A stretch of 64,000 nucleotides of DNA from Candidatus Binatia bacterium (GCA_963664395.2 OY761159.2:3513710-3577709), one strand, 5' to 3'; shown: positions 1 through 64,000, numbered from the stretch's first letter. Made by a program: numbers and translations. Notes: generated from the sequence alone by a model not told the origin.

Positions 1-1
1 T

Positions 2-334
2 GTCCAAGCCCGCATCGCCCAACTCACTGGACGGATGCAGCAACTCTCGCTGTATGATCTATCGAGTATTCCAAAAGCTTCGATTGCCTATGGCAGCCGG
101 GTAAAACTTGAAGAAGTCGGTTCGGGTGATGTTGTTGAGTATCAGATTGTTTTTCCCGAAGAAGTTGACCCCGCTGTGGGACAAATTTCACTCCACTCTC
201 CGATTGGTCAGGCTCTCTTGCACAAGGAGCTCGACGACGAGGTAGAGATAGTAACCCCTCAGGGGAAGCAGTCCTACACTATTATTGATCTGGCAACACT
301 GCGTGATATTGAGAACGGTAGAGAGAAGGAATGA
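2..334 (+). CDS. greA: Transcription elongation factor GreA, C-terminal part (5' end lies outside the window)
   Basis: The frame is open from the window edge. The translation '...GSRVKLEEVGSGDVVEYQIV...ISLHSPIGQALLHKELDDEVEIVTPQGKQSYTII' looks like the GreA/GreB C-terminal domain. Confidence 0.8.
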   Translation, partial: VQARIAQLTGRMQQLSLYDLSSIPKASIAYGSRVKLEEVGSGDVVEYQIVFPEEVDPAVGQISLHSPIGQALLHKELDDEVEIVTPQGKQSYTIIDLATLRDIENGREKE

Positions 335-398
335 GGTGGGATACGCCTCTTGCGTGATGGGAGCGGATCGTTTAGCGTAGTGGAGGAAAGCGAGGGGA

Positions 399-426
399 AA
401 GTGGGCGGGAGCCCACTTTTTTTTTC
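399..426 (+). terminator. Rho-independent terminator after greA
   Basis: Hairpin agtgggc-ggga-gcccact followed by a T9 run, ending 4 nt before the rimP ATG. Confidence 0.6.
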
Positions 427-429
427 AAT

Positions 430-960
430 ATGCAACCCTCAGTCCAAGAGATTATTCAGCAGATTGAGAAAATTAGCACTCCTCTAGCCGAGGATGAAGG
501 CTTTGAGCTGTGGGGTGTGGCTCTGTTGACCGAGGGAGGCCGTTGGGTACTGCGGGTTTTGCTTGAAAGCGAAAATGGGGTGACGCTTGACGATTGTACG
601 CGAGTCCATCGACAACTTAACGATTTGCTTGATGTTCATGACCCTATTCCATGGCGCTATACACTTGAGGTGTCTTCTCCGGGCATTAACCGTCCGCTCT
701 TTCGCCTCAGCCATTATCAACGCTACCTGGGACAACCGATCCGCTTACAGACGAAGACCGCCCAGGATGGTAAGCGGGCTTTCATTGGCCCTATATGTGA
801 AGTAGAAGAGAGCGCTATTAGCCTAGTTGACCAAGAAAGAGGAAAGGTTCGTATTGGCTGGGCAGATGTGGCGCGTGCCCATGTTGATCTTCCCCCACCC
901 CTGCCTGGTAAAAGTCCTGGGAAGAAGAAACGCAAAAGCGGACGACGTCAGATGAGGTAA
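430..960 (+). CDS. rimP: Ribosome maturation factor RimP
   Basis: 176-aa ORF immediately upstream of nusA. It carries the motif 'YTLEVSSPGINRPL' typical of RimP, and the rimP-nusA-infB order is conserved. Confidence 0.85.
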   Translation: MQPSVQEIIQQIEKISTPLAEDEGFELWGVALLTEGGRWVLRVLLESENGVTLDDCTRVHRQLNDLLDVHDPIPWRYTLEVSSPGINRPLFRLSHYQRYLGQPIRLQTKTAQDGKRAFIGPICEVEESAISLVDQERGKVRIGWADVARAHVDLPPPLPGKSPGKKKRKSGRRQMR

Positions 961-965
961 CCGTT

Positions 966-2372
966 ATGCCGTCAGACTTGAATCGTGTGATCGAACAAGT
1001 CAGTAGAGAAAAAGGGATGGACCGGAACGTCATTGTTGAGGCGCTTGAGAGTGCCATGCTGTCTGCGGCCCGTCGGACCTTTGGGCAAAAGCAGATCGAA
1101 GCGAAGTTTAATGAGGAAATAGGTGAGGTTGAACTCTTTGAAATTAAAACTGTTGTCGGGAGCGTGACAGACGCGGAAACCGAAATAGGAATGACTGACG
1201 CGCAAGAGACACTCGACCCTGAGGCGCAGATTGGCGACGAGCTGCTCAGCAAGCTCCCGACGGCTTCTTTTGGACGCATTGCAGCCCAAGTGGCAAAACA
1301 GAGCGTCATCCAGAAGGTGCGCGAAGCAGAGCGCGAGCTGATCTATAATGAATTTAAGAATCGTAAAGGCGAAATCTTCTCGGGGATCGTCCAACGAGTC
1401 GAACGGCGTAACATCATTGTCAATTTGGGTCGCACTGATGCGATTCTGCCCGAAAAGGAGCAGATTCCATGGGAGCGCTACCGTCAGGGAGACCGTATAC
1501 GGGCGTATATCCTTGATGTCGATATGGCGCAAAAAGGCCCCCAGATAGTTCTCTCTCGAACCCACCCCGGATTCTTGATCAAGCTGTTCGAACAAGAGGC
1601 CCCGGAGGTGTACGAAGGGATTGTGGAAATCAAAGGTGCAGCCCGAGAACCGGGGGCGCGCGCAAAGATAGGTGTGTACTCAACCGACTCGGATGTCGAT
1701 CCTGTTGGAGCCTGTGTTGGGATGAAGGGGACGCGTGTCCAGGCGGTTGTCCAAGAACTCCGGGGAGAACGGATAGACATCGTTCCGTGGACGTCTGACC
1801 CAGCTGAATATGTCTGTCGAGCCATCCTGCCGGCCAAGGTTGCCAAAATTATTCTTGATGAAGATGAAAACACGATGGAAGTGATCGTCCCGGATGATCA
1901 GCTCTCTCTTGCCATTGGGAAGAAGGGCCAAAATGTCCGCCTGGCTTCACGTCTGACAAACTGGAAGCTGGACGTCCGGTCTGAGTCAGAAGTAGAGTTG
2001 GAACATGCCCAAGTACTTGAAGTGTTGAATGCCATCCCGGGGATAGGGGAGTCGAACGCAGATATTACGGCAGAGCTCTTGTATCAGCAAGGCTTTAAGT
2101 CGGCCCAAGAGATAGCAGGTGTCGATATTGATGCGCTGCTTGAAATCGAAGGGATCGGACCAGAGCGGGCTCCTGCGATTTGGGAAGCGGCCAGGCAGCA
2201 GGCGGAGAAAGTAGCGGCGGAACAAGAGGCTGGGCTCGGTGATCAGGGCACAGCGGCTGTTGCTGTGCCGGAAGCACAGGTCGGAAGCACAGGTGCCGGA
2301 AGCACAGGTGCCGGAAGCACAGGTGCCGGAAGCACAGGTGCCGGAAGAACCCGCCGAGGCAAGCGACAGTGA
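966..2372 (+). CDS. nusA: Transcription termination/antitermination factor NusA
   Basis: 468 aa with S1 and KH regions ('GIVQRVERRNIIVNLG', 'GACVGMKGTRVQAVVQEL', 'LAIGKKGQNVRLASRLT'). The C-terminal tail contains a GSTGA repeat. Confidence 0.95.
   Translation: MPSDLNRVIEQVSREKGMDRNVIVEALESAMLSAARRTFGQKQIEAKFNEEIGEVELFEIKTVVGSVTDAETEIGMTDAQETLDPEAQIGDELLSKLPTASFGRIAAQVAKQSVIQKVREAERELIYNEFKNRKGEIFSGIVQRVERRNIIVNLGRTDAILPEKEQIPWERYRQGDRIRAYILDVDMAQKGPQIVLSRTHPGFLIKLFEQEAPEVYEGIVEIKGAAREPGARAKIGVYSTDSDVDPVGACVGMKGTRVQAVVQELRGERIDIVPWTSDPAEYVCRAILPAKVAKIILDEDENTMEVIVPDDQLSLAIGKKGQNVRLASRLTNWKLDVRSESEVELEHAQVLEVLNAIPGIGESNADITAELLYQQGFKSAQEIAGVDIDALLEIEGIGPERAPAIWEAARQQAEKVAAEQEAGLGDQGTAAVAVPEAQVGSTGAGSTGAGSTGAGSTGAGRTRRGKRQ
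2269..2342 (+). repeat. 15-nt tandem repeat (about 5 copies of ggaagcacaggtgcc) inside the nusA 3' end
   Basis: Direct reading of the sequence. It encodes (GSTGA)n in frame. Confidence 0.9.
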
Positions 2373-2414
2373 GGGAGACGGCGCAGAGACGACAGCGGAA
2401 GTCTCTGAGGACGC

Positions 2415-2681
2415 ATGAAGCACAACGAGCCGATTCGGACCTGTCTGGGATGTAGCCGGCGAGAGAAGAAAAGCCGGTTATTACGGTTGACGGTGACGTC
2501 TGAGGGGCGGATCGTTCCCGATCAAAGACGGGGTCGAGGTGGGTATCTTCATTCAAGCCGAGAATGTGTTAATGCTTTTGTCAATACACGGACGAAGAAT
2601 TGTCGTTCATTACGAGCGGTATTCTCCCGGGAGGTACGGGCCAGCTACGCTGCCCTGATTGAATCCAGCCTGTCGGTGTGA
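2415..2681 (+). CDS. YlxR/RnpM-family (DUF448) RNA-binding protein
   Basis: 88 aa with 'RTCLGCSRREKKSRLLRL', the typical YlxR N-terminal motif. It occupies the conserved position between nusA and infB. Confidence 0.8.
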   Translation: MKHNEPIRTCLGCSRREKKSRLLRLTVTSEGRIVPDQRRGRGGYLHSSRECVNAFVNTRTKNCRSLRAVFSREVRASYAALIESSLSV

Positions 2682-2701
2682 AGAGACGGCGATGAGGTCA
2701 T

Positions 2702-5563
2702 ATGTCACGGAAGCGTATCCATGAATTAGCCAAGGAATGGGGAGTCGGAACGCGGCAAGTTCTTACTCAGCTTGAAGCGCAGGGTATCCATCGGAAAAAA
2801 GCCCAGAGCATGCTCTCGGAACAAGAGGCCGCCGCCGTGCATCAGGCTATTCAGCCACCCGCGGCTCCCTCGCTGGTGCTCGGGGAAGAAAAAGTCGTTG
2901 CCGAGCGTGTTGTCACCGAGCTTGACCAGCAAAGAGAGCATGTCGTTACGGCTCGGGAAGAGATTCGCGAGAATCGAATTCGCCCAAACGTTATTCGACG
3001 CCGAAAGCGCGTCGAAGTCCTGAACGCTGATACGGCTACGTGGTCTGAATCCGCACCTGTCGCATTTTCAGCGCCAACGGTCGAAGAGCCGCTTCCGACG
3101 TTTGCTCCTACAGCGTTTGATCTCCCGGTACAAGATCCAGCTCCGAGCATGCCTGAATCCCACTCTGCCGAGGCACCCGCCGTTGAGCCCCCTCCTGCAG
3201 CAGTGGATGCGCTCCACCAACAGGAGTCCCCTGGCGACGTTGCTGACCTATCCGTACCAGTGTCGGTTGACGGCGGAACAGCGAGCGCAGAGGAAGGAAA
3301 GGGGTCTCCTGAACAAGCGGCGCCCAGTTCCGTAATCACCAGCGGTGACATCCCTGCCGAGGCACAGCAACGCGCGGTTGTGACAGCAGCACCCACTCCA
3401 GGAGACGCCAGTAAAAATTTGGTCCCAGCGTCAATGAACCTCAGCAGCGAGGGTCCTCGTTCGGCACGTGTGCTTGGACGGATTGATCTTGGCAAATTCG
3501 CCGTGCCCCCTGCCCCGCGGCGGGATGGTTTCACCCGGCCGGGCTCTTCTACCCCCTTTGCTACCGATGCCGGCATCCGTGAGCCTACGAGTGGTGAAGG
3601 AACAGCTGCTCCTGGGAAAAAGCGAGGCAAGAAGCGCAAGGTCATCCGGAACGCAGAGTCGCTCGATGTCCAAGAGCGAGCGACGCACGTCGCGCGCGGG
3701 GCCAAAAAGAGACGGCTGCTTCCGAGCAAGGATCAGCGCCAGACCGAAATTACGGTTCCCAAGGCCAGCAAGCGAGTTGTTCGTATATCCGAAGTGATTA
3801 CCGTTGGAGATTTGGCCCATAGCCTCGGAGTGAAGGTTGGGGAGGTCATTAAAAAGTTGATGGGTCTTGGGGTCATGGCGACCATTAATCAGATCCTCGA
3901 TCATGATACGGCTTCGCTTGTGGCTGCTGACTTCGAATATACGGTCGAGAATGTTGCCTTTGATGCGGAGTCTGTTCTGGAAGACGAGCACGAAGCTCCA
4001 GAGGATGAGGGCGCGCTCGAGACTCGGCCGCCGGTTGTGACCATCATGGGGCATGTAGACCATGGGAAAACGTCGCTGTTGGATAAAATCCGGCAGACGA
4101 ATGTCACCGCTCACGAACAAGGCGGGATCACTCAACACATTGGGGCATATAGCGTGCCGGTCGAAAACCGCAGTGTGACGTTTCTTGACACCCCGGGCCA
4201 TGAGGCATTCACGTCTATGCGTGCCCGTGGAGCGAAGGCAACGGATATTGTCACGCTCGTAGTGGCTGCGGACGATGGCGTCATGCCCCAGACGATCGAG
4301 GCCATTAATCACGCCCGGGCAGCCGAGGTGCCCATTATTGTTGCGGTGAATAAAATAGACAAACCAGGCGCAGATAGTGAACGGGTAAAGCGCGAATTGA
4401 TATCTCATGGTCTGGTCGCAGAGGATATGGGCGGGGACATTATTTTCGCTCCGATTTCAGCACTCACCGGAGAGGGGATTGAGCATCTCTTGGAAATGCT
4501 TATTCTCCAGGCTGACATCATGGAGCTGCGAGCAAATCCGAACAAATTTGCTCGCGGGGTCATTGTGGAAGCCCAGCTTGATCGGGGTCGTGGGCCGGTC
4601 GCTACCGTGCTGGTCCAAGAGGGAGAGTTGAAAGTCGGTGACTCATTCGTGTGTGGTACGAAACACGGCCGGGTCAGGGCAATGCTTGATAGTTTGGGCA
4701 AGAAGGTGCCAGTTGCCTCTCCCTCGATGCCTGTAGAGATTCTTGGTCTGACCGGAGTGCCTGAGGCGGGGGATACGTTTGTCGCTATTGGTGATGAAGC
4801 CAAGGCGCGCCAGATTGCAGAACACCGCACCGAGAAGCGACGTGAGAGCCAATTGACAAAGAGTAGCCGGACCTCACTTGAAGACTTTTATCAACAAGCC
4901 CAAGCCGGAGAAGTGCAAGAGCTTCGGGTTATTATTAAAGCAGATGTCCAAGGCTCCGCCGAAGCTGTGCGCGATGCCCTGACTCGGTTGTCTACCGACG
5001 AGGTAAGGCTCACCGTGCTCCACGCGTCTGTTGGCGGCATCTCCGAATCCGATGTCTTACTCGCCTCAGCCTCGAAGGGCGTTATTATCGGATTTAATGT
5101 CCGTCCCGAGGTCAAGGCCGCTCAGCTTGCGGACCGAGAGGGCATCGATCTGCGACTGTACGGCATTATTTATAATGCCATTGCTGATGTTCGTGCGGCT
5201 ATGGAGGGCATGCTTACTCCGACCTATAAAGAAAAGCCGCTTGGTCGAGCAGAAGTCCGAGAGGTCTTCTCGGTTTCAAAAATGGGACTGATTGCCGGTT
5301 GCATGGTTGTGGAAGGCGGGGTCACTCGCGGTGCTCAGGTCCGGGTTGTGCGTGATCACGTTGTGGTCCACACCGGTCGCCTTTCGACGCTGCGTCGATT
5401 TAAGAACGATGTGCGAGAGGTCGCAGCGGGAACGGAATGCGGGGCCAGTGTCGAAAATTTTCAGGACGTCAAAGTGGGCGATGTCTTGGAGGTGTATGAG
5501 CTCGAAGAAGTCGCGCGCCACCTCGAACCACGCTCCCAAGAAGTGGAACGCCGCGCTTCGTAG
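2702..5563 (+). CDS. infB: Translation initiation factor IF-2
   Basis: 953 aa. GTPase motifs '[12 protein letters not shown]', 'DTPGHEAF' and 'NKID' are present, with a long low-complexity N-terminal region. Confidence 0.97.
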
Positions 5564-5652
5564 TCGGTACAGGGGGAAAGCGGGGAGTTGGTGCGGACAG
5601 GCGACTCTGGCCTGCCGCCTATCCGCTCCCGTGTCATATCGGGAGGTGGCCG

Positions 5653-5940
5653 ATGGTTGTGGGCGTGCTCCGACTGATCCTCTACTGTCATGCGAGTCAT
5701 TCCTTAAAAGAGAAACGTGGCGTCGTTCGGAAGATAAAGAGCCGCGTCCGGAACGAATTCAACGTTTCAGTCGCAGAGTGCGCCGAGCAAGACCAGTGGC
5801 AAACCATTGTTCTCGCGGTCTGCCAAGTCGGCTCCGATCATGCCTATGTTGAGGGAACATTACAGGCAGTGACGAACTTTATTGAACGGCTGCATGTGGC
5901 TGAGCTGGGTGAGACGCAGGTCGAAATCCTGCATTGCTAA
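5653..5940 (+). CDS. DUF503-family protein (YlxP-like)
   Basis: 95 aa with 'LILYCHASHSLKEKRGVVRKIKSRVRNEFNVSVAE'. It occupies the conserved slot between infB and rbfA. Confidence 0.75.
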   Translation: MVVGVLRLILYCHASHSLKEKRGVVRKIKSRVRNEFNVSVAECAEQDQWQTIVLAVCQVGSDHAYVEGTLQAVTNFIERLHVAELGETQVEILHC

Positions 5941-5984
5941 AGGCGATGTGGTGATCTCAATGCGCCGCCTGAATAAATATTATT

Positions 5985-6341
5985 ATGCCTGTCCGTCGTC
6001 CTGAACGTGTGAGTGGCCTGCTCCTCCACGCTGTTGCCGATATTGTGTTGCGAGAAGTGAGAGACCCCAGAGTAAGCGGGGTGACCGTCACTGCCGCGAC
6101 ACTGAGTCCTGATCTCCGCCTGGCGCGTATTTTCGTGCGGACCCTCCAGGGCAACACGGACGAAACACGGGCCGACGCACTGGCCGGTCTCCAGAGTGCG
6201 GCTGGCTATATCCGCCGTCAGGTGGCAGCTCGTTTGCAACTCCGTTATACCCCAACGCTTAAATTTACCTATGACAATACACCGGATGAGGTAAACCACC
6301 TGGAAAATATTTTTCATAAAATAAAACAGGAAGATCACTAG
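5985..6341 (+). CDS. rbfA: Ribosome-binding factor A
   Basis: 118 aa with 'RPERVSGLLLHAVADIVLREVRDPR...VTVTAATLSPDLRLARIF'. Confidence 0.9.
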   Translation: MPVRRPERVSGLLLHAVADIVLREVRDPRVSGVTVTAATLSPDLRLARIFVRTLQGNTDETRADALAGLQSAAGYIRRQVAARLQLRYTPTLKFTYDNTPDEVNHLENIFHKIKQEDH

Positions 6342-7225
6342 TGGCCGGACTTGATGGCATCCTCCTCATTGATAAGCCGGCAGGGCCTGCGTCTGCGGAG
6401 GTTGTCCGTATTCTCAAAAAGGCGTTGCGGGTCAAAAAAATTGGTCATCTCGGGACGCTTGACCCCTTTGCCAGTGGCCTGCTGCCCCTATGTCTTGGTG
6501 CTGGAACCAAACTCTCGCAGTTTCTCATGGCGGAACGCAAGTCCTATGCAGGGACGTTACAGCTCGGCGTCGAGACCGATACGCTCGACTGTACTGGGAC
6601 GGTCACGCGCACAGTCCCTATTCCGGATTATACTCCGGCGCTGTTGAAAAAGCTCGAGCAGCGGTTTGTCGGCGCCTATTGGCAGACCCCGCCTATGTAT
6701 TCCGCGCTCAAACGACAAGGTGTCCCTCTGTATAAACTGGCCCGCCAGGGTATTGAAGTGGAGCGAGAGCCGCGGCAGGTGCAGGTGTACCACCTCGCGC
6801 TGGCACTCGGAGAGCAGCACGCTATTCATTTTTCTGTCTCGTGCTCAAAGGGAACATATATTCGGGTCCTGGCCGCAGATATCGGAGCGGCTCTGAACAG
6901 TGTCGCCCATCTGACGAGTCTCCGTCGGACGACTTTTGGGTCGTTTACCATCGACCAAGCCATCCCGCTCTCTCGGGCCCAGGATCCACACCAGGGGCAG
7001 GTTCTCCCCCTGCTGTCATTAGTCCAAGCGACCCAGGCCTACCGGACCTTTTTCGTATCGGCCCAGGACGTAGCGCTCCTCCGGCGTGGACAGCAGTCCG
7101 TTTTACAGACCCTCCCGGCAGCCCAGGCTGCAGGAGAGACTGCCCGGATTCTTAGTTCAGACAGTGAATTGATTGCCATTGTCACATTTGAGGCGATGGC
7201 GTGGAAGCTCGTCCGCGTCTTTTAA
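6341..7225 (+). CDS. truB: tRNA pseudouridine-55 synthase TruB
   Basis: 294 aa with '[13 protein letters not shown]...[14 protein letters not shown]'. The GTG start overlaps the rbfA stop. Confidence 0.9.
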
Positions 7226-7289
7226 CTTTACACTAGGCAAACAGCGTGTTAAGAGCGGGAAAAGGAATAACCAAGGAGAAGGAAGAGAT

Positions 7290-7556
7290 ATGCAGGAGGC
7301 TGAACAGAAAAGCGAAACCATCAGTCAGTTTCGGGTGCATGACACGGATACGGGATCACCCGAAGTACAGATTGCCATTCTGACCAAACGGATCGTACAC
7401 CTCATCGAGCATTTCAAGATCCACAAAAAAGATCACCTCTCTCGGCGTGGCCTGCTCAAAATGGTTGGTCGTCGTCGTCGTTTGCTCGACTACCTACGGC
7501 GTGAGGATGTGCAGCGGTATCAAAGTATGCTCCAACGCCTCGGACTGCGACGCTAG
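7290..7556 (+). CDS. rpsO: 30S ribosomal protein S15
   Basis: The ATG at 7290 follows aaggagaagg. The 88-aa product contains '...[49 protein letters not shown]'. The upstream extension of the tracked ORF (from 7173) is not supported. Confidence 0.95.
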
Positions 7557-7646
7557 GTCAACTCTCGCGTCCCTTTTGTCCAGCGTTGTGGAGAGAGCTG
7601 CCGCTGTGTCGTAAGGACCGCGGCGCGGAAAAAATTGAAGGAAGAT

Positions 7647-9740
7647 ATGTATAAAAAGATCGAAATGGAATATTACGGACGCCCGCTGTCCATTGAAACC
7701 GGTCGTCTTGCCAAACAGACGAGTGGCGCGGCCCTCGTGCAATACGGGGAAACCGTTGTCCTTGTGACTGCGGTTGCATCACATTCGCCACGTGAGGGGA
7801 TCGACTTTTTCCCTCTGACTGTTGACTACCAGGAACGCACCTATGCGGCAGGAAAAATTCCTGGGGGATTTTTTAAGCGGGAAGGGCGTCCGGCAGAGCG
7901 CGAGGTTCTCACCTCGCGGGTTGTAGACCGAGCGATTCGGCCGCTCTTCCCAAAGGGCTTCGCCTGTGAGACCCAAATTGTCGCGTCTGTCTTATCGGTT
8001 GATCGAGAGAACGATGCCGATACGTTGGCCTTAATCGGTGCCTCTGCAGCCCTGCAAGTCTCCGATATCCCTTTCGGGGGGCCAATTGCCGGAATACGGG
8101 TTGGACGCTTGCAGGGGAAACTGGTGGTCAATCCGTTGCAGAGCCAATTCCAGGACAGCGATATTAACCTGTTTGTTGCCGCTGGCCGGGATGCCATTGT
8201 CATGGTTGAGGGCGGCGCGCGCATGGTATCTGAAGAAGACATGCTTGAGGCACTGTTCCTTGCTCAGGAAGCCGCGGCTCCGGTTCTCGACGTGCAGGAC
8301 GAACTTGTCCGGGTCGCCGGAAAGCCAAAACGACAGTTCGCGGAGCCCGCGATTGATACCGAGCTGGCTGATCGTGTTCGGGCCGCAGCGACCCAAAAGC
8401 TCAGTGCGGCTCTGACGATTGCGGCTAAACTGGAGCGCGGGGATGCCATCAAGTCCGCCAAGAAAGAAGCGACTGCGGCGCTCGGGGAAGAGTTCGCCGA
8501 CCGAGGCGGGGAGGTTGCAGAAGCCCTGGAAAAGCTGACCGGCGAAATCATGCGCACGGCGATTGTTGACCAGAGCCAGCGCGTAGATGGGCGCGGATTG
8601 ACTGATATTCGTCCCATCTCGTGTGAAGTCGGCATGCTGCCCCGAACGCATGGCTCGGCCCTTTTCACCCGAGGCGAAACGCAAGCCCTGGCGGTTGCGA
8701 CGCTGGGTACATCCGCAGACGAGCAACGGGTGGATGCCTTGATCGGTGAGCAGTACAGGAAATTCATGCTGCATTACAACTTCCCTCCTTTTAGTGTGGG
8801 GGAAGCACGTCCGATGCGGAATCCCGGACGGCGAGAGATTGGGCACGGCGCACTTGCCGAACGGGCCCTGCTGGCCGTTCTCCCGGCGGGAAATGAATTC
8901 CCCTATACTATCCGGGTAGTGTCGGAAATCCTGGAATCAAACGGCTCTTCCTCCATGGCCACCGTGTGTAGCGGCGCGCTTTCACTGATGGACGCTGGCG
9001 TCCCGATCGTGGCACCGGTCGCTGGCATTGCGATGGGACTGATCAAAGAAGGGGAAGAAGTCCGGATTCTCAGTGACATCCTGGGTGATGAGGATCATCT
9101 CGGCGATATGGACTTCAAGGTTGCGGGAACGGCTGACGGCATTACCGCGCTCCAAATGGATATCAAAATTGCCGGTGTAACGCGTGAGATTATGCGCCAG
9201 GCCTTGTATCAGGCCCGTGACGGGCGTTTACACATTCTTGGGAAGATGGCCGAGTCGCTCGAAACTCCCCGTGAACATATCGCAGAACATGCCCCGAGGA
9301 TTCTGACCCTTAAAATCAAGTCGGATAAAATTCGTGATCTCATTGGCCCGGGCGGGAAAATGATTCGCTCCATTGTCGAAGAGACTGGGGTGAAGATTGA
9401 TGTCGAAGACGACGGGACGGTGTCTGTTGCCTCCTCCGACGGAGACTCAATGGATCGGGCGATCAGTAGAATCTATGCCGTCACGGCTGATGCCGAGATA
9501 GGCAAGCTCTACACCGGAACGGTCAAGAAAGTGGTCGATTTCGGGGCTTTTGTCGAGATCCTACCCGGTAAAGAAGGGCTTGTGCACATCTCCCAACTTG
9601 CACCTGAACGCGTACGGCAGGTGACCGATATTGTTGATGAGGGGGATGAGATTATAGTCAAAGTCCTTGAGATCGATCGGCAGGGAAAAATTCGTCTCAG
9701 TCGGCGTGAAGCATTGGCCGACCAGGATGCTGCACGCTAG
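7647..9740 (+). CDS. pnp: Polyribonucleotide nucleotidyltransferase (PNPase)
   Basis: About 697 aa with two RNase PH domains plus KH and S1 ('[28 protein letters not shown]'). The ATG at 7647 follows gaaggaag; the TTG at 7635 is an alternative start. Confidence 0.95.
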
Positions 9741-9773
9741 CAGTACAGAGCACCACTGAAGGAGCACTATCGG

Positions 9774-10286
9774 GTGAGCGCACAGATCGTCGTTCCCATT
9801 ACGCGCGTGCGCCAGGCTGAACCGGGCGCGCCGTCGATCCCGCTTCCCCGCTATATGACTCCCGGCTCTGCCGGGATGGATATTGCCGCCGCTCTTACGG
9901 AAAGCGTCGTCCTTGCGCCGCTCCAACGGTGTGTGATTCCGACCGGATTCGCCTTGGCCCTGCCGCAGGATTACGAAGCCCAGATTCGCCCGCGCAGCGG
10001 ACTCGCGCTGCGCCACGGGCTTACCATCCTGAATGCTCCGGGAACGATAGACGCCGACTATCGGGAAGAGGTGAAGGTCTTACTCATTAATCTTGGCGAC
10101 AAACCGGTTGAGGTCAAACGGGGCGACCGCGTCGCCCAGCTCATCGTCGCTCCAGTGGCACGTGTCTGTTGGGCTGAAGTCGATACGCTCGGTTCCACGC
10201 GACGGCAGGGAGGGTTTGGTCATACGGGGACGGCAGCCTGCGCAGACCAGGACCCGACCGAAAAGAGTAAACGTGTCCTCCAATAG
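9774..10286 (+). CDS. dut: dUTP diphosphatase
   Basis: 170 aa with 'GSAGMDI', 'RSGLALRHG', '[10 protein letters not shown]' and motif V '[10 protein letters not shown]'. A 19-aa C-terminal extension runs into a hairpin repeat. Confidence 0.9.
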
Positions 10287-10318
10287 ACATCAGATGCTGG
10301 ACACGTTTACTCTTTTTT
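10261..10318 (+). terminator. Hairpin terminator after dut; member of repeat family B
   Basis: aaaagagtaaacgtgtcc ... ggacacgtttactctttt followed by a T run. Related hairpins occur at 33037-33090 and 38687-38740. Confidence 0.7.
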
Positions 10319-10374
10319 GCAGTTGACTCTCGGCTGAAGTGTGGTAAATTCAGCATCTAATTATTGCACTCAAC

Positions 10375-10448
10375 GCGGGTGTAGCTCAGCTGGCTAGAGC
10401 GTGTGCTTGCCAAGCACAAGGTCGCCGGTTCGACCCCGGTCACCCGCT
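10375..10448 (+). tRNA. tRNA-Gly (anticodon GCC)
   Basis: Manual cloverleaf: acceptor gcgggtg/cacccgc, D arm gctc/gagc, anticodon stem tgtgc/gcaca with loop ttGCCaa, T arm gccgg-ttcgacc-ccggt. Confidence 0.85.
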
Positions 10449-10474
10449 TTCTTCTCTCCTGCCCCAGTTGCGTT

Positions 10475-13171
10475 GTGACACCATTACCTACACCCGTTTT
10501 TCTCGTTGATGGGCAGTCGTATATCTATCGTGCCTTTTATGCGGTCCGGGATCTGACCAACTCCCAGGGGTTTCCAACCAACGCCATCTTTGGCTTTGTG
10601 AACATGCTCCAGCGTATTCATGACGAGCATGCGCCAAGTCATCTCGGGATGGTTCTTGACTCACCGGGAAAGAATTTTCGCCATGATATCTATCCGGAGT
10701 ATAAGGCCAACCGGACCACAATGCCGGATGAGTTGCGGGTCCAGATCCCCCGCATAAAAGAGATTATCCAAGCCTATAATATTCCCATTCTTGAACTGGC
10801 AGGCTACGAGGCGGATGACATTATCGCCACGCTGGCTACGCGTTGGGAGCAGGCCGGGGTAGAGGTGGTCATTGTTTCCGGGGATAAAGACTTTATGCAG
10901 GTTGTCTCGGAGCGAGTGAGCATGCTCGACACCATGTGGGACAGGCGCATCGGCCCTGCCGAAGTGCACGCGAAATTCGGCGTCGAGCCGGGGCGCGTTG
11001 TCGAAGTGCAAGCGTTGATGGGCGACTCCACCGACAATATCCCCGGCATCCCCGGTATTGGTGAGAAGACCGCTATCAAGCTGATTACGCAGTGGCAGAA
11101 CTTGGACGGCGTCCTGAATAATGCGGCCGCTATCAAAGGCAAGCTTGGCGAGCGTATCCGGGAGAACGCCGGGTTGGCTCGCCTTTCGAAAACGCTGGCG
11201 ACCCTGAAACAGGATGTGCCGTTGACTCCGGCTCTTGAAGAACTTGCGCTGACAGCGCCAGACCAAGACCGTTTACGTGAGCTTTTTACCGAGTTTGAAT
11301 TCCGTCGCTTCCTGGCTGATTTGGACACGACCTGGGAGTTTTCCTTGGATGATGAGCGCACTGCACCCGCGGAACCACCCGGTGAATACGAACCCGTGCG
11401 CAGCGTGCGGCAGCTCGACTCTCTCATCACAAACATTCAGGCAGCCAAAACCTACTGTCTCGATACGGAAACGACGGCGCTTAACCCGCTTGATGCCCAA
11501 CTGGTCGGCGTTGCGCTGGCTATTGAAGAGCGGAAGGCGTGGTATATTCCGGTTGCGCACCGCTCAGACGATGCCGCCCCTCAAGTGCCACCAGAAAAGA
11601 CGCTTCACGCGCTCCGCACTCTTTTTGCTGATACCTCGCTGACACTCATTGGCCAGAATCTTAAATATGATCTCATGGTCCTAGCCAACTATGGGCTGCA
11701 ATCGCACAATCGTCTGGCTGACACCATGCTGGCCTCTTATCTATTAAACCCAGCCCACCGCCATAACCTGAACGCCCTCGCTCAAGAACATCTTCATTAC
11801 ACCATGCTCACATATGAGGCGGTGACCGATGGCGCAAAAAAGAACTTTGCTGAAGTGCCGGTCGAGGACGCCACTCGCTATGCCGGGGAAGACGCAGATA
11901 TTACCCTGCGTCTTGCGCACCGGTTGTTCCCCCGTGTCGGAGAAGAAGGCATGGACAGCCTGTTCGCCGATATTGAAGCACCGCTCGTTCAGGTGCTGGC
12001 ACAAATGGAACGGACCGGGATGCGGGTTGACCCCCAAGTGCTCGCAGGACTCTCTGACGAATTCGGGCAGCGGCGAGACCAGCTCGAAGCGGAAATCCAC
12101 GCCCTGGCCGGGGAGCCGTTTAATATCGCCTCCCCGAAGCAGCTCCAGGCCATCCTGTTCGATAAGCTCGGACTGCCGCATGGTAAAAAGACCAAGACGG
12201 GATTGTCGACCGATTCATCCGTACTTGAGCGTCTGGCTGAAGAATATCCTCTGCCGGAGAGGATATTAGTCTATCGGAGTTTTGCCAAACTCCAGAATAC
12301 GTATGTTGACTCTTTGCCCAAGCTTATCCGTGCAGATACAGGCCGAGTGCATACGTCGTTCAATCAGGCAGTGACGGCTACGGGTCGGCTGTCTTCCAGC
12401 AATCCGAATTTACAGAATATTCCCATCCGGACTGAAGAGGGGCGTCGCATCCGAACGGCCTTTGTGCCGGAACCGGGCTGGCGCCTCCTCTCGGCAGACT
12501 ACTCTCAGATTGAGTTGCGCCTCTTGGCCCATCTGAGTCAGGACCCCGTCCTGGTCGAATCCTTTCAAAAAGGTCAGGATGTCCATGCCCGAACCGCGGC
12601 AGAAATCTTTGCGACGTCCATACAGGATATTTCGAGTGACCAACGGCGTGAGGCCAAAACGATTAATTTCGGTCTGATCTACGGCATGGGAGCGAGGCGA
12701 CTGGCTCGCACTTTACGCATTCCATTCAAGACCGCCCAAGCGTATATTGACCAGTATTTCAGTCGCTACGCTGGGATCAGGACCTATATGGAAGGAACGC
12801 TGGTCAGCGCCAAAGAATGCGGCTATGTCACGACGCTCTTTGGCCGCCGTCGCTATGTGCCGGACCTTGGGAGTAAAAGCCCACAACTGGCCAGTGCTGC
12901 GGAGCGGATCGCGATCAACACCCCCATCCAGGGAACGGCGGCTGATCTGATTAAAGGCGCAATGGTCACCATTGCGCGACAGCTCAGCCAGGAGCGGTTG
13001 CAGACGCGCATGCTCCTCCAAGTCCACGACGAGTTATTATTTGAAGTGCCGGACACAGAGCTTGCGCGCATACAAGCCCTCGTCCGTGAGCGCATGGAAG
13101 GGGTGATGGCACTCACCGTTCCACTCTGCGTTGATATCGGAGTTGGCGGCAATTGGGCCGAAGCACACTGA
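10475..13171 (+). CDS. polA: DNA polymerase I
   Basis: 5' nuclease, 3'-5' exonuclease and polymerase domains are all present ('FLVDGQSYIYRAFYA', 'CLDTETTAL', 'RRAAKTINFGLIYG'-like 'REAKTINFGLIYGM', 'QVHDELLFEV'). The tracked ATG at 10403 lies inside the tRNA, so the in-frame GTG at 10475 is the likely start. Confidence 0.93.
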   Translation: MTPLPTPVFLVDGQSYIYRAFYAVRDLTNSQGFPTNAIFGFVNMLQRIHDEHAPSHLGMVLDSPGKNFRHDIYPEYKANRTTMPDELRVQIPRIKEIIQAYNIPILELAGYEADDIIATLATRWEQAGVEVVIVSGDKDFMQVVSERVSMLDTMWDRRIGPAEVHAKFGVEPGRVVEVQALMGDSTDNIPGIPGIGEKTAIKLITQWQNLDGVLNNAAAIKGKLGERIRENAGLARLSKTLATLKQDVPLTPALEELALTAPDQDRLRELFTEFEFRRFLADLDTTWEFSLDDERTAPAEPPGEYEPVRSVRQLDSLITNIQAAKTYCLDTETTALNPLDAQLVGVALAIEERKAWYIPVAHRSDDAAPQVPPEKTLHALRTLFADTSLTLIGQNLKYDLMVLANYGLQSHNRLADTMLASYLLNPAHRHNLNALAQEHLHYTMLTYEAVTDGAKKNFAEVPVEDATRYAGEDADITLRLAHRLFPRVGEEGMDSLFADIEAPLVQVLAQMERTGMRVDPQVLAGLSDEFGQRRDQLEAEIHALAGEPFNIASPKQLQAILFDKLGLPHGKKTKTGLSTDSSVLERLAEEYPLPERILVYRSFAKLQNTYVDSLPKLIRADTGRVHTSFNQAVTATGRLSSSNPNLQNIPIRTEEGRRIRTAFVPEPGWRLLSADYSQIELRLLAHLSQDPVLVESFQKGQDVHARTAAEIFATSIQDISSDQRREAKTINFGLIYGMGARRLARTLRIPFKTAQAYIDQYFSRYAGIRTYMEGTLVSAKECGYVTTLFGRRRYVPDLGSKSPQLASAAERIAINTPIQGTAADLIKGAMVTIARQLSQERLQTRMLLQVHDELLFEVPDTELARIQALVRERMEGVMALTVPLCVDIGVGGNWAEAH

Positions 13172-13190
13172 CACACAAGGAGGAAGCAGA

Positions 13191-14000
13191 ATGGCATACC
13201 GAGAAAACTACGAACATCTTATCATCGAGAAGAACGACGGGATTGCGCTCTTGACGATTAACCGGCCTGAGTCCCTCAACTCGACGAATTTCCGCCTGCA
13301 CTATGAACTGAGCAAGGTCTGGCTCGATATTGCAGACGACCCGGCAGTGCGGGTGGCGGTGATTACGGGCGCCGGGCGGGCGTTTTCGGCTGGCGGAGAC
13401 TTTGACGTTGTTGAGAGATCAATAGATAACCTCGACGTGGTAGCCCAGACTATGAAAGAAGCCCGGGACATCGTCCACAATATGATCAACTGCGATAAAC
13501 CTATTATCTCGGCGATTAACGGCGTTGCGGTCGGGGCAGGGCTGGCGGTCGCCCTGCTGGCCGATATCAGCATTGCCTCGGAGAAGGCGCGTTTCACTGA
13601 CGGGCATACCCGGCTCGGGGTTGCCGCCGGAGACCACGCCGCGATTATCTGGCCCCTCCTGGTCGGCATGGCCAAGGCCAAATACTACCTGCTGACGTGT
13701 GACATGCTGGACGCCAAAGAAGCTGAGCGGATTGGTTTAGTCAGCATGGTTGTTCCACCGGACGAACTCATGCCTAAAGCGATGGAAGTGGCGAACAAAT
13801 TGGCGACGGGCGCACAGCAAGCTATTCGTTGGACCAAGCAGTCGCTCAACCAGTGGCTTCGTGCGGCAGCGCATACGTCGTTCGATTACTCGCTCGCCCT
13901 GGAGATGTTGGGCTTCTTTGGCAAAGACGTGGGCGAGGGGCTGAGTGCGGTGAAAGAACGTCGCCCCCCGGTTTTTCCATCCGCGCAAGATAACACATGA
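13191..14000 (+). CDS. Enoyl-CoA hydratase/isomerase (crotonase) family protein
   Basis: The ATG at 13191 follows aggagg. The product contains '[14 protein letters not shown]...[16 protein letters not shown]...[21 protein letters not shown]'. Confidence 0.85.
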
Positions 14001-14266
14001 CAACTCCGGAACGCATCGAGCACACGCTCCGACACGCGCTGTCCGCAACCGAGGTGCAGGTCGAAGACGAGAGTGCCCTGCACGCGGGTCATGCCGGAGC
14101 TGCGTCCGGCGGCGGGCACTACCGGGTCACCGTGGTGTCTCCACTGTTTGCCGGCAAGAACCCCGTCCAGCGCCACCGTTTAGTCTACGCTGCGTTGGCG
14201 GAAGAAATGCAGCAGGCGATCCACGCCCTGGCGCTGACAACCCTCACGCCCTCCGAACGCACATAG
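13997..14266 (+). CDS. BolA-family protein
   Basis: 89 aa with 'VEDESALHAGHAGA...HYRVTVVSPLFAGKNPVQRHRLVY'. Confidence 0.8.
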   Translation: MTTPERIEHTLRHALSATEVQVEDESALHAGHAGAASGGGHYRVTVVSPLFAGKNPVQRHRLVYAALAEEMQQAIHALALTTLTPSERT

Positions 14267-14300
14267 ACGCAGAGCCACCCCGTCCGGGTGGCTCTGCGTC
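14267..14300. terminator. Perfect 15-bp hairpin between convergent genes (terminator-like, no clear U tract)
   Basis: gacgcagagccaccc-cgtcc-gggtggctctgcgtc, located between the bolA stop and the epimerase stop. Confidence 0.5.
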
Positions 14301-14305
14301 TGTCC

Positions 14306-15313
14306 TTAGACTTTGTAATACGTCCGGTACCATTCCACAAAGCGGGGAATGCCTTCCTCAATCGGCGTGGCCGGGCGAAAGCCCACGGCCTGCATGAGGT
14401 CCTCAACATCGGCGCACGTTGCCGGGACATCTCCAGCCTGCATGGGGAGGAGCCGTTTTTCGGCTTTCCGCCCGAGGGTTTTTTCCAGCACCTCAATAAA
14501 ATACAGCAGCTCAACCGGACTATGATTGCCGATATTATAGACGCGGTAGGGAGCCGTACTCGTTCCGGGGTCCGGTTTCATGCCTGACCACTGTGGATTG
14601 GGTTGCGCGATACGGTCATGAACGCGCACGACCCCCTCAACAATATCGTCAATATAGGTAAAGGCACGCCGCATCCTGCCATGATTAAACACCTCAATCG
14701 GTTCACCGGACAGAATAGCTTTGGTGAAGAGAAACAAGGCCATATCCGGCCTGCCCCAAGGGCCATAGACGGTGAAAAATCGCAGCCCCGTCGTCGGGAG
14801 AGCATGGACATGGCTATACGTATGGGCCATAAGCTCATTTGCCTTTTTTGAGGCCGCATATAAAGAAATCGGATGATCAACATTGTCATGGACAGAGAAG
14901 GGCATATGCGTATTCGCGCCATACACCGAGCTGCTCGACGCATACGTCAGATGCTGCACGTTGGTATGCCGACAGCCCTCAAGAATGTTCATGAACCCGA
15001 TGAGATTGCTATCGATGTAGGCATGCGGGTTGGTGAGTGGGTAGCGTACCCCGGCCTGGGCCGCCAGATGGATAACCCGCTCGGGCGTATGCCGGACGAA
15101 TAGGTCTTCCATGCCTGGTCGGTTAGCCAGGTCGAGACGCACAAATGCAAACTGTTCGGAATCGTTGAGCTGGGCTAAGCGGGCTTCTTTCAGACGCACA
15201 TCATAATAGGTATTCAGGTTGTCGAGTCCGACGACGGTATCGCCTCGTTTGAGTAGATACCTGCTGACATGAAAGCCAATAAACCCGCCCACGCCGGTCA
15301 CGAGTACCTTCAT
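14306..15313 (-). CDS. NAD-dependent epimerase/dehydratase (UDP-glucuronate 4-epimerase-like)
   Basis: 335 aa with '[16 protein letters not shown]...[18 protein letters not shown]...[15 protein letters not shown]'. Confidence 0.85.
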
Positions 15314-15969
15314 GCTGAATTTCCTTGGCGCCGTATAGGGCTATCCTTTTGCGGCAGGGTCGAAGGCTGCGTGGCGGCGTGCTGCGCAGGGTCCGCAGAC
15401 GTGCCGGGTACGGTCCGGTATTTGCCCAGGATATGGCGCGCCACTGTGACATGATAGGCAAGGCCCGACCACACGCCGACGACAAGGGCAATCCACAAAA
15501 AATACATACCCACCAGATGAAAATCGATGAAGCCGTACTGATAGTGAATAATCAATCCGTGCAGGGCACACATTTGGAAGAGGGTCTTATATTTGCCAAG
15601 TTGGTCAGCGGGTACTAGCAGGCCCTCTCCGGCGGCGATACTCCGCAACCCCGTCACCGCCATTTCCCGCCCGAGTATGACAACGACCATCCAGACCGGC
15701 AGGCGGGGAAAACGGTCGCTTGCCGCCAGCATAATCAGGGCTGCCATAACAAGCAGCTTATCGGCCAGAGGGTCGAGAAACGTGCCGAGGAGCGTCGTGT
15801 AGCCGTGCTTGCGGGCGAGATAGCCATCGAAATAATCAGTCAGACAGGCAATGAAAAAAATACCGGCCGCCATCAGGCTCGATACCGGGTCCGTATCAGC
15901 CAGGCAATAGACAAGAAAAGGAATGAGCGCAATGCGTAAGAGGCTCAAAAGATTTGGGAGAGCTGACAT
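15310..15969 (-). CDS. pgsA: CDP-diacylglycerol--glycerol-3-phosphate 3-phosphatidyltransferase (CDP-alcohol phosphatidyltransferase family)
   Basis: 219 aa, multi-TM, with the motif '[28 protein letters not shown]'. Confidence 0.85.
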
Positions 15970-16017
15970 GCTGAGTTCCGGTCGTTCATAGCCCAGGTGT
16001 TAGCGAGATGATAGCCT

Positions 16018-16047
16018 ACGATAAAAGATTTCTTGGGGAAGGGTCAA
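16018..16047 (-). promoter_or_regulatory. Candidate sigma70 promoter for pgsA
   Basis: The minus strand reads TTGACC-N18-TATCGT about 50 nt upstream of the pgsA ATG. Confidence 0.3.
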
Positions 16048-16189
16048 ACGCCGGTCCCCTTGCCAGTCCAAATCATGCCGGCCCAGCTTGACGTGGATAC
16101 GCGGGCGTGCCAGCCGGCGCAAAGAGGGCCCCTGCCTGCCACGGTTGACTATCCTGACACGGATGAGGCCCACTGGCAGCGAGATACGG

Positions 16190-17698
16190 TCATTGCCGCT
16201 CTCCAAACAGCTCTCCAAACAGCGACAGCTGACTCCCCTTCGGACGGCTGCCTAAAGCCAGAGGATAGCGGCCGGTAAAGCAGGCGGCGCAGAAATCGCT
16301 GCCGGGTGCTTGGAGTCCGGCGTACATGCCGGCTTCACTCAGATAGGCGAGACTATCGGCCGTGACGTAGCGTCTGATTTCTTCGACTGAATGGGATGCC
16401 GCGATCAGCTCACTCCGGGTTGGCGTATCCACCCCGTAAAAGCATGGAGAAATAGTCGGCGGCGCACTGATGCGGACATGGATTTCGCGGGCGCCGGCCG
16501 CACGAATCATTTTAACAATTTTCCGGCTCGTCGTCCCGCGGACAAGGGAATCGTCTACCACGATGACCCGTTTGCCACGCAGAATCTCGGCCTGGGCATT
16601 GAGCTTGACCTTCACCCCAAAATGGCGGATGGACGATTGGGGTTCAATGAAAGTCCGACCCACATAGTGATTGCGGATCAGGCCCATTTCAAACGGCAGC
16701 CGGGCTTCTTTTGCATAGCCCAAGGCGGCCGGCACCCCGGAGTCCGGAACGGGAATGACGACATCCGCCTCGACCGGAGCCTCTTGCGCCAATTGACGCC
16801 CAAACGCTTTCCGTGCGAGGTAGACATTCTGCCCGAACATGGTGCTGTCCGGTCGCGCAAAATACACATGCTCGAAAATACACTGGGCGGACGGCGCCTG
16901 CGGGAACGGAGTGTAGGATGTCATGCCCTGGGCATTAAAGAGGAGGACTTCTCCGGCCCGGACTTCCCGCTCATATGTCGCCCCAATGAGGTCCAGGGCA
17001 CAGGTTTCGGATGTGACCACATAGCCCAGATGGCCCGCGTGTTTGACGCGACCCAGCACCAGCGGACGAAAGCCGTAGGGGTCACGCGCCGCCACCATAT
17101 GATCTTCGCTCAAGAAGACCAGCGAGTACGCCCCCCGCACTTGGGATAAGGCATCGATAATCCGGTCAATCGGGGGGGTGGCTTGTGAGGCGGCAATGAG
17201 ATGCAGGATGACTTCGGTATCGACCGTAGACTGGAAAATCGAGCCGCCCGCTTCAAGCTGGGCGCGCAGTTCTTCGGCGTTGACCAGGTTGCCGTTATGC
17301 GCAATCGCCACCGAGCCATGCGTATACTTGGCCAGCAGGGGCTGCGTGTTTTTGAGCATCGTCGAGCCGGTGGTGGAATAGCGATTATGGCCAATGGCGC
17401 TTGCCCCTTCCAGGCGACGAATCAACTTTTCGTCAAAAATATCGGCCACCAGGCCCATGCCTTTATGCGTCAGCAGGGCCTGGCCGTTTGAAGAGGTAAT
17501 GCCGGCAGACTCCTGGCCCCGATGTTGCAAAGCATACAAGGCCAGATAGGCCAGATTGGCCGCTTCCGGATGGCCATAGACGCCCACGACTCCGCACTCT
17601 TCATGGAAACCATCGAACTGAGTGAACGTGCCCTCAACAGACGTACGGCTGTCGGCGCGTTTATTCATTTTCACCACCTCGGCTGTGTCGTGCGCCAC
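16190..17698 (-). CDS. purF: Amidophosphoribosyltransferase
   Basis: Contains '[10 protein letters not shown]', '[10 protein letters not shown]' and PRPP-binding '[13 protein letters not shown]'. The start is either 17698 or, more likely, the ATG at 17668 (MNKRADS...). Confidence 0.93.
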
Positions 17699-17766
17699 GC
17701 TGTCCCTCCCCGCTTATGCATGAGTAAACGTGCCATCAACCATACGGCTGTCGGCGCGTTTATTCA
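17620..17766. repeat. Direct duplication of the purF 5' coding segment (about 45-48 nt copies at 17620-17667 and 17722-17766)
   Basis: The copies read gagtgaacgtgccctcaacagacgtacggctgtcggcgcgtttattca and gagtaaacgtgccatcaaccatacggctgtcggcgcgtttattca. The second copy contains the purL stop codon. Confidence 0.85.
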
Positions 17767-19979
17767 GTTGTCAGTTTTTGGGCAAGAGCCGTTTGCCACT
17801 GCTGGCGTAACGCTGTTGTTGAGATTTTCATATAGCCCGAAATTTCGAGCTGTGTGTCGGCAACTTCACCGAGGACGGAAAAGGGTAAGTGACTCGCCCG
17901 GAGGAGCGCTTCGAGTCGATCCCAGTCAGCCGGTTGGACCGAAACAATAGCGCGCGATTGGCTCTCTCCAAAGAGTAAGGCGTCAGGACGTATATCGCCT
18001 GTCAGCCTCACACGCGCTCCAAGAGTCCGGGCGGGATTGCTGATGCAGGCTTCCGCCAGGGCCACTGCCAAGCCGCCTTCCGCAACATCATGGGCAGAGG
18101 CAAAGAGCCCTTCTTGGGCGGCCTGCACACACACCTGCTGGAGGAGCCGTTCCCGTTCCAGGTCAAGCTGGGGGGGCCGGCCACATTCCTGCTTATGGAT
18201 CGTGGCCAGATATTCACTCGCGCCAAGTTCTTCGTGGGTCTCTCCCAATAAGACGATGAGATCGCCCGCGTGCTTAAACCACTGGGTGACATGCTGCGTA
18301 ACATTGTCCACAATCCCGACCATAGCAACCGTCGGGGTCGGAGGAATCGCCTGACCATCGGTTTCATTATAGAAGCTAACGTTGCCGCTGACTACCGCCA
18401 CCTCCAGCGCCTCGCAGGCCGCCCGCAGGCCGTCAATTGCCTGGGTAAACTGCCACATCACCTCGGGCTTCTCGGGGTTGCCGAAGTTGAGGCAATCGGA
18501 CAGGGCAACCGGCCTGGCCCCGCTGACGGCGAGATTGCGCGCACTCTCGGCGACGGCAATCGCCGCTCCTCGATAGGGGTCAAGCGCGCAGTAGCGGCTA
18601 TTGCAATCGACACTGATGCCCAGGCCCTTATCCGATTCTTTCAGCCGAATGATGGCTGCATCCGAGCCGGGCTGCACAACCGTATTTCCGCCAACGAGGA
18701 AATCGTACTGCCGATAGACCCACTCCTTACTGGCAAGATTCGGCGTGGTGAGGAGTGCGGTCAGGACTGCGGCATAGTCGGTGGGCAGCGGCAGGGTGTC
18801 GAGGTCGAGCTGTTGTTTCGACGTCAGGTCGGCCGGTCTGGCCGCCGGGCGTTCGTAGGCCGGTGCCTGTGAGGTCAAGGCCGAGACCGGAATGCGGACG
18901 ACTTCCTCTCCCTGCCACGTGGTGCGGAAGAGGCCGTCAGCCGTGACTTCACCAATGACGACGGCCTGGAGGTCCCAGGTGGCAAACACGTCTTTGACCG
19001 CCTCTTCACAGCCTTCCTTGGCGACAATCAGCATGCGTTCCTGGGACTCGGACAGCAGCAGCTCGTAGGGAGTAATGCCCGCTTCGCGGGTGGGGACGGT
19101 GTCAAGATCGAGGACGATGCCGACTTTGCCCCGGTCGGCCATTTCAACCGAAGAACTGGTCAGGCCGGCGGCTCCCATGTCCTGAATACCGATAATCAGG
19201 TCCTGTTGCATGAGGGCCAGGCAGGCTTCGATCAGTACATTCTCGGTGAACGGGTCGCCCACCTGAACGGCCGGGCGGAGCGCTTCGGACTTGTCATCAA
19301 ATTCCCGTGAGGCCAGCAGGCTCGCGCCGTGAATCCCGTCTCGGCCGGTGCGGGAACCCACATAGATGACCGGATTGCCCACCCCCGCGGCGGTCGCCCG
19401 AAAAATCCGATCGGTCGGCGCGATACCCAAGGTAAAGGCATTGACGAGGATATTGCCATTATAGCCAGGGTTGAAATAGACCTCACCACCGACGGTGGGC
19501 ACGCCGACACTGTTCCCGTAGCCGCCAATACCGGACACCACACCGGCGATCAGGTGGGGCGTGCGGGGATGATCAACCGTCCCAAAGCGGAGCGAGTTCA
19601 GCGAGGCAACCGGGCGGGCGCCCATCGTAAAGACATCGCGTAAGATACCGCCCACGCCGGTTGCGGCCCCGTGATACGGCTCGATAAAAGACGGATGGTT
19701 ATGGCTTTCGATCTTGAAGACCGCGGCCAGCCCGTCGCCAATATCGACGATGCCGGCATTCTCACCCGGCCCCTGCAGGATGGCCGGTCCGGTGGTCGGC
19801 AGCCGCCCCAGAAAGCGCCGGGAACTTTTATAGCTACAGTGCTCCGACCACATCACGGAGAACACGCCCAGCTCTTCGAAGGTCGGCGTGCGCCCCAGGG
19901 TCTGGACGATGCGGTCGTATTCGTCGCTTGACAGACCGTGGTCGTGAGCGAGTTGCAGATCAACCGGTATGGATGCCAT
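17760..19979 (-). CDS. purL: Phosphoribosylformylglycinamidine synthase subunit PurL
   Basis: Contains '[18 protein letters not shown]' and '[26 protein letters not shown]'. The likely start is the ATG at 19979 (MASIPVDL...), just after the purQ stop. Confidence 0.93.
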
Positions 19980-19983
19980 AGGG

Positions 19984-20664
19984 CTACGCAAAGGCTGAGG
20001 TAAAGAGTTTACGCCCGTCTTCGCCCCCCAGCAGGGCTTCAACCGCATGTTCGGGATGGGGCATGAGTCCGACCACGTTCCCGTTCGCGTTAGTCACGCC
20101 GGCGATATTCTGCACGGCCCCATTCGGGTTGGCCGAGTCCAGCGCTTCGCCGGCCTGGTTCACATAGCGGAAGACGATTTGATCGTTGTCGTGCAGCGCC
20201 TTGAGGGTCGCCTCGTCCGCCACATAGCAGCCTTCGCCGTGTTTAATCGGCAGGGACAGACACTCGCCCGCCGAATACTGGGCCGTAAAACGGGTCCGCG
20301 TCGTTTCCACCCGTATGGAGACCCACTCGCAGATAAACGCCAGCGAGCGGTTGCGGACCAGCGCTCCCGGCAGGAGCCCGCTCTCACACAGAATCTGAAA
20401 CCCGTTGCACATGCCCAGCACCGGACCGCCGGCTCGGGCAAACGCAAGCACGCTGGACATGACGGGCGAAAAGCGGGCGACCGCCCCACAGCGTAAATAG
20501 TCGCCATAGGAAAACCCGCCCGGCAGCACAATCGCTTCGACGCCGAGCAGGTCCTGGTCTTTATGCCAGAGCGCGACCGCTTCCTGCCCGAGCACGGCTT
20601 CGAGGCAGTATCGCGCGTCCCGATCGTCGTTTGAGCCTGGGAAGGTGACTACGCCCCACTTCAC
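19984..20664 (-). CDS. purQ: Phosphoribosylformylglycinamidine synthase, glutaminase subunit PurQ
   Basis: 226 aa with '[12 protein letters not shown]', 'GMCNGFQIL' and 'MPHPEHA'. Confidence 0.93.
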
Positions 20665-20670
20665 TTTGTG

Positions 20671-20916
20671 TTACTCCTCGATAATCTCAAAGCGAAAATC
20701 TTCAATGATGAGGTTGGCCAATAAACGCCGGCACATCTCTTCGACGCGCTGCTCGGCCTGCTGTTTGGAGAGACCCGTCAGCCGGACCTCCAGATACTTG
20801 CCCATGCGAACCTCGCTGACTTCCGCATAGTCGAGGGCGTGCAGGGAGTGCGCAATGGCCTTTCCCTGGGGATCGAGAATCGCTTTTTTAGGCGTAACGT
20901 ATACTTTCGCCAGCAT
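20671..20916 (-). CDS. purS: Phosphoribosylformylglycinamidine synthase subunit PurS
   Basis: 81 aa with 'VYVTPKKAILDPQGKAIAHSL'. It sits in the purS-purQ-purL order. Confidence 0.9.
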   Translation of the reverse strand: MLAKVYVTPKKAILDPQGKAIAHSLHALDYAEVSEVRMGKYLEVRLTGLSKQQAEQRVEEMCRRLLANLIIEDFRFEIIEE

Positions 20917-20920
20917 TACT

Positions 20921-20960
20921 CCGCCTCATGCCGCCTCATGCCGCCTCATGCCGCCTCATG
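20921..20960. repeat. 10-nt tandem repeat x4 (ccgcctcatg; CATGAGGCGG on the coding strand) filling the purB-purS junction
   Basis: Direct reading of the sequence. The purB TGA stop lies in the first unit on the coding strand. Confidence 0.95.
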
Positions 20961-22257
20961 CCGCAGGCGTAAACACGCGCTCGAAGATATGGTCGGTATG
21001 CCGCAGCGCGTGGCGCGCATCAAAGAGCTGATCGATTTCAGACGGACTCAGCAGCCGGGTAATATCCGGGTCTTGGCGGACCTCAAGGGCAAAAGAGGCA
21101 TTGCGCTCCCAGACCTTCATGGCATTGCGCTGAACCCAGCCATACGCCTCTTCGCGGGAAATTCCTTTGCGGACTAACGCCAATAACAGATGTTCGGAAT
21201 AAATCGCTTCCCCGAGCATGGCCATATTGGTCTGCATCCGCTCGGGGTGAACAACCAGCCGGTCCGCGAGCGTGGTCAGCCGGGCCAACATAAAGTCGAG
21301 CAGCGTGGTTGCATCCGGGCCAATCACGCGTTCGACCGAGGAATGGCTGATATCGCGCTCATGCCATAATGGGACATTCTCCAGGGCTGAGAGTGCGTAG
21401 CCGCGCAGCAGGCGCGCCAGTCCGCTCACATTTTCCAACTGCCACGGATTGCGTTTATGCGGCATGGCGGACGAACCCTTTTGGCCGGGGGTAAAGGGTT
21501 CTTGCACTTCAAAGACTTCGGTGCGTTGCAGATGGCGCAGCTCAGTCGCAATCCGGTCGAGCGAGCTGCCGATCAGCGCCAGCGTCGAGAAAAAGTGGGC
21601 ATGCCGGTCACGCGGGATCACTTGGGTGGCAATGGTTTCCGGGGCGAGCCCCAAGCGCGCACAAATAGATGCTTCGACCGCGGGATCAATGTTGGCATAC
21701 GTGCCAACCGCGCCTGAAATTTTGCCGACCGCAATCTCGCGCCGGGCGTGCACCAGGCGAGCCTTATTGCGCTCCATCTCGGCGAACCAGTGGGCGACTT
21801 TGAGGCCGAAGGTAATCGGCTCGGCATGCACGCCGTGGCTGCGTCCGATCATGACCGTGTGCCGATGTTCCTGGGCGCGCCGCTTCAGCACGTCGAGTAA
21901 GGCATCCAGATCGGTCAGAATAACATCCGTTGCCTCGCACAGTTGAACGGCAAAGCCGGTATCGATCACATCGGACGAGGTCAGGCCAAGATGCAGATAG
22001 CGTCCTTCTTGGCCCACACTCTCAGCCACCGCGGACACAAAGGCAACCACATCATGCTTGACCTCGGCTTCGATCTCTTGCATACGGCGAATATCGACCT
22101 GCGCGTGTTGTCTCAGATGAGGAATCACTGCCGCTGGGATGTCACCGCGCTCAGCCAACGCTTCACACGCCAGCAGCTCGACTTCCAGCCAGGTGGAAAG
22201 CTTTTTCTCCTCTGACCAAATCCGGCGGAGGGCCGGACGGGTGTAGCGCTCGATCAT
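20956..22257 (-). CDS. purB: Adenylosuccinate lyase
   Basis: 433 aa with 'GLTSSDVIDT' and 'GSSAMPHKRNP'. Confidence 0.95.
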   Translation of the reverse strand: MIERYTRPALRRIWSEEKKLSTWLEVELLACEALAERGDIPAAVIPHLRQHAQVDIRRMQEIEAEVKHDVVAFVSAVAESVGQEGRYLHLGLTSSDVIDTGFAVQLCEATDVILTDLDALLDVLKRRAQEHRHTVMIGRSHGVHAEPITFGLKVAHWFAEMERNKARLVHARREIAVGKISGAVGTYANIDPAVEASICARLGLAPETIATQVIPRDRHAHFFSTLALIGSSLDRIATELRHLQRTEVFEVQEPFTPGQKGSSAMPHKRNPWQLENVSGLARLLRGYALSALENVPLWHERDISHSSVERVIGPDATTLLDFMLARLTTLADRLVVHPERMQTNMAMLGEAIYSEHLLLALVRKGISREEAYGWVQRNAMKVWERNASFALEVRQDPDITRLLSPSEIDQLFDARHALRHTDHIFERVFTPAA

Positions 22258-22391
22258 GAGCGCAGTGCTATCAGAACTTCAGCCGCGACCAAAGAGGGGC
22301 GCTGTTTCTTTCCTGGGAGCAGGTCATCAAAAGGGTGTTGCAATCAGGTGAGAGGCGGGGTAAGTCAGAAGGCCCTGCTCCAAAGCAACGC

Positions 22392-22464
22392 GGCGGCGTA
22401 CCCAAGTGGCTAAGGGAGAGGTCTGCAAAACCTCCATTCACCGGTTCGAATCCGGTCGCCGCCT
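22392..22464 (+). tRNA. tRNA-Cys (anticodon GCA)
   Basis: Manual fold: acceptor ggcggcg/cgccgcc, anticodon stem gaggt/acctc with loop ctGCAaa, T arm accgg-ttcgaat-ccggt. Confidence 0.85.
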
Positions 22465-22466
22465 TG

Positions 22467-23273
22467 TCACTCTTCTTCATTCCGGCCCTGGCGCCGTGGC
22501 CCAAAACACACTCCCCTTTTCGAGTCTTGTATGAAACCCAGCAAGGCCCGGACATCTTGAGACGGAGCGGTCTCCCACAGTTGCGCGACTTTGTGTCGCA
22601 TGTTTCCTCGCTGGCGGAACAACGTAGCAAACGCCTGTTTCAAGGCCGCAATCCGCTCTCGACTAAAGCCGGCGCGCCGCAGGCCGACGACGTTTAAGCC
22701 CCGCACGGTATGGGTGCCGTCCATAATACAAAAGGGCGGGACATCCCGACTGGTCCGGGACAGCCCCCGCAGCAGGGCCAAGGTCCCGATCTTTACAAAC
22801 TGGTGGACGACACAGTTGCCGGACACAAGGGCGCGGTCCGCGACCTCGACATAACCGGCCAGAAGCGCCCCTCCGGCAATGATCGTATTGTTCCCCAGCC
22901 GGCAATTATGCGCCACATGCGCATGCTGCATGAGATAATTATCGTTGCCGATAATCGTGGCACTCTCAGCCTGTGTCCCGCGGTGAATTTGGCTGTGCTC
23001 GCGCACGGTATTGCGGTGACCGATCCTGAGAAAACTTCTTTCACCCGAGTACGAGAAGTCCTGCGGGGCGTGGCCGATGACCGCCCCCATATGGATTTCA
23101 TTGTCTTCGCCGATTTCGGTCCAGCCGCTGAGTACGGCGTGGGCAAGAATCCGCGTTCCGCGTCCAATCCGGACAGCGCCGTCAATCACAACATAGGGGC
23201 CGATGTCAACGCTGGGGTCAATGTCGGCTTGCGGGGAAATAATGGCTGTCGGATGGATCGCCATACGTGACAA
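22467..23273 (-). CDS. lpxA: Acyl-ACP--UDP-N-acetylglucosamine O-acyltransferase
   Basis: 268 aa with left-handed beta-helix hexapeptide repeats ('IHPTAIISPQADIDPSVDIGPYVVIDGAVRIG') and an LpxA-type C-terminal helical domain. Confidence 0.9.
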   Translation of the reverse strand: MSRMAIHPTAIISPQADIDPSVDIGPYVVIDGAVRIGRGTRILAHAVLSGWTEIGEDNEIHMGAVIGHAPQDFSYSGERSFLRIGHRNTVREHSQIHRGTQAESATIIGNDNYLMQHAHVAHNCRLGNNTIIAGGALLAGYVEVADRALVSGNCVVHQFVKIGTLALLRGLSRTSRDVPPFCIMDGTHTVRGLNVVGLRRAGFSRERIAALKQAFATLFRQRGNMRHKVAQLWETAPSQDVRALLGFIQDSKRGVCFGPRRQGRNEEE

Positions 23274-23282
23274 GCGACTGTA

Positions 23283-23468
23283 TCAAAGCTTGTTTGGCTC
23301 GGTGTCCTCCGAGGGCGTCAGGTCTGCCTGCTCGCCAGGGATGTGATACGTATCACTCGCCCACGCACCAAGGTCAAGCGTCCGACAGCGCTCCGAACAA
23401 AAAGGGCGGTAGGCGTTGTCCTGCCACGGGGTTTCTTTACGACACTGTGGACACTTGACCGTTTGCAT
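23283..23468 (-). CDS. yacG: DNA gyrase inhibitor YacG (zinc-ribbon protein)
   Basis: 61 aa with 'MQTVKCPQCRKETPWQDNAYRPFCSERCRTLDLGAW'. The upstream extension of the tracked ORF crosses a repeat and a tRNA and is rejected. Confidence 0.8.
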   Translation of the reverse strand: MQTVKCPQCRKETPWQDNAYRPFCSERCRTLDLGAWASDTYHIPGEQADLTPSEDTEPNKL

Positions 23469-23502
23469 AAGCGCACACCTGTAAAATGAACAAGCGTACC
23501 AA

Positions 23503-23532
23503 CATCCGCATGCATCCGCATGCATCCGCATG
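23503..23532. repeat. 10-nt tandem repeat x3 (catccgcatg)
   Basis: Direct reading of the sequence. It lies between the tRNA-Gly(CCC) 3' end and the yacG start. Confidence 0.9.
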
Positions 23533-23568
23533 GCTGTTGGAGGGCGCGTTTGCTCATTGCAAGGGAAA

Positions 23569-23640
<72 letters not shown>

Positions 23641-23708
23641 TCAGGATTATAGTTTACCCTCCGTCCGACGAGACTGCGAAAGAGAAAGGGAGTTGCTGAA
23701 AAAGAAAA

Positions 23709-23826
23709 CCCCGGCCTCGTCCTACTCTCCCACAGCATTCCGCTGCAGTACCATCGGCGCTGGAGGGCTTAACGGCCGTGTTCGGGATGGGAACGGGTGT
23801 GGCCCCTCCGCCATTGAGACCGGGGA
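23709..23826 (-). rRNA. rrf: 5S ribosomal RNA (no adjacent 23S)
   Basis: The reverse complement contains the hallmark 5S segments CCACACCCGUUCCCAUCCCGAACACGG, GCGCCGAUGGUACUG and GGGAGAGUAGGACG. The terminal helix is CCCCGG(U)C/GAGGCCGGGG. Confidence 0.85.
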
Positions 23827-23842
23827 ATTTTCTTAGTCGCCT

Positions 23843-23871
23843 CTAATAACGGCCTCGGAGTGTGCTGTCAA
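23843..23871 (-). promoter_or_regulatory. Candidate sigma70 promoter for the 5S rRNA
   Basis: The minus strand reads TTGACA-N17-TATTAG, ending about 17 nt upstream of the mature 5S 5' end. Confidence 0.45.
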
Positions 23872-23986
23872 GCCTCCCAGCCGGCGTCGGTTGACGACCC
23901 CGGCATCCGCCGTTACCGTGATGCACGGTTCCTGTACGGGCATAGAGGGAGCAGAATGGAGCCTCCCGAGTGCGGCTTCGAGTTGC

Positions 23987-24015
23987 TTGACTCAGTATAG
24001 ACGGCCTCCTAAGAT
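23987..24015 (+). promoter_or_regulatory. Candidate sigma70 promoter for gmhA
   Basis: TTGACT-N17-TAAGAT lies directly upstream of the gmhA start, which would imply a very short leader. Confidence 0.4.
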
Positions 24016-24029
24016 CAGCAGCCTTGCTC

Positions 24030-24626
24030 ATGAAGGAAGAAATAGCACAGATTTTTCAGGCCAGTATTGAGGTAAAAGAACAGTTCTTGCGGGCGCATGG
24101 CAACGAATTGGTCGCCGCAACCAAGACCGTTATCCGGACGCTGCGTACGGGTGGAAAAATTCTCCTGTTCGGGAATGGCGGCAGTGCTGCCGATGCGCAG
24201 CATATCGCCGCCGAGTTCGTGAATCGCTACCTGATCGATCGCCCTCCGCTGCCGGCGATTGCGCTGACAACCGACTCCTCGGCTTTGACCTCGATTGCGA
24301 ACGATTACGGTCCCACTGAGATTTTTGCCAAGCAAATACAAGCACTTGGTAAAAATAAGGATGTCGCTATCGCACTCTCGACAAGTGGCAATTCATCAAA
24401 CGTTCTCCGAGGACTTGAGTGTTGCCGCAGCATAGGGATGCGGACCATTGGGCTGACGGGCGGGAGTGGCGGGGCGATGGCCGCTCTGGTCGATCATTGT
24501 CTGTGTGTCTCGGCAACAACCGTCACGCCTCGGATTCAGGAAACGCATATTCTCATCGGACATGTGATCTGCGAAATGGTTGACCTGAGCCTCTATGGGG
24601 CCGGGCGCCCGGAGAGTGAACAGTGA
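24030..24626 (+). CDS. gmhA: D-sedoheptulose-7-phosphate isomerase (SIS domain)
   Basis: Contains 'GGKILLFGNGGSAADAQHIAAEFVNRY...ALTTDSSALTSIANDY...STSGNSSNV'. The start is the ATG at 24030, or the TTG at 24024. Confidence 0.9.
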   Translation: MKEEIAQIFQASIEVKEQFLRAHGNELVAATKTVIRTLRTGGKILLFGNGGSAADAQHIAAEFVNRYLIDRPPLPAIALTTDSSALTSIANDYGPTEIFAKQIQALGKNKDVAIALSTSGNSSNVLRGLECCRSIGMRTIGLTGGSGGAMAALVDHCLCVSATTVTPRIQETHILIGHVICEMVDLSLYGAGRPESEQ

Positions 24627-24647
24627 AAAACCGAGCGTTCGGGGCCG

Positions 24648-24760
24648 GAACCCACCCCGCCGCTGCGCGGCACCCCTCCAGGGAGGGGAGTTGGAAGGGG
24701 CCCGGTTCTGTTTTCTCTATCCCCTCCTCGGAGGGGTGGCCCGAAGGGCCGGGGTGGGTT
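24648..24760. repeat. Inverted pair of family-A GC-rich elements (forward 24648-24690, reverse 24719-24760)
   Basis: The arms read aacccaccccgccgctgcgcggcacccctccagggaggggag and atcccctcctcggaggggtggcccgaagggccggggtgggtt. The same family recurs at 33.0-33.9, 36.9, 38.1-38.8, 54.0 and 57.6 kb. Confidence 0.85.
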
Positions 24761-24768
24761 AGGGCGCA

Positions 24769-25734
24769 ATGAAATTCCCTCCTATCGACCCGAGACTCGC
24801 CTCAACCTATCCGCTCAGTCAACGCCGCAGTAAAGTCGCCGTGCAGGGATTGGGCAAGCCGTGGCGGGTGGGTGGCAGTCTGGAGGAATTTCTGCACTCT
24901 CTGCCGCGTATTCTGGCCGCTACCGACCTGGGTGAAATCGCCGGCCGCATTGCGACCGCCGTCCGGTCCGGGCGACCCGTTGTCCTGGGCATGGGTGCCC
25001 ATCCGCTCAAAGTCGGTCTTTCCCCGCTTATTATCGATCTTCTGGAGCGGGGCATTATTGCCGCCGTTGCGCTCAACGGTGCCTGCATTATCCACGATTT
25101 TGAACTGGCCTATCAGGGGGCGACTTCCGAGGATGTCGCCGCCAGTCTGGAGACGGGCCAGTTTGGCATGGCGCAGGAAACCGGAGAATTTTTGAACACT
25201 GCCATACAAACCGGGGTGACGCAGCAGGGGGTGGGTATTGGGCGAGCCGTTGGCGCGCGCATTCTGGCGGAACAATTGCCGTATGCCTCGCTGAGTGTGC
25301 TGGCCGCGTGCGCCCGGCTTGAGGTGCCGGCTTGTGTCCATGTCGCGATCGGGACGGATATTATTCATATGCATCCCAGCGTTGACGGGCGGGCAATCGG
25401 ACAAGGCAGCCTGCGCGACTTTCACCTGCTGACTTCGGTTGTGGCCCAATTGGAAGGCGGGGTGTTTATCAACCTGGGCTCGGCCGTCATCATTCCCGAA
25501 GTGTTTCTCAAAGCGCTCTCGCTGGCCAGAAATCTCGGCCATCCGGTGAAGACCCTGACTACGGTTGATATTGATTTCATCCGGCAGTATCGACCGACGG
25601 TCAACGTGGTGCATCGCCCCACCCAACAGGGCGGGCGCGGTTTTCAGCTAACCGGCCACCATGAAATTCTCTTCCCGCTGCTGTGTGCCGCGGTTTTGGA
25701 AGAACTGGGAACCGACGCGCCGGACAGGGCGTAA
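24769..25734 (+). CDS. Conserved-looking hypothetical protein (function unknown)
   Basis: 321-aa ORF with clean coding character ('VVLGMGAHPLKVGLSPLIIDLLERGIIAAVALNGACIIHDFELA'). I do not confidently recognise the family. Confidence 0.6.
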   Translation: MKFPPIDPRLASTYPLSQRRSKVAVQGLGKPWRVGGSLEEFLHSLPRILAATDLGEIAGRIATAVRSGRPVVLGMGAHPLKVGLSPLIIDLLERGIIAAVALNGACIIHDFELAYQGATSEDVAASLETGQFGMAQETGEFLNTAIQTGVTQQGVGIGRAVGARILAEQLPYASLSVLAACARLEVPACVHVAIGTDIIHMHPSVDGRAIGQGSLRDFHLLTSVVAQLEGGVFINLGSAVIIPEVFLKALSLARNLGHPVKTLTTVDIDFIRQYRPTVNVVHRPTQQGGRGFQLTGHHEILFPLLCAAVLEELGTDAPDRA

Positions 25735-25798
25735 CCGCGCGTTCGACTGCCGGGGCTCCAAAAGATGTCCGGCAGATGCACGTCTGGCGGAAGAGGGC

Positions 25799-26116
25799 AT
25801 GGTCGGAGTAGGATATAAACGTTTCTGGGGCTATTTCGGGTTTTGGGAAGCGTTCCGGTTTCCCGAAGATGAACTCGAATATCCGAGTGGAAAGCAACGT
25901 CTTCCTCTACATGAATGGACGGTTGAGCGTATGATACGGGCGAATTACCTGTATGCCGGGCCTGTGGATGAGGTGGTGCAAGGGATGGATGCCTTGGCCG
26001 ACGCGGTAAACCCGGAATGGTTTGCGTGGCTGTTTGACCAGGGGCTCCTGCCTCGGACAGAACTGAGGAAGCAGCTTGAACTATTCGGCAAACATATTTT
26101 GCCACGCTATCGTTAA
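25799..26116 (+). pseudogene. C-terminal remnant of a luciferase-like (LLM-class) flavin oxidoreductase
   Basis: Only about 105 codons are present. The segment '...YAGPVDEVVQGMDALADAV...WLFDQGLLPRTELRKQLELFGKHILPRY' resembles the last third of LLM enzymes. There is no room for the N-terminal two thirds, because the upstream gene ends at 25734. Confidence 0.45.
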
Positions 26117-26183
26117 CGCCGAAAACGACGAAGAAAACACGCGCCCGCAACACGCGCAGGACAGAAATCAGACGGACCGCAGC

Positions 26184-27416
26184 ATGCCACAGTTCCAATA
26201 CCAGGCGACCACCCCGCAAGGAAAAATCATTGAAGGCGTGCGGGAAGCGGGAGAGGAGCGGGCGGTCGTGGCGTGGCTCCATAAGCAGGGCTATATACCC
26301 CTCAGCGTCGCACTGCCGCACCGCCGGGAAGCCGCCCCCACGCGGAAATGGTTGTCTCTGCCGGCGCTGCCGTGGAGTGGCCACATCTCGCAGCGTGACT
26401 TGCTGCTCCTGACCCGCGAGCTGGCGACCATGCTCTCGGCCGGGTTGCCGCTGGACCGGGCGCTGGCGATCCTGGTCGGGCTCACTGAAAAAGCCGCACT
26501 CAGCCACGTGGTGGCTGAAGTGTTGAAGGCCGTCCAGCAAGGCCAATCGCTGGCAGAAGCTTTGGCCGAGTATCCCCACATCTTTCCGCCTCTGTATATT
26601 AATATGGCGCGGGCAGGAGAAGCCGGCGGCTTTCTGGAGACGGCCTTGCAGCGCGTAGCGGAATATCTTGAGCGTGCCCAAGAGGTCCAGGAGGAAGTGA
26701 AGTCAGCCCTCGCCTACCCCGTTATTCTGGTGCTCTTTGGCACTGGGGCTATTGTTTGCATGTTCATATTTGTCCTGCCGCGCTTTGCCGGCTTATTCGC
26801 CGATAGCGGCCAGACGCTCCCGGCTTCAACCCAGTTCATGTTGACGACCAGTGAGGTCCTGCGTGCCTATTGGTGGGGATTCCTGTTGTTCGGGGTTGGC
26901 AGCGTCTTCGGCTGGCGGCGCTACGTCGCCACTCCCCAGGGTCGCCTGACGTGGGACGGATTCTGTCTCCGCCTGGTGCTCCTCGGTCCCTTACTCCAAA
27001 AGCGCGAGGTGGGTCGTTTTTCCCGCACTCTGAGTACCCTGCTCAGCAGTGGGGTGCCGTTGCTCCAGGGACTTGAGATCGTGGAGGCCGTTATTGAGAA
27101 TAAGGTCATTGGTCAGGCCGTCAAGGAAGTCCGGGCCGGGGTCCGGGAAGGGCAGGGGATTGCCGCACCGCTCGGACGAACCGGGGTGTTCCCGACGATG
27201 GCGCTTCAGCTGATCGGGGTGGGCGAGGAAACCGGTCGTCTGGATGAAATGCTGAAACAAGTTGCCGATTACTTTGAGCGCGAGACGCAGCAGCAGATCA
27301 GGCGAATGACCTCGCTGGTTGAACCGGTCCTGTTGCTGACCATGGGACTGATTATCGGCTTTGTCGTGATTTCCATGCTGGTCGGCATCTTCAGTATGAA
27401 CGACATGGCCCTGTAA
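26184..27416 (+). CDS. gspF: Type II secretion / type IV pilus platform protein (GspF/PilC family)
   Basis: About 410 aa starting 'MPQFQYQATTPQGKIIEG', with two GspF repeats and TM segments. Confidence 0.9.
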   Translation: MPQFQYQATTPQGKIIEGVREAGEERAVVAWLHKQGYIPLSVALPHRREAAPTRKWLSLPALPWSGHISQRDLLLLTRELATMLSAGLPLDRALAILVGLTEKAALSHVVAEVLKAVQQGQSLAEALAEYPHIFPPLYINMARAGEAGGFLETALQRVAEYLERAQEVQEEVKSALAYPVILVLFGTGAIVCMFIFVLPRFAGLFADSGQTLPASTQFMLTTSEVLRAYWWGFLLFGVGSVFGWRRYVATPQGRLTWDGFCLRLVLLGPLLQKREVGRFSRTLSTLLSSGVPLLQGLEIVEAVIENKVIGQAVKEVRAGVREGQGIAAPLGRTGVFPTMALQLIGVGEETGRLDEMLKQVADYFERETQQQIRRMTSLVEPVLLLTMGLIIGFVVISMLVGIFSMNDMAL

Positions 27417-27437
27417 CGGACAGAAAGGAGACGGCGT

Positions 27438-27872
27438 ATGCAGCCCAACAAAAAGACTCTACTCAATCAAGCTGGCCAATCCGGCTTTACACTTATTGAA
27501 CTCCTGGTCGTGATGGTGATTATCGGTTTGCTGGTTGCGCTGGTTGGGCCGAACGTGATGGGCCGCGCCGAGAAAGCCAAGCCGCAGGCCGCCCGGGTGC
27601 AAATCGAAAATCTGTCCAGCGCGCTTGAGATGTTCAAGTTGGACGTCGGCAGGTATCCGACCGAAGAGGAAGGGCTGGCCGCGCTCCGTGAAGGGCTGTC
27701 CGGAGTGGCCCGCTGGGATGGCCCTTATCTCAGAAAAAAGGTGCCCAAGGACCCCTGGGACCAGGCCTATGTCTATCGCCGCTCAGGAAGAGAATTCGAG
27801 GTGCTCTCCTATGGGGCCGATGGTGTGACGGGCGGTTCCAGCGTTGACGCCGATATCCTCAGTTCCGAATAA
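27438..27872 (+). CDS. gspG: Type II secretion major pseudopilin GspG
   Basis: Prepilin leader and cleavage motif 'QSGFTLIELLVVMVIIGLL', plus GspG core motifs 'PTEEEGLAAL', 'WDGPYL', 'DPWDQAY' and 'SYGADG'. Confidence 0.9.
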   Translation: MQPNKKTLLNQAGQSGFTLIELLVVMVIIGLLVALVGPNVMGRAEKAKPQAARVQIENLSSALEMFKLDVGRYPTEEEGLAALREGLSGVARWDGPYLRKKVPKDPWDQAYVYRRSGREFEVLSYGADGVTGGSSVDADILSSE

Positions 27873-27909
27873 GAGGCGGGGTCAGAGGCCGAATAATGAG
27901 GATGAGTGG

Positions 27910-29388
27910 GTGAATATAACAAAGAGTGTGCAACGCCTCACCAGGGTTGACTATCTCGACGGTCTCGGGATAGCGGTTGGCACGCACGATATCAGCTTGG
28001 TGCAGAGTACCAAGCGCTTCTTTCAGGTTGCGCTCAAAGAAGTCCGCACGATCCCCCTGCCGGAATTCTCCGAACGCCAGCCGGACCGGTTGGATCAGCC
28101 GGACCAGCCGAACCAGCCGAACCAGCCGGACCAGCTGGATCGGCCCGCCTTCGTGCGGCGTGCAGTCGCGGACTTTCTGAAAGACATCGGAACAATCCCG
28201 GACCAGACAGTCCTGTGTCTTCCCCGCAAAGAGGCCAGCGTGAGCCGGCTCGTCGTGCCGGAAACCGCGCGCGACTCGCTGGAACAGGTCATCCGCTATG
28301 AAGTGGAACGCCTGCTGCCCTTCCGTGAGGAGGAGATTTATTACGATTACCTGCTCACTGAGGAGGGAGGGGAAGAGCGGCGGCTGGGAGTCGTCATTTT
28401 TTGTCTGCCCCGCCAGACCGTCGATCCGCTGGTAGAACTCCTGGCCGAGCAAAACCTGCGCCCGCAGAGTGTCACCCTGAGCAGTGCGGGGCAAACCACA
28501 ACCCTGCTCGCCTGTTGTCCGGCCGAGCACGGGCGGCAGATCCTTGCCGCCCGGGAAGACGGCAGCCTGGAGCTGAACTTTCTGAGTGAGCAGCAGCTTG
28601 TGGCAAGTCAAACAGTACCGGCCGGGCGGGTTGCCGAGGCCGACGCCTTGGCCGATATACTCGCCCGGAGTGTTGCCAGGAATTTCCCCGGCCGTGCCCC
28701 GGACACGACGCCGGTCTTTACCTGGGACGAGCAGGGGAGGCTGCCCCTCAGCGTGGAGCCGGACCGCGACCTGGTGCATTTGGCCCGAGAGCGGTTTCCG
28801 GTATTAGAGGCGGGCAGGTCGCTGTCTGTCTCCACCTGCGCCGCCATTGGAGCCGCCCTCCAGGCTGTGGGGGAGGGCGGAGAGGTCAATGTCCTGCCGG
28901 CTGAAAACCGGGCGCATCGGGAAAAACTGCTCACCCCCCTCACCGTAGTGTTTGTTGGCTGCATCCTGCTCTTCAGCCTTGTCTGGGCGACTGGAATTGT
29001 GATCCAGGATCGCCGCACCCTCAACCATGTCCAAGACCGGATTCAGACCCTGGCCCCGGACGTGCACAGCGTCCAGGATCAGGAAGAAGAAGCGCACCGC
29101 CTCCAGGCACAACTCCAGACCCTGCGGTCCGAGACACGCATCCGGCTGACACCGCTCCTGGAGGATATATCCGAGCGCATCCCCCAGCAGGTCTACCTCA
29201 CCGCGTTCCGTTTTAAGAATGGCCGCGTTGAACTCACGGGCGTTGCCAAGACGGGATCGGCCTCCGATCTGGTCGGGGTCCTTGAGGGGTCGCCCTGCCT
29301 TCAGAACGTTGCGCCAAAATCGCCATTCAAGAAAACGGGAGCGGGCGAAACCTTCACGCTGGGCGCACGGGTGCAGACATGCGGCTAG
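27910..29388 (+). CDS. GspL-like assembly protein (PilM-like cytoplasmic domain, one TM segment, PilN-like periplasmic domain)
   Basis: Contains 'VLCLPRKEASVSRLVVPETARDSLEQVIRYEVERLLPF', the TM segment 'LTVVFVGCILLFSLVWATGIVI' and a coiled periplasmic part. The start is probably the GTG at 27910 after gagga; the tracked ATG at 27844 overlaps gspG. Confidence 0.75.
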   Translation: MNITKSVQRLTRVDYLDGLGIAVGTHDISLVQSTKRFFQVALKEVRTIPLPEFSERQPDRLDQPDQPNQPNQPDQLDRPAFVRRAVADFLKDIGTIPDQTVLCLPRKEASVSRLVVPETARDSLEQVIRYEVERLLPFREEEIYYDYLLTEEGGEERRLGVVIFCLPRQTVDPLVELLAEQNLRPQSVTLSSAGQTTTLLACCPAEHGRQILAAREDGSLELNFLSEQQLVASQTVPAGRVAEADALADILARSVARNFPGRAPDTTPVFTWDEQGRLPLSVEPDRDLVHLARERFPVLEAGRSLSVSTCAAIGAALQAVGEGGEVNVLPAENRAHREKLLTPLTVVFVGCILLFSLVWATGIVIQDRRTLNHVQDRIQTLAPDVHSVQDQEEEAHRLQAQLQTLRSETRIRLTPLLEDISERIPQQVYLTAFRFKNGRVELTGVAKTGSASDLVGVLEGSPCLQNVAPKSPFKKTGAGETFTLGARVQTCG

Positions 29389-30014
29389 CCGCAATTCGGG
29401 CCGCCTGGCAACGATTCTCTCCCCGAGAGCGCACCTTGGCCGGTCTCGCCCTGGGCGCGTTGGTCGTGGTTGGTCTCCGCTATGGTATTGTCACCCCATA
29501 CCTGGCGTATACAACCCGGCTCGAAGAGATGATCGACCGGGACGTGCAGCGTATTGCAAAAATGCAACGCCAGTGGGACCGGGCTGAAGAAGTCCGGAAG
29601 CGCGCGCGCACCCTGGAGAGGCGCTTTGCTGCGGCCTATAAACAACTGATCCCAGGGGAAACTCCTACACTCGCTGCCGCCCAGCTCCAGGAACGGGTCC
29701 AAACCCTGGCCGGTCAAAGTGGGCTGACAGTGGTCACGACTCAGGTGCGGAAAGAGAAATCGCTCGGATCATTGCGCAAGACCGCAGTCCAAATGACTCT
29801 TCGGGGGGACACGCCCGCTATTGCAGATTTTCTTTCACGCGTTGAGTATGGGAAGTGGTTGCTGTCCGTGTCCCGTTTAGAGGTCGGCCGGGGTACTACC
29901 CGCCGGAGAAGAAGAAAGCGGGCGGCGGCGGCACGCCCCCCACTCACGATTACGCTTGAGGTAGAGGGCGTCATGCAGGGAGCGCGGGCGACACAGACGG
30001 CGCGGGCGGAGTAA
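29379..30014 (+). CDS. GspM/PilO-like inner-membrane assembly protein
   Basis: 211 aa with an N-terminal TM segment followed by a coiled coil. Its position after the GspL-like gene fits, but there are no strong motifs. Confidence 0.55.
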   Translation: MRLAAIRAAWQRFSPRERTLAGLALGALVVVGLRYGIVTPYLAYTTRLEEMIDRDVQRIAKMQRQWDRAEEVRKRARTLERRFAAAYKQLIPGETPTLAAAQLQERVQTLAGQSGLTVVTTQVRKEKSLGSLRKTAVQMTLRGDTPAIADFLSRVEYGKWLLSVSRLEVGRGTTRRRRRKRAAAARPPLTITLEVEGVMQGARATQTARAE

Positions 30015-30023
30015 AACGCAGTC

Positions 30024-30854
30024 ATGCGGGTTCGACGATTTTTACATGCTATTCTGGCGGTCACGGCCCTATGCCTGGCCTGGCAAATTATTGCGACCTG
30101 GAACCGGACTCCGCCCATTCCCGGCGTTTCGCCGAGCCCGACTCAAGAAGAGGCTGTGGCCCTCATTTCCCTGCCGGTCCGCTCTCCTCAGACGGGACAA
30201 CGTTTAGTCAAACAGATCACTGCCAAAGACCTGTTTTCGCCGGAACGCAAGCCGCGGGAGGTTGTCGTGCAAACCGCTCCGACAGCGCCTGTCGAACCGC
30301 CTTCTCATCTCAAGCTAGTCGGCGTCCTGCTGATACCGGGCCGGGAAGAAGCCTTTCTGGCGGACTCCAAACAGAAGAATAAAGTCACGCGGGTGCGGAA
30401 AGGGGAGTACATCGGCGAGTATTATCTCGCCACCCTGACCGCCGCGCACGCCACCCTCTCGCGTAGCTCGGACGGCGAAGAATTCGCCGTGCCGTTAACG
30501 CTGCTCGACAGTCAAAGCGCAAAGAAGCTCCCCCGGCTGACGCCCAAGAAAGCATCGGTCCGGAAAACGTCGGGACAAGCCCGGCAGGCTGGTCAGGCCG
30601 GTGGGGACGCCGCCCAACAAAAAGGCGAGGATGCGGGGCAGATTCGACAGAATATTCGACAATTGCAAAAACGACTGCGCCAGCTCCGGCGACAGGCGGC
30701 GCGTGATCGTCAGCCCAAGTCAGAGCCAGAGGCCAAGCCAAGTCAGAGGAACGCTAACGAGTGCGAGAGGCATACATGCGGATATGGCAGACACGGGAGA
30801 GGATGGTATGGACGAGGTGCCGGGCGGTTCTGCTCGCAGGTGTTTTCCTGCTGA
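30024..30854 (+). CDS. PilP/GspC-like periplasmic protein (membrane anchored)
   Basis: N-terminal TM segment, the segment 'KLVGVLLIPGREEAFLADSKQKNKVTRVRKGEYIGEYYLATL' and a K/R/Q-rich tail. The 3' end overlaps the secretin start. Confidence 0.45.
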   Translation: MRVRRFLHAILAVTALCLAWQIIATWNRTPPIPGVSPSPTQEEAVALISLPVRSPQTGQRLVKQITAKDLFSPERKPREVVVQTAPTAPVEPPSHLKLVGVLLIPGREEAFLADSKQKNKVTRVRKGEYIGEYYLATLTAAHATLSRSSDGEEFAVPLTLLDSQSAKKLPRLTPKKASVRKTSGQARQAGQAGGDAAQQKGEDAGQIRQNIRQLQKRLRQLRRQAARDRQPKSEPEAKPSQRNANECERHTCGYGRHGRGWYGRGAGRFCSQVFSC

Positions 30855-33004
30855 GTTCTTTCCTGCCGGGCCTTCCAGCGTCGGGCCGTGCTCAGACCGC
30901 TCCACCGGATCAACTTGATCAACTTGATCAACTTGATCGGATTGATTCCGGTGATCCGGCTGAGGTAACTGACAGTGAGGAAATGACCGACAGTGCTGAG
31001 GAGTGTGTCCCTGTTGGCGAGACGGAATTCATTGAGTTCAACTTTGAAGGGGCCGACATTCGAGAAGTGATCCAGGGGATGGCCGCCGGGCTGTGCATTC
31101 ACTATTCGATTGATCCTCGGGTGCAGGGAACGGTGACCATTCGGACGGCGAGCAAAATCAGTGGCCAGGATCTGTTCCCGCTGTTCCATCAGATCCTGCG
31201 TATCAATGGGATAGCCGCGGTGAAGGCCGGCGAAATCTACCATATTGCTCCGGTTGGAGAGGCAAAAACCAGGGTGCTGCTCATGCAGGAAAACACCCAG
31301 CGGTACGAAGCCTCCGCGCAGGACGAGTTCGTTATTGAACTGGTCAAGGTAGAGCATGTTGCGGTACAGAAAATCGTTGAAATCCTGCAACCCTTTGTCT
31401 CGCCCGGTGGCGGGGCGGTCGCGTACGCGCGTGGCAATCTGATCATCCTGACGGACCTGGCGTCGAACGTGGTGCGCCTCCGAGACCTGATCGCGACTTT
31501 TGATACCGATACGTTCCGGGAACTCCGCGCCCAGATATACCGGATTGAGCATGCCAATATCGAAGATATCGGCAAGGAGCTGGCCGCGATCCTCGAGCCC
31601 TACGGTGTGACGGTACAGAACATGGAAGAACGCGGGGTATATATTATTCCGCTCACTCGGCTGGACGCTATCGTCGTCATTGGCTTTAATGACGAGATTT
31701 TCAGTCAGATTGAGAAATGGATCAAAGTCCTTGACGTCCCACCCGAAAAAGGCGGCAGTCGCGTAGTCCAGGTCTATTCGGTCGAGAATACCAAGGCCGC
31801 CGACCTGGCCGGGGTGCTGGGTAATTTATACGGCGGCGGCGGAGGCCGAAGCAGCAGCGGGCGTGACCGGAAGAACGAGAATCGCCAGAATGAATCGGGG
31901 GAGGGGCTGGGCCGCAGCGGTGGGCTCGGGGGGCGAGGGTCACGAGGGGGCGGAACCCAGAGTCTCCTGATCGATCCCAAAGAAGACGAGAACCTGATAT
32001 TCAAGGAAGAAGTCAGAATTGTCGCGGACGAGATCTCGAACTCACTCATTATTCTCGCCACCCCCCGCGATTACGACAGAATCCGGGACGTGCTGGTCCG
32101 CATCGACGTGGTTCCGCGGCAGGTGCTGATTGAAGCCATCATTGCGGAGATAACGCTCAATGACGACTTGCAGTTCGGGCTCGAATACGCCTTTGCCAGC
32201 GGGGGCTTGAAGAACCTGTTCGGCTCCGTAGGAGGGGGCGGCTCAAGTGGCATTGGGGTCGGAGAAGAAGGGGGTCTGAGCATCGGCAATAGTGCGCTGC
32301 TCCAGTCCGGAGCAAAGCGGGCGGTCAATATCGGCAAGAATGGGCTTTTTTCTTTTATCACCGACCAGGAGCATTTTCTGGCCCTGATACACGCCGTCCA
32401 CGCCCGCTCCAAGGTGAATATCCTGGCGACGCCGCATGTGATTGCCGCAGATAATCGTGAGGCGCATATCCTGATCGGTGAAGAGGTGCCGATTCTGACC
32501 TCCACCCAACAGAGCACCCTGGCCAGCGCGAACATTGTGTCCAGCATCCAATATCGTGATACCGGCACGATCCTGACCATCCTGCCCCAGGTCAACTCGG
32601 CCGGGCTGGTGAATATGGAGATTCGCCAGGAAGTCAGCAACGTCGGGGTGACCTCGTTTGGCGATACCAACTCGCCCAGCTTCACTTCGCGTGAAACAGA
32701 AACAACCGTCGTCGTGCGCGACCGCGAGTCTGTCCTGATTGGCGGCATTATTGACGAACGGGTCGAGCGTTCCCGCAACGGCATTCCTTTTCTGATGGAC
32801 GTACCGGTCCTGGGCCGCCTCTTCCGGGTCGAACAGGACAAACGGGAACGGACCGAACTGATCATTCTCATTACGCCCTACGTCATTCGAGACCGGAACG
32901 AAGCACAAGCTGTGACTCAGGAGTTTACGAATCGGGTCGGCCGACTCCGAAAAATGATTGAAGGCGCCCGCCAGACCCAGCAGCCCGGCGCCGGCAAGAA
33001 GTAG
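30776..33004 (+). CDS. gspD: Secretin (GspD/PilQ family)
   Basis: Signal peptide, N domains and a secretin core ('NSLIILATPRDYDRIRDVLVRIDVVPRQVLIEAIIAEITLNDDLQFGLEY', 'GIPFLMDVPVLGRLF'). The start is ambiguous (30761, 30776 or 30803). Confidence 0.9.
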   Translation: MRIWQTRERMVWTRCRAVLLAGVFLLSSFLPGLPASGRAQTAPPDQLDQLDQLDRIDSGDPAEVTDSEEMTDSAEECVPVGETEFIEFNFEGADIREVIQGMAAGLCIHYSIDPRVQGTVTIRTASKISGQDLFPLFHQILRINGIAAVKAGEIYHIAPVGEAKTRVLLMQENTQRYEASAQDEFVIELVKVEHVAVQKIVEILQPFVSPGGGAVAYARGNLIILTDLASNVVRLRDLIATFDTDTFRELRAQIYRIEHANIEDIGKELAAILEPYGVTVQNMEERGVYIIPLTRLDAIVVIGFNDEIFSQIEKWIKVLDVPPEKGGSRVVQVYSVENTKAADLAGVLGNLYGGGGGRSSSGRDRKNENRQNESGEGLGRSGGLGGRGSRGGGTQSLLIDPKEDENLIFKEEVRIVADEISNSLIILATPRDYDRIRDVLVRIDVVPRQVLIEAIIAEITLNDDLQFGLEYAFASGGLKNLFGSVGGGGSSGIGVGEEGGLSIGNSALLQSGAKRAVNIGKNGLFSFITDQEHFLALIHAVHARSKVNILATPHVIAADNREAHILIGEEVPILTSTQQSTLASANIVSSIQYRDTGTILTILPQVNSAGLVNMEIRQEVSNVGVTSFGDTNSPSFTSRETETTVVVRDRESVLIGGIIDERVERSRNGIPFLMDVPVLGRLFRVEQDKRERTELIILITPYVIRDRNEAQAVTQEFTNRVGRLRKMIEGARQTQQPGAGKK

Positions 33005-33018
33005 AATCAGCCTTACAC

Positions 33019-33116
33019 ATCCCCTCCTTGGAGGGAAAGAGGAAACGTGTCCTCAACAGAGTAGGCAGATGTTGACACGTTTCCTCTTTGTGCCGCGTGA
33101 GCGGCGGGGTGGGTTT
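33019..33116. repeat. Family-A element (reverse orientation) split by a family-B hairpin (33037-33090)
   Basis: Reads tcccctccttggaggg | aaagaggaaacgtgtcctcaacagagtaggcagatgttgacacgtttcctcttt | gtgccgcgtgagcggcggggtgggtt. The same composite occurs at 38669-38766. Confidence 0.85.
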
Positions 33117-33140
33117 CTTCTGGGTTTCTTCTCTGGGGGG

Positions 33141-33212
33141 AAGCTAAGACAAAAGAGGCAGGGGGCAACCCACCCCGGCCCTTCGGGCCACCCCTCCAAG
33201 GAGGGGAGCAGA
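33141..33212 (+). repeat. Left copy of the direct repeat flanking the DUF559 gene
   Basis: Reads agctaagacaaaagaggcagggggcaacccaccccggcccttcgggccacccctccaaggaggggagcaga. Confidence 0.85.
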
Positions 33213-33216
33213 GATT

Positions 33217-33606
33217 ATGAAGCGGAAGATCGTGCCGTATAACCCGCGATTGAAGGAACTCGCTCGGCAACTTCGGAAGCAGATGACGCGGGCGGAGGCT
33301 CTGTTGTGGCAACAGCTCAAGGCACGGCAGATGGAGGGCTGTGACTTTGACCGACAGCGCCCTATCGATGAGTATATCGTGGACTTTTTTAGTAAGGACC
33401 TCATGCTGGCCATTGAGATTGATGGAGTAACACACGATACCGAAGCTGGACAGAAAAACGATCAGCGGAGGCAGAAACGCCTGGAAGCTCTGGGTGTCCG
33501 ATTTTTGCGCTTTCAGGATGAGGAGGTCAAGCAGAATCTGGAAGGAGTGTTGACGGTCATTCGGGGGTGGATCGGGAAGAATAAACCCACCCCTCCGAGG
33601 AGCTAA
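33217..33606 (+). CDS. DUF559 (Vsr-like) endonuclease-domain protein
   Basis: 129 aa with 'RAEALLWQQLKARQMEGCDFDRQRPIDEYIVDFFSKDLMLAIEIDGVTHD...RRQKRLEALGVRFLRF'. Confidence 0.85.
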   Translation: MKRKIVPYNPRLKELARQLRKQMTRAEALLWQQLKARQMEGCDFDRQRPIDEYIVDFFSKDLMLAIEIDGVTHDTEAGQKNDQRRQKRLEALGVRFLRFQDEEVKQNLEGVLTVIRGWIGKNKPTPPRS

Positions 33607-33663
33607 GACAAAGGGGCAACCCACCCCGGCCTACGGCCACCCCTCCAAGGAGGGGAGCAGAAC
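33600..33663 (+). repeat. Right copy of the direct repeat flanking the DUF559 gene (overlaps its stop codon)
   Basis: Reads agctaagacaaaggggcaacccaccccggcctacggccacccctccaaggaggggagcaga. Confidence 0.85.
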
Positions 33664-33712
33664 ACATCCCCTCTCGGTCAAGGCTCTCACTATCACCATA
33701 AGTGACATTTTT

Positions 33713-33932
33713 ATCCCCTCCTCGGAGGGGTGGCCCGCAGGGCCGGGGTGGGTTCCTGGCACGCCCTCACGAGGAAACCCACCCCGCCGCTACGCGGCAC
33801 CCCTCCTGGGAGGGGATGGTGAAGGGAGCGCTACGCGGCACCCCTCCTGGGAGGGGATGGTGAAGGGAGCGCTGCGCGGCACCCCCTTCGACTGGGCTCA
33901 GGACAGGCCCCCAAGAGGGGATGGTGAAGGGG
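33713..33932. repeat. Family-A cluster: one reverse copy, then three tandem 41-nt units, the third carrying a 23-nt family-C insertion
   Basis: The units start at 33789, 33830 and 33871. The repeated ggggATGgtgaaggg motif sits at 33816, 33857 and 33921, so the spacing is 41 and then 64 (41+23). Confidence 0.85.
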
Positions 33933-33983
33933 GATGCGGGTGACTGCTTGACAACCGAAACCGGGTTTGAACTAATACGCCAC

Positions 33984-34292
33984 ATGGCCGCCGCCGAAGA
34001 CACAAGCTGGGAATACACGTTAGGCCGCATTGATGAGCGGACCGAGAACCTGGAGAAGCGCGTTGATGAACGGTTCGAGAACCTGGAGAAGCGCATTGAT
34101 GAACGGTTCGAGAACCTGGAGAAGCGCATTGACGAGCGGTTCGAGCATGTGGAACAGCGTCTTGGACGTGTGGAGTTTGATGTGAAGGGTATTCAGAAGA
34201 CGATTGACGAGAAGATGCTCAACAAGACAACCTTCTTCACGTTTACCAGCGTTGGCGCCGGTCTCCTGGCCGCGATGATCGCGCTGAAGTAG
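33984..34292 (+). CDS. Tail-anchored coiled-coil protein with four 33-nt (11-aa) tandem repeats
   Basis: Contains 'IDERTENLEKRVDERFENLEKRIDERFENLEKRIDERFEHVEQRL' and a C-terminal TM segment 'TTFFTFTSVGAGLLAAMIAL'. The tracked ATG at 33921 lies inside a repeat unit, so the ATG at 33984 is preferred. The start is uncertain. Confidence 0.6.
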   Translation: MAAAEDTSWEYTLGRIDERTENLEKRVDERFENLEKRIDERFENLEKRIDERFEHVEQRLGRVEFDVKGIQKTIDEKMLNKTTFFTFTSVGAGLLAAMIALK

Positions 34293-34333
34293 CTGTTGTG
34301 AAACACTCCTGACTCAAGCCAACCCCTTTGCTA

Positions 34334-34363
34334 TTGACACCTTTTCCAAGAGTACACTATAGT
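34334..34363 (+). promoter_or_regulatory. Candidate sigma70 promoter
   Basis: TTGACA-N18-TATAGT lies about 30 nt upstream of the 34393 ORF. Confidence 0.45.
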
Positions 34364-34392
34364 AATTTCATAATGCGCAAGGCTTTACGGGA

Positions 34393-34869
34393 GTGGGAAA
34401 CGAGCACGTGGTGATGGAAAAGTCCGGACGCTACCAGCCAGCCATACGCGGCATCGTGGGGGGAGTTGTCCTAGTAGCAGCCCTGGCCGCATTCCTTGGG
34501 TCGAGTCAGTCCGAAGCCGGGATTAAACAACGGGCCACGGCGTTCTGGGAAGCCCGTATCCAGGGTGACGACTTGACAGCCTATCAATACGAAACCTATG
34601 CCCACACCGGAGAGCTGACCGCCACGCAATATATCCAGGCCCTGTCGCCGATGCTGAAATACATGGCTTACACCATCGACACCATCCAGGAGCAGGAAAA
34701 CGAAGCCTCGGTCACGGTCAATGTGCGATGCCGGATAGACATTCCGGGCATGCTTGACGTGCCCTTATCTATGCCGATAAAGGAGCGTTGGGTGCGTCTT
34801 GACGATAGCCAGTGGTACCGCAACGTCAAACCCGAAAAGCTCGGCAAGGCCGCCCGTCGGCAGGGCTGA
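34393..34869 (+). CDS. Hypothetical exported protein
   Basis: 158 aa with an N-terminal hydrophobic segment 'IVGGVVLVAALAAFLGSS' followed by a soluble domain. No family recognised. The start may be the ATG at 34414. Confidence 0.6.
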   Translation: MGNEHVVMEKSGRYQPAIRGIVGGVVLVAALAAFLGSSQSEAGIKQRATAFWEARIQGDDLTAYQYETYAHTGELTATQYIQALSPMLKYMAYTIDTIQEQENEASVTVNVRCRIDIPGMLDVPLSMPIKERWVRLDDSQWYRNVKPEKLGKAARRQG

Positions 34870-34877
34870 ATGTTTGC

Positions 34878-34906
34878 TTGACAGGGTATGGGATATTCAC
34901 TATGGT
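34878..34906 (+). promoter_or_regulatory. Candidate sigma70 promoter followed by a leader of about 190 nt
   Basis: TTGACA-N17-TATGGT. The next plausible start codon (35101, after aaaggagag) lies about 190 nt downstream. Confidence 0.45.
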
Positions 34907-35100
34907 GCTCAGCAATCACGCCACACGGGGAAAATCGAAAGGCAATATTGATGTTCGGGCCGGACCGGAAAGGGCCATATGAAGGAGGCGAGGTATTGGC
35001 GAACACTAACGAAAACAAGTCCCCGGTGCCAGGTGGATATATGAGCAACACGACACATAAAACAGAAGAAAGAAGTTTTCAGGAAGAAAGGAGAGACGTG

Positions 35101-36627
35101 ATGAAGATGAATAAAATGTTTACGGGCCTAATCGCGTTGGTGGCGGGCGTTGCCCTCTCGGCGGGGAGTGCCTTTGCAACCAAGGGTTACTACCATAGGT
35201 GACCCGGCCAGGATGAAACTGGTCCCTTATTATGAGACCGGAGAGCTCGCTGACCGCGATTGTCAATGTCCAGAACCTGTCGCCGCAAGAGGCCACTACT
35301 GCGGCTCTGCAATGGCTGTTACGGCTGCTCAGGCTGCATTGGATGCTCTTAATGATATGGAGTTGAGCCTGACCATGCAGATACAATGCGGGCTGATGCT
35401 GAGATGGCCCTTGCGGATGCTATGGATGCGCTTTACACCGAACACCTCTTCGTTGTCGTGAATGTCCACGACGCAATGGGTATGATGATGGAGGATGCGT
35501 CAGAGAACTGTGTCTGGCAGAGAACCAGTTCGGATATGTCATTCTCACGGGGTTTGAGATGATGCATGGCGGAGATATCCCCAACCGCAGCGCTTGGTGC
35601 TCTCGATGGGCTGGTGACATCCCCGCATACGGCTATGTGAAGTCATGGCGGAGGGTCAGAAATGGTACGGCTGCGAGGGCCGCCCCGGCGACCTGACGGA
35701 TGGAGGCAGGTTACTGAGCCAGATTGCTGAGTAGCGGATTGTAGGCACTGAGTCCATTTGGCCAGCTCGCCGCCTGGACCATGTCCAGGACACTGGCACT
35801 GGTGCTTCTTCGGGACGGAAGTGATCGACCCTGCTCGATGGACCATTCTCCAGGACGTTGGGAGTGGTTTCTTCGGGACGGAATTGCATGCCCGACTGGC
35901 CTGCTATACAATTACAATGATGGCGGATGAGATGCTGAGCCACTCGATGATGCTACTGCCTGCCCGAATGATGCTACCGCTAAGTGTGACCCAGCAATAT
36001 GACAATAGGAATCCGACTTCATGATCCGGTGCGGCTTGATTCCCGAACGGCATGATAACAGGGGCGATCTACCAATGCATGCGACGGTACTGGGACTGAC
36101 TATGCCGCTGTCTGATGATGCGAGGCAACCACTCCTCGACTCCATGGTCATGCCATCGCCCGGTACGATACTGGGGCTGATGATTCCATGTCTTTGTGTG
36201 GTTGGCAACAGGCCACGACGATGAGGATGCCCCATGCGAGCGATGTCCCGGCCCGCTTGCGTAATCGTGATGCGAAGACGGGACGATGGCATGATTCCAG
36301 GGGACCATGTATCGCCGGGTGATGATGGCCCATCGCAAGTCCCCGCCCCGACCATAAGGTCACCATGATAGACCCGATGGTGATGCTGGGTCATGTACAC
36401 CGACATGTGATGCGGGCGACCGCGGTGTGCTGCGAATCACGATGCCGGATGGCAGCCACGCCGGCATGGTGTGGACCCATATCTCTCAGATGAATGGAAC
36501 AACTTCCGCATGAACTTCCCTGGGTACAACATGGCCAATCCGATGCCTGATGAGATGGGTGTTGCTGACGTGAGGCTGATGGAAACTGAGGTGGCTGCGG
36601 CCGCCTGCATGGCCCGTAACTCATCGT
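35101..36627 (+). pseudogene. Decayed gene for a secreted protein with a Met/His/Asp-rich C-terminal half (multiple frameshifts)
   Basis: A good RBS and the signal peptide 'MKMNKMFTGLIALVAGVALSAGSAFA' are present. Protein-like segments then hop between all three + frames ('KLVPYYETGE', 'TAIVNVQNLSPQE', 'HLFVVVNVHDAMG', 'ENQFGYVILTGFE', 'MNFPGYNMANPMPDEMGVADVRLMETEV'). The gene ends at a stop directly before a strong terminator. No ORF over 105 codons exists across 1.5 kb. Confidence 0.5.
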
Positions 36628-36682
36628 AACACGGCTCTAACAGAAGGAGGCAAGGGTTTCGGCCCTTGCCTCCTTTTTTTGT
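36626..36682 (+). terminator. Rho-independent terminator, family-E module copy 1
   Basis: ggaggcaaggg-tttcgg-cccttgcctcc followed by T8. The conserved 5' flank is taacacggctc. Confidence 0.75.
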
Positions 36683-36820
36683 GTGTGATTGTCGGGCAGG
36701 ACGAGGAGAAGGGGGTATGCGATGACCGGCTATGAAGAACCGGCCATGCGTGCGGCCCTGGCCCTGGAAGCGGCCAACCAATCCAATTGGGCAGAGATTG
36801 CCGGCGTCATGCTCATATAA

Positions 36821-36965
36821 ACTCCCCCCCCCCCCAGATATTTTCGATTAAAAGGCAGATAGATTCTCCATCCCCTCTTGGGAGGGGTGCCGCGTAGCAC
36901 CTGTCCTGAGCCGAGTCGAAGCCTGTCCTGAGCCCTAGTCGAAGGGGGGCGGGGTGGGTTTCGTC
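36821..36965. repeat. Family-D element (with a C12 tract) fused to a reverse family-A element containing two tandem 23-nt family-C units
   Basis: Reads actc(C12)agatattttcgattaaaaggcagatagattctccatcccctcttgggaggggtgccgcgtagc | acctgtcctgagccgagtcgaag | cctgtcctgagccctagtcgaag | gggggcggggtgggtt. Confidence 0.85.
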
Positions 36966-37072
36966 ATCTCGCACCACCGGGCTGTCTTCACGTAAGCCCT
37001 CTAGCCCTTGACGCTGTTTTGTGCTCTGCTCTATTCTCAAATGCACAGAAGGAGAAAGGGAGGACGTACCGT

Positions 37073-37297
37073 ATGACCCGTAAACGACCTGATGGCACGA
37101 CGGAAGGAATGCGGGCGCTCAGTGTGTCGGAGGGGAGGGGTGAAGCAGAAGCAAAAAAAATAGGGCGGAAGGCCCCTGTGGATTCCACGGAAGACGATTA
37201 CGATTACATGATTGGGCAGGCGTGCGTTCGGGATTTGAAAGCTGGGCGCACCCACATCGTTCCTGACGAAGAATGGTTGCTGCGATTGATGAGCTGA
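37073..37297 (+). CDS. ORF in the antitoxin position; its 3' third looks like the displaced N-terminus of the RelE-like toxin
   Basis: The ATG at 37073 follows aaagggagga. The tail '...MIGQACVRDLKAGRTH' resembles the 'A.RDLKKL' start of RelE/ParE toxins. Confidence 0.35.
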   Translation: MTRKRPDGTTEGMRALSVSEGRGEAEAKKIGRKAPVDSTEDDYDYMIGQACVRDLKAGRTHIVPDEEWLLRLMS

Positions 37298-37467
37298 AGT
37301 CTCCTGACGTGAGTCATAAGAAGGTGAAGAAGCTCAAAGGGCGGAAGAAGGGAGAACCACCGATCTACCGAGTCCGTGCTGGAAATTATCGGGCGTTGTA
37401 CACGGTTGATGAGAATGATGGCGTGACCATCCTGCATATCCGTCACAGAAGCGACGCCTACAAGTAG
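37208..37467 (+). pseudogene. RelE/ParE-family toxin interrupted by one frameshift near 37262-37270
   Basis: The downstream frame reads 'RRMVAAIDELKSPDVSHKKVKKLKGRKKGEPPIYRVRAGNYRALYTVDENDGVTILHIRHRSDAYK', which is the RelE core. The N-terminal part lies in the other frame. Confidence 0.6.
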
Positions 37468-37474
37468 AATACCA

Positions 37475-37500
37475 AAAGCCCGGTCACATGGCCGGGCTTT
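37475..37500. terminator. Hairpin after the RelE remnant
   Basis: aaagcccgg-tcacatg-gccgggcttt. Confidence 0.5.
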
Positions 37501-37540
37501 CTATCTCCACCACCTCCCATGGGCTAGGGTGGGCAGAAGC

Positions 37541-37612
37541 TACTAACATCACCCCTAACACGGCTCAGACACACGGAGGCAAGGGTTGCGGCCCTTACCT
37601 CCTTTTTTTGTC
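37541..37612 (+). terminator. Family-E terminator module copy 2
   Basis: taacatcacccctaacacggctcagacacacggaggcaagggttgcggcccttacctcc followed by T7. Confidence 0.7.
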
Positions 37613-37665
37613 CGCGATCAGACGCGTATTTTGCTGGCAATAAAGACTTGGTGGCGGAGGAGAAA

Positions 37666-37693
37666 TGAAAAAGCCCGGCTGATTGGCCGGGCT
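37666..37693 (-). terminator. Rho-independent terminator of the minus-strand coiled-coil gene
   Basis: The minus strand reads agcccggc-caatca-gccgggct followed by TTTTT. Confidence 0.6.
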
Positions 37694-37713
37694 ACAATGT
37701 TCGCAATGCCTGT

Positions 37714-37953
37714 CTACTCTGGTAGAAACTTTGCCGCCAGGGCGCCGAGAGAGAGCAACAAGGCTATCACGCTCACAAAAACACTGTTCTTGCCTTTGGT
37801 CGCCTCGTGTTTCGCCTCTTCCACTTCTGCTTTCGTCGCAATATGAGGGAGGGTCGCTTCTATTTTGGCAAGGCTCACTTTTATATCAGTGACATCCGCC
37901 TTCATTTCATGGATGTCTGTTTCTATCCGCTGAAGGCGTTCATCTGTCTCCAT
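37714..37953 (-). CDS. Tail-anchored coiled-coil protein
   Basis: 79 aa: 'METDERLQRIETDIHEMKADVTDIKVSLAKIEATLPHIATKAEVEE...' with a C-terminal TM segment 'SVFVSVIALLLSLGALAAKF'. It has the RBS agagggaagag and an AT-rich upstream region. Confidence 0.6.
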   Translation of the reverse strand: METDERLQRIETDIHEMKADVTDIKVSLAKIEATLPHIATKAEVEEAKHEATKGKNSVFVSVIALLLSLGALAAKFLPE

Positions 37954-38034
37954 GATCTCTTCCCTCTATCACATTATTCATCCGCATACCTTATAATACA
38001 TAAACTATTGTGCAAGAACCTGCTATGCGGTCCA

Positions 38035-38270
38035 ACTCCCCCCAGATATCTTCGATTAAAAGGCAGATAGATTCCCCATCCCCTCTTTGTGCCGCGTAGG
38101 GGCGGGGTGGGTTTCGTAGTTTCGCCGCGCTGCCCGAACGAAGAGGGAACCCACCCCGGCCTGCGGCCACCCCTCCAAGGAGGGGAGTATCCACCCCGGC
38201 CTGCGGCCACCCCTCCAAGGAGGGGAGCTGGAGGGTCTTGGCTTTGTGTTCTGCCGGGCGAGTTGGTAGG
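38035..38270. repeat. Composite repeat module: family D (C6 tract), A reverse, spacer, two tandem A forward copies, and a shared 43-nt leader
   Basis: The leader ctggagggtcttggctttgtgttctgccgggcgagttggtagg (38228-38270) recurs at 38839-38881. Confidence 0.85.
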
Positions 38271-46446: not shown

Positions 46447-48763
46447 TCCGAACAGTCCCGATTACACCAACACCCCGGCCTCGGACCGGCGTCCGGGCTA
46501 TGGCTATCGCCCGGTTGATCCGACCGCCCCGCCGGTCGTGACCATCGTGACGCCGTATTGCAACACCGGGGCGATTTTTCATGAGACGGCGCGGTCCGTC
46601 TTGCGGCAGTCTTTCCAGCAGTGGGAATGGATCATTGTCAACGACGGTTCTACCGACCCGGAAGCGCTGGCTGTTCTCGACTCCTACCGCAACACAGACA
46701 CAAGGATTCGGATTATTGATCACAAGGTCAACCAGGGGCCCAGCGCCGGACGGAATACTGCGTATCGGGCCGCCCGTGCAGAGTACATCGTCCAGCTCGA
46801 TACGGACAATATGCTGGAGCCAACAGCTATAGAAAAATGGATCTGGCTATTGGAATCCTATCCCGAATTCGCGTTTGTGAAAGGCTACTCGGTCGGCTTT
46901 GATGCCCGTGAATATCTCTGGGATCAGGGATTCCACAACGGTGGCGTCTTCCTTGAACAGAATCTGGTGGACATCACCAGCGCGCTGCGGCGCAGCGTGC
47001 ATACTGCCGTCGGCGGCTATGACGAAACGATTCGAGGCGGACTGGAAGACTGGGACTTCTGGCTGCACTGCGCCAGTCAGGGCCATTGGGGCACAACGCT
47101 GCCGGAGTATCTCGACTGGTACCGCCGCCGCGATAATCACGGCGAGCGCTGGGATAACTGGGATGGTGGGAAGCGCGAGGCTGACTTTCGGAAACAACTG
47201 CGTCAGCGCTACCCGCGTCTCTGGGAAGATTTTCCTACCCCCCAAGCCGCGCCGCTTACGCCGTATGAAACCGTCTCCGATACCTTGCCGTGGGATAATC
47301 GACTCCAAAAGGAAAAACCCCGCCTGTTATTGATCGTGCCGTGGCTGGCCATGGGCGGGTCGGACAAGTTCAATCTGGATTTGCTCGGCCAACTCGTCCG
47401 GCGAGGCTGGGAAGTGACCATTGCCACAACGCTCAGCGGCGATCATCCCTGGCTGGCCCAATACGCTGGCTTGACGCCCGATATTTTTATCCTGTACCAT
47501 TTTCTTCGACCGGCGGACTATCCGCGCTTTGTGCGCTATCTGATCCACAGCCGGGAGATGGACGCCGTGCTCGTCTCGCATAGCGAATTCGGCTACCAAC
47601 TCCTGCCCTATCTGCGAGCGTATTTCCCCAGGCTGCCCTTGCTCGATTTTTGTCATATTGAAGAAGAGGCGTGGAAGAACGGCGGCTATCCGCAGATGTC
47701 GGTCACCTACCAGGAAACGCTTGATCGTAGCCTGGTTTCGTCGGAACATCTGAAAGGCTGGATGGCAGGGCGGGGTGCGGACCCGGCTGCCATCCAAGTC
47801 TGTCATACGAATATCGACGCCGACTATTGGCAGCCCGACGCCGAGCGGGGCCGCCGTGCCCGCCAGCAATACGATATTGCTGCATCAACGCCGCTGATTG
47901 TGTTTGTCGGACGCATCTGTGCGCAAAAACAACCGAAAGTACTGGCGCAGACAGCCCTCCGCCTTGCTCAGGACCGGACGGATTTCGTACTGGTGGTTGC
48001 CGGCGACGGGCCGGATTTTGGGTGGCTCAAGACTTTTATTCGCAAGCACCGGCTGGAGCGACAGGTCCGCCTTGTTGGGGCGTTGTCCAATACAGACATT
48101 AGGGACCTGCTGGCCGCGGCGGACATGTTCTTTCTCCCCTCCGAATGGGAGGGCATTGCGCTTTCGGTCTATGAAGCCCTGGCCTGCGGGGTGCCGGTTG
48201 TGGGGGCTGATGTGGGCGGACAGCGTGAGCTGGTCACGCCCGAATGCGGGGTGCTGATTGACCGTGAGTCGGAAGAAGACGAAGCCCGGCAGTATGCGAC
48301 CGTCCTGGCCCGACTGCTGGACGAGCCGGAGCAACGGAAAAGCATGGGCCGGCAGGGGCGTCAGCGTATTCTGGATCACTTTCGACTGGAGCAGATGACC
48401 GAGAACATTCTGGCAGCATACGAAGCAGCACGGCAGGAACGGGGCGCGGCCACCGCGCCGGTTCCCGGCCTTGGTCTCGGGCGCGCCTGTGCAACCCAAG
48501 CGGTGGAGTATCTGCGGATCACAACCGTGACGGACTGGCTCTGGCAGGAACAGGAGCAGGGCACTGGACAAGGGCAGGGAACGAGCTTGATTCCGGCCCA
48601 CCTTGTGGCCGCGTATGGCCACTCCTGGCGTACGGTATTGTATTTTTCGGTCCGGCGGATGTTCTTGCCGGTGTATACGGCCTTGCTCAAGACAAACCGT
48701 CCGTGGCTGTTATCCCTGAAAAATCGTCTCAAACGGCGCTTGCTCCGTGAGGGAACTCCATGA
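46439..48763 (+). CDS. Dual-domain glycosyltransferase (GT2 then GT4)
   Basis: Contains 'VTIVTPYCNTGAIFHETARSVLRQSFQQWEWIIVNDGSTD', 'IVQLDTDNM' and 'EWEGIALSVYEALACGVPVVGADVGGQRELV'. Confidence 0.85.
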   Translation: MIDPNSPDYTNTPASDRRPGYGYRPVDPTAPPVVTIVTPYCNTGAIFHETARSVLRQSFQQWEWIIVNDGSTDPEALAVLDSYRNTDTRIRIIDHKVNQGPSAGRNTAYRAARAEYIVQLDTDNMLEPTAIEKWIWLLESYPEFAFVKGYSVGFDAREYLWDQGFHNGGVFLEQNLVDITSALRRSVHTAVGGYDETIRGGLEDWDFWLHCASQGHWGTTLPEYLDWYRRRDNHGERWDNWDGGKREADFRKQLRQRYPRLWEDFPTPQAAPLTPYETVSDTLPWDNRLQKEKPRLLLIVPWLAMGGSDKFNLDLLGQLVRRGWEVTIATTLSGDHPWLAQYAGLTPDIFILYHFLRPADYPRFVRYLIHSREMDAVLVSHSEFGYQLLPYLRAYFPRLPLLDFCHIEEEAWKNGGYPQMSVTYQETLDRSLVSSEHLKGWMAGRGADPAAIQVCHTNIDADYWQPDAERGRRARQQYDIAASTPLIVFVGRICAQKQPKVLAQTALRLAQDRTDFVLVVAGDGPDFGWLKTFIRKHRLERQVRLVGALSNTDIRDLLAAADMFFLPSEWEGIALSVYEALACGVPVVGADVGGQRELVTPECGVLIDRESEEDEARQYATVLARLLDEPEQRKSMGRQGRQRILDHFRLEQMTENILAAYEAARQERGAATAPVPGLGLGRACATQAVEYLRITTVTDWLWQEQEQGTGQGQGTSLIPAHLVAAYGHSWRTVLYFSVRRMFLPVYTALLKTNRPWLLSLKNRLKRRLLREGTP

Positions 48764-49446
48764 GAGATGTGCGGGATACCTATATTAGCCAGGTTGCGGC
48801 TGGAAAATCGTTTGCCGATGTTGGCGGGCTGTGGGGGACCGTGAATGAAAAGGTTTCGGTTGCCCATACCCACGGCGCGCGGGCGCTGACCATGATCGAT
48901 GTCTCACCGCACGACAGTGAGCTGTGGGCATTGTTTGATGAGCGGCGGCGCACGCTCCGGCTGCCGACTGTTGAGTGTGTGAGCGGAGATATTCTGACCT
49001 TGGCAGAGGCAGACCCCCGCCCGCAGTTCGATGTCGTGCACTGTTCCGGAGTGCTGTATCACATGCCTGAGCCCATGCAGTTTTTACGTGCCCTACGCAA
49101 GATAACCCGTGAGGCCCTCGTCCTCACTTCGGCGATCACCGCGACTCGGGTCGAAAGCGCAAAAGGGATCCTTGAGATTCCTGCCGCGGCCATGCTGTGT
49201 ATCCCGGCCCTTCAAGGCCGAGAGCGTGAGATCGTGCAATCCTATTGGCGGGGCATTGTCGGCGATGGGGCGTTCGGCATCACTCAGGAGGTGGCGGAGT
49301 GGAGTTTTGAGGATTTCGGCCCCTGGTGGTGGCTGCCGACGGCTGAGGCGCTCAGAGCTATGTGTGAGGTGGCCGGGTTCCGCCATGAAGCCGGAGCGCC
49401 AAGTTGGAATGGTAATGCCTACACCTTGCGGCTGTCTGTGCGGTAG
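48760..49446 (+). CDS. Putative SAM-dependent methyltransferase
   Basis: 228 aa with 'SFADVGGLWG' (motif-I-like) and 'FDVVHCSGVLYHMPEPMQFL'. The start overlaps the upstream stop. Confidence 0.6.
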   Translation: MRDVRDTYISQVAAGKSFADVGGLWGTVNEKVSVAHTHGARALTMIDVSPHDSELWALFDERRRTLRLPTVECVSGDILTLAEADPRPQFDVVHCSGVLYHMPEPMQFLRALRKITREALVLTSAITATRVESAKGILEIPAAAMLCIPALQGREREIVQSYWRGIVGDGAFGITQEVAEWSFEDFGPWWWLPTAEALRAMCEVAGFRHEAGAPSWNGNAYTLRLSVR

Positions 49447-49488
49447 AACATTCCGGTTTGTATTACATTGTAGGGGGGGAGTTTCAAA

Positions 49489-52140
49489 TCATGGCTCTTC
49501 AGCAGCGAGTTTATCGCCCACATGAAGCCTAATGGCCGGAGGGAGTAACCTGTCGTCGCGGAGCATGGGTGGATACTGAAGCTCGGAGACACGCCCGTCT
49601 TCTGACACAGCAAAGACACGCAGGGTCAGGGGAGAGCTTTTCGAGAAATTATCCAATGGCAAGGTATAGCGGAAGCCGGATTGGCGAAGTGCCGGTTTTC
49701 TAAAGTGGCTGGCTACGTCCGGTCGAACAACACCAAACCCACCAGCGTGAAAAAATTCTCCATTGACATAAACCCAGATCTCTTTAGCGATTTGAGTCTG
49801 TTCAACATCGGCCGCCCAGCCGGCCAACTCAAAATGTCCATCATGTATTTTGCCCAGATCGACCCAGCCTTGGAGGGAAGAGACGACTACCGGGTGAAGA
49901 GTTCCCTGTGGAGACATGATCATAGGTTGATTGGGAGAAGGATATGGGGGCAACTGGTCAAAAATTCCCGTGGGTCGTAGCAATGTAATCTTTTCGGCCG
50001 TCTTCGAAATAATAAATATTTCGATATCATTTGCGCCCTGCTGAAATGCTTCTTCTGCCACAATTGCAGACCAAGCTCCTGACTCACCTTTGACCGAGAA
50101 TTGCCATGGCCGGGTTACGGCCTGAATTGTGCCATTCACTGCGACCGCCAAGGTATGGGTAGTCTTGGCGTCTTCTTGCGAACGGATTCGGCCGGTGATG
50201 TGAGCGGGAATAAAGGCTGATTCAATATCGACAGCAGCAAAGAGATCAGGAGAGTCATACTTGATAGAGATCGTATGGTCCTCTCTATGGTTAAAATCGG
50301 AGAGTGGACGACCGGTGAGAGAACGGGACTCGCCGTTGTGAATAAGCCCCAAATCCCGGGGAGATACATCCCCCGAAGTAAGACTAAGCTTATAGTCAAC
50401 GGACTCTTGCAGTATCTGCTGTGAAATAGGCACAAGGCTCAGGCGTTTGTCTATATCCTTGAACGAGAAAAAGGAGAGAGCTTCTCGCTTGTTGTTAGCA
50501 TTCAAGGCGGATTGTCCATCTGTTGGCCAGGGGAGTGTAACGCCTAAAAGCTCTGCCACGGTCGGCAAGATATCAGTTGTTTCGACGGAAGATTCGATCA
50601 GGAGTGCTTCCTGCTGGTATGGTGCCTTAATAAAGAATGGGACCAGGGCAATATCACCGTGATTAGTATCTGTCATTTGGCGATGAAACCCACCGGCTCG
50701 AAAATTGACTCCGTGGTCGGAGGTAATAATGATGAGAGAACGATCATAGAGGCCAACTTGACGAAGGTGAGCAAGTAGCTGTCCCAAAAGATTATCTACA
50801 AATTTGACTTGGAGAAGATAGCGTTGGTAGTTCTGCGCAATCGCCCATGTGTCATTCCCCCATTGAGCTTTACTGTGCTCAGAAAGCCCAGCGAGGTCTC
50901 TATCTCTGCTGTACAGTTTTCCTGACGGCAAATAGTTGTAAAGGACATGGGGGAGAAGAATATGAAGATAATGGAGGGTTGGTTGTGGTTGGGGCTTAAT
51001 GGCATTCGCAAATTCGGCAAACTGTTCAAAACGGTCAACCCACATACCCTCGGTTATGGAATCCCAAATATCTTTTTTGATTCGTGCTTTCCCCTTTTTG
51101 TCAATAGGAGAAGAAACAGGAATGTAGGGAGAAGGCGTTCCGCCAAAGTTCATCCAATTTTGGGTAATAGGGGGAAGCCATACACGTAGGTCCGACGGAA
51201 GGAGCAGATGAAGATAGACAATTGATAGGTCGGAGCCAAGGGCCACGAGGTGTTGAGGCAGACTGTCCTTCCTGGGCTTATTACAGAGTGCATCGGGACA
51301 GAGCATGGTGAAGGTACCGAATGTTTTAATTGTATAGGCGTCTTGCAAGAGGGTAAAAATGTTGTGGGGATGATCATTTGCTATAGGCAGAAGAGAAGAA
51401 TCTGGATATCGCCCTGTTAGTATAGCCGGGATCGCGTACAGTGTTGTGTCACTCACGGTGGTGGTATTTTTGAACCACGTTGCATTCTTCGCAAAAGCCG
51501 CGAAATTCGGATATTGAGCAGGGTCAATCTGCAAATCCTTGTCAAGCAGAGAGACCAAAGAGAACTCGTCAAAAACCACCATGACGATAGGCGGTGGATT
51601 GTCAATCTCGACTCCCGTAACAGCAACTTCTTCTTGAGAAAAAAGAATATTCGAGACCGGAGAGAAGAAGAGAAAGAGGGCTGGCACGAGCACCAGGCCG
51701 GGCGAGAGCAGGGTGAAAAATGTCCGTATCACGGGGAAGCGGTAATAGCCGACGACCGTGAGCAGGCCAATCAGACTAGCACTGGCAACGAGAATGGCAC
51801 CTGGCACATGTGGTACTGCCTGCACGACTTGAACTGCGAGGGCAGCCAAGCAAACTGCTAATAGACACAACAGCAGCCCAAGACTTACCCCTCTATGAAT
51901 CCAACTCATCACCCATGCCGGGAGCAGGAGCAGGGTAGGGAAGCCCAGGAACAGGAGCAGGACAAACAGGATGATATCGAGCGGGGCAGACTGGCGGATG
52001 ACAAAGAATTCAGCGTGACGAGACAGGAGATCGAATAACGGCTGCGTCACTGCGAAATTCCACACTATCAGGAAGTGCAGGCTGCACAGTGCAAGCCCTG
52101 GATAGCGGGATATGGGGAAGGCTGGTTGATGCTGGCTCAT
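49489..52140 (-). CDS. Membrane-anchored sulfatase / alkaline-phosphatase-superfamily transferase (LtaS/phospho-substituent transferase-like) with a C-terminal beta-rich extension
   Basis: 883 aa with N-terminal multi-TM segments, 'IVMVVFDEFSLVSLLD' and 'IIITSDHGVNF', plus about 350 extra C-terminal residues. Confidence 0.8.
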   Translation of the reverse strand: MSQHQPAFPISRYPGLALCSLHFLIVWNFAVTQPLFDLLSRHAEFFVIRQSAPLDIILFVLLLFLGFPTLLLLPAWVMSWIHRGVSLGLLLCLLAVCLAALAVQVVQAVPHVPGAILVASASLIGLLTVVGYYRFPVIRTFFTLLSPGLVLVPALFLFFSPVSNILFSQEEVAVTGVEIDNPPPIVMVVFDEFSLVSLLDKDLQIDPAQYPNFAAFAKNATWFKNTTTVSDTTLYAIPAILTGRYPDSSLLPIANDHPHNIFTLLQDAYTIKTFGTFTMLCPDALCNKPRKDSLPQHLVALGSDLSIVYLHLLLPSDLRVWLPPITQNWMNFGGTPSPYIPVSSPIDKKGKARIKKDIWDSITEGMWVDRFEQFAEFANAIKPQPQPTLHYLHILLPHVLYNYLPSGKLYSRDRDLAGLSEHSKAQWGNDTWAIAQNYQRYLLQVKFVDNLLGQLLAHLRQVGLYDRSLIIITSDHGVNFRAGGFHRQMTDTNHGDIALVPFFIKAPYQQEALLIESSVETTDILPTVAELLGVTLPWPTDGQSALNANNKREALSFFSFKDIDKRLSLVPISQQILQESVDYKLSLTSGDVSPRDLGLIHNGESRSLTGRPLSDFNHREDHTISIKYDSPDLFAAVDIESAFIPAHITGRIRSQEDAKTTHTLAVAVNGTIQAVTRPWQFSVKGESGAWSAIVAEEAFQQGANDIEIFIISKTAEKITLLRPTGIFDQLPPYPSPNQPMIMSPQGTLHPVVVSSLQGWVDLGKIHDGHFELAGWAADVEQTQIAKEIWVYVNGEFFHAGGFGVVRPDVASHFRKPALRQSGFRYTLPLDNFSKSSPLTLRVFAVSEDGRVSELQYPPMLRDDRLLPPAIRLHVGDKLAAEEP

Positions 52141-52155
52141 CTATACTCGTGCGCC

Positions 52156-53574
52156 TCACGCCTGGCGTTTACTCCGCGCGTAGTAGAGCCGGCGCGTGCC
52201 TGATTCGAGCGTCTCTTGCTGGTCAATTTCAAATGCGTCGGCCAGACAGCGCTCGAAATAGGTGGTCTCATAGTCCGTATAATGATCGGCCTTGTGCCGC
52301 AGCAGGGTTTGGACCATGGGGTCGTCTCGGGTGACGAATTCTATGACCAGATCAGAGCCGAGACTTGCCAGCCAAGAGACGAATTCTCCAAGTGGAATAT
52401 GAGCGCTGATAACCACATGGTGGAGCAAGGCCAGACATAAGGTCAGGTCGGGCGTGCCGCGCTCGATAAGTGCCTTGCGTTCCAGACCACGCCAGCCGAG
52501 ATTCGGGGTGGGGTCGGCCACGTTGCTGATGAGCGGCAGGATATTGGGCGCGTGTTCTTGCTTGAGCGCGTTATAGAAGCGTTCAATCACCAGAGCATCG
52601 ATATCCATTGCCAGCACATACTCCGCATTTTCCGCGGCAATGCGCGAAAACGTGCCGGTATTGCAGCCCAGGTCCCAGACCAGATTCCAGGGTCGGGAGT
52701 GGCTGATACGCCGCACGAAATCGGCCTTCTGCGCTTGCTCACGTTGCGTGTAGGGGAGGGCTTCTGTGTAGTCGGACCAGGTTGAGCGCGTCTGCTGCCA
52801 GGTCAGCTTGGCAACCTGTTTCCGCAGCCGACTGACATTGGCCTGGATCAACGCCTTATGAAAGCCGGCCTGGCGTAAATCTTTCTTGAGGTTGCGCTCC
52901 GTGTGGGCATAGGACGATTGGGCTTTGGCCTGGAGGATGACATGGGAAAGAATGCCCGGACGAAGCATATCTCTGAGCGACATGAGTTGCGCGCACTGGG
53001 CTGGTTCAATGCCTTCCAGATTGCCACGCAGCCAGGGCTGAAAGGGCACGTCTTTGTAGGCTTGCAGAAAGAGCGGATAGAGAAACAGTTGACAGAACTG
53101 GCGGTAGCCGACCCACGGTTCGCCGGGCCGCAGCCGCTCGAACGAGGGAATATCGATAAAGACCGGCCGGCTGCCGAACCATTGGACGTTGAAGGGCGTC
53201 GCGTCTTTGAGTGTCATGTCGGTACGCAGCGCGGCGTCCTGGAGTTCGAGGGTCAGCAGCGCGGCGTCCTGCAACATGCTGAACGACCACTCGTAGGGAT
53301 AGGAAATAAAGGGAATCGGCTGATGTTGTAAGACGACGGACCATTGTTCGTCTTTGGCCAAGGGCGAGGCGGCCAACTCAATCTGTTCGGTCCGGACCAG
53401 CTTGCCGGCTGTCATGAACTGCTGAAAAAAAGGCTTTGAGGTGAGGGCTTCCCACTCTTGGGCGGCATGCGGGTTGAGGCCGCGCAGGACCGCTCCGTCC
53501 CGGTAAAAGACCCGGTTGGTGCGGTCGCGGAACGAACCCGGCTCGAAGTCAGTCAAGTCGGTCAAGTCGGTCAT
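52156..53574 (-). CDS. Two-domain protein: N-terminal domain of unknown function plus a C-terminal class I SAM methyltransferase
   Basis: 472 aa with 'ISYPYEWSFSMLQDAALLTLEL', 'LKDATPFNVQW...FIDIPSF' and motif I 'VWDLGCNTGTFS'. Confidence 0.75.
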   Translation of the reverse strand: MTDLTDLTDFEPGSFRDRTNRVFYRDGAVLRGLNPHAAQEWEALTSKPFFQQFMTAGKLVRTEQIELAASPLAKDEQWSVVLQHQPIPFISYPYEWSFSMLQDAALLTLELQDAALRTDMTLKDATPFNVQWFGSRPVFIDIPSFERLRPGEPWVGYRQFCQLFLYPLFLQAYKDVPFQPWLRGNLEGIEPAQCAQLMSLRDMLRPGILSHVILQAKAQSSYAHTERNLKKDLRQAGFHKALIQANVSRLRKQVAKLTWQQTRSTWSDYTEALPYTQREQAQKADFVRRISHSRPWNLVWDLGCNTGTFSRIAAENAEYVLAMDIDALVIERFYNALKQEHAPNILPLISNVADPTPNLGWRGLERKALIERGTPDLTLCLALLHHVVISAHIPLGEFVSWLASLGSDLVIEFVTRDDPMVQTLLRHKADHYTDYETTYFERCLADAFEIDQQETLESGTRRLYYARSKRQA

Positions 53575-53601
53575 GGTGAGCGGGGAGAGAGGGGGGATGA
53601 T

Positions 53602-53871
53602 TTACTGCTGTTCAGGCGGAGCTTTAATCTCGATTTCCGAATCAACGGCTGGCGGTTCGGAGGCGGTGTCGGCTTCGGCCCGGCGCAGGCCAAACATTAC
53701 CAAGAGCTGCTGCCAGTAGAGTTTGAGCAACACGGCGAAGCCGGCCAGTCCGCCCAGCACGATCTGGAGCAGCATACTGCCGCTGCCCGGATCGAGATAG
53801 GCAAGGGCCGCAGGAGGCGCTACCAGGCTGAGGAACAAAACAATGAGGCTACAATGTCCAAGCTGTTGCAC
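53602..53871 (-). CDS. Small membrane protein (hypothetical)
   Basis: 89 aa with two hydrophobic segments around 'AYLDPGSGSMLLQIVLGGLAGFAVLL'. It is the first gene of the minus-strand trio. Confidence 0.55.
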   Translation of the reverse strand: MQQLGHCSLIVLFLSLVAPPAALAYLDPGSGSMLLQIVLGGLAGFAVLLKLYWQQLLVMFGLRRAEADTASEPPAVDSEIEIKAPPEQQ

Positions 53872-53987
53872 GCGCTACTCCCCCCGTGTGTCACGGCTAT
53901 TCGCATATCTGGCATATACATGTAACACGCGTGTAATAACTGATCCCGGACGTTTTCTCAATGGCGAGGATACTGAGGGGATGTGTT

Positions 53988-54033
53988 CTGCTCCCCTCCT
54001 TGGAGGGGTGGCCGTAGGCCGGGGTGGGTTCCT
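53988..54033. repeat. Family-A element (reverse orientation)
   Basis: Reads ctcccctccttggaggggtggccgtaggccggggtgggtt. Confidence 0.85.
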
Positions 54034-54149
54034 TAGGACAGGTGCATGTTGACTGTTTGGCGGTGGCTCTGGTAAATGTGGATACTGTGGAAAGATGGAA
54101 AAGTCGTATGTGGCAAGAGCGTGTATCACCGAGGGGTGAGGGGGAGAAA

Positions 54150-56774
54150 ATGAAAGCAATATTGACAGCAAAAGTAGGCATGTTCCTGGTTGTTTCCTCA
54201 GTCCTCGCAATATGGACGCTCCTGGCCGCCCAGCATGTTCAGGCGCACACGACAAGGAGTCTCTGTCCACTCCTAGTTGTAGCAGCCTTCCTAACGGCTG
54301 ACTGGATTTTTTGATGAGGGCAGATGGCCCGTATGCCTCAAGTAGCAGCACTTAACCAGCATTCCCCAGTCTCAACAAAGAAAGGAACCGGTGAAACCGG
54401 AGGGGTAATAAAAACTATTATCACTACGCCAAGATTACGGTCCCCGCACTGACGGCAGGGGAGCTGATGGTGTCTGATGCAACGAACCCCTGATGGTCCC
54501 TCGGACTGGATTCTCTGTCGGGGAAGACAAAGGATTGCGGAATCTCGACCGAGCTACACGACGGCCCATTGCCGAAAAACCAAGCCGACGCTAATGCCGC
54601 GGCCCAAGACCGAGCGCCGAAACCGGCCTTGTTAAGTGATTGCCGGATTCCTAACCCGCTGACCGGCTGACCAAACCGAGTGACATGCATAGCGCCGCTG
54701 CCGATGACGCCTTAAGCACAGCCGCCACCGCCTTGCTCGCCTCCGCCTTAAGGAAGCCGGACGCTGACCATGCGCCGCTGACGCCGACGCCGACGCTACG
54801 ACTGCTGCCGACCGCCGAGGGGCCGAAATGCCAGCACTGACGCTGGTCGCCGATACCGCCGGATGTCGCCACCGTGAACGGACTAAGCTCCGCGGCTCGC
54901 CTTGGAACCGCCGCCACCGCCTTACCACTGCCGCCACCGCCTTAGACCGCCGCCGACGCCTTAGACAGCCGTCATATGGATGTCGCATGTCCATTAACAC
55001 ATTGATCTCGTCGGGAGATGAAGAATATGTGGTGGTCGTTTCGGTCCCGGCAGGTAACCATGCCCTGCCATTGACCGTCTCGTTCGAAAGGCGTGATGGC
55101 TACTGCCGCGTGGATGATCAGAACGGACAGGACGAAGGCTCGTTTACGAGCCCGAATAATCAGCGGATTATCCGCACCCTCGATGACCACCGCCACCGAC
55201 CCTGGGCTCCTGACCGTGAAGACGACAGGGAGCGCGGTGGATACGAAGGAACACTTGCGGCTGTACCACCGGCTAGATCGTTGATGGACGAGGGTAGTGG
55301 GGGCAATTTTGAGATTGTTCTCACCAGTAAAGGCCGGATGCTACTACTTATACCTGTGATTGTAGAGGGGACAGACCCGCAGTGAGAGAGGGGATTACGG
55401 CCTGAAGGTGGAGTTCGGAGTCGCAACTTAGGTAATGATAGCGCCCCAGGTTCGAGTCATCGAAAGCGGACCAATACGCTCTGACGCCCGGTACCGATAA
55501 TGATGATCTTGAGATGCAGGGATTCCGGACGCGCGGATTACTTCTTTTTTACTTCTGAAGACCGGCTACGGATTCCTGACCGTAGAGACCAGAGGAAGCC
55601 CACGACGGTGTTACAACGGAGACGAACACCACAGGGACGCTCTTTTCACAACTGAAGGGCAGGTTGTGACGGACACTGATAGTGGCACTGGCAACAATTT
55701 CCTGATTCGTGCGCCAATCTCGCCGGGGATTACATTGTAGAGGTGAAGGGGTCGAGTTCATCCACGACAACAACGGACGAGGGGACTACGTGTTGGTGAA
55801 CGACCTCCGAAACGGCTACCACTCCTCGGGGATTGCCCTCATCGATGGGAGGCGGTACTACGGGATGCGACTGCGCAAGGCTGTTATTGCGCTACTGGAG
55901 CGGAGTGTGAACCCCCTACTCAATCAATGTCGACAAAGCAGGCACCCTGCAAGTGAAGACGACAGGGACATCGATACGATTGGGGTTCTCTATGGGCCGG
56001 ATGGCCAGCAGATTGCTGAGGACGATGATAGTGGCGACGGACATGAATTTCATGATTCACTCAGGCTGTCGAGGCCGGACAGTATATTGTGACGGTAGAG
56101 GGGAAGGCCGAGATACGGTGGGTGCTTACACCTTAGTGGTGAACTTCGTAGAGAGCATTGTTGTTGGGACGACAAACCAAGTGGCGGAGTTGGAGCAGGA
56201 GCGGGATACTGCGCTGGCAGAGCGGAATTGCGCGGACTGAGCGGGATGATTTGAGGAGGTGGATGATTTGAGGGACGAGGTCGCTCCGGTTACGGTCGAT
56301 GCGACGGGTAACTTGGGGAATCCTCCCAATGACGGTGGAGTCAGAAGCGGCATTGGGCTCATCTCGGGCTGGGTGTGTGCGGCCAATGAGTGTCGAGATT
56401 CGTATTTCTAATGCCCAAGGATTCTCAACAAGGCAACCCTGAATGCCGCGTATGGCACGACCCGACCCGATACGGTCGGGCAGTGTGGCATCAAGAGCCC
56501 CAATACCGGGTTTGGGATGACGTACAACTTCAATCATCTGGACGAGGGACATATACGATCGGAGCCTATGCGGACGGTCTCGACGAGCAGATTGGCCCGA
56601 GCCGCTACTTTTGAGGTCGTCCATCTCATGGACTTTGCAGCCATTGATGACGATAGATTCCTGCGAGGATTGAAGGGTGAGTGTCGCGCGGATGATTTCC
56701 CTGAAATGGGAGACAAGACGATTCTGGAGTGGGAACAGAGTATCCAGAACTTCGTGATTAGCGACGTGCAGTAA
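54150..56774 (+). pseudogene. Heavily frameshifted gene for a large secreted repeat protein (three PPC-like beta-sandwich repeats plus a C-terminal domain)
   Basis: Signal peptide 'MKAILTAKVGMFLVVSSVLAIWTLLAAQHVQA'. Motif strings are then scattered over all three + frames: 'LLTVKTTGSAVDT', 'DEGSGGNFEIVLTS', 'GDYGLKVEF', 'TDTDSGTGNNFLIRA', 'GDYIVEVKG', 'GTLQVKTTGTS', 'DTIGVLYGPDGQQIAEDDDSGDG', 'VEAGQYIVTVEG', 'GAYTLVVNF', 'GTYTIGAYADGLDEQIGPSRYF' and 'EVVHLMDFAAIDDDRFL...ISDVQ'. The stop at 56772-56774 is followed by a terminator. Confidence 0.55.
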
Positions 56775-56824
56775 ACCCTTCGGGGCAGGCCCCTGCGCCT
56801 GCCCTCATTCCTCTGCCGTAAAAC

Positions 56825-56855
56825 AAGGCCGGCTGAGTAATCAGCCGGCCTTTCT
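56825..56855. terminator. Bidirectional rho-independent terminator
   Basis: aaggccggctga-gtaa-tcagccggcctt with T-rich flanks on both strands. It lies between convergent genes. Confidence 0.7.
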
Positions 56856-56948
56856 GCATCTGAGGATAACAGTTCTTTTATCCCCTCTTGGGACGTGTGA
56901 TACCCATTGCGGCGTGGAGGCAATCACAGAACCGGGCTTCTGTCAGCC

Positions 56949-57434
56949 TCAGCCCTGTAGCAATTTGAGCAGAGCCACAACCACCCCACCCTGGGCAATC
57001 AGCGCCCCCATCATCCACTTGAGCAGATCGGATTTGACCTCGGCCATATCAGCCTTGGTCCCCAGGCGCAGGGCTTCAATATCGGCCTTGGTCCCCAGGC
57101 GCAGGGCTTCAATATCAGCCTTGGTTTCTTGGCGCAGGGCTTCAATATCCCGCTGGACCCCGGCGATACTGGTCTTGGTTTCTTGGCGCAGGGCTTCAAT
57201 ATCCCGTTTGACCCCGACGATACTGGTCTTGGTCTCCTGGCGCAGGACTTCAATATCCCGTTTGACCCCGACGATCTCTCGTTGGATTGCGGCAACATCG
57301 GCTTGGGTGGCAAGATTGGTGTTGAGCAGATGGACCTGCTCGTCGGCCAGGACTTCGGCCTGCTGCTCGGTAAAGCCGTTCTCGGTCAAATGCTTGACGA
57401 ACCGATGGGTGTCAAAGGCAATCGCTTCGGACAT
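56949..57434 (-). CDS. DUF1640-like tail-anchored coiled-coil protein with internal 33-nt and 54-nt tandem repeats
   Basis: 161 aa: 'MSEAIAFDTHRFVKHLTENGFTEQQAEVLADEQV...(VGVKRDIEALRQETKTSI)n...(ADIEALRLGTK)2...LLKWMMGALIAQGGVVVALLKLL'. Confidence 0.8.
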   Translation of the reverse strand: MSEAIAFDTHRFVKHLTENGFTEQQAEVLADEQVHLLNTNLATQADVAAIQREIVGVKRDIEVLRQETKTSIVGVKRDIEALRQETKTSIAGVQRDIEALRQETKADIEALRLGTKADIEALRLGTKADMAEVKSDLLKWMMGALIAQGGVVVALLKLLQG

Positions 57435-57660
57435 GGGGCGGGACTATAGCATATTCCAAGCGAGCGGGGCAGCCCCGTAGGCTGCCCTACTCCCCGGAAA
57501 AACGGCTGATATCGATCACCGCGCGTTCGTGCAGACCCTCACCAATCTTGGTACCTTCAGGGGGCCGGGGTGGGTTCTTTTTTGCACCAGACGTTGACAT
57601 GCGAGTGTCTATACAGAGAAGCTCTACTGTAGGGACGTGAGAGGACGGTTGAGAGGCTCA

Positions 57661-59001
57661 ATGCGTATTGTCCAGGTTGTCAACGGTTTGCCGCCGGAAT
57701 ATCTGGGGGGGACCGAAACCTATGCCGATTCTCTGGCAAAAGAACTCGTTCGGCAGGGCCATGCGGTCTCGGTTTTTGCGCGTCGTGAGAACCAGCCTGA
57801 GTATCAGGTGGAAACGACCACGGTTGAGAATGTCGAGATTACGCGCGTCAATCATACCGAGAGCAAAACATTTGCGGATAGTTACCGCAATGAACGTATT
57901 GCGGCCCGTTTTGGGGAGTTCCTGGACCGTTTCAGGCCGGATGTGGTTCACTTCCAACATCTGGTCTATCTGTCAACAACGTGCGTTCAGGAGGCAGTCC
58001 GGCGTCAGATTCCGGTGGTGATGACGCTGCATGACTACTGGCTGATCTGTCAACGTGGCCGGTTTCTGAAACCGGATTTATCGGTGTGCCCCGGACAAAC
58101 CGATACCGGCTGTGCTCAATGCTTCAGCCATTTGCTCGATAGAAAAATTTCGACCATTCATCACTGGCTGAAACCAGTTCTCGGCCAACAATCCCGGCTC
58201 AGAGAGCAGTTGCGGCGTTGGTACGGCAAACACGCCGGCTCGTGGCCCGTCTCGCTTGCGGCCCGGCAACAGGTTCAGACCCGTATGGCTCATATCCGTG
58301 CGCTGTGTGAGGCGGTCTCGCTGTTTTTGGCTCCCTCGCGTTTCCTGCGCGAACAGTTTGTGGCTTTTGGCGTGCCGGAAGAGAAAATTCTGTTTCACGA
58401 GTGCGGCTTGCAGACGGAACATATTCGTCCGGTTGAGAAAAGCGTGGGGAAAGCGCCGCTCGTCTTTGGCTATATCGGCGTGGTTGACCCGGTGAAAGGC
58501 GTCCATCTGTTGGTTGAAGCCTTTCAGACTTTGCCTCACGCACAGCTGCGTATTTACGGAGGGGAGGCGTCCTATGCGCCCTATCCTGATGAAAAACACT
58601 TTCGCTCCCAGCTTGCCAACTCGCCCCATATTCGGTGCATGGGACGCTACGCACAGCATGAACTCAGTCGCATTCTGGCCGAGGTGGATGTCGTCATCGT
58701 GCCTTCGATCTGGTATGAAAATGCTCCGCTCGTGATTCGGGAGGCATTTCTGGCGCAGAAGCCGGTTATTACTGCCGACTTTGGGGGTATGCGCGAGTGG
58801 GTAACGGATGGGGTAAACGGACTCCTGTTTCAGCCGCGTGATATCGATGACCTGCGTCAAAAGATGAACCGTTTTATTACAGAACCGGATTTGGTCGCTC
58901 GGCTCTCACAAGCATTTCCAGATGTCAGATCAATTGCCGAAGACGCCGCGCTGCTCGAACAACACTATCGGCGTCTTCTGCAGGACTCCCGGTGCTCATG
59001 A
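57661..59001 (+). CDS. GT4-family glycosyltransferase
   Basis: Contains 'MRIVQVVNGLPPEYLGGTETYADSLAKEL' and 'YENAPLVIREAFLAQKPVITADFGGMREWVTDGVNGLLF'. Confidence 0.85.
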   Translation: MRIVQVVNGLPPEYLGGTETYADSLAKELVRQGHAVSVFARRENQPEYQVETTTVENVEITRVNHTESKTFADSYRNERIAARFGEFLDRFRPDVVHFQHLVYLSTTCVQEAVRRQIPVVMTLHDYWLICQRGRFLKPDLSVCPGQTDTGCAQCFSHLLDRKISTIHHWLKPVLGQQSRLREQLRRWYGKHAGSWPVSLAARQQVQTRMAHIRALCEAVSLFLAPSRFLREQFVAFGVPEEKILFHECGLQTEHIRPVEKSVGKAPLVFGYIGVVDPVKGVHLLVEAFQTLPHAQLRIYGGEASYAPYPDEKHFRSQLANSPHIRCMGRYAQHELSRILAEVDVVIVPSIWYENAPLVIREAFLAQKPVITADFGGMREWVTDGVNGLLFQPRDIDDLRQKMNRFITEPDLVARLSQAFPDVRSIAEDAALLEQHYRRLLQDSRCS

Positions 59002-60029
59002 CGCTCTCGCTGACCATTCCGTGCCGAGCGGATGAACCGGACCTGGGCAGCACGCTGGAGAGCCTGTTGACGGCCTGTCTCTCCCCGCAACTTCCGGTCG
59101 GCTGTGTCCGAGAACTGCTCATCTGCATCAATGGGGTCGGCCCGGACCGGGCCTGTCCTGAGCCGAGTCGAAGGGCCTGTCCGCCACTGTTGGCGGTTCG
59201 GGATTTTTGTACTCGTCACGCCCTGCCGGTACAGGAGATTGAACTTTCTTCTCAAAGTCAACCAGCTCAACCAGCTCAACAAGAGCAGGCTCACCAGTCT
59301 TCTCCGGGGGCTGATGGGGCCTTGACGTGTCGCATCCTGCTGGCGGCCTGGCGGGGGAAACCCAGGGCCATGAACGCCTTGTGGCAGTGGGCCTGCGGAG
59401 AGCTGCTGCTGTTCTGTGATGCCGATGTTCGGGTTGACCCGCAGGCGCTTGCACACTTGTACGCCCAATTGCAGACAGAACCGCAGGTGGGGCTTGTGGC
59501 CGCGCGTGAAACCCCGATTCTGGAGGCTGGGTCAAGTATCTGGAGCCGGATGGGCGCACTGCCGTATCGATTTAACTTTGGCAATGCCGGCGGACGCCTC
59601 TTCCTGATACGCAAAGACGCCCTGAGCGGACCCATGCCGGAAGACTTGCTGCTGGAAGATGCCTGGCTGACGGTTGCGGTCGGCAAACAGCGCGTGCGTA
59701 AAGCCATGCAGGCGCAGGTGTTCTTTGTGCTTCCGCGGACCTGGCGCGATTATTTTGCTGAGCGGGTGCGCGCCGAGGGCGGCAAAATACAGCTCCGGCG
59801 GCAGCATGCCCACTTGCTCGAAAACGGCCCGGTCGCCGAGTATCCCTGGGCCGAGTTCCTGCGCAAAATTCGGATTCGTGAGTACGGGCTGGCTCTGGTA
59901 GCATTGTGCATCCGTGGCTTGGCCAGGGTATGGGCCTGGGGACGTTTGCAGCGGTCCGGGTTTTACACTTTGTACCGGCCCTTTGCGTCAACCAAACGCT
60001 GGGGTTCAGCAATCCGGTCCCAAAAATGA
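58998..60029 (+). CDS. GT2-like glycosyltransferase carrying repeat-derived insertions
   Basis: Contains 'LSLTIPCRADEPDLGSTLESL' and 'LLLFCDADVRVDPQAL'. The ATG overlaps the upstream TGA (ATGA). Codons about 52-100 are built from a family-C 23-mer and a 9-nt repeat. Confidence 0.65.
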   Translation: MTLSLTIPCRADEPDLGSTLESLLTACLSPQLPVGCVRELLICINGVGPDRACPEPSRRACPPLLAVRDFCTRHALPVQEIELSSQSQPAQPAQQEQAHQSSPGADGALTCRILLAAWRGKPRAMNALWQWACGELLLFCDADVRVDPQALAHLYAQLQTEPQVGLVAARETPILEAGSSIWSRMGALPYRFNFGNAGGRLFLIRKDALSGPMPEDLLLEDAWLTVAVGKQRVRKAMQAQVFFVLPRTWRDYFAERVRAEGGKIQLRRQHAHLLENGPVAEYPWAEFLRKIRIREYGLALVALCIRGLARVWAWGRLQRSGFYTLYRPFASTKRWGSAIRSQK

Positions 60030-60847
60030 AGGTCTCGGTTGTCATCCTGGTTTGGAATTCTGCGTCTACGATTGAGACCTGTCTGGCCTCGCTGCCTGCC
60101 GGTTTGACGGTCAGCCACGAGGTGATTGTGGTGGATAATGGCTCACAGGATCAGACGGTGTCCTTGTTGAGAGGCCGCTTCCCGCAGGTCCGTATTATTG
60201 CGAATCGGAAAAACCGTGGGGTTGCGCCTGCGCGGAATCAGGGCCTGCGCTGCGCGCGCGGAGAATACGTCCTCATCCTGGATGACGATACGATTATTCA
60301 CCCCAGCGCGTTGGACCGGCTCGTTCAGGTGCTCGACTCCCAGCCGCAGGTTGGTCTGTGCGGCCCCAAACTCATTGATGCCGAGGGGCGGCTCAGTCTG
60401 TCGTGTCGCCTGTTTCCGACGCTCCCGGACAAACTCGGGCGTCGTTTTCCGTCCGTTCTCACCCGTAAGGCTGCCCGTCAAATAGAGTTGGCCGAGTTGG
60501 CGGACTGGGCGCATGATACGCTGCGTCCGGTTGACTATGTGATTGGTGCCTGCCAACTCATCCGCCGGCGGGCGCTTGAGGAGGTCGGCTTGCTGGACGA
60601 ACGCATCTTTTACGGCCCGGAAGACGTGGATTTGTGTGTGCGTATGTACCAGGCCGGCTGGCAGGTGGTGTACCAGCCGGCTGCGGTGGTGACGCATGCC
60701 GAGCAACGCCGCGCCCGGTCAGCCTTCTCGCGTCTGGGCTGGAAACATCTGCGCGGCCTTGCCTACTACTTCTGGAAGCATAGGTATATATTCTCTCGTC
60801 AGACCCTGTACGCGCGATTTCCAAACGAGCAGAGTGACACGCTGTGA
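60026..60847 (+). CDS. GT2-family glycosyltransferase
   Basis: Contains 'MKVSVVILVWNSASTIETCLASL...VIVVDNGSQDQT...LILDDDTIIHPSAL...YGPEDVDLCVRM'. There is an ATGA overlap with the upstream gene. Confidence 0.85.
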   Translation: MKVSVVILVWNSASTIETCLASLPAGLTVSHEVIVVDNGSQDQTVSLLRGRFPQVRIIANRKNRGVAPARNQGLRCARGEYVLILDDDTIIHPSALDRLVQVLDSQPQVGLCGPKLIDAEGRLSLSCRLFPTLPDKLGRRFPSVLTRKAARQIELAELADWAHDTLRPVDYVIGACQLIRRRALEEVGLLDERIFYGPEDVDLCVRMYQAGWQVVYQPAAVVTHAEQRRARSAFSRLGWKHLRGLAYYFWKHRYIFSRQTLYARFPNEQSDTL

Positions 60848-62271
60848 AACTCGTACACCGGTTACGACGAAGAAATGACCAGGCCGTTCTGTTGCTGCTT
60901 GTGCTGGCCGACCTGGCGTGGGCCGGCATTGCGTATGGGAGTGCCTTTTCCCTGCGCGTCTATCTGCCCTTTCCGTTGACGGCCGATCTCCTGCCGGCGT
61001 CCCGTTTTACCGAGGTCACTCACCCGTTCCTTTTTCTCCTGGGTACGCAGGTTGCGTTACTGTATTTTTTCGGCTTTTACGACCGGCCGGTACTCAGCCC
61101 CCGCGCCCGTCTGGCGACGCGGGTGGCGACCGCCCTTGGGGTCCAACTGCTGGCCACCGCGTCCTGGTATTTTTTTCGCGGTGACCTGTCCTTCCCGCGC
61201 TCCGTCCTGGTTGTCTTTTGGGTATTTAATACCCTGGGCGTTGTTGGGGTGCGGCTCTGGGTGCAGCAGCGTCTGGGGCAATCCAGTCCGGTGCGTATCC
61301 TGCTGATTGGCACGGCGCGGGACGTGCGGATGTTTCTCACCAGCCTGACGGACCTCCGCCCGTTTCCAAGCCCGGCTGTTGTTGGCGCAATCGGGTTGGA
61401 GGAATCCGCCTGTCATCCGCCTGAAGAGGTGGGTATTCCGTGGCTGGGCAGGATGGATCATCTGCCCCGGATTCTCGAACAGATAGAGGTCGATGAGGTG
61501 ATTCTCCTGTCGCCCACAAGTTGGAAGGATACGCTGGTTGATCGGCTGTTGAATCTGCCGACCGGCCACCTGGCATCCGAACGCCCGCGCGTACTGGTGG
61601 TCCCCTCGGTCTATGACATTCTGGTCGGGCGCGTTTCGTCCGTGCGTCTGCACGATGTCCCCCTGGTCGAGGTGCTGAAAAATCCGCGTGAAGAAATGGC
61701 CTTTCTCCTGAAAAGTGTCAGCGATCGTTTTGCCGTCGGCGTCCTGCTGGTCCTGTGTTTGCCGCTGGTATGTGTGGCCGCCGGCCTGGTCAAGCTCTCG
61801 TCGTCAGGACCGATGCTGTACCGGCAACGCCGGGTGGGGAGACATGGAAAAGAATTTACCCTGTATAAACTGCGCACGATGGTCCATGAGGCCGAAGCCC
61901 GGACCGGACCGGTGCTGGCCCGCTCGGATGATAACCGGGTGACGCCGGTTGGTCGTCTGCTGCGTGCCACCCGGATTGACGAAATCCCTCAGCTCTTCAA
62001 TGTCCTCAACGGCTCCATGAGTCTGGTCGGCCCCCGCCCGGAGCGGCCTGAATTCGTGGCCGAGTTTCAGCAGACTATTCCCGGTTATGCGGAACGCTTG
62101 CAGGTCAAACCGGGCCTGACCGGTCTGGCCCAGGTCAACGGGGGATACCACACCACGCCCGAGTATAAGCTGAAATACGATTTGGCCTATATCTATAATT
62201 ATTCGCTGTGGTTGGACGTCCGGGTGTTGACGGAGACAGTCAAGGTCATCCTGACCAAGCGGGGCGTATAG
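60844..62271 (+). CDS. Polyprenyl-phosphate sugar phosphotransferase (WbaP/EPS-initiating 'bacterial sugar transferase' family)
   Basis: 475 aa with N-terminal TM segments and the C-terminal catalytic domain 'GPMLYRQRRVGRHGKEFTLYKLRTM...DEIPQLFNVLNGSMSLVGPRP'. Confidence 0.9.
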   Translation: MKLVHRLRRRNDQAVLLLLVLADLAWAGIAYGSAFSLRVYLPFPLTADLLPASRFTEVTHPFLFLLGTQVALLYFFGFYDRPVLSPRARLATRVATALGVQLLATASWYFFRGDLSFPRSVLVVFWVFNTLGVVGVRLWVQQRLGQSSPVRILLIGTARDVRMFLTSLTDLRPFPSPAVVGAIGLEESACHPPEEVGIPWLGRMDHLPRILEQIEVDEVILLSPTSWKDTLVDRLLNLPTGHLASERPRVLVVPSVYDILVGRVSSVRLHDVPLVEVLKNPREEMAFLLKSVSDRFAVGVLLVLCLPLVCVAAGLVKLSSSGPMLYRQRRVGRHGKEFTLYKLRTMVHEAEARTGPVLARSDDNRVTPVGRLLRATRIDEIPQLFNVLNGSMSLVGPRPERPEFVAEFQQTIPGYAERLQVKPGLTGLAQVNGGYHTTPEYKLKYDLAYIYNYSLWLDVRVLTETVKVILTKRGV

Positions 62272-62273
62272 GA

Positions 62274-63551
62274 GTGGCCCCAGCGCAATGTCAGCCGCAA
62301 CGGTGGCAGTGGGAGGAATCTCTCCGGGCCGGCCTGCTGGTCCTGTTCTTTGCAACCTGGAATCTGCCCATTGCCTTTCAGCAAACCGCGCTGGGCTGTC
62401 TGCTGGCCTTCCTGGGCTATACGCTGTGGCAGACTCGGGCTCTTCCCCGGACTCCGTTGCAGCGGCCCTTCTTGTTTTTTTTGGGTGCCCTCCTGGTCTC
62501 AACGGTCTTGAGCCCTGACCCGTTTCAGTCCCTCCTCGCGTATCGGAAACTGTGGCTCATGGGCGGCTGTCTGGCGGTCTTTGTGCTGGTCCGGGACAGG
62601 CGGGAGGTGGAAAAAGTGCTGACCGTGGCGCTCTGGGTGGCCGGCGTGGTGGCCGCGTACAGCATTGTGCAGCATTTTAGCGGGCTTGATCTGGCCAAAA
62701 CCCTGGTTGGCAAAGAGTCGAATCTCGATCCGTTCTGGTTTGGCCGCCAGGAAGGCTACCGGGTGAAAGGGCTGCATCCGTCCGGGATTACCTATGCGCA
62801 TGCCCTGCTCTTTCCGCTCGGCCTGATCACCGCCTGGGGACTGTCTCCCCGGCTGCCCAAAGCGCAGCGCCTCCTGCTTGGGGTGGGGTGGGCGCTCATG
62901 CTGTTTGCCCTGTTTTTCTCCCTCACACGCGGAGTCTGGGTCGCCTACGGCGTGCTGCTGCTGCTGTGTGGGCTGGTGCGGGGCCGCCGCGCCTGGCTGG
63001 TTGGCGGCGTGGCGGTGTGCGGTCTGATCTTCGTCAGTGCCGGGCCGGGGGTGCGCGAACGTGGCCTCTCGATCCTGGACTTTCAGGCCAATACCGGCCG
63101 CAGCCAGATCTGGCTGGCGAATATGGATATGATCAAAGAACGTCCGCTCACCGGCTGGGGGTTTGGGAACTACAGGCAGTTTCGGGAGGATTTTTATCAG
63201 CGCTATCCCGACGCGGACACGGATGCGCACGCGCACAATAATTTTCTTCAGATGTGGGTTGATGCCGGTCTTATCGGCCTGGTGGCATTTCTCTTTCTGG
63301 TCGGCTCGATTATCGTAATGGGCTGGCGTGCCTATGCGAGACAACGCGCCGAGCCGCTGAAAAGCCTGACCTTGGGCTGCTGGCTCGGCCTGGTCGGTTT
63401 TCTGATTGGCGGCCTGACCCAGTATAACTGGGGGGATGCCGAAGTCGCGCTGGTGTGGTGGGCGCTGGTCGGGCTGATGATGCGGGTGTCAAATTTTGTT
63501 GAGGAGACTGAAAAAAGGGCCTTGTCAGAGACAGCCGCCCCGATAAGCTGA
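62274..63551 (+). CDS. O-antigen ligase / polymerase-like (Wzy_C) membrane protein
   Basis: Multi-TM, with 'FSLTRGVWVAY' and 'GWGFGNYRQF...DAHAHNNFLQMWVDAGLIGLVAF'. The start is uncertain (GTG at 62274, or the tracked ATG at 62208, which overlaps the upstream gene). Confidence 0.8.
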   Translation: MAPAQCQPQRWQWEESLRAGLLVLFFATWNLPIAFQQTALGCLLAFLGYTLWQTRALPRTPLQRPFLFFLGALLVSTVLSPDPFQSLLAYRKLWLMGGCLAVFVLVRDRREVEKVLTVALWVAGVVAAYSIVQHFSGLDLAKTLVGKESNLDPFWFGRQEGYRVKGLHPSGITYAHALLFPLGLITAWGLSPRLPKAQRLLLGVGWALMLFALFFSLTRGVWVAYGVLLLLCGLVRGRRAWLVGGVAVCGLIFVSAGPGVRERGLSILDFQANTGRSQIWLANMDMIKERPLTGWGFGNYRQFREDFYQRYPDADTDAHAHNNFLQMWVDAGLIGLVAFLFLVGSIIVMGWRAYARQRAEPLKSLTLGCWLGLVGFLIGGLTQYNWGDAEVALVWWALVGLMMRVSNFVEETEKRALSETAAPIS

Positions 63552-63561
63552 AACGTGACGC

Positions 63562-64000
63562 ATGCAACGTCTGTGGGGCTATATTTATCAATACCGGTAT
63601 CGGTATTTGCGAGGAATCGCATGTCTCGTTATGACGGCTACCCTGGCCATGTCCATCCCGTGGCTGCTCAAGCAGGCGGTCGAAGGGATCGAGCACGGCC
63701 GGCCGTTCAGCGAGGTCTCGTCTACGGTGCTGCTCATTATCGGGATTGCCCTGCTACAGGGTGTTGTCCGCTCCTTTTCGCGCTTTCTCATCTTCAACGT
63801 TGGGCGTGATATCGAGTACCAACTCCGCAACGAGCTGTTTGCCCATTTGCAGACCCTCTCCCTGAGCTATTACCAGCGCCAGCCCATTGGCGACCTCATG
63901 TCACGCCTGGTCAATGACGTGACCGCGGTGCGTCTGCTGCTCGGCCTGGGCATCATTAACATCCTGAATACCCCCCTGTATTACGTGTATGCCATGTCGG
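63562..64000 (+). CDS. ABC exporter, fused permease/ATPase type (MsbA-like), 5' part only
   Basis: The ATG at 63562 begins 'MQRLWGYIYQYRYRYLRGIACLVMTATLAMSIPWLLKQAVEGI...LRNELFAHLQTLSLSYYQRQPIGDLMSRLVNDV'. The frame stays open to the window end. Confidence 0.8.
   Translation, partial: MQRLWGYIYQYRYRYLRGIACLVMTATLAMSIPWLLKQAVEGIEHGRPFSEVSSTVLLIIGIALLQGVVRSFSRFLIFNVGRDIEYQLRNELFAHLQTLSLSYYQRQPIGDLMSRLVNDVTAVRLLLGLGIINILNTPLYYVYAMS

What the first reader, a model, noticed from the sequence alone, without database searches (positions are those of the whole stretch)
25799..56774. Frameshifts and truncations are confined to accessory genes while about 25 kb of housekeeping genes are flawless
**Disrupted genes**
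- LLM remnant (25799).
- Secreted Met-rich gene (35101-36627, many shifts).
- RelE (about 37265).
- DUF1640 copies 1 and 2 (39136, 39497).
- GT2 (two +1 shifts, about 43070 and about 43490).
- Tail of the GT4-GT2 gene (extra base at about 46263; the repaired frame ends overlapping the next start codon).
- PPC-repeat gene (54150-56774, many shifts).

In contrast, infB (953 aa), polA, pnp, purL and nusA are all uninterrupted. Most of the lesions I could pin down are 1-2-nt indels, some in short homopolymers.

Random sequencing error should not respect gene category. The pattern therefore suggests one of the following:
- relaxed selection and ongoing decay of surface or accessory functions
- strain heterogeneity collapsed into a consensus
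- poor polishing of repeated or low-coverage regions
Basis: partly seen in the sequence, partly recalled or inferred. Interest (0 to 1): 0.6.

Follow-up and report, generated by a model that had tools for sequence, protein, structure and literature searches.

The report
Strain-mix assembly errors, not gene decay
The broken genes are really there in the deposited sequence. Nearly all the breaks look like consensus errors, made where a long-read metagenome assembly merged several co-existing strains at strain-variable genes, so this is a data-quality warning and not evidence of decaying surface functions.

Summary
All seven lesions exist at the stated coordinates, and the roughly 24 kb housekeeping block has no frameshift. 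The pattern is mostly an assembly artefact.

- **The genome** is a Candidatus Binatia MAG: one 4.8-Mb contig plus 13 short contigs. Each short contig is a 94.5-99.6% identical strain copy of a chromosome region.
- **The two heavily scrambled genes** carry 18-23 and 26-36 shifts, about one per 60 nt. Both are hypervariable cassettes. Same-species contigs from other assemblies match the window at about 98-100% up to the gene edges, then diverge. Those contigs carry intact genes of 500-519 and 862 aa.
- **The mended G000 proteins** show no extra divergence and no stop inside a conserved block.
- **Both GT2 insertions and one DUF1640 deletion** sit exactly on bases that vary between strains. At 43080 the window reads GAAG where strains read GAA or GAG.
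- **A nearby CRISPR array** is garbled only at its strain-variable end.
- **Genome-wide**, shared genes carry about one shift per 85 kb regardless of conservation, so a clean 24-kb block is expected.
- **Two lesions are true deletions**: about 295 codons of a luciferase-like gene and 105 nt of a RelE/antitoxin pair.

This scan reached the same verdict on other genomes.

The parts
1..24000 (.). Housekeeping block (nusA, infB, rbfA/truB region, pnp, polA, purF, purL, purB and others), all intact
   Evidence: Pfam identities. The frameshift-aware protein-DNA alignment against G006 and G012 orthologues found no in-gene shift.
25766..26104 (+). Remnant of a luciferase-like monooxygenase gene. Only the last 113 codons remain and about 295 N-terminal codons are absent. 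This is a true deletion, not a frameshift.
   Evidence: It is 88% identical to residues 396-508 of the G006 and G012 orthologues. The intact orthologue matches Bac_luciferase. Sister genomes have 0.9-2.8 kb of extra DNA at this point. G000 holds more than 70 paralogues.
35101..36627 (+). Secreted Met-rich protein gene. It is a hypervariable cassette and is scrambled by about 18-23 small indels.
   Evidence: Shift counts are 18 against G012, 21 against G006 and 23 against same-species L111. L111 is identical to the window through the promoter, ribosome-binding site and signal peptide up to about 35181, and again from about 36628; in between it diverges by 10-29% plus gaps. Intact genes of 500 and 519 aa occur in the same-species contigs L109 and L111.
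37019..37467 (+). Remnant of a RelE/ParE toxin-antitoxin pair. A 105-nt deletion at about 37273 removes the antitoxin C-terminus and the first 25 or so codons of the toxin.
   Evidence: ParE_toxin matches profile positions 26-89 only. L109 and L111 have intact 77-aa and 90-aa genes and 105 extra nt, between short GAA(A)TGG repeats, with flanks 99% identical.
38881..39400 (+). DUF1640 (CCDC90-like) copy 1, broken by a missing GT at 39136 inside a tandem 21-nt-repeat coiled-coil region
   Evidence: Pfam shows the N-terminal part in one frame and the C-terminal part in the next. Same-species L111 is 98% identical here, has an intact 169-aa gene and has the extra GT.
39402..39679 (+). DUF1640 copy 2, broken by one missing base at 39498
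   Evidence: The window reads CACG-ACACG where L109 reads CACGAACACG and L056 reads CACGGACACG, so the missing base is at an A/G polymorphic column. Frame 3 changes to frame 2 in tblastn.
43014..43981 (+). Family-2 glycosyltransferase gene with two 1-nt insertions, at 43080 and 43487
   Evidence: The frame goes 3 to 1 to 2 against four sister orthologues. At 43080 the window reads GAAGCTC where strains read GAA-CT(C/T) or GAG-CTC. At 43487 the window reads TATATCGCAC where strains read TATGCGCAC, TATATCAAC or TATTCAAAC. Both sites fall on variable columns, which make up 71 of 966. A cluster of 53 proteins holds intact 321-aa versions up to 313/321 identical.
43971..46443 (+). GT4-GT2 fusion gene. 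Its last 61 or so codons are out of frame after 46244-46261, in a tandem-repeat tail whose length varies between strains.
   Evidence: Frame 3 changes to frame 1. The window has 19 nt more than G007 and L108 and 44 nt fewer than L056. Relatives range from 797 to 1141 aa. The restored frame ends at 46443, overlapping the next ATG at 46439.
54150..56774 (+). Secreted 'PPC-like' repeat protein gene. It is a second hypervariable cassette and is scrambled by about 26-36 small indels.
   Evidence: Shift counts are 36 against G006, 26 against G012 and 33 against same-species L112. L112 differs from the window by 0-5 bases per 200 nt in most bins of 52800-54200 and 56800-59000 (one bin at 57000 has 10 mismatches and a 21-nt gap). 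Inside the gene it differs by 7-51 bases per 200 nt, plus gaps. An intact 862-aa gene sits at the same place in the same-species contig.
40127..42984 (+). Intact accessory genes: wzt and wzm (ABC exporter) and a methyltransferase
   Evidence: Pfam; no shift.
46439..53574 (.). Intact accessory genes: GT2-GT4 (774 aa), a methyltransferase, a low-GC sulfatase-family gene (883 aa, minus strand) and a 472-aa gene (minus strand)
   Evidence: Pfam; no shift.

Best explanation
The window comes from a long-read metagenome-assembled genome of a Candidatus Binatia species that was present as several co-existing strains. Where the strains agree, as in housekeeping genes and most other genes, the consensus is clean. 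Where they differ, the assembler and polisher merged reads of different alleles, or could not polish the allele that had been chosen.

The strains differ at two cassette-like hypervariable secreted-protein genes, in tandem-repeat regions of variable length, and at single polymorphic bases. Merging there produced small spurious indels. They are very dense in the two cassettes, at about one per 60 nt, and isolated at polymorphic sites in GT2, DUF1640 and the GT4-GT2 tail.

The genes are most likely intact in the organisms. Two lesions are of a different kind and are probably real: the luciferase-like monooxygenase remnant and the 105-nt deletion in the RelE/antitoxin pair.

Shown here: the lesions, the strain copies in the bin, the cassette structure, and the coincidence of indels with polymorphic columns. 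Inferred: that the indels arose during consensus building.
For: 1. **Strain mixture in the bin.** All 13 small contigs are 94.5-99.6% identical copies of chromosome regions. Where the two copies differ by an indel that is not a multiple of 3, the chromosome copy has the open frame in 27 of 30 decidable cases. Contig C6 breaks two 3.2-kb ORFs 7 and 5 times at 99% identity. So this assembly does produce dense spurious indels.
2. **Both scrambled genes are cassettes.** Same-species contigs from other assemblies are about 98-100% identical up to the gene edges, diverge strongly inside, and carry intact genes.
3. **No sign of neutral decay.**
   - The mended PPC-like protein is as close to the outgroups as the intact G006 protein (0.503 and 0.445 against 0.508 and 0.431).
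   - The Met-rich protein's identities (0.53-0.58) lie within the range seen among intact proteins (0.48-0.61).
   - Every read-through stop lies in an unalignable stretch, with flank identity of 0.38 or less.
   - Inside stretches at least 85% identical to the intact same-species allele, 1-nt gaps are the commonest class (11 of 24 in the PPC-like gene, 16 of 39 in the Met-rich gene) and 1-2-nt gaps make up about half to two thirds. One example has three 1-nt losses within 20 nt.
4. **Sparse indels sit on strain-polymorphic columns.**
   - At 43080 the window reads GAAG where strains read GAA or GAG.
   - At 43487 the window joins the start of one allele to the end of another, one base too long.
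   - Variable columns are only 71 of 966.
   - At 39498 the missing base is at an A/G column.
5. **The CRISPR array** 6-8 kb upstream of the window has irregular units and five truncated repeats in its leader-proximal, strain-variable part. Its seven leader-distal units are exactly 60 nt.
6. **Genome-wide rate.** In 937 shared genes (925 kb) there are 11 verified shifts in 10 genes. Their conservation matches that of unbroken genes (median identity 87.2 against 87.5%, P = 0.74). Only 9 ORF-poor stretches of 900 nt or more exist in the chromosome. Two are these cassettes, one is the rRNA operon and one is the CRISPR array.
7. **Published precedent.** Flye collapses strains about 98.65% identical into consensus contigs, and indels are a main cause of frameshifts in such assemblies (PMC8302730).
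Against: - Coverage and allele mixture at these loci are therefore inferred.
- No independent assembly of exactly the same strain was found. The closest contigs carry different cassette alleles, so individual indels inside the cassettes cannot each be assigned to error.
- The sequencing platform and pipeline of G000 are not known to me.
- A same-species contig at only 5.85x or 7x coverage has open frames, so low coverage alone does not explain the density.
- A same-species contig at 58x (L108) also shows split GT genes. That could mean real variation in that repeat region.
- Chromosome regions that have an alternative contig are not enriched for chromosome-side frameshifts: 3 in 190 kb.
Confidence: 0.82

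Rival explanations
1. Plain local under-polishing or low coverage, with no role for strain mixing. A stretch of the draft contig stayed at raw-read quality because few reads covered it.
For: The indel density in the cassettes, about 1.5 per 100 nt, is close to raw-read level. The low-quality alternative contigs show that the assembly contains poorly supported sequence.
Against: The dense patches begin and end exactly at the borders of strain-hypervariable cassettes, and the flanks are flawless. The sparse indels fall on polymorphic columns and contain both alleles. Same-species contigs at 5.85x and 7x coverage keep open frames. A chromosome-sized contig is unlikely to lose coverage only inside two genes unless the reads there belong to other alleles.
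Confidence: 0.1
2. Real decay. This lineage lost a glycosylated surface structure, and the linked genes (two secreted proteins, GT2, GT4-GT2) are pseudogenes under relaxed selection.
For: All broken genes are accessory, and several belong to one neighbourhood of surface and glycan genes. Two lesions are genuine deletions.
Against: - There are 18-36 frameshifts per gene with no excess amino-acid divergence and no nonsense codon in conserved blocks. By my estimate from general knowledge of bacterial pseudogenes, neutral decay producing that many indels should add at least 7% substitutions and several stops.
- Small indels dominate: 1-2-nt gaps are about half to two thirds of those in near-identical context. 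Decay would be expected to give a wider spread of deletion sizes.
- Same-species strains with 98-100% identical flanks have intact genes.
- The GT2 insertions duplicate strain alleles.
- At least 12 neighbouring accessory genes, including the wzt/wzm exporter and other GTs, are intact.
Confidence: 0.05
3. Mixed case. The dense cassettes are artefacts, but the isolated lesions in GT2, DUF1640 and the GT4-GT2 tail are real mutations of the dominant strain.
For: The genome-wide rate of about 1% frameshifted genes is within the normal range for real pseudogenes. The verified genome-wide cases hit dispensable-looking genes: a TonB receptor, nitrile hydratase alpha, a permease, a histidine kinase, HlyD and phosphoesterases.
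Against: Six isolated lesions within 9 kb, against an expectation of about 0.1 at the genome rate. Three of three sites mapped to the base coincide with polymorphic columns, and two read as merged alleles. The other two lie in length-variable tandem repeats.
Confidence: 0.12
4. Phase-variable contingency genes switched off by slippage in simple repeats.
For: Surface and glycosyltransferase genes are classic phase-variable targets (general knowledge).
Against: None of the mapped indels lies in a homopolymer or short tandem tract of the length needed for slippage. The contexts are GAA|G|CTC, TAT|AT|CGC, CACG|-|ACA and GAG|--|GAA.
Confidence: 0.01

Closest known systems
Indel-induced gene fragmentation in long-read genome and MAG assemblies. 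This is the problem measured by ORF-length tests such as IDEEL and addressed by tools such as proovframe (bioRxiv 10.1101/2021.08.23.457338, listed).
   Same: Small indels split genes that are intact in close relatives. There is no accompanying nonsense or excess substitution. Error density is high in poorly supported contigs of the same assembly.
   Different: The errors here are not spread evenly and are not tied to homopolymers. They are confined to loci that differ between co-assembled strains, so they mimic a biological bias towards accessory genes.
Collapse of conspecific strains into one consensus by strain-oblivious long-read assemblers (Strainberry paper, PMC8302730)
   Same: The bin contains 13 leftover strain copies at 94.5-99.6% identity. 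The consensus at polymorphic sites contains both alleles or a junction of two alleles. The CRISPR array is garbled only at its variable end.
   Different: That paper treats whole-genome collapse and SNV phasing. Here the visible damage is local, at cassettes with 10-29% divergence between otherwise near-identical strains.
Hypervariable 'metagenomic island' surface genes, such as O-antigen, S-layer or flagellin cassettes replaced between otherwise identical strains (general knowledge)
   Same: The two secreted-protein genes have flanks 98-100% identical between strains and interiors that diverge abruptly. They lie next to a wzm/wzt glycan cluster.
   Different: The function of the two proteins is unknown. 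Neither gave a Pfam hit in my own scans, and the intact same-species PPC-like protein has only a faint precomputed PPC hit.
Genuine bacterial pseudogenes from relaxed selection
   Same: The LLM remnant and the toxin-antitoxin deletion fit this kind: one member lost from a family of more than 70 paralogues, and a decayed toxin-antitoxin pair.
   Different: The frameshifted genes lack the expected nonsense codons, the wide spread of deletion sizes and the excess divergence.

Membership tests
Consensus indel artefact of a strain-mixed long-read metagenome assembly | The assembly holds more than one strain of the organism | tested here: met
   Thirteen small contigs are 94.5-99.6% identical copies of chromosome regions. 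Another sample's assembly holds two same-species contigs with this locus.
Consensus indel artefact of a strain-mixed long-read metagenome assembly | Close relatives or independent assemblies have the genes intact | tested here: met
   Four sister species and the same-species contigs L109, L111 and L112 have open genes: Met-rich 449-572 aa, PPC-like 862 aa, GT2 321 aa, and a TA pair of 77 and 90 aa.
Consensus indel artefact of a strain-mixed long-read metagenome assembly | Lesions are small indels, with no excess substitution and no nonsense codons | tested here: met
   Relative-rate comparison. All stops lie in unalignable stretches. In near-identical context 1-nt gaps are the commonest class and 1-2-nt gaps make up about half to two thirds.
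Consensus indel artefact of a strain-mixed long-read metagenome assembly | Indels coincide with positions or regions that differ between strains | tested here: met
   GT2 sites 43080 and 43487, and DUF1640 site 39498, fall on polymorphic columns. Dense patches are bounded by cassette edges. The CRISPR array shows the same pattern.
Consensus indel artefact of a strain-mixed long-read metagenome assembly | The reads do not support the indels as one haplotype | not testable with these tools
Pseudogenes from relaxed selection | A mixed lesion spectrum (nonsense codons, indels of many sizes) and raised non-synonymous divergence on the affected lineage | tested here: not met
   for the frameshifted genes. 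The feature is met only for the LLM remnant (about 295 codons absent) and the 105-nt TA deletion.
Pseudogenes from relaxed selection | Frameshifts avoid conserved or core genes genome-wide | tested here: inconclusive
   The 10 frameshifted genes among 937 shared genes have the same identity distribution as the rest (P = 0.74). Two of the 10 are in the class at or above 90% identity, which holds 42% of aligned length. Power is low, and no direct list of essential genes was tested.
Phase-variable contingency loci | The indel lies in a homopolymer or short tandem repeat tract | tested here: not met
   Sequence contexts.

The most novel reading that the evidence does not exclude
The frameshifts are real. 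Under phage or predator pressure, the dominant strain in this sample inactivated two hypervariable surface proteins and part of the adjoining glycosylation pathway, which would be a population-level loss of a receptor-like surface structure. Separately, and much more likely to be real, the two secreted-protein genes behave as swappable cassettes between otherwise near-identical Binatia strains.
Probability: 0.05. Interest if true: 0.45.

Novelty: not a real feature. Interest (0 to 1): 0.1.

Why it matters
For users of this genome, the Met-rich gene, the PPC-like gene, GT2, GT4-GT2 and two DUF1640 copies should not be annotated as pseudogenes. They should also not be used for claims about loss of surface functions or for dN/dS work.

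More generally, the case shows why consensus error in strain-mixed long-read MAGs can look biologically selective. It strikes exactly the genes that differ between strains, which are accessory surface genes, and it spares core genes.

The one piece of real biology that emerges is ordinary but useful. Two secreted-protein genes next to a wzm/wzt glycan cluster are hypervariable cassettes within a Binatia species.

Tried and rejected
- **Exact-sequence look-up** of an intact neighbour protein found nothing.
- **First genome-wide estimate:** 28 of 331 genes looked frameshifted, but this was inflated. Most were intergenic indels at the ends of stop-to-stop queries. After requiring agreement with an intrinsic frame-tracking model, 11 events in 937 genes remained.
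- **Intrinsic Viterbi frame model:** it detects sparse shifts (7 of 8 known) but calls the dense cassettes 'non-coding'. I therefore listed ORF-poor stretches instead.
- **Strand-coding metric for long non-coding stretches:** not specific enough.
- **Chromosome segment 2400732-2405084**, between two blocks of contig C6, turned out to hold normal ORFs and is not a dense-error patch.
- **My first reading of RelE as a 1-nt deletion** was wrong. The same-species contig shows a 105-nt deletion.
- **Pfam on the Met-rich and PPC-like proteins,** even the intact ones, gave nothing in my own scans.
- **The 2.5-kb ORF-poor stretch at C1:2023575-2026095** gave no Pfam hit in six frames and remains unexplained.
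- **Homopolymer-error signature:** not found. Indels between alternative contigs and the chromosome are mostly outside homopolymers.
- **Platform:** a paper on Nanopore soil MAGs (PMC12313526) describes a Flye plus one-round Medaka pipeline that would fit, but I could not show that G000 comes from it.

Full report
**Setting**

The window is G000:C1:3513710-3577709. G000 consists of one 4.82-Mb contig and 13 contigs of 10-26 kb. Every small contig is a 94.5-99.6% identical copy of some region of the large contig. The bin therefore holds one main path plus leftover strain variants, which is the usual look of a long-read metagenome assembly. Sister genomes are ENA records titled 'MAG: Candidatus Binatia bacterium'. 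Everything below rests on comparison with relatives and on internal controls.

**Checking the observation**

I fetched the syntenic regions of four sister species. I aligned their ORFs to the window with tblastn and with a frameshift-aware protein-DNA aligner of my own. Every listed lesion is there.

- **GT2:** the frame goes 3 to 1 to 2, with 1-nt insertions at 43080 and 43487.
- **GT4-GT2 gene:** it leaves frame 3 at 46244-46261. Its last 61 or so codons continue in frame 1 to 46443, overlapping the next ATG.
- **DUF1640:** copy 1 shifts at 39136 and copy 2 at 39498. Copy 3 is intact.
- **Met-rich secreted gene:** 18-23 shifts.
- **'PPC' gene:** 26-36 shifts, with a median spacing of 55-68 nt.
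- **LLM remnant:** the last 113 codons of a roughly 410-codon Bac_luciferase gene.
- **RelE ORF:** it matches ParE_toxin profile positions 26-89 only.

Three corrections apply.
- The GT4-GT2 lesion is a length difference in a repeat region, not one extra base.
- The RelE lesion is a 105-nt deletion.
- Most mapped indels are not in homopolymers.

In addition, at least a dozen accessory genes in the same stretch are intact. 'Accessory genes are broken' therefore overstates the case. Some accessory genes are broken.

**Is the contrast with housekeeping genes meaningful?**

I sampled 60 evenly spaced 20-kb pieces of sister genome G012 and aligned 937 shared genes (925 kb) to G000. I accepted a shift only when homology and an intrinsic frame-tracking model agreed. 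That left 11 shifts in 10 genes, about one per 85 kb. The genes with Pfam hits are:
- a TonB receptor
- nitrile hydratase alpha
- a permease
- a histidine kinase
- an HlyD protein
- phosphoesterases

Their conservation matches that of unbroken genes (median identity 87.2 against 87.5%, P = 0.74).

At that rate a 24-kb block is expected to hold about 0.3 shifts, so a flawless housekeeping block carries no information. What stands out is the other side. There are about 50-60 shifts between 35.1 and 56.8 kb, where about 0.25 would be expected.

**The two dense genes are strain-hypervariable cassettes**

I read the GT2 gene through its two shifts and searched with the result. This found a cluster of 53 proteins; the 15 members listed are intact and 321-324 aa long. 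Their contigs, from other ENA assemblies, include same-species sequence.

- L109 matches the window at 95-99%, and L111 and L112 at about 90-99%, outside the cassettes.
- L111 is base-for-base identical to the window through the promoter, ribosome-binding site and signal peptide of the Met-rich gene, up to about 35181.
- L111 then differs by 10-29% plus many gaps, and becomes identical again at about 36628.
- L112 does the same around the PPC-like gene. There are 0-5 differences per 200 nt in most bins of 52.8-54.2 kb and 56.8-59 kb, against 7-51 per 200 nt plus gaps inside the gene.
- Those contigs carry intact genes of 500, 519 and 862 aa.

These two genes therefore exist as very different alleles in strains that are otherwise nearly identical. 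Long reads from several strains would all anchor in the flanks at such a locus but disagree inside it.

**Evidence against decay**

- The mended G000 proteins are no further from the outgroups than intact proteins are from each other.
- Every stop in the read-through lies in a stretch that cannot be aligned. None interrupts a conserved block.
- In stretches at least 85% identical to the intact same-species allele, 1-nt gaps are the commonest class, and 1-2-nt gaps make up about half to two thirds. Insertions and deletions both occur, with insertions the more frequent in the PPC-like gene.
- In one place three single bases are missing within 20 nt.
- Decay long enough to leave 20-36 indels should also leave many substitutions and several nonsense codons. 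This is my estimate from general knowledge of bacterial pseudogenes.

**Internal positive controls for error**

- Where an alternative contig and the chromosome differ by an indel that is not a multiple of 3, the chromosome has the open frame in 27 of 30 decidable cases. Contig C6 breaks two 3.2-kb ORFs 7 and 5 times at 99% identity. This assembly therefore does contain dense spurious indels.
- A type I-F-like CRISPR array lies 6-8 kb upstream of the window.
  - Its leader-proximal part, where strains differ in spacers, has irregular spacing. Full units measure 55-62 nt, and five truncated repeats are each followed by a new repeat 26-41 nt later.
  - Its seven leader-distal units are exactly 60 nt.

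**The isolated indels**

- **43080:** same-species strains read GAA-CT(C/T) or GAG-CTC, and the window reads GAAGCTC, with both alleles side by side.
- **43487:** strains read TATGCGCAC, TATATCAAC or TATTCAAAC. The window reads TATATCGCAC, which is the start of one allele joined to the end of another, one base too long.
- **Chance of coincidence:** only 71 of 966 GT2 columns vary among the five intact sequences, and both insertions fall on variable columns.
- **39498:** the missing base is at an A/G column.
- **39136:** a GT is missing inside a tandem-repeat region of an allele that is otherwise 98% identical to an intact one.
- **GT4-GT2 break:** it lies in a repeat tail whose length differs in every strain.

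That lead prompted the column test here.

**What is probably real**

The LLM remnant lacks about 295 codons. It is one of more than 70 paralogues in the genome. The toxin-antitoxin pair has lost 105 nt between short GAA(A)TGG repeats, which removes the antitoxin end and the toxin start, with flanks 99% identical to strains that keep an intact pair. Neither is the kind of change a polisher makes. Both are ordinary.

**Verdict**

It is not gene decay and it is not a biological feature of the organism. The same verdict has been reached on other genomes in this scan. Without reads, the residual doubt is about 15-20%.

Noticed in passing
G000:C1:3505848-3507531 (6-8 kb upstream of the window; locus L057:1149-2832): A CRISPR array with a 28-nt repeat (Rfam CRISPR-DR4) and a cas6f-like gene upstream. 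The leader-proximal units are irregular, with five truncated repeats, and the seven leader-distal units are exactly 60 nt. The two halves also differ by one base in the repeat (GGACAGG against GTACAGG).
   Followed up: partly
window 53969-57660: In sister species G004, G006 and G012 the PPC-like gene lies next to the Met-rich gene. In G000 it lies 17 kb downstream, after the glycan cluster. The same-species contig L112 has the same downstream position, plus an IS1595 transposase fragment nearby. The move is therefore real for this species and not a mis-join.
   Followed up: yes
window about 24.6, 33.0-33.9, 36.7-36.9, 38.0-38.9 and 53.97-54.04 kb: A dispersed REP/MITE-like repeat of about 60-110 nt, recognisable in translation as ...PSLEGWPEGPGWV... 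or ...PLLGGVARRAGVG... It gives dozens of matches in each sister genome and flanks the variable loci.
   Followed up: no
window 35784-35823 and 35849-35886: Two diverged tandem copies (80-94% identical, 63-65 nt apart) of the IQDVGxGFFGTEV segment, which is single-copy in all four sister proteins. This may be two alleles stacked in the consensus, or a real duplication.
   Followed up: partly
window 49489-52140 (minus strand): An intact 883-aa sulfatase-family gene with low GC (49-52% against 57% for the genome). It has no nucleotide match in the sister species but is present in same-species contigs at 738-879 aa. It is not polA; polA is at 10403-13171.
   Followed up: partly
G000:C1:2023575-2026095 (locus L059): A 2.5-kb stretch at 65% GC with no long ORF and no Pfam hit in six frames. 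It lies in the 25-kb bin with the most intrinsic frameshift candidates in the genome (9). It may be another garbled gene.
   Followed up: partly
window about 53899: A possible further +1 shift near the end of a small ORF (53458-53925), seen against both G006 and G012. Identity is low and a REP-like repeat lies next to it.
   Followed up: no
locus L108:10974-16136 (same-species contig, 58x coverage): Another assembly of the same species also splits the GT4-GT2 and GT2-GT4 genes into five ORFs, breaking at different places from G000. This glycosyltransferase repeat region is trouble-prone or truly variable in several strains.
   Followed up: no
G000 genome-wide: There are more than 70 luciferase-like monooxygenase paralogues (tblastn hits to one query), which is a very large expansion of this family.
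   Followed up: no
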